30,224 bases of DNA from Verrucomicrobiales bacterium (GCA_011523195.1 WTHH01000246.1:1-30224), one strand, 5' to 3'; shown: positions 1-30,224, counted from the stretch's first letter. Numbers and translations are program-made. The notes: generated by a model not told the origin, from the letters alone.

Positions 1-1
1 G

Positions 2-1129
2 GCGGACGCCTACATCTGGGCCAACCTCAGTACCGTGTTGCCGCAGTTGATCAACTACGCGCCGGACGGCGCCGAGTTGGGGATAAACGTCGGGGAGATG
101 CTCAGCTCCCTTGGCGTGGATGGCTTTCAGTCGATTGCCACCACGTTTCGCGAACAGGAGGACGGAGCGTACTTCGATGTGTTCCTCGGCTTGCCGGAGG
201 CGAAACGCACCGGACTGCTTGGCCTGATGGAGACAAAGAAAACGAACAGCGCCCCACCTGCGTTCGTGCCGGCTAACGTCGAGTTGTTTCAACGTTGGCG
301 ACTCGACATGGCGGCCACCTGGGGGAACCTCGAGAAATTGTTGGCCGACACCGCACCCGATGTTGCCAGCATGGTAGAGTTCACCGTAGGCCTGCTTGGC
401 AAAGACAAGGATCAAAACTTCGATTTCAAAAAAAGTTTTTTTGAAAACCTTGGCGACGACATCATCGTTTTTCAACAGCCGCCCGAGACGAAACAACTGG
501 ACACCGTTGGCGCCGGCCCGGTTCTGGTGTTGGTCGAGGCCGCCAACCCGGACGAACTGATAAAGGCAATCGGGGCGGTCCCCGGCATTCTGCCACCGCC
601 GCTCAACGAGACGCCGCTGCTGCCGCGTCGACTGGGGGATCACACCGTGTACAGCTTTGGGTTGATGGAGATTCCGGACCCGACTACCGGCGAGATGATC
701 AAGATGGAAATCCTGTTCGGAGGCAAGGACGGTTATCTCGTGGCCGGAACGAATCCCAAACTGCTTCAGGCGCATCTCGATGGCAACACGGCGAACCCGT
801 TGAACGCCCGCGCCGGGTTGACCGAAGCCGCGGCAAAAGTCGGTGGGCTTCAGTCCGGCGTGTTCGGGTTTCAAAACGACCGCTCCGTGATGCAGCACGC
901 TGCGGGTTCGCTGAAGGACAACGCCGATATGCTTGAGGCGGCCTTGAACATAATCCCGACCGATGACCTCGGTGGAGTCGCATTGAGCGATTGGATGGAT
1001 CTTTCCCTGCTGCCGACCGGCGAGGTGCTGGGCAGATATTTTGACTTCACCGTTTACGGAGCAGCCAACGACGCCCGGGGGATCACCTTGAAGTACTTTT
1101 CGCCCCGGCCGGCTTCTCTGAAGCGCTAG
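2..1129 (+). CDS. Hypothetical protein, 5'-truncated by the window edge (possibly a DUF3352-like envelope protein)
   Basis: The frame is open from position 2 (ADAYIWANLSTVLPQ...) to TAG at 1127-1129 and shows GC-rich codon usage. The family guess rests on general composition only. Confidence 0.6.
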   Translation, partial: ADAYIWANLSTVLPQLINYAPDGAELGINVGEMLSSLGVDGFQSIATTFREQEDGAYFDVFLGLPEAKRTGLLGLMETKKTNSAPPAFVPANVELFQRWRLDMAATWGNLEKLLADTAPDVASMVEFTVGLLGKDKDQNFDFKKSFFENLGDDIIVFQQPPETKQLDTVGAGPVLVLVEAANPDELIKAIGAVPGILPPPLNETPLLPRRLGDHTVYSFGLMEIPDPTTGEMIKMEILFGGKDGYLVAGTNPKLLQAHLDGNTANPLNARAGLTEAAAKVGGLQSGVFGFQNDRSVMQHAAGSLKDNADMLEAALNIIPTDDLGGVALSDWMDLSLLPTGEVLGRYFDFTVYGAANDARGITLKYFSPRPASLKR

Positions 1130-2186
1130 CCGCCGCCTCCAGTTTTTTCAGCGCGGCCTCCAGTTTTTCGTAGCCGGAATTCAGTGGTCGGTCGCGCAGT
1201 TTTTGCAGCTTGCGCGCGTAGGGGTTGCCGGGGCGTGCCGCCTCACTCATCAGGAAAATCGCCGCCTCACACGAGCGCGGTGTCCCGCGCAGGATCGCCG
1301 CCGAGAGCGTGGGATACGGCTCCAACGGATTTCCCCAGACGGCCTCCAGTGCCTCGAGAATTTCCTTCTCCCGATCGTTCCCCAGTTGCACTGTGGCCTT
1401 CAATTCCTCCCACAGCAGATGCTCCATCGGCAGCAAGCGGGACAGTGCTTCGAGCCCGACAACACGAATCGTGTAGCTGTCGTCCACCGCGAGCTGCACG
1501 GCGGTCGGCACCGCGCCAATACCCATGGTGGAGAGAGCATCCGCGGCGGCGTTGGCCTCGTTGCTTCCTGGCTTGGCCCGGATAATCTCGAGCAGTGCCG
1601 GGGCCGCCGGGGCCGCGTCGCGTTTCATGTAGCGCAGGAGATGGAACATCCGTGCGCGATGGTCGCCCTGCGCTTGGCCAAGCCGGTTGGTGATCTCACC
1701 AAGCGGCGCTGCGCCCATCGACCTCAGGGCCACGAGTGCGTTGTTGTAAACCAGGTGCTCGGGGTCGCCGAGCGCGGTGACAAGGTCGGGGATTGCCGGG
1801 GTGGCCGCTTGGCCAAGCGCTGCAAGGCCGGCCACGCCGCCCGCGCGTATCTCCGAAAGCTCGTAGGTGTTGGCCCAGCGCTGGATATCCTCCCGCTCGA
1901 GCAGCGGCACGGAGTCGACCACGCTGATCAACGGTCGTTTCCAGACTGGGTCGGTGTAGCGCAACGTCCGCCGCAGCCACGGCACGGCGTTGGTCCCTAG
2001 CCCGGCTACGGCCTCCTGTGCGGCGTCACGTCTGGCCGGGTCGGCCGTCACCAACATATCCTGCACCCAGTCCTCCAGCGGCCGACCATCGACCAACGGC
2101 CCGCGATCGCGTTGGGCGATGACGATGAACAGCCCAATGACCACCAGCACGCCAAGGCTGATTTTCAGGAGCCGCCGTTTCGTCAT
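1083..2186 (-). CDS. Membrane-anchored HEAT/ARM-repeat protein
   Basis: Likely start is ATG at 2186 (MTKRRLLKISLGVLVVIGLFIVIA, a basic region followed by a TM helix). HEAT-like helical repeats follow (AIPDLVTALGD...ALVALRSMG, AAPALLEII...AADALSTMG). It overlaps the convergent upstream gene by 47 nt. Confidence 0.7.
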   Translation of the reverse strand: MTKRRLLKISLGVLVVIGLFIVIAQRDRGPLVDGRPLEDWVQDMLVTADPARRDAAQEAVAGLGTNAVPWLRRTLRYTDPVWKRPLISVVDSVPLLEREDIQRWANTYELSEIRAGGVAGLAALGQAATPAIPDLVTALGDPEHLVYNNALVALRSMGAAPLGEITNRLGQAQGDHRARMFHLLRYMKRDAAPAAPALLEIIRAKPGSNEANAAADALSTMGIGAVPTAVQLAVDDSYTIRVVGLEALSRLLPMEHLLWEELKATVQLGNDREKEILEALEAVWGNPLEPYPTLSAAILRGTPRSCEAAIFLMSEAARPGNPYARKLQKLRDRPLNSGYEKLEAALKKLEAAASASEKPAGAKSTSR

Positions 2187-2236
2187 GGACAACAGTCTGG
2201 TAGCCCCGGCGTTTTGCGGGAAGAAAAAAAGCGTGT

Positions 2237-2812
2237 TTGGCCAAGCGACTTGCCAAGCAACGGCCCGGCGGGGAAACTCTCGCAGTGGACACAGAGGACA
2301 CGGCAACAAAACGGCGCCCCTCGCTTTTGCAGCGGATTTTGATCGGCGGAAACGTCCGCTGGACAATGGTGCGGCTGCTGGTGCTGCTGGCCGTGACGAC
2401 TTTTGTGCTGAACTACTTTTTTCCGGAAGGCGAGGCGCGGTACCGCCGCATTCTCGTAGACGGCAAAAGCATGGATCCCACCTACGTCCACGGGGCGACG
2501 CTCTGGATGCATGCCCTCGAGTATTCGGACCAGACACCGCAACGGGGCGACGTGGTGGTGCTGGGGCAGGAAGGGCACTCCCCTTTTTATCTTAAGCGCA
2601 TCATTGGCCTGCCCGGGGAGCGGGTGGCCATTCGCCGGGGCCAAATGACCATCGACGGAACCGTGTACGACGCATACGGGGAGGGGCGTATCCGCGCGCG
2701 GTTGACCCCTCTGACCCTCGGGAAGGACGAGTATTTCGTGCTGGGCGACAACCGGCCGATCAGCAGCGGCGGCGTGGTCGAGGCCGACAAGATTCTCGGG
2801 AAAATCCTTTAG
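2237..2812 (+). CDS. lepB: Signal peptidase I (S26 family); start uncertain (TTG 2237, GTG 2285 or ATG 2366)
   Basis: TM segment, then catalytic Ser box GKSMDPT, RGDVVV, catalytic Lys box YLKRIIGLPGERV, and YFVLGDNR. Confidence 0.85.
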   Translation: MAKRLAKQRPGGETLAVDTEDTATKRRPSLLQRILIGGNVRWTMVRLLVLLAVTTFVLNYFFPEGEARYRRILVDGKSMDPTYVHGATLWMHALEYSDQTPQRGDVVVLGQEGHSPFYLKRIIGLPGERVAIRRGQMTIDGTVYDAYGEGRIRARLTPLTLGKDEYFVLGDNRPISSGGVVEADKILGKIL

Positions 2813-2824
2813 CCGCCCGGCAGG

Positions 2825-3835
2825 CTAATCGGACTGTTCCTGAATCTGGCGGGTTATCTCCAACGCGAGCTCGATCGCCTGCCGAGCCGATTCCCCGGTG
2901 ACTACCGGTGCCTGTTTTTTTTTCACGCAATGGACAAAGCTCTCGAGTTCCACCTTGAGCGGTTCCTCCTGCACGATCGGCACCGGCTCGCGCACCACGC
3001 GTTTGCCGCCAAACTGGCTGACGATTGTGCTGTCCTTGGCTGTGAGTAGTTTCTTGAGGAAGGACGATTCCTGTTCGCCCTCTCGGGCGAGGCGATAGTA
3101 GTAGCCCTTCTGTTCGCGGTAATCGAGTGACACGTAGCTGGGTTCGTCGCCACCGCTGAACACACGAATCTTTCGCATCTGCTCCGGGCTGACCCGGCTG
3201 ACAGTCAGGTTGGCCACGCAGCCGTTGGCGAAGCGCAACCGCGAGTTGGCAATGTCCTCCGACTTGCTGAGCACGCGAACCCCGGCGGCGTCCACATGCT
3301 CCACCGGCGAGTCCACAAACGCGAGGACGATGTCGAGGTCGTGGATCATCAGGTCGAGCACCACCCCGATGTCCATGCTCCGTGCCGGGAAGGGCGAAAG
3401 CCGATGAGACTCGATGAAACGCGGCGACTTCGCGGCCTTTTGCAAATAGCTGTACACCGGATTGAAGCGTTCGATGTGGCCAACCTGCAGCACACAGTCG
3501 TACCGCTTGGCCAAGCGCACCAACTCGGCCGCCTCGTTGAGGTTGTCGGTCATCGGCTTTTCGATCAGCAGGTGTTTGCCCTGCTCTAGCAGCGGCTTCG
3601 CCAAGCGATGATGCGTGGTCGTCGGTGTGACTACGCTCAAGGCATCCGCCGCCGCTGCCTCCTCAACTGAGCCAAGCGCCTGGGTCCCGTATTTAGCCGC
3701 AACCGCTTCGGCCTGATCGGCGTTTGTGTCGTAGACGCCAATCAACTCCACAGCCCCTTGCTCGTGCAAATCGCTGTAAATTCGGACGTGGTTTTGCCCC
3801 AGCGAGCCCACACCTAGCACAGCCACCGTGATCAT
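2825..3835 (-). CDS. Gfo/Idh/MocA family NAD(P)-dependent oxidoreductase (GnnA/WlbA-like UDP-sugar dehydrogenase type)
   Basis: Rossmann motif VAVLGVGSLG, EKPM, GHIERFNP, DVVLDLMIHDLD-type box, ANLTVSRVS. Start is ATG 3835 or GTG 3844. Confidence 0.85.
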   Translation of the reverse strand: MITVAVLGVGSLGQNHVRIYSDLHEQGAVELIGVYDTNADQAEAVAAKYGTQALGSVEEAAAADALSVVTPTTTHHRLAKPLLEQGKHLLIEKPMTDNLNEAAELVRLAKRYDCVLQVGHIERFNPVYSYLQKAAKSPRFIESHRLSPFPARSMDIGVVLDLMIHDLDIVLAFVDSPVEHVDAAGVRVLSKSEDIANSRLRFANGCVANLTVSRVSPEQMRKIRVFSGGDEPSYVSLDYREQKGYYYRLAREGEQESSFLKKLLTAKDSTIVSQFGGKRVVREPVPIVQEEPLKVELESFVHCVKKKQAPVVTGESARQAIELALEITRQIQEQSD

Positions 3836-3965
3836 CGATACCACGGCCTGATTGTAGCGGCATGGCGTGTTTGCTACGAGTAAATCAGTTTACAACACTC
3901 ACACAAAGATACCATTGACTTGCTTTTGGCCCGTGTTGGCACAAACTCCTTTCGGATTTTTAAAA

Positions 3966-5237
3966 ATGGCGGCTAAAGAGAAGGACATACAAGTACGCGC
4001 CCTACTGGTTGAGGATAACGACATTATTATTGAGTCGCTAACCGAACTCATGAAGTCCATGGGTTTCATAGCAGTTAACAGCAAGACTGGGAGTGAGGCC
4101 ATTAATTTGCTCAATGGTGGATCGGTGGGAATCGTGATTGCCGACGACAAATGCGGCGACAAAGAGGGCCTTGAAGTCCTAGAGGAAGCCAAGCGCATTT
4201 CCCCCAGTACCACCCGTCTTTTACTCACCGGACGTATCAACGACGATGCTGTTCAAGCCGCATTGCGCGAGCGACTTGTCTACCGCTATATATCCAAACC
4301 GTGGTTGAACGAGGATTTGATCCTCACACTACGCACCGCGGAGGATTTCCACCGCGTATCCGATAAAATCGCTTCACTAACAATCGAGAAAAACGACTTG
4401 GCCCGAACCGTCAGCTTGCTCGAAAAAAGCGGTGGCGGTAGTGATCAAGCTCCCGCAACTCCTACCGCAACCACCGCCAGCAGCGTCACAGCTGTAGAGG
4501 GGGATGCTGATACTATTATCCAAGCCATACTCGAGTTGCTTTATGTGTTCCATCCTAATCTCAAGAGCAATGCAATACGTACAATGGCCTTGGTCAAGGT
4601 ATTAGCCGAAACGATTGGGATGGAGAAAAAAGCAGCCGAGACACTTTATTACGCCGCAGCACTACACGACATCGCTATCCCCGGAGTGGACCGACCAATC
4701 ATCCGCCGCTGGCTGCGCGACCCAGAGAAATTGAACAAGGACGAGATGAAACTCGTAGAGCAACACCCGTTGCAGGCAGCCGAGATTCTAAAGTCATTCC
4801 CAATTTTCAATGAGGCGATAACTCTCATCAAGGCGCACCACGAGGATTGGAATGGTAAGGGCTACCCCAACCAACTTAAGGGCGAAACGATCCCGTGGGA
4901 GGCGCGATTGCTTCGAGTGGCTTTGGATTTTTGTAGCAGACACGCCGATCCCATACAGGCCATGCTCGAGATCGAGGAATTGTCCGACGTGATTTACGAC
5001 CCGGACGCCATCCGCGCCGTGGCCAAGGCCGTGCCGTTGACCGAGATGCCCACCGGCGAACGAGAGATTCTGCTCATCGAGTTGCAGGAGGGAATGACGC
5101 TCGCCCGAGACATCAACAACGCTAACGGCTTTCTTTTGTTTCCAAAGGGCAAAACCCTTAGTGCCTCAATGTGCGACAAGCTTTTTAACATCGACCGCAT
5201 TTCCCCACTAGACCCATACGTACTTGTTTACTGCTAA
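3966..5237 (+). CDS. Response regulator with REC domain and (degenerate) HD-GYP domain
   Basis: REC motifs: LLVED, IVIADD, LLTG, SKPW. HD-GYP motifs: ALHDI, HHEDWNGKGYP, IPWEARL. C-terminal LQEGMTLARDI...G.LL segment. ATG 3966 chosen as start. Confidence 0.85.
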   Translation: MAAKEKDIQVRALLVEDNDIIIESLTELMKSMGFIAVNSKTGSEAINLLNGGSVGIVIADDKCGDKEGLEVLEEAKRISPSTTRLLLTGRINDDAVQAALRERLVYRYISKPWLNEDLILTLRTAEDFHRVSDKIASLTIEKNDLARTVSLLEKSGGGSDQAPATPTATTASSVTAVEGDADTIIQAILELLYVFHPNLKSNAIRTMALVKVLAETIGMEKKAAETLYYAAALHDIAIPGVDRPIIRRWLRDPEKLNKDEMKLVEQHPLQAAEILKSFPIFNEAITLIKAHHEDWNGKGYPNQLKGETIPWEARLLRVALDFCSRHADPIQAMLEIEELSDVIYDPDAIRAVAKAVPLTEMPTGEREILLIELQEGMTLARDINNANGFLLFPKGKTLSASMCDKLFNIDRISPLDPYVLVYC

Positions 5238-5243
5238 CATACT

Positions 5244-7232
5244 ATGGCTCTTGAAGAAGCTGATCAGGCGCGAGTGGACGAATTGGCCAAGCGTGCCTCG
5301 TCAGCCTTTGCCGAGTCTGACCTTGGCCAAGTGCGGCAGCTTTATGGGCAAGTTCTAAAGATTGACTCCACCCACCCTGCCGCCAACTACTGGCTGGGCT
5401 ACCTAGAGTGCCGCGAAGGCCGACCGGAAAACGGGGTAAACTATCTTCGGACAGCGACCGAATCGGCCTTGGCCTGTGCCGAGTGGCTGGCCCCCGACAG
5501 TCTGGTGGAGCTTGGCATGGCACTCAATTCGCTTGGCCAAGCAGACGAGGCGGCCGAGCAATTTGCCACCGTTCAACAGCGTTTCCCGAACTACGCCGAA
5601 GGGCAACTGTCCATTGCCGAGGATCTCGGCGGCGACGAGCATTTGGTCGAGCCGGCCATCGACGCCTGCCATCGCGGACTACTGGTCAACGGCCGGCACA
5701 AGGGGCTGCTAAAAAAAACCGCCGAGTTGCTTGAACAGGAGGAACGCTGGGACGAAGCGGCGGATTTCTGGGGGCACCTCGCGGAATTGTCGGCACCACA
5801 GGCCAACCTTCACATCAAGATGGGCATCGCCTGGCAGCACCACGGCGATGCCGGTTCCGCCCGGGAACAATTTGACAAGGCACTCACCCTCGAGCCGGAA
5901 AACGAGGCGGCCACCTTTGCGATGGTGCAACTGCTCGACGAACAGGGCGAACCGGAGGAAATCATCCCGCGCCTTGAGCGCTTGGCTAAGGCCAAGCCGG
6001 AGTCGGCACGGGTTGCCCTTGCGCTGGCCAACTACCTTCGCAAATACGGCCGCTTGGCCGAGGCAATCGACTGGTGGCGAAGTGGACTGGCCCGCGAGCC
6101 GAACTGGGACGACTCATGGCGCGACCTTGGCCTTGGGCTCGAGCATCTTCACCGTATCAACGAGGCAGTCGAAGCCTATCGGCACGCGGTGGAGGCGGTG
6201 CCGGACAATTCTGAAAACCACCGCTACCTCGCCTCCGCGTTGCAGGACGCCGGCCAGCTCGACAGCGCGCTCGAGTCATTCAACCGGGCGACCGAGTTGA
6301 ACACGGACAACGCCGAAGCTCACTGGGGTCGGTTCTGGGTGCGAGCGCTGCGGGGTGAATTTCCCGAAGCCTGGGACGACTACGAGTGGCGCTGGAAACT
6401 CTCCAACCGAAACACCCCACAACTCGATGACTCCACCCCGCTCTGGGATGGCAAAGACCTGAGTGGCCAGACGATTTTCCTGCGAGCGGAACAGGGCTAC
6501 GGCGACACCATCCAGGCCATTCGCTATGCGCCCAGGCTGGTGGAGATGGGGGCAACGGTGAAGGTCGGTTGCCCACCGGCGCTGGCCCGGCTGTTGGCCG
6601 ACGCGCCCGGCGTTAGCGAGGTGGCCACCGGCAACGCCGGCATGGTCACGTACCACTGCCATCAGGCGATGTTCAGCCTGCCGCGACTACTCGGCACCAC
6701 GCTCGACTCAATCCCCGGACCGGCCCCGTATCTCAAATCCCAAAGCCAAGCAGGGCTGGAGCTGCCGCAGACGAATGGCATCCTGCGGGTCGGCCTAGTC
6801 TGGCAGGGGTCTGGCAGCCAAAGCCTCGACCGGCGCTCGGTACCGTTCGAGTTGCTAAAACCGCTGCTGGAGCAGGAGCGGACGCTGTTTTTCTCACTAC
6901 AACTCGGCGACGCGGCGCACGATCCCAGCCGAGCTGGTGTGGAGGAGAAAATCGCGGATTTATCGCCATTAATGGACGATTTCGCCTCGACCGCCACGCT
7001 GATGGAACAGCTCGATCTGATCATCACGATCGACACCGCCGTGGCCCATCTGGCCGGTGCGCTTGGCAAGCCAACGTGGCTGCTGCTCTCAGCGACCCCC
7101 GATTGGCGCTGGATGCTGGAGCGATCGGACAGCCCTTGGTATCCCTCCATGCGACTCTTCCGCCAGGCCAAGCCGGGCGACTGGGCGGAGCCTTTGGCCA
7201 AGCTACGCGAGGAGCTGGGCCGGACGATCTAG
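5244..7232 (+). CDS. TPR-repeat protein with C-terminal GT-B glycosyltransferase (GT9-like) domain
   Basis: Multiple TPR repeats followed by WDDYEWRW, LWDG, EQGYGDTIQ, VGLVWQGS and DLIITIDTAVAHLAGALGKPTWLLL...DWRW, typical of the TPR-glycosyltransferase family. Confidence 0.85.
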   Translation: MALEEADQARVDELAKRASSAFAESDLGQVRQLYGQVLKIDSTHPAANYWLGYLECREGRPENGVNYLRTATESALACAEWLAPDSLVELGMALNSLGQADEAAEQFATVQQRFPNYAEGQLSIAEDLGGDEHLVEPAIDACHRGLLVNGRHKGLLKKTAELLEQEERWDEAADFWGHLAELSAPQANLHIKMGIAWQHHGDAGSAREQFDKALTLEPENEAATFAMVQLLDEQGEPEEIIPRLERLAKAKPESARVALALANYLRKYGRLAEAIDWWRSGLAREPNWDDSWRDLGLGLEHLHRINEAVEAYRHAVEAVPDNSENHRYLASALQDAGQLDSALESFNRATELNTDNAEAHWGRFWVRALRGEFPEAWDDYEWRWKLSNRNTPQLDDSTPLWDGKDLSGQTIFLRAEQGYGDTIQAIRYAPRLVEMGATVKVGCPPALARLLADAPGVSEVATGNAGMVTYHCHQAMFSLPRLLGTTLDSIPGPAPYLKSQSQAGLELPQTNGILRVGLVWQGSGSQSLDRRSVPFELLKPLLEQERTLFFSLQLGDAAHDPSRAGVEEKIADLSPLMDDFASTATLMEQLDLIITIDTAVAHLAGALGKPTWLLLSATPDWRWMLERSDSPWYPSMRLFRQAKPGDWAEPLAKLREELGRTI

Positions 7233-7247
7233 CGCTTGGCCAAGCGC
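7232..7247. repeat. Perfect 16-bp copy of the iterated palindrome (intergenic)
   Basis: GCGCTTGGCCAAGCGC; its first G is the last base of the TPR-GT stop codon TAG. Confidence 0.95.
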
Positions 7248-7290
7248 ACTCTCGACAGCCTTTCCCTTGCCACGCATTATCCGCGCCGCA

Positions 7291-8295
7291 ATGGCAGAAC
7301 CAGAAATCAAAACCAAGGTGGTCGGCAGCTATCCGATCCCGTCCTGGCTCAGCACAAACCCTTCCACGCCCACGCTGCGCGACGCGATCATGGTTGTGCT
7401 CAAGACGCAGGAGCTGGCCGGCATCGACCTGATCTCCGATGGCGAACTGTCTCGCTTCGACGTCAGCCATCCGCAGACGAACGGCATGATCGATTATTTC
7501 ATCCGGCCAATGGGCGGTATTTCATCGACCATTACCCGCGAGGACTTGGCCAATTTCGCCGCCGAGCAGCGAATGGGCTTTCGCACCCAGCCGGCCGGAG
7601 TGGTGGAGAGTGCCGTCACGGAGGGAACGCTGAACCTCCCGCGTGACTGGCAGTTTTTCAAGGGCCTCAGCCCGGCCACCACGATGTTCACTTTCACGGC
7701 GCCGTACATGTTGTCGCGGACACTGATCGACCGGCACTACGGCGACATTCGGCAGTTGACGATGGACATCGCCGAGGTGCTGCGCAAACAGGTCGAGTCG
7801 ATCGATGCGCCGGTGATTCAAATGGATGAGGCGCACCTCACCGGCCACGCGGAAGATGCCGAGTGGGCACACGAGCCGTTCAACCATGCGCTCAGCGGCA
7901 TTCGCGGCGAAAAATCGCTGCACCTTTGCTTTGGAAACTACGGCGGCCAATCCATCCAAAAAGGTTACTGGAAAGACCTCATGCCGTTCCTCAACAAGCT
8001 CGACGTGGATCACCTCGTGCTCGAATTCGCGCGGCGGGGTTACGACGAACTGGATGCCTTCAATGAACTCAAGCCGGAAACCAAGCTCGGTGTCGGCGTG
8101 GTCGACATCAAGGACAATGAAGTGGAGTCGACCGAAGTCATCGCGAAGCGGATCGAGAACGCAGTCAACGTGCTTGGGATGGAGCGCATCAAGTGGGTTC
8201 ATCCGGATTGCGGTTTTTGGATGCTGCCGCGTAGTGTGGCCGACCGGAAAATGGCTGCACTCGTCGCTGGACGTGATGCCTACCTCGGTCGCTAA
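7291..8295 (+). CDS. Cobalamin-independent methionine synthase-like core enzyme (only the MetE C-terminal catalytic barrel, 334 aa)
   Basis: VVGSYP start, ISDGE, IQMDE, Zn ligands HLC (H-x-C), LEF (E) and HPDCG (C). No N-terminal folate-binding half. ATG 7291. Confidence 0.8.
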   Translation: MAEPEIKTKVVGSYPIPSWLSTNPSTPTLRDAIMVVLKTQELAGIDLISDGELSRFDVSHPQTNGMIDYFIRPMGGISSTITREDLANFAAEQRMGFRTQPAGVVESAVTEGTLNLPRDWQFFKGLSPATTMFTFTAPYMLSRTLIDRHYGDIRQLTMDIAEVLRKQVESIDAPVIQMDEAHLTGHAEDAEWAHEPFNHALSGIRGEKSLHLCFGNYGGQSIQKGYWKDLMPFLNKLDVDHLVLEFARRGYDELDAFNELKPETKLGVGVVDIKDNEVESTEVIAKRIENAVNVLGMERIKWVHPDCGFWMLPRSVADRKMAALVAGRDAYLGR

Positions 8296-8389
8296 CAAGC
8301 GCAACTCCTTAGTATTTCAAGCGACAAGCAGCACAAAAACGCCCGAAAATCGACTTTTATCCACCCAGCCAGATTTTGCAAAAAGGGAG

Positions 8390-8407
8390 GTTTTTCAATT
8401 GAAAAAC
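8390..8407. promoter_or_regulatory. Perfect 18-bp AT-rich palindrome, possible operator
   Basis: GTTTTTCAATTGAAAAAC is its own reverse complement and lies about 85 bp upstream of the rpsU -35 box. Function is inferred. Confidence 0.35.
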
Positions 8408-8491
8408 TGATTTTTTGGCTTGGTGTTGGAAAGTTTCTCACCAGTTATTAACAATTTTAAAACGTGGGACAAATTGTCTCTTTTTTGCGGG

Positions 8492-8520
8492 TTGACAAAG
8501 GGTGGGGGCGCCCTTAATTT
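8492..8520 (+). promoter_or_regulatory. Sigma70-type promoter for rpsU
   Basis: TTGACA (8492-8497), 17-bp spacer, TAATTT (8515-8520). Confidence 0.65.
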
Positions 8521-8594
8521 GCCGCCTGCCGACGGCCAAAGAGGCGTATCGCCCGACCGCTTGGCGTAGAAAAAAGAAAGGAAGTGAGTCACTT

Positions 8595-8795
8595 TTGACG
8601 GAAATACGTATCAGAAAAGGAGAAACCTTGGACAAGGCACTGCGCCGGTTGAAGAAACGTCTCGACCGCGAGAATGTGATCAAGGATGCGCGCAACAACC
8701 GCTACTATGAAAAGCCAAGCGTGCGACGCCGCCGCAAGATGAAGGTTGCCAAGTTCTCCCAGATGCTGAGAACGCGCTACGCGAACAACAGTTAG
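8595..8795 (+). CDS. rpsU: 30S ribosomal protein S21
   Basis: (M)TEIRIRKGETLDKALRRLKK...RYYEKPSVRRRRK is the S21 signature. TTG start at 8595 follows a purine-rich AAGGAAG. Confidence 0.92.
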   Translation: MTEIRIRKGETLDKALRRLKKRLDRENVIKDARNNRYYEKPSVRRRRKMKVAKFSQMLRTRYANNS

Positions 8796-8810
8796 TGTAA
8801 ATCAATTTGG

Positions 8811-8853
8811 TAGCCGGAAGTTGCCTATCTGGGTGGCTTCCGGCTATTTTTTT
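8811..8853 (+). terminator. Intrinsic terminator after rpsU
   Basis: Stem TAGCCGGAAG (8811-8820) / CTTCCGGCTA (8837-8846) followed by a run of T (8847-8853). Confidence 0.8.
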
Positions 8854-8857
8854 GGAA

Positions 8858-9769
8858 ATGTATTCGTTTTCCACCTGCTGGAATTCCCACCGCCACACCG
8901 ACGGTCGCGCGATGCTCGAGGAGATTCGCGACCTTGGGTTTGAGTATGCCGAGCTGAGCCATGGCATTCGGCTCAGTCTCGTGCCGGGAATCATCGACGC
9001 GCACAAGGCGGGCTTGATCAAGATTTCCACCCTGCACAACTTCTGCCCACTGCCGATCGGGTGCAAGCACGCCAACCCAAACGTGTTCAAGTTTTCCTCC
9101 ACCAACGTTCGCGAGCGGGAGAACGCCTACAAGCACACGATGAAAACCATCGAGATGGCGGATCAACTCGGGGCCAAGCTGATCGTGCTGCACATGGGTG
9201 AGATTGACATGCGGAATTACACCGACAAGTTGATCGACCTGCTCGAGGCGGGAAAACAGGACACGCCCAAGTACCAGAAGCTCTGCCAAAAGGCGGAGCT
9301 GAAGCGGGAAAAGGCCAAGGTCAAATACTGCGACCTCGCGTACGAGATGCTTGAACGGATCACCGAGCAGGCCTCCATGCGCGGCATCAAGCTGGGAATC
9401 GAGATTCGCGAGGACCTCGAGGAAATCCCGATCGACTCGGACTGGGATTTTTTCTTCCAACGATTCGATGACCCGACGGTCTGCTACTGGCACGACATCG
9501 GCCACGCGCAGATCAAGGAGAACCTTGGCTTCATCCACCACCGGCTGCATCTCGAGTCGATGGCTCCGCGACTGGGCGGTTTTCATCTGCACGATGTCGA
9601 GTTCCCGGCTCGTGACCACCGTCCGCCGGGGCGTGGTATGATCGACTACGAGGGCCTCAAGCACATCGTGAAACCGGAGCATATCAAGGTTTTCGAGCTG
9701 AGCCCCAGCCTCAAGCCGGACGCCGCGAGGGAGGGTGTGGCGCACCTGAAATCCATCTGGGGCGAGTAG
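8858..9769 (+). CDS. Sugar phosphate isomerase/epimerase family TIM-barrel protein (AP endonuclease 2 / xylose isomerase-like)
   Basis: GFEYAELSHG, LHNFCP, IVLHMG, LGIEIRE, YWHDIGHAQ, FHLHD, RDHRPPG.G.ID and VFELSP motifs. ATG 8858. Confidence 0.8.
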   Translation: MYSFSTCWNSHRHTDGRAMLEEIRDLGFEYAELSHGIRLSLVPGIIDAHKAGLIKISTLHNFCPLPIGCKHANPNVFKFSSTNVRERENAYKHTMKTIEMADQLGAKLIVLHMGEIDMRNYTDKLIDLLEAGKQDTPKYQKLCQKAELKREKAKVKYCDLAYEMLERITEQASMRGIKLGIEIREDLEEIPIDSDWDFFFQRFDDPTVCYWHDIGHAQIKENLGFIHHRLHLESMAPRLGGFHLHDVEFPARDHRPPGRGMIDYEGLKHIVKPEHIKVFELSPSLKPDAAREGVAHLKSIWGE

Positions 9770-10851
9770 TGGCCTCCAAGTCACAGGCCCTAAAATTCAC
9801 GCTGAAACTGGCGGTTTGCGTCATTTTGGTGGCGTGGATTCTGCACACCATCTTCGCCGGCGAGGCAGAGAACACCCTCCACCTCGAGGGCCGAAACTGG
9901 GCTGACCTCTCGTTGGCCGAGCAGGTCAGGGAAAGCTGGGCCATCGGCCCGTCCAGCCTGTGGCAGACCATCTCCGGCGTAAACCTCGGCTGGCTGCTGG
10001 CCTCGCTGGTTTTCATGGGGGCAACCATCCTGATCGGCGTGGTCCGATGGCGGATCGTCCTCGACGTGCAGGGTCTTCGCCTCTCGTTCGGCCGCGCGGC
10101 GGGCATCTCGCTGGTGGCCCATTTTTTCAATTCCTTCCTGCTCGGATCAACCGGCGGTGACCTGCTCAAGGCCTACTTTGCCGCCGGCGAAACATCCCAA
10201 CGCAAGGCCGAGGCGGTGACGACCGTGGTTGTGGACCGGCTGCTGGGCCTGTTTGCGATGCTGCTCTTTTGCTCGGTGATGGCTCTACTGAACTGGAACG
10301 TCATAATGAGTCAGCAACGCTTCATGGCAGTGATGCTGGTGGTGTTGGGGATGCTTTTCCTGAGTGGGCTGATCGTGGTGCTTTCATTCTGGGGCGGGCC
10401 GACCAAGCCGCGTCTCAAGTTCGAGTCGCTGTTGGCCAGACTCCCCAGGGGCGACGCGTTGGTGCGCTGCATCGAAGCCTGCCGGGCGTTTGGCGAGAAC
10501 CCCGGTTTTTTTCCACGCATACTCGGCTGGTCGATGCTGCTGAGCCTGGCCTGTGTGCTGCAAATTGTTGCGCTTGGCTGGGGGCTTGGTCTCGAGATGG
10601 GCCGGCATCTGCCGGTGCTGATGCTGATCGTCCCAGCGATCATCTGCATCAGCGCACTGCCAATCACGCCAAGCGGAATCGGCGTCCGCGAAAACCTATA
10701 CGTCTGGCTGCTCTCAGCCACGGCGATCGGCATCGAGAACAAACAGGCGCTGACACTCTCGATACTAGCGTTTGCGGGTAGCCTGTTGTGGAGCCTGGTC
10801 GGCGGGGTTGTGTACCTGTTTTTCCGCAGCCGAATCAGCCTCGATCGCTGA
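9769..10851 (+). CDS. Lysylphosphatidylglycerol synthase TM-region / flippase-like membrane protein (UPF0104)
   Basis: Many TM helices with RWRIVL, FFNSFLLGSTGGDLLKAY, VVVDRLLG and LPITPSGIGVRE motifs. Confidence 0.85.
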   Translation: MASKSQALKFTLKLAVCVILVAWILHTIFAGEAENTLHLEGRNWADLSLAEQVRESWAIGPSSLWQTISGVNLGWLLASLVFMGATILIGVVRWRIVLDVQGLRLSFGRAAGISLVAHFFNSFLLGSTGGDLLKAYFAAGETSQRKAEAVTTVVVDRLLGLFAMLLFCSVMALLNWNVIMSQQRFMAVMLVVLGMLFLSGLIVVLSFWGGPTKPRLKFESLLARLPRGDALVRCIEACRAFGENPGFFPRILGWSMLLSLACVLQIVALGWGLGLEMGRHLPVLMLIVPAIICISALPITPSGIGVRENLYVWLLSATAIGIENKQALTLSILAFAGSLLWSLVGGVVYLFFRSRISLDR

Positions 10852-10875
10852 CGCGCTTGGCCAAGCTCCGCCAAT

Positions 10876-10947
10876 TCATACTCCTACTCGTACATCGTAT
10901 CTCGTGATCGGCTTACGTTTTCGATGAAGAGGAACGAGGAAGAAGGA
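10876..10947. repeat. Imperfect inverted repeat with periodic low-complexity arms between convergent genes
   Basis: Left arm is made of CTCGTA/ATCGTA-like units (ctcctactcgtacatcgtatctcgtgatcg). Right arm is cgatgaagaggaacgaggaagaagga. The inner 16 bp pair at about 12/16 plus one G-U. Confidence 0.45.
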
Positions 10948-10965
10948 CCAGGACGTGGGCTTGGA

Positions 10966-13900
10966 TCACAGCGCCCTCAACAGCCTTTTCAATTCCCCCA
11001 GTCGGCCGTCCGGGGTGCGCTTGGCCAAGCGCGGGTATTTGCCGCCAAGCGTTATCAGGCTGCCGTTGCGGGTGAACATGATCTTGTCGTCCCGGGTCTC
11101 GATGGATGTCACGTTTTTCGGCGCAGCCAACAGCTTCAACTCCGCCACCCGCAGCAAACGCTCAACCGGCTTGGGCATCGGGCCAAACCTGTCGCGAATC
11201 TCTGCCTTTAACTGGGTCAAATCATCCTCGTTGGAGAGCTGGGCCAGTTTTCGGTAGAGGATGATGCGTTGGCGGGTGTCTGGAATGTAGTCGAACGGCA
11301 GATACGCCGGGACACGCCCGACATCCCTTGGCTCGGGCTGCGGGTTGTACGCCGGGGGTTTATCTTCGTTCCCATCAACCGACGCAGCGACGGAACGGGG
11401 TACACGAACCTCGAACTCCGGCTGCTCCGGCTTGGTCTTTTCCCGCTCAGCGGCGCGTTCCTCGCCGGGGTTCAACGCAAGAAAATCGATCGACACGGTA
11501 ACCTCCACCCGGCGCTCGACCTTTTCGCCCTTTAGCCGCTTCACGCTTTGCTTGAGCAGTTGGCAGTACAGCTCGAACCCGACGGCAGTGATGTGGCCAC
11601 TTTGTTGCGAGCCAAGGATATTGCCGGCACCCCGAATCTCGAGATCGCGCATGGCAATCTTGAAGCCGCTCCCGAGCTTGGAATATTGCTTGAGTGCGCT
11701 GATGCGTTTGCGGGCGTCAGAGAGTAGCGCGGCGTGCCTCGGCAAAATCAGGTAGGCGTACGCCTGATGTTTGTACCTGCCAACCCGCCCACGAAGTTGG
11801 TACAGCTCGCTCAGGCCGAAGCGGTCAGCACGGTCGATGATCATCGTGTTGGCGTTCGGGATGTCGACGCCGCTCTCGATTATGGTGGTCGAGAGCAGGA
11901 TGTCAGCCTCACCGTTGATAAACCGGGTCATCACCTTCTCGAGTAAGCCGCTAGGCATCTGCCCGTGGCCAACGATCAGCCGCGCCTTGGGCACGAGTTT
12001 GCGGATACGCTCGGCCATCGTCTCGATGGTGGTCACCCGGTTGTGCAAAAAGAAAATCTGCCCGCCGCGATTCAGCTCCCGCTGGATGGCGTTACGGATG
12101 ATCTTTTCATCGAACTCGATCACAGTTGTCTCGATTGGCAGCCGATCTTGCGGCGGCGTCTCGATGGTGCTCATGTCCCGCGCGCCGGTGAGGGCCATGT
12201 GCAGCGTGCGCGGGATAGGCGTGGCGGTGAGCGTCAACACATCCACCGTCTGCCGTAGTATCTTGAGCTTCTCCTTGTGCAGCACGCCGAAGCGTTGTTC
12301 CTCGTCGATGATCACCAGTCCGAGTTCCTTGAACCGAACGTTCTTTTGGATGAGCTTGTGCGTGCCGACGACGATATCGACCGAGCCGGTGGCTAGCCCA
12401 TCGATGGTGGCGTCCGCCTGTTTTTTGGATCGGAACCGCGAGAGCAGTTCCACCGAGATCGGGAACTCGGCCATGCGCTCGCGGAAGATGTTGTAGTGTT
12501 GTTGCGCCAAAACGGTGGTTGGCACGAGCACGGCCACCTGCCGCCCGCCCATCACCGCCTTGAACGCCGCCCGGATGGCCACCTCGGTTTTGCCAAAACC
12601 AACATCGCCGCAAATGAGCCGGTCCATCGGGCGCGGCCGTTCCATGTCTTGCTTGGCAGACTGGATGGCTGACCACTGGTCGCGGGTTTCCTCGTACGGG
12701 AACGACCCCTCGAACTCCCGCTGCCACGGCGTGTCCCCGCCGTAGGCGTGCCCCGGCTGAGCCTCGCGCGATGCCTGAATTTTCAGCAGATCTGCCGCGA
12801 GATCGGCGACGGCCTTCTCGGCATCGGCCTTGGCCTTACTCCAGCGTTTGCCGCCGAGGATGCTCAGCGGCGGCTTGGCCTTGCCGGTGCCGACGTATTT
12901 GCTAACGAGGTGCGCCTCCGACACCGGCACGAACAGCCTGGGCGGTTCCTGTTCCGGATCGCGTGTGCCGAACTCGATCACGAGGCATTCCTGTCCGCCC
13001 TCGGTTTTCTCGCGGCCGGAGCGCGTCGTGCGCGTCTCCACCGGCAAGACCTTCAGCCCAAGATAACGCCCGATGCCGTGCTGCAGATGCACGACGTAAT
13101 CGCCCACACTCAGGTTGGTAAAATCGATTTCAAGCGCCGAGCGGGTGGCGGAGGCGTGGGGCGACTTGAGCCGGCGCAGCCGCTGCGATCGGGTCCGGCC
13201 AAAGATTTCCGAATCGGTGACGACGACCAACTTGGTCGGCTCGATGAGGAACCCCCGTGAAACCTGACCAAGCGTTCGTACCGGCTGCGGTTCGTCGTCG
13301 CGCTTGGCCAAGCCGTACTCGGCCCACAATTCGTCGAACCGCTGCAGCTCGCCCTCCGTGCCGCACACCACCCAAACCGTGTGCCCGCTCCGAAGCCAGC
13401 GGTGAAGCTGACGAAAAAACTCGCGACGCTGTGCCTCGGCGATTTGTGGATCATCAGCCGCCTGGCCAAACGGCCGGTACGTGTCGAGGCTCTGTACCGG
13501 CAGCAAGCTGTTTTCGCCTGCCTCGCGCAGCTCGACCGCCGTGCCGTGGGCGCGCGCCTGGCCAAGCGCGAACTCCCACGTGTCATGAAACGGATCGCCC
13601 TCTGGCACTTGCGCGAGATAGTCGGCTGCTCGCTCAGCGATCTCCTCCGGCTCAAAGAAGACGTAAACCGGTTCGCCGGCCAAGTGTCCGGCCAGTCGGT
13701 CGGTCGGGTATTTTTCGTCGTCAGCAAGTTGCTGTTTGAGGATGCCCAGCTCGCCGCCGGGCGAGAGGGTGACCTGTTCGATTTTGTCGCGCGTGAGTTG
13801 CGTGTGCGGATCGAACGTCCGCAGCGACTCAATCTCGTCCCCGAAAAACTCGAAGCGCACCGGCCAGGGGCTGGCCAGCGGAAACACATCGAGGATGCCG

Positions 13901-14517
13901 CCGCGCAGGGCGATCTCGCCCTTTTGACTGACCTGCGCCTCCGGTTCGTAGCCTTGATCCTCAAGCCACTCGAGGAGATCGAGCGGATCAATCCGGTCGC
14001 CAAGCACGAATCGGCGAAACCGCTTTTTCAACTGGGCCGGGGTGAAGGTGCGCTGCAGGAAACCGATGCAGTTGGTGACGATCACCGGGCCGGGGCCTGC
14101 GGATTTCGGGCGCTTGGCCAAGTGGATGAGCGTCTCCAGCCGCTCGCTCAGGACGTCGGCGTGTGGCAGGCGGGATTCGTGCGGCAAAACGTCCCAGGCC
14201 GGGAAAAACTGCGGTACGGCGGCTTTGGCGCTGCACTTGGCCAAGCGGGGCATCCAGGTCTCGAGTTCCTGATGCACCTGTTCCTGCGTCTGCACGGTTG
14301 GGCAAACCACCACTACCGGCCGCCGGGGGTGTATTTGGGCCAAAACCGCGGTAATAAAGGCTTCGCCACCTTGGCAGACCCCGTCGAAAGACAATAATTC
14401 ACCCTTCTCCGCATTTTTGATCAGGGGCTGAAAAACGGGAGATTCGCAGAATTCGGCCAGATTGGCCTCCGTGTCTGGGGTGGCCAGACTCAAAATGACT
14501 GCGTCAAGATGAGCCAA
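10966..14517 (-). CDS. mfd: Transcription-repair coupling factor
   Basis: UvrB-homology N-terminus, CarD-like RID (GDYVVHLQHGIGRY), helicase motifs CGDVGFGKTEVA, IIDEEQRFGV, TATPIPRT, QLRGRVGR, TRG motif DLEIRGAGNILG, and C-terminal TRCF domain. TTG start. Confidence 0.97.
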   Translation of the reverse strand: MAHLDAVILSLATPDTEANLAEFCESPVFQPLIKNAEKGELLSFDGVCQGGEAFITAVLAQIHPRRPVVVVCPTVQTQEQVHQELETWMPRLAKCSAKAAVPQFFPAWDVLPHESRLPHADVLSERLETLIHLAKRPKSAGPGPVIVTNCIGFLQRTFTPAQLKKRFRRFVLGDRIDPLDLLEWLEDQGYEPEAQVSQKGEIALRGGILDVFPLASPWPVRFEFFGDEIESLRTFDPHTQLTRDKIEQVTLSPGGELGILKQQLADDEKYPTDRLAGHLAGEPVYVFFEPEEIAERAADYLAQVPEGDPFHDTWEFALGQARAHGTAVELREAGENSLLPVQSLDTYRPFGQAADDPQIAEAQRREFFRQLHRWLRSGHTVWVVCGTEGELQRFDELWAEYGLAKRDDEPQPVRTLGQVSRGFLIEPTKLVVVTDSEIFGRTRSQRLRRLKSPHASATRSALEIDFTNLSVGDYVVHLQHGIGRYLGLKVLPVETRTTRSGREKTEGGQECLVIEFGTRDPEQEPPRLFVPVSEAHLVSKYVGTGKAKPPLSILGGKRWSKAKADAEKAVADLAADLLKIQASREAQPGHAYGGDTPWQREFEGSFPYEETRDQWSAIQSAKQDMERPRPMDRLICGDVGFGKTEVAIRAAFKAVMGGRQVAVLVPTTVLAQQHYNIFRERMAEFPISVELLSRFRSKKQADATIDGLATGSVDIVVGTHKLIQKNVRFKELGLVIIDEEQRFGVLHKEKLKILRQTVDVLTLTATPIPRTLHMALTGARDMSTIETPPQDRLPIETTVIEFDEKIIRNAIQRELNRGGQIFFLHNRVTTIETMAERIRKLVPKARLIVGHGQMPSGLLEKVMTRFINGEADILLSTTIIESGVDIPNANTMIIDRADRFGLSELYQLRGRVGRYKHQAYAYLILPRHAALLSDARKRISALKQYSKLGSGFKIAMRDLEIRGAGNILGSQQSGHITAVGFELYCQLLKQSVKRLKGEKVERRVEVTVSIDFLALNPGEERAAEREKTKPEQPEFEVRVPRSVAASVDGNEDKPPAYNPQPEPRDVGRVPAYLPFDYIPDTRQRIILYRKLAQLSNEDDLTQLKAEIRDRFGPMPKPVERLLRVAELKLLAAPKNVTSIETRDDKIMFTRNGSLITLGGKYPRLAKRTPDGRLGELKRLLRAL
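11017..11032. repeat. Perfect 16-bp copy of the iterated palindrome inside mfd
   Basis: GCGCTTGGCCAAGCGC, encoding R-L-A-K-R in the mfd C-terminus (YPRLAKRTP). Confidence 0.95.
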
Positions 14518-14604
14518 GCGCTGTCAGACGTCAAAAAAAAGTGCCCATATCATCTGAAAATGAGCGAAAAAAACTTCATCTGGGGCTTAACAGAACGCGC
14601 AGCC

Positions 14605-14666
14605 CGGTTGAGCATCCCGCAAAAATACGCATGAGGACTCTGCAGCCGCGGACCCGTGCATTTTTT
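14605..14666 (+). promoter_or_regulatory. Candidate structured leader (small hairpin plus terminator-like hairpin) upstream of the TonB receptor gene
   Basis: CGGTTG-AGCA-TCCCG (14605-14619), then an A-run, then hairpin GCATG-AGG-AC-TCTGC-AGCC-GCGGA-CC-CGTGC (14629-14659), then T6. It lies between divergent genes, so it is not a gene-end terminator. Confidence 0.35.
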
Positions 14667-14720
14667 ATCTGAGCAATTAAAAAACAACAAACCAAACCCC
14701 CAGGGATTAGTTTAACCATT

Positions 14721-17465
14721 ATGAAACGTGCATATAGAGCAAAAACAAAGAAGATGAGAACCGCGGTTAAAACCACCGCTCTCATGAGTTTGGGTATACC
14801 GTTCGGTTCAATGCCTGCAATCGCCCAGGATTACGAAGGCGAATTAGCGCCCATCGTCATAACCGGCTCCAACATTCCCACTGTTGAGCTAGAAGTTCCC
14901 TCCCCGGTCGTGACAATTGACCGTGAGGAAATAGATCGTTCAGGCGCTGAGACTGTTGGTGAATTATTGAGACGTTTGCCACAAAACAACTCAGGGTCTT
15001 TTGACGAAAAATTCCAAAGCTCATTCGCTCCAGGAACATCTGGTGTTTCTCTCCGCGGTCTAGGTATGGGATATACTCTTATATTGGTGGATGGTCGACG
15101 GATTGCCGACGCATCAATGGCTCAAAACACCACAACTCAATTTGGCAACTTAAATGGCATCCCAATGGCCGTCATTAACAGAGTTGAAGTTTTGCTGGAT
15201 GGAGCCTCAGCTATATACGGATCAGATGCAGTTGCTGGTGTGATTAACATGATAACCAAAGACAATTTTGACGGCGTGCAAATTGACGCCGGCTACAGCA
15301 ATTCAACACACACGGATGTTGCGACCCAAAGCTACTCTATCACAGGAGGCACTTCATCTGAACAAGGCTCCGCTTGGGTGAACATCGATTATTTCAAAAG
15401 AAATTCTGCCCAAATGGACGATCGTCCTTTCTCTGCCAGCGCGAACCAAGGCCCTAACGGCGGATATGATTTTAGATCATCTGCAGGAAATCCAGGTTCC
15501 ATCAAAATATTGCCAGGCTCTGAGAATGGCTTTGAATCTGGTTTTTACAAAGTTCCCACTAATAGTTCTGGGGCCACAACGGCTGAAGAGATTATAGCGA
15601 ACCCAGGTATCAATAGATATGACTATAATCCTTGGACGACTCTATCTCCAGAAATAGAACGCTATGGAGCTGCGGGTAACATAAAATATTACTTAACGGA
15701 TTATGCCACAGCGTTTGTTAACACTTATTATAGAAAATCTAATATATTCCAGAAAATGGCTCCCACTCCGGCATTTGGGGACATCAATACTGGTACTTAC
15801 GGAATTCTTCCTGCGGAGAATTCACATAATCCTTTTGGTGAGGATATAACATTCCGGCACCGTTTGATTGAAGTTGGCCCTAGGCTATCAGATATATCAT
15901 TTGATAATTTTAGAGTTACCCCGGGGGTATCATTTGATATTGGTGAAAATTGGAAAGCTGAAACAGCTTTCATGTTTAATAGCGACGCGTCACTTAGTGT
16001 TGGAAGCAACTATGTTTCTGCAGATGCTTTCAAAACGGCTCTATCTTCTAGCGATCCAAGCACAGCCTACAACATCTTTGGAGCTGGGTTAGGCGTTAAT
16101 AGCCCTGAAATTCTAGATGCTCTGAGGGTCAATACAGTCAGAAATAGTATGTCAGAACGGCAAATGTGGGATGTTAAAGCTTGGGGTACGATAGCAGAAT
16201 TGCCCGGAGGATCACTTTGAATGGCAATTGGAGTTGAAAGTGTTCAGGCAAGTTCTTCGGACATAGGTGATAGCCTGTCGATGGCGAACAAAATAATAGG
16301 CTCGGGCGGCAGTTCTAATTCTGGAGACAGATCAAGGACAGCAGAATTTGTTGAGTTAGCTATTCCAGTAATAGGTGAAGATAACAGAATAACTGGTATA
16401 CATACTCTTGGCCTACAAGCGGCATGGCGTTTTGAGCAATACAGTGATTTTAGTAATACTGATAATCCAAAATTCGGCATAAAATATGCACCCACTGAGC
16501 GGTTGCTATTTAGAAGCACTAATCAAAAAGCATTCAAAACGCCATCCCTTTATCACTTATACATGGGTAATACCATTTCTTACCCAACACTTCGTGATCC
16601 AGCTAGAGGAGATGAGGGTATGCAGTATAAAACTCGTTCAGGCGGTAATCCGGGTTTAACGCCAGAGGAGTCTGATAATATATCTGCTGGAGTTTCATAT
16701 GATGTGCCAATGCCAGAAAACATAACATTATCATTGGGTGTTGGTTATTTTAAATATGATCTTGAGGATCAAATTGCAAGTATCGGTGCGCAGTATATGC
16801 TGAATAACGAGGATCGTTTTAAGTATAAGATTAACAGAAATCCTCAAACTGACGCTGATAAGGCGGCCACTAATCCTGGACCTGATGGTCGGTTTGGAAC
16901 TGAAGATAATCCAGAGTGGGGTGAAGACGATACTGTAGGCGGAGGAATTCCTGGCAGCATTAATTATATTGATAATTTTTACGCAAACATTGCTGAGGTT
17001 CAAGTAGAGGGCTAGGATTTCAATATAAATTACGCCATTAGCACTACTTCCTATGGAACTTTTGCTTCCGATATCTATGTCGCCTTCATTGATTCATATG
17101 ACCAGCAGTCAAGACCTACGGATCCTAGTGCAGAATTGGCCGTAACATGGAGCTATCCTAAATGAAGAGGCAACTGGAGCCTATTCTGGAATTACGACAA
17201 CTATTTTGCGGGAGTAACTGCAAACTATGTAGACAGTTTTGATCAGTTTTATGGGGCTAAACCAACAGTTGATTCTCATACAACTTTGGATCTTCAAATT
17301 GGATCAAATATCACTGATAGCACGAGACTCACCTTAGGAGCCCTTAACTTCACTGATGAAGATCCGACTTGGTCGGACAACGGTTCAGAGGGTTATGCAT
17401 TCAGTGTTGCAGGCTATAATCCTATGGGCACAGTACTATATGGTCGTCTTTCTGTGAAATTTTAA
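14721..17465 (+). pseudogene. TonB-dependent outer-membrane receptor interrupted by three in-frame stop codons
   Basis: Signal peptide, TonB box/plug (IVITGSNI, SLRGLG..YTLILVDGRR, IPMAVINRVEVLLDGASAIYGSDAVAGVINMIT) and beta-barrel strands. One frame runs for 914 codons to ...LYGRLSVKF-TAA (17463-17465, terminal Phe), with internal TGA 16218-16220, TAG 17013-17015 and TGA 17163-17165. GC is about 40% on sampled lines. Confidence 0.88.
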
Positions 17466-17483
17466 TTATTAAACTACTATACG

Positions 17484-17516
17484 CGTGGTCCTCTACAAAG
17501 TAAGACCACGGGTTTT
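17484..17516 (+). terminator. Probable intrinsic terminator after the TonB receptor gene
   Basis: CGTGGTC (17484-17490) pairs with GACCACG (17504-17510) and is followed by GGTTTT. Confidence 0.5.
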
Positions 17517-17720
17517 CTATAGTTACTTTTATTAATATTAATTTTTCTACGGAAACGTTTTCATAATCACCGGCACTCGACAAAAAACTAAACTTCTTAC
17601 GAGCTCATCAATGTAAACAAATAATGCTTAAAATTTCAGAATGGGAAAACGTGTTAGATTTTTGCTGCAGTTAAGCCTTCCTCACTAAACACATGAACAA
17701 GTCAAACGCTTGACCAAGCG

Positions 17721-17749
17721 TTGACACCAGTCATTCGTTTCCATAGCGT
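17721..17749 (+). promoter_or_regulatory. Sigma70-type promoter for the purA operon
   Basis: TTGACA (17721-17726), 17-bp spacer, TAGCGT (17744-17749). Confidence 0.55.
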
Positions 17750-17763
17750 CTCTGCGCTAATAA

Positions 17764-17794
17764 GGGGAAACCCCGGACTTGGTTCGGGGTTTTT
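17764..17794 (+). terminator. Terminator-like hairpin within the purA leader (possible attenuator)
   Basis: AAACCCCGGA-CTTGG-TTCGGGGTTT followed by more T. The upstream GGGG (17764-17767) can alternatively pair with the same CCCC. Confidence 0.5.
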
Positions 17795-17813
17795 CGTTAA
17801 CAGACACCAGCAA

Positions 17814-19082
17814 ATGTCGAACACCATTCTAGTTGGCGCCCAATGGGGCGACGAGGGTAAGGGCAAGATCATCGATTTCATGACCGAACAGGCGGACATC
17901 GTCGCCCGAGCCCAGGGCGGAGCTAACGCCGGACACACGGTCATTGTCGGCAAGACCCAGTACATCCTGCACCTGATCCCGTCCGGGATTCTGCGGAAGC
18001 GAACAACCTGCGTCATTGGCAACGGTGTCGTGGTGGATCCGATCGGGTTGGTCGAGGAGATCGACGAGCTGCTCAAGGCCGGCATCGATCCCAAGGGCCG
18101 GTTACACGTGAGCGACGCCGCCCACATGGTGTTCCCCTACCACAAGGCACTCGACGCCGCCCGCGAGGCGTTGAAGGGCAAAAATAAAATCGGTACCACC
18201 ATGCGCGGCATCGGCCCGGCATACGGCGACAAGATCGACCGTGTGGGCCTGCGGATGGGTAGCATCCTCAACCCCAAGCGTTTCAGCGAACAACTCGATC
18301 AAGGCATCAAGCGCGCGAACGCGATGCTTAAGGCGCTCGGCTCGAAGCCGGTCTCAGCCAAGGCCACCCGCGAGAGTGTCCTCAAGGCCGCCCGCCGCCT
18401 GAAGCCATACGTAGCCAACACGTTTCAGATGCTGCACGAGGCGACGGCTGCAAAAAAACGAATTCTGTTCGAGGGCGCACAGGGGACATTTCTCGACATT
18501 GATCACGGCACTTATCCATACGTCACCTCGTCCAACACCACCTCCGGCGGCATGTGCACCGGCTCCGGCATTCCGCCTACCATGATCGACCGCGTGGTCG
18601 GCGTGGCCAAGGCCTACACCACCCGCGTGGGCGAAGGGCCGATGCCCTCCGAGGACACCGTAGTGGGCGATCTGCTGCACGGCATGGGGCGCGAATACGG
18701 CGCGACCACCGGACGCGAGCGGCGCTGTGGATGGTTCGACGCCGTCACCGTCCGGCAGGCGGTCATGGTCAACGGCATCACCGACCTGGCCGTGACGAAC
18801 TTCGACGGTCTCGACACGTTGCCCGAAGTCAAGGTGTGCGTCGCGTACCGGGTTGGCAGCAAGCGGTTCGACCTTCAGCCAACCGATTTCGATGTCCTCG
18901 CAAGGTGCAAACCGGTATATGAAACTTTCCCCGGCTGGCAGAAGCCCACGGATAAAATCCGCAAGTGGAAGGATCTGCCGCTGAACGCCCGCCGCTACGG
19001 TCAGGCCTTGGCCAAGCTCACCGGCACCAGGCTGCGCTTCGCCTCCGTTGGCCCGGCGCGTTCACAGACGATCACCCTTTGA
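17814..19082 (+). CDS. purA: Adenylosuccinate synthetase
   Basis: GAQWGDEGKGKIID, GGANAGHT, GTTMRGIGPAYGDK, FEGAQG, HGTYPYVTSSN, EYGATTGRERRCGWFD. ATG 17814. Confidence 0.98.
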   Translation: MSNTILVGAQWGDEGKGKIIDFMTEQADIVARAQGGANAGHTVIVGKTQYILHLIPSGILRKRTTCVIGNGVVVDPIGLVEEIDELLKAGIDPKGRLHVSDAAHMVFPYHKALDAAREALKGKNKIGTTMRGIGPAYGDKIDRVGLRMGSILNPKRFSEQLDQGIKRANAMLKALGSKPVSAKATRESVLKAARRLKPYVANTFQMLHEATAAKKRILFEGAQGTFLDIDHGTYPYVTSSNTTSGGMCTGSGIPPTMIDRVVGVAKAYTTRVGEGPMPSEDTVVGDLLHGMGREYGATTGRERRCGWFDAVTVRQAVMVNGITDLAVTNFDGLDTLPEVKVCVAYRVGSKRFDLQPTDFDVLARCKPVYETFPGWQKPTDKIRKWKDLPLNARRYGQALAKLTGTRLRFASVGPARSQTITL

Positions 19083-19101
19083 TGGCCGCTTGGCCAAGCG
19101 C

Positions 19102-19839
19102 ATGTCGGGCGCCACAACACAACTCAGCGATAAAGCGCTCGCCGTCCTCCCGGCACACGTGGCGATCATCATGGACGGCAACGGCCGCTGGGCCAAGGAG
19201 CGCAGCCTGCCACGGGTCGAGGGCCATCGTCGCGGCGCCGAATCAGTGCGGTCGGTGTTGCGCACTGCAGCGCGGCTGGGCGTCAAATACCTGACGCTCT
19301 ACGCGTTCTCGGTTGAAAACTGGAACCGCCCTCAGGACGAGGTGGACACGCTGATGAAGTACCTCGCCCGTTACCTCAAGTCAGAGCAGCGCGAGATGAA
19401 CAACAATAACGTGAAGCTGCAGTCCATTGGCCAGACCAGTCGCCTGCCCGAGTTTGTACGTGACCAACTCGAGGCCACCCGCGAATCGCTCTCGCAAAAC
19501 ACCGGCACCACTCTCACGCTCGCGTTGAGCTACGGCGGACGCACCGAGCTGGTCGACGCCGTGCGTGGCATCGCGGAAAAGGCACGCGATGGCGAGATCG
19601 ATCCTGCCAAGATTTCAGAGCAGACTATCTCGGGGCATCTTTACACCTCCGACATGCCGGACCCCGACCTGCTCATCCGCACCAGCGGCGAGATGCGTGT
19701 CAGCAACTTTCTGCTGTGGCAGATCTCCTACGCGGAACTGGTGGTGACCGACCGCCTTTGGCCGGACTTCGGTGAGCCGGAATTCTGTGCGGCGCTGGAG
19801 GAGTTCGCCGGGCGCAACCGGCGGTTTGGAAAAGTTTGA
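19102..19839 (+). CDS. uppS: Undecaprenyl diphosphate synthase (isoprenyl transferase)
   Basis: HVAIIMDGNGRWAK, GHRRG, LYAFSVENWNRP, LSYGGR, DPDLLIRTSGEMRVSNFLLWQISYAE. ATG 19102. Confidence 0.97.
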   Translation: MSGATTQLSDKALAVLPAHVAIIMDGNGRWAKERSLPRVEGHRRGAESVRSVLRTAARLGVKYLTLYAFSVENWNRPQDEVDTLMKYLARYLKSEQREMNNNNVKLQSIGQTSRLPEFVRDQLEATRESLSQNTGTTLTLALSYGGRTELVDAVRGIAEKARDGEIDPAKISEQTISGHLYTSDMPDPDLLIRTSGEMRVSNFLLWQISYAELVVTDRLWPDFGEPEFCAALEEFAGRNRRFGKV

Positions 19840-19875
19840 CCCCGGCCCGGCCGACTGAAACCCTCGCCTCACCCG

Positions 19876-20835
19876 ATGTCCGAACCTGATTCTTCCTCGA
19901 AAAAAAACGACTCCAAAGCCGCCGTGTTCGCGCGACGATTGGCTAGCACGGTGGTGTTACTCAGTGTTGTTTTTTACGGGCTGCTCAGCGGGGGCACACT
20001 TTCGGTTGTGCTGGTTGGAGCGCTGGTGATGCTGCTCAACGTAGTCGGCCTGTTGGAGTTTTACGGCATTGTGAAGGAGAACCAATTGCCGCGGTTCAAG
20101 TGGCTCGGCCTCTCTTGCGGAGTGGTGCTGCTCGGCGCGGTGTTTTTGTACCTCTCCGGTCTGGCCGCCAAATGGTTTGGCCTCGCCGCCCCCAGCCTCG
20201 CCGGTGTCGCCGAACTGGAGGTGGCAATCCTCGCCGTTTTCCTGATCGCGATCCTGGTAAGACGGGTCTTCGCCCATCCGGCACCGCCTAGTTTCTCGAT
20301 GAACGGCAACACGATACTCGGGGTGCTTTACGTCTCTTGGCTGCTCGGTTTTATTCTCAAGATTTTCTTTTTCAAGACCGCAAGCGGGACACCGGAGGGG
20401 GCCGCGTTTGACGGTGGATTCTGTCTCCTCTTTTTTATCCTCGTCACTAAGTGCAGTGACATCGGGGCGTACTCGCTTGGCTCGCTGATCGGCCGTCACA
20501 AGATGATTCCCAAGGTTAGCCCGGGGAAAACTTGGGAGGGCTTCGCCGGGGCGATCCTGTTGTCTACAGCTGTGGCGCTGGTTATTGCACATTACTTCGG
20601 CGCGACAAAACTCGGTGGCATGACGCTGACACACGCGGCCGTGCTGGGGCCGTTGATGGCGGTCGGCGCCGTGGTGGGCGACCTCGTCGAGTCGGTCTTC
20701 AAGCGCGACTCCGGCATAAAGGATTCCGGTTCCTTTTTCCCGGGCATCGGCGGCATCCTCGACCTGCTCGACAGCTTGCTATTCAATGCCCCGCTGATGT
20801 TCCTTTACCTCCGGCTGGTTTTGTTCAATGACTAG
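19876..20835 (+). CDS. cdsA: Phosphatidate cytidylyltransferase
   Basis: TM helices with SDIGAYSLG..IGRHKMIPKVSPGKTWEG and GDLVESVFKRDSGIKDSG..FPGIGGILDLLDS. Confidence 0.95.
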   Translation: MSEPDSSSKKNDSKAAVFARRLASTVVLLSVVFYGLLSGGTLSVVLVGALVMLLNVVGLLEFYGIVKENQLPRFKWLGLSCGVVLLGAVFLYLSGLAAKWFGLAAPSLAGVAELEVAILAVFLIAILVRRVFAHPAPPSFSMNGNTILGVLYVSWLLGFILKIFFFKTASGTPEGAAFDGGFCLLFFILVTKCSDIGAYSLGSLIGRHKMIPKVSPGKTWEGFAGAILLSTAVALVIAHYFGATKLGGMTLTHAAVLGPLMAVGAVVGDLVESVFKRDSGIKDSGSFFPGIGGILDLLDSLLFNAPLMFLYLRLVLFND

Positions 20836-20847
20836 CAGCGGCTCGTA

Positions 20848-22008
20848 ATGAAAAACGTCGTTCTACTCGGCAGCACCGGTTCCATCGGCACCAGCACCGC
20901 GAAGGTAGCGGAGGATCTGCCGGGGGACATCCACCTCGTCGGCCTCGCCGCAGGCGGCAACGACGCATTACTCGCGGAACAGGCCAATAAATTTCAACCC
21001 GAACTGGTCTCCATCAGTTCTCCGGAAAAGGCAGAAGGGCTGAGGTCAAAACTAGACGGCATTAGCGTGGCCAGTGGTGAGAAGGGATTGATCGAGTTGG
21101 CCACGCTGCCAAGCGCGGACATTGTGTTGATCGCCATCGTCGGCACTGCCGGATTGCAGCCGGCACTCGCTGCGATTAGGGCTGGGAAGGACATCGCCGT
21201 GGCCTCCAAGGAAATCCTCGTCATGGCCGGCGAAATCGTCATGGCCGAGGCACGCAAGCACGGCGTGAACGTGCTGCCAGTCGACAGCGAACATTCGGCA
21301 ATTTTCCAGTGCCTCGACGGTCGCCCGCCCGACTCGGTGCGACGCCTGATCCTGACCGCCTCGGGTGGACCGTTCCGGCAAACGCCTCTCGAAGACTTCG
21401 CCGGCATCACGGTCAAACAGGCGCTGAAACATCCCTCGTGGGTGATGGGCCGCAAAATCACCATCGACTCAGCCACCATGTTCAACAAGGGCCTCGAGAT
21501 GATCGAGGCACGCTGGCTGTTTAACATCCCGATGCCGCAGGTCGATGTCATCGTCCACCCGCAAAGCGTGGTGCACTCGATGGTCGAGTTCGTCGACGGC
21601 TCAATCCTTTCGCAACTTTCCACGCCCGACATGTGCCTGCCGATCCAGTACGCGCTCACTTGGCCAAGCCGCGCGGCGAGCGAGCGTGTGCAGACCGACT
21701 TCGCCGCGCTTGGCCGGCTGGACTTCGAGGCGCCGGCCGTGGCCAAGTTTCCCGCGCTTGACCAAGCGCGACGCGCCGGCGAAGTGGGCGGCACCCTCCC
21801 GGCCGTACTCAATGCCGCGAACGAAATCGCTGTCGACGCCTTCTGTGATGGGCAGACCTCGTTCGTCGGGATCGCGAGCCTGGTTACCGAGGTTATGGAT
21901 CAACACCAAGTCGTTGAGCATCCGTCGCTGGACGAAATTATCGAAGCCGACCAGTGGGCGCGGGAGACAGCCCGCGATGTGGTGGGCCTTGGCCAAGCGA
22001 TTGCCTGA
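20848..22008 (+). CDS. dxr: 1-deoxy-D-xylulose-5-phosphate reductoisomerase
   Basis: LGSTGSIG, ASKE, LPVDSEHSAIFQ, LTASGGPFR, HPSWVMGRKITIDSATMFNKGLE, HPQSVVHSMVEF, NAANE. Confidence 0.98.
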   Translation: MKNVVLLGSTGSIGTSTAKVAEDLPGDIHLVGLAAGGNDALLAEQANKFQPELVSISSPEKAEGLRSKLDGISVASGEKGLIELATLPSADIVLIAIVGTAGLQPALAAIRAGKDIAVASKEILVMAGEIVMAEARKHGVNVLPVDSEHSAIFQCLDGRPPDSVRRLILTASGGPFRQTPLEDFAGITVKQALKHPSWVMGRKITIDSATMFNKGLEMIEARWLFNIPMPQVDVIVHPQSVVHSMVEFVDGSILSQLSTPDMCLPIQYALTWPSRAASERVQTDFAALGRLDFEAPAVAKFPALDQARRAGEVGGTLPAVLNAANEIAVDAFCDGQTSFVGIASLVTEVMDQHQVVEHPSLDEIIEADQWARETARDVVGLGQAIA

Positions 22009-23240
22009 TGCCGACGATTCAATCCATCTCCACCCACGATTTCCGCCGCAAACTCAAGGACGGCGCCGGCTCCGATGCCGTTCACACCGACCCCTCGTAC
22101 GGCTACGGAGTCACGCTGCTCGAGACCGATACCGGCCTGACCGGCACCGGCATCGCCTACACGCTGGGCGACGGCACCAATCTAGTCTGCGAGGCAATCC
22201 ACATCCTCGCCGAGCCGTTAAAGGGCTGCGAGATCGAGAAATTAATGGCGGAGTTTGGCGCGGTGCAACGCTCGCTCGCCGAGCACCCGGGCGTACGCTG
22301 GCTTGGCCCGCACAAGGGCGTGACACACCTCGCGCTCGCCTCCATCACCAACGCTTGTTTCGACCTCTGGGCAAAGTCACGCGGCGTACCGATTTGGAAA
22401 CTGTTGCTCGACCTGTCGCCGGCAGAGATCACGCGGCTGATCGATTTTAGTTATCTTGATGAAGTGTTGACTGTGGCCGAGGCAGTCGAATTGCTGCAAT
22501 CACATCAGGCCACGCGGGCCGAGCGCGAGGGCGTCCTAAAAACCGGCTACCCCGGCTACGACACCTCCGTCGGTTGGTTCCAGTACAGCGATGAGAAGAT
22601 TCGCGACAACGCCAAGGCCGCAGTCGATGCCGGGTTCACCGCGATGAAACTGAAGGTCGGTGCGAAGGATCACACACACGACGTGCGACGCTCGTTCATG
22701 GTGCGCGAGGCGGTGGGTAATGACGTCCGCATCATGCTCGACGCCAATCAGGCCTGGCCGCTTCCGCAGGCGATCGACGCCTGCCTCGCGCTCAAGGGCA
22801 TGAATCCGTTCTGGATGGAGGAGCCGACCCAACCGGACGATGTCTCGGCGCACAAGACCTTGGCCGACAAAATCGCCCCGGTGCCGGTGGCTGTCGGCGA
22901 GGCGGTTTCCAACCGTGTCTTGTGGAAGAATTTTCTACAGGCCGGGGCGGTCGGAATCGTGCAGGCCGACTGCACCCGCCTCGCCGGCATTAGCGAATGG
23001 CTCGCGGTGGTCATGCTCGCGCGCAAGTTCCCGGTGCGCCTCGTGCCGCACGTGGGCGACATGGGGCAGATTCACCAGCACCTCGTTTTGTTCAGCCACA
23101 TCGCGCTGGGCCACGAGAAACTGTTTCTTGAGTACATTCCGCACCTGCGCGACGATTTTGTTCACCCGGCAAACGTCGACAGCGGCCACTACATGCCGCC
23201 GCAGGAACCGGGCTGCAGCACCGACCTCCACCTGGCTTGA
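22008..23240 (+). CDS. fucD: Enolase-superfamily (mandelate racemase subgroup) enzyme, L-fuconate dehydratase-like
   Basis: GSDAVHTDP, RWLGPHKGVTHLA, GYPGYDTSVGW..YSDEK, KLKVG (KxK), LDANQ, MEEPT.PDD, VGE and PHVG match FucD/ENOSF1. The ATG overlaps the dxr stop (TGATG). Confidence 0.8.
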   Translation: MPTIQSISTHDFRRKLKDGAGSDAVHTDPSYGYGVTLLETDTGLTGTGIAYTLGDGTNLVCEAIHILAEPLKGCEIEKLMAEFGAVQRSLAEHPGVRWLGPHKGVTHLALASITNACFDLWAKSRGVPIWKLLLDLSPAEITRLIDFSYLDEVLTVAEAVELLQSHQATRAEREGVLKTGYPGYDTSVGWFQYSDEKIRDNAKAAVDAGFTAMKLKVGAKDHTHDVRRSFMVREAVGNDVRIMLDANQAWPLPQAIDACLALKGMNPFWMEEPTQPDDVSAHKTLADKIAPVPVAVGEAVSNRVLWKNFLQAGAVGIVQADCTRLAGISEWLAVVMLARKFPVRLVPHVGDMGQIHQHLVLFSHIALGHEKLFLEYIPHLRDDFVHPANVDSGHYMPPQEPGCSTDLHLA

Positions 23241-24037
23241 TGAAAAAACTGATCCTCACCTTTTTGTTCGCCGCTTGGCCAAGCGCAACCCTGCTGAACG
23301 CGGAAGAGCCACCTGGGCCGCTTGACCAGGCGCACGCGCACAACGACTACTACCACAAGCGGCCGCTGCTCGACGCCTTGTCGCACGGTTTTTGCAGTGT
23401 CGAGGCCGACGTGTTTTTGAAAAACGGCAGGCTGCTCGTCGGGCACTTTCAATTTGAGCTGCGCGAAAAACGATCGCTCGAGTCGCTTTACCTCGAGCCC
23501 CTGGCCAAGCGCGTGAAAGCCAACGGCGGCAGCGTCCACAAAACCAAGGCGCCATTTCACCTGATGATCGACTTCAAGACCGACGGCCCGAAGACCTATG
23601 CCGCACTCCAGCCGTTGCTCGAGAAATACCGGTTTATGCTCACCGAATTCGGGCCGGACAAAACCAAAACCAAGGCGGTGACTATCGTGATCTCCGGCAG
23701 CCGCCCGCGCGCCTCCATGGAAAAACAAGCCAAGCGCCTGGCAGGCTACGACGGGCGGATGTCCGATCTTGGCAAAGGGGCGGGCCCGCATTTCATGCCT
23801 TGGATCAGCGACAGTTGGCGGTCGCACTTCAAGTGGCGCGGCAAGGGTGATCTCCCGGCAGCCGAGCAGACCAAGCTCAAACGCATCGTCCAGCAGGCCC
23901 ACAAGGATGGACAAAAAGTCCGCTTCTGGGCCGCACCCGACAACCCCGCCACTTGGGCCGTGCTGCAGCAGGCCGGTGTCGACTTCATCAACACCGACCG
24001 CCTCGAAGCCTTGGCCAATTTCCTGCGAGCCAAGTAA
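23240..24037 (+). CDS. Secreted PI-PLC/glycerophosphodiester phosphodiesterase-superfamily protein (AIM6-like)
   Basis: Signal peptide, HAHNDY, SVEADV, LMIDFK, VRFWAAPD, GVDFINTD.L. The start overlaps the fucD stop. Confidence 0.75.
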   Translation: MKKLILTFLFAAWPSATLLNAEEPPGPLDQAHAHNDYYHKRPLLDALSHGFCSVEADVFLKNGRLLVGHFQFELREKRSLESLYLEPLAKRVKANGGSVHKTKAPFHLMIDFKTDGPKTYAALQPLLEKYRFMLTEFGPDKTKTKAVTIVISGSRPRASMEKQAKRLAGYDGRMSDLGKGAGPHFMPWISDSWRSHFKWRGKGDLPAAEQTKLKRIVQQAHKDGQKVRFWAAPDNPATWAVLQQAGVDFINTDRLEALANFLRAK

Positions 24038-24040
24038 GCA

Positions 24041-24111
24041 ATCCTGTCTATCCTGTTCATCCATGTTTTAATGCTCTGTTACTCAACATGGATGAACAGG
24101 ATAGGCAGGAT
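24041..24111. repeat. 27-bp inverted repeat (REP-like hairpin) with internal ATCCTG periodicity
   Basis: ATCCTGTCTATCCTGTTCATCCATGTT (24041-24067) versus AACATGGATGAACAGGATAGGCAGGAT (24085-24111): 26/27 complementary, with the mismatch a G-U pair and a 17-nt loop. Confidence 0.85.
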
Positions 24112-24187
24112 GAAATGATCGAGCTGCTCTTGGCCAGGCGGGAAATCGGCCTTTATTTGACGGGATTGGCGTGCGACTGTTTCGCGC

Positions 24188-25090
24188 ATGCACGACCTCA
24201 CTCGACGTTCATTCGTCCGCAACGCTGCCCTTGGTTTGCCCGCGATCGCACTCGCACCGGAACTTCTGGCAAAAAAGAAGAAACCCTTAAACCGATTCCA
24301 GATCGGTATTCAGGAATACACATTTCACCGCTGGCTAGGCAGCGGAAAACTCAAGCATCTCGACTATCCTGCACTGGCCAAAAAGGAACTCGGCATCACA
24401 CACATCGAGTACTGGAACCGCCCGTTTGGAGGCAAGCACACCGACAAAAAATACGTCGGCGAACTGGCCAAGCGCACCACTGGTGAGGGGATGAAAAACG
24501 TGCTGATCCTCATCGACGCCGGCAACGAACTGGACGCAAAGGATCCTAAGCAGCGCGCCCGCTCGGTCGAGGAACACAAGGACTGGGTGGACTGCGCCGC
24601 ACAGCTCGGCTGTGATGCCATCCGGGTAAACTGCCGTTCCGGCGGAAACCGTGAGGAGAACATGAAAAACGCAGTCGAGGGCATGCGTGCGATCAGCGAC
24701 TACGCGAAAGGCAGCAAGGTGAAGATCGTGATCGAGCCGCACGGCGGTTATTCGAACGACCCCGACTGGTTGCTGGCGGTCATTAAAAAACTCAATCACC
24801 CGAATGCCGGCCTGCTGCCGGACTTCAACAACTTCGGGCGTTACGACCGCTACGACGGCGTCAAGCGAACGCTCGCCCACGCGCCGGCCATCTGCGCCAA
24901 GGCATTGAACTTTGATGACAAGGGCAACGAGACACGCACGGACTACTATCGGATGATGAAAATCATCCACCAATCCAGCTACTCTGGCGTGATCACGATA
25001 GAGTTCGAGGGACACAAGGTCGACCCGATCGCCGGCTCGCTCAAGACCAAGGCCCTCATTCAAAAGGCCCTCAAGGCCGCCGCTGCCTAA
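24188..25090 (+). CDS. Tat-exported sugar phosphate isomerase/epimerase family TIM-barrel protein
   Basis: Tat signal TRRSFVRNAALG, then IEY, AIRVNC, IVIEPHGG, LLPDFNNF, ITIEFEG. Confidence 0.85.
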   Translation: MHDLTRRSFVRNAALGLPAIALAPELLAKKKKPLNRFQIGIQEYTFHRWLGSGKLKHLDYPALAKKELGITHIEYWNRPFGGKHTDKKYVGELAKRTTGEGMKNVLILIDAGNELDAKDPKQRARSVEEHKDWVDCAAQLGCDAIRVNCRSGGNREENMKNAVEGMRAISDYAKGSKVKIVIEPHGGYSNDPDWLLAVIKKLNHPNAGLLPDFNNFGRYDRYDGVKRTLAHAPAICAKALNFDDKGNETRTDYYRMMKIIHQSSYSGVITIEFEGHKVDPIAGSLKTKALIQKALKAAAA

Positions 25091-26295
25091 TGATTTACAG
25101 GCGCTTCATTGAACTAATTTTGTTTTGCGCGCTTGGCCAGGCGCTTGGCCAAGCGGCTGAGCCGTTGCCCCTACCGGAGAGTACGCCGTGGGATGTTACG
25201 GCGCTGAAAAAGGCACCAAAGTTCGAGTGGATTCGGCAGGAAGGCGACGTGCAAGCCCTGCTGTATGCTGGTGAAAAATATCGCGGAAAGCCCACCAGGG
25301 TGTTCGCCTACTACGCCTCGCCCAGGACGCTTGGCCAAGCGGTAAAGGGCAAGGTGCCGGGCATCGTGCTGGTGCACGGCGGCGGCGGTACGGCGTTTGC
25401 CAGCTGGGCACAGTTGTGGGCCAAGCGCGGCTATGCGGCCATCGCGATGGACTTGGCCGGTTGCGGCGAGGGACGCAAGCGGCTGCCGGACGGTGGCCCG
25501 GGCCAAAGTCACACGGACAAGTTTAGCACCATCGACGAGCCGCTCGAGAACCAATGGTCGTACCACGCGGTCGCCAACGTGATCCGAGGACACTCACTGC
25601 TGCGCAGTTTCGCCGGGGTGGATGGCGATCACGTCGCGCTGACCGGGATCAGTTGGGGCGGCTACCTGACCTGCATCGTTGCCGGGGTGGATGATCGATT
25701 TGCTATGGCCATGCCGGTCTACGGGTGCGGTTTCTTGCAGGAAAATAGCGTCTGGAAAGTTGGTGAGTTTGGCAAAATGACCACCGCGCAGTCGGACAAA
25801 TGGCATCGACTTTGGGATCCGTCGCGCTACATCGGTTCGGCGAAGATGCCGGTGATGTTCCTGAACGGCACAAACGATTTTGCCTATCCGATGGACAGCT
25901 ACGCCAAAACCTGCGCGCTGGTGAGGAGCGAGAAAAACTACAGCATCCAGCTCAACATGAAGCACGGGCACCTCTTCGAATTCCCGGAATTCTTCCTGTT
26001 CGCCGACCAGTACATCCGCGGAGGCAAACCGATGCCGGTGGTCGCCAGGCCGGTCATCGACGGTGGCAAAGTCCGCACGTCGGTCAAGTCGGAGACCAAG
26101 TTGATCGAGGCCAAGCTGCACTACACCACGGCACCGCATGAACAAAACCGGAGCCGCGTCTGGAAAACAATCGAACTCAAGGTGAACGGACATCACGCCC
26201 AGGGCGCTGCCCCGCCCAGCGAGGCCACAGTCTGGTACATCGCCATCCAAGACGAACGCAAAGCCATCGTCAGCAGCGAACTAATTGTTCAATGA
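25090..26295 (+). CDS. Secreted alpha/beta hydrolase (acetylxylan esterase / dienelactone hydrolase-like)
   Basis: Signal peptide, VLVHGGGG, nucleophile elbow GISWGG, GTND and catalytic His region KHGH. Confidence 0.8.
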   Translation: MIYRRFIELILFCALGQALGQAAEPLPLPESTPWDVTALKKAPKFEWIRQEGDVQALLYAGEKYRGKPTRVFAYYASPRTLGQAVKGKVPGIVLVHGGGGTAFASWAQLWAKRGYAAIAMDLAGCGEGRKRLPDGGPGQSHTDKFSTIDEPLENQWSYHAVANVIRGHSLLRSFAGVDGDHVALTGISWGGYLTCIVAGVDDRFAMAMPVYGCGFLQENSVWKVGEFGKMTTAQSDKWHRLWDPSRYIGSAKMPVMFLNGTNDFAYPMDSYAKTCALVRSEKNYSIQLNMKHGHLFEFPEFFLFADQYIRGGKPMPVVARPVIDGGKVRTSVKSETKLIEAKLHYTTAPHEQNRSRVWKTIELKVNGHHAQGAAPPSEATVWYIAIQDERKAIVSSELIVQ

Positions 26296-28853
26296 AAAGG
26301 TTGATTGCCATCATATTAATAGCCGTGCTTGGCCAAGCGCTTGGCCAGGCGGCGGAGCGGTTTGATTTTCATACCATCCGCAAGCCGGCATCTACGGCTG
26401 TTCAAGGTGTTCTCGAGGGAGAATTCCTGCAGGCCAGCGGCAGGGCCCGACCTCAGGGCATGAGCGGTTTCGGCGCCGGCTGGAGTGGCGATGCTCACCT
26501 GCTCTGGGACGGCGTGGTTGGCGACTCAAACACGGTGGAGTTTTCCGTTGGGGAAACAGGCAAATACGCACTGGCGATGCGATGGACTTTAGCGCCGGAT
26601 TACGGGCTGTTCGAAGTGCGGTTGAATGGGAAGGTAATCGAGTCCAAACTGGATTTGTATTCGCCTGACGTCCGCTTGGCCAAGCTGCGTGAACTGGGTG
26701 AATTGGAATTGAACGCAGGCACGCAACGGATCGAGATCAAGTTGATCGGGGCCAACGCCAAGGCGAGCAAGTACCAAAAAAAGGGTTACCTTTACGGGTT
26801 GGATTACCTGAAACTGACGGACTCGGCGCCCAAGCCGGTGAAGGTGGAAGAACCGGAGCAGGCTGTTGTCGTGAAGGTGGATTTCGCCGAGGCGCGTGCA
26901 TTGATGAAGCAGCATTGTTTTCGCTGCCACGGCGCAAAAAAGGTGAAGGGCAAGGTGAACCTAGAGGCCTTGGCCAAGCGCTCCGATGTTTTGAAAGACG
27001 TGGAGCTGGCGCGACACGCGGCGGAGGCTTTGGCCAAGGCGGAGATGCCACCGGAGGATGAGCCGCAGCCGGCCAAGGGCGAGCGGGCAAAGTTGGCGGC
27101 GTTTTTTGAAGGTGTGGTGGATGAATATGTATCGGCCAACACCACGCTCGAACCGGTGGTGATGCGGCGGCTGAACCGCTACGAGTACAACAACGCCGTA
27201 CGCGATCTGCTGGAGTTGCGCGGCGACATTTATCCGCTACCGGAAAAGGTGATTCGCTCGAGCCAGTATTTCGACCCCGCCTCGGGTCGGATGCCAGCGG
27301 GCGTGACGGTGGGCAACCGCACGCTCGGCAAGTTTCAGGTGGAGCGACAGATTTTGTCCGGCGTGGACCCGTTCGCCATCGACCTGCAGGCGGAGCACGG
27401 CTTCAACAATCAAGGCGAGCAGCTCAGCATCCCGCCGATCCTTCTGGAGAGTCTGCTCAAGCTCGGCCGCTCGATCGTGAACGCAAAGGAGTTCGACGAT
27501 TACACGGCGTTGCGCGACACGATTTTTAAGGATAACGGGAAACCGGTAGCCAAGCGGTTGAGGCCGTTTTTGGAGCGGGCATTCCGGTCGCCGGTGGATG
27601 AGGCGACGCTGGCGCGATACACCGCATTTCACACTTCAGAGCAAAAACGCACCGGCTCGTACACCACGGCGATGAAGTCGGTGGTGGCGGCTGTGCTGGC
27701 TTCGCCCAAATTTATTTACGTGGTGGAAAGCAAGCAGGGCGCGGGCGAAAAGACACCTGCGAATGATTACGAGCTGGCGCAACGGCTGTCGCTGTTTCTC
27801 TGGAGCAGCATCCCGGATGAACCTCTGCTAGCCGCCGCACGGGAAGGGCAGTTGCGGCAACCGGCCTTGCTGGAGGCACAGGTACGTCGCATGTTGAATG
27901 ACCGGCGCAGTCGAGCGTTGTCCGAGAACTTCGCGCGCCAATGGCTGCGGCTGGATCAACTCATCACCGCCGTGCCCGACTTCGACCGCTTTCAGGTGTA
28001 CTACTCGCGCATCGGCTGCGAGCAGTGGAAGTTTGGCCTACAAACAATGGTCGAGCCGCTGCTGCTCTTTGAGAGCGTACAGGTGGAGGATCGCTCTATC
28101 ATGCTTTTTGTCGACAGCAACTACGCGTATCGATCCGACGAGTTGCAGGCGTGGTACAACAAGCCCGAGGCACCGTTCGGCAACCGCGGCAATCGCAATC
28201 GCTTTAATACCTTCACGCAGCCATTCCGCAAACGCCAGCTCACCACGCGGCGCGAGGGCGGCGTGATGACCACCGCAGCGGTGCTGACGATGACCTCGAC
28301 GCCGCTGCGTACCAGCCCAATCAAGCGGGGCGCGTGGGTGGCCACGGTGATGTTCAATGACCCGCCGCCGCCGCCGCCGGACGTGGTGCCGGAGATTGAA
28401 GCCGACGACGCAGCCATCGAGGCGAAGGGTCTGACTATTCGCGAGCGACTCAAGCAACACGCGACCGACCAATCTTGCGCCAGTTGTCACGCACGCATCG
28501 ATCCACTCGGGTTTGTGCTGGAGAGTTTCGATCCCATCGGACGCTGGCGCGACCAGTACCGCGGCGGGCGCGATATCGACGCGAGCGGCAAGCTCTTCGG
28601 CGAGGCGGAGTTTAAGGACATCGAGCAGTTCAAGGACGCCATTCTTGCGAGGCCGGAGAAATTCATGCGCGCCTTCAGTGAACATCTGTTAAGCTACGCG
28701 CTCGGTCGCGAATTAAAGGTGACAGACAAGCCGGCGATCGATCGCATCACGCGGCGGGTTACGGCGGATCACGGCCGCTTTTCCACCGTGGTGGTTGAGA
28801 TTGCCAAGAGCATGCCGTTTCGGCATAAAACCGGTCAGAACGAAAGAAAATGA
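26292..28853 (+). CDS. DUF1592/DUF1588-family (PSD/PSCyt) c-type cytochrome domain protein with an N-terminal beta-sandwich domain
   Basis: Signal peptide, CxxCH motifs CFRCH and CASCH, MRRLNRYEYNNAVRDLL (DUF1587), FLERAFR (DUF1595), YELAQRLSLFLWSSIPD (DUF1592), RTSPIKRGAWV (DUF1588), LLSYALGR (DUF1585). Confidence 0.88.
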   Translation: MKRLIAIILIAVLGQALGQAAERFDFHTIRKPASTAVQGVLEGEFLQASGRARPQGMSGFGAGWSGDAHLLWDGVVGDSNTVEFSVGETGKYALAMRWTLAPDYGLFEVRLNGKVIESKLDLYSPDVRLAKLRELGELELNAGTQRIEIKLIGANAKASKYQKKGYLYGLDYLKLTDSAPKPVKVEEPEQAVVVKVDFAEARALMKQHCFRCHGAKKVKGKVNLEALAKRSDVLKDVELARHAAEALAKAEMPPEDEPQPAKGERAKLAAFFEGVVDEYVSANTTLEPVVMRRLNRYEYNNAVRDLLELRGDIYPLPEKVIRSSQYFDPASGRMPAGVTVGNRTLGKFQVERQILSGVDPFAIDLQAEHGFNNQGEQLSIPPILLESLLKLGRSIVNAKEFDDYTALRDTIFKDNGKPVAKRLRPFLERAFRSPVDEATLARYTAFHTSEQKRTGSYTTAMKSVVAAVLASPKFIYVVESKQGAGEKTPANDYELAQRLSLFLWSSIPDEPLLAAAREGQLRQPALLEAQVRRMLNDRRSRALSENFARQWLRLDQLITAVPDFDRFQVYYSRIGCEQWKFGLQTMVEPLLLFESVQVEDRSIMLFVDSNYAYRSDELQAWYNKPEAPFGNRGNRNRFNTFTQPFRKRQLTTRREGGVMTTAAVLTMTSTPLRTSPIKRGAWVATVMFNDPPPPPPDVVPEIEADDAAIEAKGLTIRERLKQHATDQSCASCHARIDPLGFVLESFDPIGRWRDQYRGGRDIDASGKLFGEAEFKDIEQFKDAILARPEKFMRAFSEHLLSYALGRELKVTDKPAIDRITRRVTADHGRFSTVVVEIAKSMPFRHKTGQNERK

Positions 28854-30145
28854 ACGTATTAAAGAACAAGAACATACCGAGGCGCACATTTCTGCATGGC
28901 TGCGGTGCGGCGCTAGCGCTGCCATTTCTCGATGTGATGCACACTCGCGGGGCCAGCGCATCGGCGCCCAAGCGCGTGGCCTTTTTCTACGTGCCCAACG
29001 GCGTGGCTCAGGAGGCATGGCACCCGAAGGAGACCGGGCACAACTTCGCACTCAGCCGCACACTGCAACCGTTGGAGCCGGTGCGCAAAAAGATTTCGCT
29101 CTTCACCAATCTCGACCGCGTGAAAGTGCCCGGCACCGACGGCCACGCGCAGGCCGGAACGTGTTACCTGAGCACGGCCGCGCCCGATGAACTGTCTCCG
29201 GCCGGGTATCCAATCAAGCGCACCATCGACCAGATCATTGCCGACACCGCCGGCAAGACCACGCCGTTCCGTTCGCTCGAGCTGTCGTGCAACAGCTTCA
29301 CCGACAACAAGGAGTCGGTGTATTTCGATAACATCTCGTGGTACGGCCACGGGCACGTGGCGCGGTCGATCAAGGATCCGCGCAAGGTTTTCCAGCGCCT
29401 GTTCAACGTGAAAGAACACCAGGCCAATGCCAGCGTGCTCGACCTCGTGCGTGCCGATGCGAAGGATTTGAAGGGCCGATTGGGGCGGCTGGATCGCCAC
29501 AAGCTCGACGAGTACATGGACTCCGTGCGAACTGTCGAACAGCAGATCGAGCGCATCACCAAGCAACAGGTGGACGCCAACGAACTTGGCATTGAACAGC
29601 CGGAGAAACTCTGGACCAGCATGCGCCGCGATGAATACATTCAGGTGATGGGCGACCTGATGATCCTCGCGCTGCAGACCGATCTCACTCGAGTCAGCTC
29701 CATGATGGTCGCGCCGGAACGCTGGGACACGCCGCTGATGTTCGAGGATGTGTTTGCGAAACCCATTCTCCACCACGGCTGGACCCACAATCAAAGGAAC
29801 GAAAAGGTACTCAGCGACCTCGAGAAGCTTGATCAATTTTACATGCGGCAGTTCTCGCAGATTTGCCAAAAGATGGATGCCATCAAGGAAGGAGACGGCA
29901 CGTTGCTCGACAGCATGATGTTCACCTACGGCTCCGGCCTCAGCAGCGGCATGCTGCACGAGTGCTCCAATCTGCCCACCGTCATTGCCGGCAGCGCTGG
30001 CGGCCAGTTGAAAACCAACCGGCACGATCAGCATGCCAAGGGCACACCGATCGCCAACCTCTGGGTCTCCATGGCCCAGGCCATGGGCTGCCCGATTCAG
30101 AAACTCGGTGACAGCACCGGTGCACTGAAAGGGTTTCTCGCCTGA
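28850..30145 (+). CDS. DUF1552 domain protein (partner of DUF1592 proteins)
   Basis: RRTFLHGCGAALALPFL N-terminus, FFYVPNG, TIDQIIA, RSLEL, DPRKVFQRLF, LALQTDLTRV, DGTLLDS, NLPTVIAG, PIANLW. Confidence 0.9.
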   Translation: MNVLKNKNIPRRTFLHGCGAALALPFLDVMHTRGASASAPKRVAFFYVPNGVAQEAWHPKETGHNFALSRTLQPLEPVRKKISLFTNLDRVKVPGTDGHAQAGTCYLSTAAPDELSPAGYPIKRTIDQIIADTAGKTTPFRSLELSCNSFTDNKESVYFDNISWYGHGHVARSIKDPRKVFQRLFNVKEHQANASVLDLVRADAKDLKGRLGRLDRHKLDEYMDSVRTVEQQIERITKQQVDANELGIEQPEKLWTSMRRDEYIQVMGDLMILALQTDLTRVSSMMVAPERWDTPLMFEDVFAKPILHHGWTHNQRNEKVLSDLEKLDQFYMRQFSQICQKMDAIKEGDGTLLDSMMFTYGSGLSSGMLHECSNLPTVIAGSAGGQLKTNRHDQHAKGTPIANLWVSMAQAMGCPIQKLGDSTGALKGFLA

Positions 30146-30224
30146 TATCGCGCTTGACCTAGCGCTTGGTTTACAAAGGAGACAGGCGTTTCTCCGTTCC
30201 CTTGGCCAAGCGGAATTAGTTGAA

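What the first reader, a model, noticed from the sequence alone, without database searches (positions are those of the whole stretch)
1670..30214. Window-wide highly iterated 16-bp palindrome GCGCTTGGCCAAGCGC, a HIP1-like system outside cyanobacteria
Seen: at least 28 exact TTGGCCAA and 22 exact CTTGGCCAAG in 30.2 kb. Assuming 60% GC and independent bases, I expect about 0.4 and 0.035 copies respectively. There are perfect 16-mers at 7232 and 11017 and 15/16 copies at 1805, 3503, 13554, 19086, 21754 and 23271. Conservation falls off symmetrically from the GGCC centre. The copies sit inside essential genes (mfd, dxr, purA) in all three frames: LAKR (RLAKRY, PRLAKRT), LGQA (ALGQA, GLGQA) and WPS (LTWPSR, AAWPSA). 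Codon or amino-acid bias therefore cannot explain them, and they have no common flanks as a mobile REP or MITE would. Known: cyanobacterial HIP1 (GCGATCGC) behaves this way and is linked to a methylated core; uptake sequences and nucleoid-protein sites (parS, matS, NBS) are other dispersed motifs. Inference: this is a lineage-specific, DNA-level motif actively created or maintained by a methylation/repair process or bound by a chromosome-organising or uptake protein. I do not recall this motif being described.
Basis: partly seen in the sequence, partly recalled or inferred. Interest (0 to 1): 0.92.

Follow-up and report, generated by a model that had tools for sequence, protein, structure and literature searches.

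The report
Transformation-linked iterated palindrome in marine Verrucomicrobia
A 16-base DNA palindrome occurs about once per kilobase in one genus of marine Verrucomicrobia, and it fades in each lineage that has deleted its DNA-uptake genes (comEC, dprA, comM), so it most likely works as a "self" tag for natural transformation, like the uptake sequences of Neisseria and Haemophilus.

Summary
The window holds 28 TTGGCCAA (0.8 expected) and the genome 2,608 (about 40 expected). The excess survives shuffles that keep the protein sequence (2,068 against 272 in coding DNA). Independent metagenome assemblies support it, and it arises by point substitution with no common flanks.

The motif fills 20 of 25 sister species and none of 35 other families of the order.

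The methylation reading fails. No C5, N4/N6, Dam-type or gamma-class DNA methyltransferase and no Vsr was found in motif-rich genomes.

The new result is that motif density tracks the transformation genes. comEC, dprA and comM were detected in 41 of 51 tests in 17 motif-rich genomes. None is intact in 8 genomes from at least four independent loss lineages. Synteny shows real deletions. MutS and secretin are kept in all eight, and PilM in seven.

The 12-mer falls after loss:
- intact genomes: 150-567 per Mb
- G000: 421 (fresh loss)
- G010: 119
- G025: 45
- low-GC clade: 2-5

GC3 falls from about 0.8 to 0.3. The window's own genome is a fresh loss.

Best reading (0.6): an uptake-sequence-like tag maintained by natural transformation, reader unknown. 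The scan noted this motif before in other genomes. I found no paper describing it.

The parts
7232..7247 (.). Perfect 16-mer GCGCTTGGCCAAGCGC. It is intergenic and starts on the last base of the TAG stop of the TPR/GT9 gene.
11017..11032 (.). Perfect 16-mer inside mfd, read as RLAKRT.
10853..10868 (.). 15/16 copy in the convergent spacer, 2 nt after the TGA stop of the LPG-synthase-like gene. Other strains carry the perfect form (T>G at 10867).
1670..1685 (.). 14/16 copy in a hypothetical gene on the - strand, read as RLGQAQ.
1805..1820 (.). 15/16 copy in the same gene, read as ALGQAA.
2233..2248 (.). 13/16 copy with an exact TTGGCCAA core, read in the WP frame (VAWPNT).
3503..3518 (.). 15/16 copy in the GFO/IDH/MocA oxidoreductase gene, read as RLAKRY.
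5279..5544 (.). Three exact TTGGCCAA cores (5283, 5323, 5533) at the 5' end of the TPR/GT9 gene, read as ELAKRA, DLGQVR and SLGQAD.
7190..7205 (.). Exact core near the 3' end of the TPR/GT9 gene, read as PLAKLR.
7542..7557 (.). Exact core in a hypothetical gene on the - strand, read as EIGQVL.
13300..14248 (.). Four copies in mfd. Three have exact cores at 13304, 14114 and 14237 (GLAKRD, HLAKRP, RLAKCS). A 15/16 copy at 13554 reads GCGCCTGGCCAAGCGC. The orthologous sites are shared with sister species.
19004..19101 (.). Two copies: the end of purA (ALAKLT) and the start of uppS (15/16, RLAKRM).
21656..22000 (.). Copies in dxr: 21660 (LTWPSR), 21754 (15/16 GCGCTTGACCAAGCGC) and 21989 (GLGQAI, also read as GPWPSD in the overlapping next gene).
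23271..23286 (.). 15/16 copy in the GDPD-like gene, read as AAWPSA.
24007..24022 (.). Exact core with degenerate flanks, read as ALANFL.
25129..25156 (.). Tandem dimer of two copies that overlap by GCGC (12-bp period), in the signal-peptide region of a hydrolase (ALGQALGQAA).
25327..25342 (.). 14/16 copy in the hydrolase gene, read as TLGQAV.
26325..26352 (.). Second tandem dimer with a 12-bp period, at the start of the DUF1592 gene (VLGQALGQA).
26672..27041 (.). Three exact cores in the DUF1592 gene (26676, 26970, 27030), read as RLAKLR, ALAKRS and ALAKAE.
30198..30213 (.). 13/16 copy, intergenic, after the DUF1552 gene.
14600..17600 (+). Motif-free, AT-rich island with GC 0.426 against 0.597 for the rest of the window. 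It holds a TonB-dependent receptor reading frame with in-frame stops. It acts as an internal negative control: DNA of foreign composition lacks the tag.

Best explanation
The palindrome (GCGC)TTGGCCAA(GCGC) is a genus-specific 'self' tag. Natural transformation keeps its abundance high, in the manner of DNA uptake sequences (DUS of Neisseriaceae, USS of Pasteurellaceae).

Proposed mechanism:
1. Competent cells preferentially take up or incorporate fragments that carry the motif.
2. Alleles that gain the motif by point mutation are therefore over-transmitted by recombination (molecular drive).
3. The motif accumulates wherever the encoded peptide tolerates it: LGQA, LAKR, spacers, and just after stop codons.
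4. When the DNA translocation and processing genes comEC, dprA and comM are lost, the drive stops. The motif then decays by ordinary, mostly transition, mutation, and GC content falls with it.

Shown here:
- the genome-wide excess beyond codon and protein constraints
- origin by substitution at orthologous sites
- restriction to one genus
- absence of DNA methyltransferases and Vsr
- repeated, synteny-proven co-deletion of comEC, dprA and comM
- lower motif density, a lower exact/one-off ratio and lower GC3 in every loss lineage than in its intact sister

Inferred:
- that the ancestors were naturally transformable
- that the bias acts at uptake rather than after it
- that the symmetry means a dimeric reader

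The reader protein is unknown.
For: Excess and anatomy:
- The genome holds 2,608 TTGGCCAA and 1,203 copies of the 12-mer in 2.86 Mb.
- The excess survives both synonymous and whole-codon shuffles.
- There are no flanks beyond +-8.
- Copies lie at orthologous positions and arise by substitution, including amino-acid changes, without indels.

Distribution:
- The motif is abundant in 20 of 25 congeners and at background (0-3 copies) in 35 other families of the order.
- Those other families nearly all have comEC, 37 of 39. The tag is therefore a clade-specific addition to a common machinery, as with DUS and USS.

Competence genes:
- ComEC was found in 14, DprA in 13 and ComM in 14 of the 17 rich genomes that hold at least one of them, 41 of 51 tests.
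- None is intact in G000, G001, G004, G005, G007, G024, G010 or G025.
- Synteny shows clean deletions or replacement for comEC, dprA and comM.
- G000 itself has a 1,957-bp deletion in comEC, a 1,277-bp deletion in comM and two frameshifts in dprA, relative to its 94%-identical sister G018.
- No other deletion over 500 bp appears in about 190 kb of unselected G018 DNA.

Independence of the losses:
- A tree of 16 proteins and 7,660 columns places the losses on at least four separate branches (the Mfd tree agrees).

Gradient after loss:
- 12-mer copies per Mb: intact genomes 150-567 (median 262), G000 421, G010 119 (sister G019 248), G025 45, low-GC clade 2-5.
- Ratio of exact copies to one-mismatch copies: 1.13, 0.98, 0.65, 0.42, 0.31 and 0.12 for G018, G000, G019, G010, G025 and G001.
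- GC3 on shared codons: G019 0.808 against G010 0.754, G018 0.734 against G000 0.718, G025 0.556, low-GC clade 0.28-0.36.
- G000 and G010 lost the genes while the motif is still common, so gene loss comes before decay.

Controls kept in the loss genomes:
- MutS in 8 of 8.
- Secretin in 26 of 26 genomes.
- PilM in 7 of 8.

Features shared with DUS and USS:
- Density is higher in spacers (1.55 against 0.58 per kb), highest in convergent spacers (3.1 per kb), and copies sit a median 26 bp after stop codons.
- The motif is missing from DNA of foreign composition.

A 2026 paper reports an analogous correlation between HIP1 and competence and pilus genes in cyanobacteria (PMC13756078).
Against: - No uptake or transformation experiment exists for this uncultured group, and no receptor was found.
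- Only two of the four contrasts are strong (low-GC clade, G025). G010 at 119 per Mb lies only just below the range of intact genomes (150-567). G000 is too recent to show decay: G018-only against G000-only sites are 37 against 25, not significant.
- GC content falls together with the motif, so a general shift in mutation or recombination regime, rather than loss of uptake bias, could contribute.
- Known DUS and USS are asymmetric. This motif is a perfect palindrome.
- Copies are clustered rather than evenly spaced. The coefficient of variation (CV) of the spacing is 1.15, and 94 pairs sit exactly 12 bp apart.
- The genomes are 59-93% complete MAGs with one representative per species. G011 (363 per Mb, 67% complete) shows none of the three genes and could not be checked by synteny.
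Confidence: 0.6

Rival explanations
1. The motif depends on transformation but acts after uptake. It would bias events inside the cell. Incoming single strands with the palindrome might form a hairpin that protects or loads them. The motif might be a recombination hotspot of the Chi type. Mismatches in transformation heteroduplexes might be corrected towards the motif (motif-biased gene conversion). Uptake itself would be unselective.
For: This explains the same co-variation with comEC, dprA and comM. The parallel fall of GC3 after loss suggests that conversion-type processes operate. The 16-mer can form a 6-bp stem with a GGCC loop as single-stranded DNA. In cyanobacteria HIP1 raises transformation efficiency only when it lies within the homology (abstract of bioRxiv 10.1101/2024.09.10.611283).
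Against: The hairpin is weak at -5.5 kcal/mol, with z = -1.8. The strongest conservation is in the loop and centre (TTGGCCAA), not the stem, which is the opposite of what a pure structure signal predicts. No Vsr-type motif-directed repair enzyme was found.
Confidence: 0.2
2. The motif is the binding site of a dimeric chromosome-organising or nucleoid-associated protein and is kept by selection. The link with competence genes is indirect. Lineages that changed lifestyle relaxed selection on many functions and drifted to low GC, which erased a GC-rich site.
For: The site is a symmetric 16-bp sequence whose information decays gradually, as for many dimeric DNA-binding proteins. Copies are conserved at orthologous sites across species with 75-80% Mfd identity. 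GC decline accompanies motif decline.
Against: Known sites of this type (parS, NBS, matS, SBS; from my own knowledge) number tens per genome, not about 2,600. In G010 the exact copies are half those of its sister although GC3 dropped only from 0.81 to 0.75. The losses are specific: MutS is kept in all eight loss genomes, secretin in all 26 genomes and PilM in seven of the eight loss genomes, while three transformation genes are deleted four times over. Gene loss precedes motif decay in G000 and G010.
Confidence: 0.12
3. This is a HIP1-style methylation-coupled motif. An orphan DNA methyltransferase recognises the core (GGCC or TGGCCA), and a biased very-short-patch repair converts near-cognate sites to the motif.
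For: The motif resembles HIP1 in form. Transitions dominate the one-mismatch variants. TGGCCA and GGCC are known type II specificities (from my own knowledge).
Against: No PF00145 (found only in G007 and G009), PF01555 (only G007), PF02086 (only G007), PF02384 (0 of 5 rich genomes) or Vsr (only G020) was found in motif-rich genomes. GGCC itself is at expectation, 23,444 against 23,564. The commonest core variant is T>C at position 3 (70 copies), not GGCC>GACC (22-24 copies).
Confidence: 0.05
4. The motif is a mobile or structural repeat (REP, MITE, terminator hairpin) or an assembly or adapter artefact.
For: Density is higher in spacers and just after stop codons.
Against: - 78% of copies lie inside genes.
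- There are no flanks.
- Orthologous positions differ by point substitutions without indels.
- The intergenic copies have no T tails, and the scan found no more terminator-like sites than in shuffled sequence.
- The motif is present in independent assemblies from at least 8 studies and in 20 species.
Confidence: 0.01

Closest known systems
DNA uptake sequences: DUS of Neisseriaceae (GCCGTCTGAA and dialects; receptor ComP, PMC3868556) and USS of Pasteurellaceae (PMC7811141; predicted receptor ComN, bioRxiv 10.1101/2025.06.16.659825)
   Same: - About one copy per kb through genes and spacers.
- Clade-specific and shared by related species.
- Written by point substitution into tolerant reading frames.
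- Enriched behind genes.
- Missing from foreign DNA.
- Here its abundance depends on an intact transformation gene set.
   Different: - It is a perfect 16-bp palindrome rather than an asymmetric 9-12-mer.
- It lies in a different phylum (Verrucomicrobiota).
- No receptor is known.
- Biased uptake has not been demonstrated.
- Copies are clustered and often form 12-bp tandem dimers.
HIP1 (GCGATCGC) and alternate highly iterated palindromes of cyanobacteria (Elhai 2015, PMC4390886; Xu et al. 2018, PMC5861425; Rodriguez-Cruz et al. 2026, PMC13756078)
   Same: - A hyper-abundant short palindrome in coding and non-coding DNA.
- It exceeds codon-aware expectation.
- It is conserved at orthologous sites.
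- HIP1 abundance was recently found to correlate phylogenetically with pilus and competence proteins.
   Different: - HIP1 is recognised by the orphan methyltransferases DmtA and DmtC, and its effect on transformation depends on methylation. Here no DNA methyltransferase was found.
- The sequence differs and is longer, with a graded consensus.
- It is restricted to one genus, not spread across a phylum.
Other hyper-iterated palindromes noted by this scan in Verrucomicrobiota (GCAAWTTGC clade, e1-929360; ACCGGT in Luteolibacter, e1-5279974)
   Same: They lie in the same phylum and show the same kind of genome-wide, substitution-written palindrome.
   Different: The words and the clades differ. 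I did not test whether those motifs also follow competence genes.

Membership tests
DNA uptake sequences (DUS/USS type) | A short word over-represented by orders of magnitude genome-wide, in genes and spacers, beyond codon and protein constraints | tested here: met
   The genome holds 2,608 copies against about 40 expected. Coding DNA holds 2,068 against 272 and 90 in the two shuffles.
DNA uptake sequences (DUS/USS type) | Shared by a clade of related species and absent from neighbouring clades that have the same uptake machinery | tested here: met
   20 of 25 congeners hold 144 to 1,852 copies of the 12-mer. 35 other families hold 0-3 copies, although 37 of 39 of the other families have comEC.
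DNA uptake sequences (DUS/USS type) | Abundance depends on a working transformation pathway | tested here: met
   At least four independent co-losses of comEC, dprA and comM each show lower motif density, a lower exact/one-off ratio and lower GC3 than the intact sister. This is a correlation, not an experiment.
DNA uptake sequences (DUS/USS type) | Competent cells take up motif-bearing DNA preferentially | not testable with these tools
   The group is uncultured and no uptake data exist.
DNA uptake sequences (DUS/USS type) | A dedicated receptor (ComP-type minor pilin) that binds the word | not tested
   No candidate was identified. Pilus genes (secretin, PilM) are kept in loss lineages. An HHH_3 (ComEA-like) gene is not discriminating.
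HIP1-type highly iterated palindromes | A hyper-abundant palindrome, conserved at orthologous sites, in all tolerated frames | tested here: met
HIP1-type highly iterated palindromes | Cognate orphan DNA methyltransferases that recognise the core (DmtA/DmtC type) | tested here: not met
   PF00145 was found in 2 of 26 genomes, PF01555 in 1 of 26, PF02086 in 1 of 26 and PF02384 in 0 of 5 rich genomes. The only positive rich genome is G009, for PF00145 alone.
Very-short-patch-repair-driven word bias (Dcm/Vsr type) | A Vsr endonuclease and a C5 methyltransferase are present, and deamination products of the site are depleted | tested here: not met
   Vsr was found in 1 of 26 genomes. The one-mismatch spectrum shows general transitions, and T>C at position 3 is the commonest.
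REP / MITE / RAYT-associated palindromes | Common flanks, intergenic location, and presence or absence by insertion | tested here: not met
   There is no information beyond +-8. 78% of copies are intragenic. Orthologous sites differ by substitutions only.
Nucleoid or segregation protein sites (parS, NBS, matS, SBS) | Tens of copies, regionally confined on the chromosome | tested here: inconclusive
   The copy number of about 2,600 is far higher. Chromosomal position cannot be mapped on a MAG of 575 contigs.

The most novel reading that the evidence does not exclude
Natural transformation is what sustains both a palindromic self-tag and the high GC content of these genomes. Each time comEC, dprA and comM are deleted, the tag erodes and synonymous GC collapses, from about 0.8 to about 0.3 within one genus. 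The tag would be read by a new, probably dimeric, receptor unrelated to ComP, and without any DNA methylation. If so, this genus is a natural experiment that explains what highly iterated palindromes such as HIP1 are for. It would also show transformation-driven GC-biased conversion in the wild.
Probability: 0.35. Interest if true: 0.9.

Novelty: new variant of a known kind. Interest (0 to 1): 0.8.

Why it matters
Uptake sequences are established only in two proteobacterial families. The function of the cyanobacterial HIP1 palindrome has been debated for 30 years and was tied to transformation only recently.

This Verrucomicrobia genus has a third, independent motif of the same kind. It also has repeated, datable losses of the transformation genes, each followed by motif decay. 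That makes the question "what maintains such words?" testable by comparative genomics alone.

The genus points to a way of finding the unknown reader: look for genes co-lost in the four loss lineages. It gives a usable marker of self against foreign DNA in these MAGs. It also suggests that loss of transformation can drive a shift of 20 points in genomic GC.

Tried and rejected
- **Methyltransferase and Vsr profiling.** Five families were negative in motif-rich genomes, so the methylation reading was dropped.
- **ComEA via HHH_3 (PF12836).** Hits occur in both loss and intact genomes, in ORFs of 370-500 aa next to a pilM-like gene, so they do not discriminate.
- **Relics in the deletion gaps.** Neither tblastn nor blastn found any ComEC or DprA remnant in G010, G025, G005 or G007.
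- **Gain/loss asymmetry between G018 and G000.** The direction is as predicted (37 against 25 for the 10-mer) but it is not significant, and the 8-mer and 12-mer are nearly symmetric.
- **Polarised sites for G019 and G010 with G009 as outgroup.** I counted 6 losses against 3, too few to test.
- **Apparent indels of about 380 bp between G018 and G000.** They turned out to be runs of N in the G018 scaffolds, not elements.
- **Terminator reading.** The intergenic copies have no T tails, the hairpin is weak, and the scan found no more terminator-like sites than in shuffled sequence.
- **Mismatch-repair loss as the cause of the GC fall.** MutS is present in all 10 genomes tested.
- **Literature.** Searches for TTGGCCAA, CTTGGCCAAG, palindromes in Verrucomicrobia and uptake sequences in Verrucomicrobia found no description. 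Elhai 2015 contains none of six search terms I tried, including TGGCCA, 'outside cyanobacteria' and 'non-cyanobacteria'.
- **Reader protein.** I did not attempt an unbiased search, because whole genomes other than G000 cannot be loaded.


Full report
**Observation.** The window holds 28 exact TTGGCCAA, against 0.82 expected from dinucleotide shuffles with a maximum of 3. It holds 22 CTTGGCCAAG. It has 33 matches to GCGCTTGGCCAAGCGC with up to 3 mismatches, against 0.58 expected. Two are perfect (7232, 11017) and ten have one mismatch.

**Genome-wide excess.** The window is contig C368 of a MAG of 2.86 Mb in 575 contigs, with 57.7% GC. Genome-wide there are 2,608 TTGGCCAA (about 40 expected from composition), 1,991 copies of the 10-mer, 1,203 of the 12-mer and 243 perfect 16-mers. 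The eight commonest octamers of the genome are all pieces of this word.

I called 2,451 genes with a simple codon model, giving 89.5% coding DNA. Two shuffles of the coding DNA give the following.

| Word | Observed in coding DNA | Synonymous codons shuffled, protein kept | Whole codons shuffled |
|---|---|---|---|
| TTGGCCAA | 2,068 | 272 | 90 |
| 12-mer | 866 | 23 | 0.7 |
| GGCC | 23,444 | 23,564 | 23,214 |

Both codon choice and the protein sequences themselves have been bent towards the word. The bare GGCC core is at expectation.

**Not an artefact.** The stretch 5000-14500 is held in at least 14 marine metagenome runs from at least 8 studies. One independent 40.6-kb contig covers it with 48 differences.

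**Anatomy.**
- Information decays symmetrically from the centre: C/G at +-5 in 86% of copies, +-6 in 68%, +-7 in 66% and +-8 in 47%. There is nothing beyond, so there are no MITE or REP flanks.
- Each one-mismatch variant of the 12-mer is 17 to 240 times rarer than the consensus. Transitions dominate. The commonest core variant is T>C at position 3 (70 copies), not GGCC>GACC (22-24 copies).
- The 10-mer occurs at 0.58 per kb in genes and 1.55 per kb in spacers. In genes it is read as LGQ (633 copies), LAK (758) and rarely WPS (100).
- Among spacers, density is highest in convergent ones (3.1 per kb), then tandem (2.1) and divergent (1.4). In tandem spacers the centre lies a median 26 bp after the upstream stop codon. 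Inside genes the first decile is enriched.
- Copies are clustered (CV 1.15), and 94 pairs lie exactly 12 bp apart as dimers that share GCGC.
- 2-kb windows of low GC are motif-poor even after correcting for composition. In the window, the AT-rich island at 14.6-17.6 kb (GC 0.426) has no copy.
- The intergenic copies have no T tails and the hairpin is weak, so they are not intrinsic terminators.

**Where it occurs.** Mfd relatives identify a marine Verrucomicrobiales lineage, with records such as UBA6775, SB9160_S9_bin_9 and CPC23. The 12-mer occurs 144 to 1,852 times in 20 of 25 species of the same genus-level group. It occurs 6-14 times in five others, and 0-3 times in single genomes of 35 other families of the order.

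The five poor species have about 40% GC, and their mfd GC3 is 0.36-0.39. The rich species have 58-67% GC and GC3 of 0.74-0.88. G025 is intermediate. TTGGCCAA is still the most over-represented palindromic octamer in poor genome G001, with 25 copies in 270 kb against 3.5 expected. I read this as a relic.

In codon alignments of mfd and 16 other genes, motif sites are shared at orthologous columns among rich species. They differ from non-motif states by substitutions only, including amino-acid changes such as T>A and F>L, and never by indels.

**The methylation reading fails.** Searches of all 26 genomes gave the following.

| Family | Genomes with a hit |
|---|---|
| C5 methyltransferase (PF00145) | G007 and G009 only |
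| N4/N6 methyltransferase (PF01555) | G007 only |
| D12/Dam class (PF02086) | G007 only |
| Vsr (PF03852) | G020 only |
| Gamma-class N6 methyltransferase (PF02384) | none of five rich genomes |

All searches hit the expected control genomes.

**The new result: the motif follows the transformation genes.** ComEC (PF03772), DprA (PF02481) and ComM (PF13541) were found in 14, 13 and 14 of the 17 rich genomes that have at least one of them. That is 41 of 51 tests, about what MAG completeness allows.

No intact copy was found in the five low-GC genomes, in G025, in G010 or in G000.

Synteny shows these are real losses and not assembly gaps.

| Gene | Arrangement in intact genomes | State in loss genomes |
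|---|---|---|
| comEC | Between a 456-aa gene and a 155-aa gene in G009, G015, G019, G021 and G018 | The two neighbours are adjacent (gap about 50-105 bp) in G001, G004, G007, G024 and G010. An unrelated 2.4-kb segment separates them in G025. |
| dprA | Between a 341-aa gene and a 491-aa gene | Missing in G005, G001, G010 and G025 |
| comM | Between two conserved neighbours | The neighbours are adjacent (15-55 bp) in G001, G004, G007 and G025 |

**The window's own genome is a fresh loss.** I compared G000 with its sister G018, which is 94.4% identical over 180 kb.
- G000 has a 1,957-bp deletion inside comEC. Only residues 1-217 of the 881-residue open frame remain (C211).
- It has a 1,277-bp deletion inside comM (C14).
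- It has a 1-bp and a 2-bp deletion in dprA (C567).
- No other deletion over 500 bp appears in about 190 kb of unselected G018 DNA.

**Independence and direction.** I built a tree from 16 concatenated proteins (7,660 columns).
- The five low-GC species form one clade (support 100), sister to G000.
- G010 is sister to the intact G019 (support 100), nested among intact G009, G021 and G015.
- G025 sits on its own branch. The Mfd tree is compatible.

With G000 set against G018, this gives at least four independent losses. In each one the loss lineage has fewer motifs than its intact sister.

| Loss lineage | 12-mer per Mb | Intact comparison | 12-mer per Mb |
|---|---|---|---|
| Low-GC clade | 2-5 | G000/G018/G003/G011 group | 360-560 |
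| G025 | 45 | G015, G021, G009, G019 | 238-461 |
| G010 | 119 | G019 | 248 |
| G000 | 421 | G018 | 442 |

The ratio of exact copies to one-mismatch copies is less sensitive to composition. It runs 1.13 (G018), 0.98 (G000), 0.65 (G019), 0.42 (G010), 0.31 (G025) and 0.12 (G001).

GC3 on shared codons falls in the same order: G019 0.808 against G010 0.754, G018 0.734 against G000 0.718, G025 0.556, and the low-GC clade 0.28-0.36.

G000 and G010 have lost the genes while the motif is still common. The gene loss therefore comes first and the decay follows.

**Specificity controls.**
- MutS is present in all 10 genomes tested, including all eight loss genomes.
- Secretin is present in 26 of 26 genomes.
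- PilM is present in 7 of 8 loss genomes.
- The neighbours of the deleted genes are intact.
- comEC is present in 37 of 39 other families of the order, none of which has the motif. The machinery is ancestral and common. The tag is a genus-specific addition.

**Interpretation.** The best-supported reading is that the palindrome is a self-DNA tag maintained by natural transformation, as uptake sequences are. Fragments that carry it are favoured at uptake or incorporation. Motif-creating mutations therefore spread by recombination wherever they are tolerated. Once comEC, dprA and comM are gone, the word decays by mutation.

The statistics, the gene losses and the ordering are shown here. Three things are inferred:
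- that the ancestors were competent
- that the bias acts at uptake
- that the twofold symmetry means a dimeric reader

I put 0.6 on this reading, of which about 0.4 is for bias at uptake proper. I put 0.2 on a transformation-dependent but post-uptake mechanism.

I put 0.12 on a nucleoid-protein site whose decay merely accompanies a general change of regime. I put 0.05 on methylation-coupled repair and about 0.01 on a repeat element or artefact.

**Comparison with the known.** The motif works like DUS and USS. It shares their density, their clade restriction, their writing by substitution into tolerant frames, their enrichment behind genes and their absence from foreign DNA. It now also shows dependence on transformation genes. 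It differs in being a perfect palindrome, in its phylum, and in lacking a known receptor or uptake data.

It looks like HIP1 but fails HIP1's defining link to cognate orphan methyltransferases. A 2026 paper reports that HIP1 abundance correlates with pilus and competence proteins and proposes it as an uptake sequence (PMC13756078). The present case is an independent and cleaner parallel.

**Novelty.** I found no description of this word in the searchable literature. The scan itself had already noted the same palindrome in several other genomes of this clade. As far as those short notes show, the link to competence-gene loss, the absence of methyltransferases and the GC gradient are new here.

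**Limits.**
- The genomes are incomplete MAGs with one representative per species.
- Only two of the four contrasts are large.
- Intact genomes vary from 150 to 567 copies per Mb for unknown reasons.
- G011 could not be resolved.
- There is no experimental evidence for competence in this group.
- The reader protein is unidentified.

Noticed in passing
window 14600-17600: This is an AT-rich island with GC 0.426 against 0.597 for the rest of the window. It holds a TonB-dependent receptor frame (Plug and beta-barrel domains) broken by in-frame stops, and it has no motif copy. Its GC is close to that of the low-GC sister clade. It is likely foreign or recently acquired DNA.
   Followed up: partly
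G000 contig C567, about 2677-3155 (outside the window): A low-GC insertion of about 460 bp lies just upstream of the frameshifted dprA and is absent from sister G018. It encodes a small, hydrophobic ORF that looks like a membrane protein.
   Followed up: no
L093 (G019:C25:2039-5227), L094 (G009:C174), G001:C49:47222-48332: An HHH_3 (ComEA-like) gene sits directly beside a pilM-like gene. The same contig carries a secretin domain inside an open frame of about 4,000 aa (G019:C25, G009:C16, G018:C184 and others). This cluster is kept in the lineages that lost comEC, dprA and comM.
   Followed up: no
genus-level group, genomes G001-G025: GC content spans about 40% to 67% within one genus-level group, and GC3 of shared genes spans 0.28 to 0.88. 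The low-GC species are nested inside the group, not basal.
   Followed up: partly
G007 (L028-L033): Almost all DNA methyltransferase genes of the genus are concentrated in one low-GC, motif-poor, 4.5-Mb genome. It has two PF00145 hits, three PF01555 hits (two of them adjacent on contig C130, one with 6 stops inside, so probably one broken gene) and one PF02086 hit. The motif-rich species have essentially none.
   Followed up: no
whole genome G000; window 25129-25156 and 26325-26352: 94 pairs of motif cores lie exactly 12 bp apart, as dimers that share GCGC. In genes this writes LGQALGQA, often in signal-peptide regions. It suggests slippage or conversion that copies the unit.
   Followed up: partly
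window 5286 and 10867: Strain polymorphisms occur inside motif copies in other metagenomes. G>A at 5286 destroys a core in one study. T>G at 10867 completes the perfect 16-mer in two others.
   Followed up: no
G025 L126, about 6850-9350: In G025 the comEC slot holds an unrelated 2.4-kb segment with a 498-aa ORF, rather than a clean deletion.
   Followed up: no
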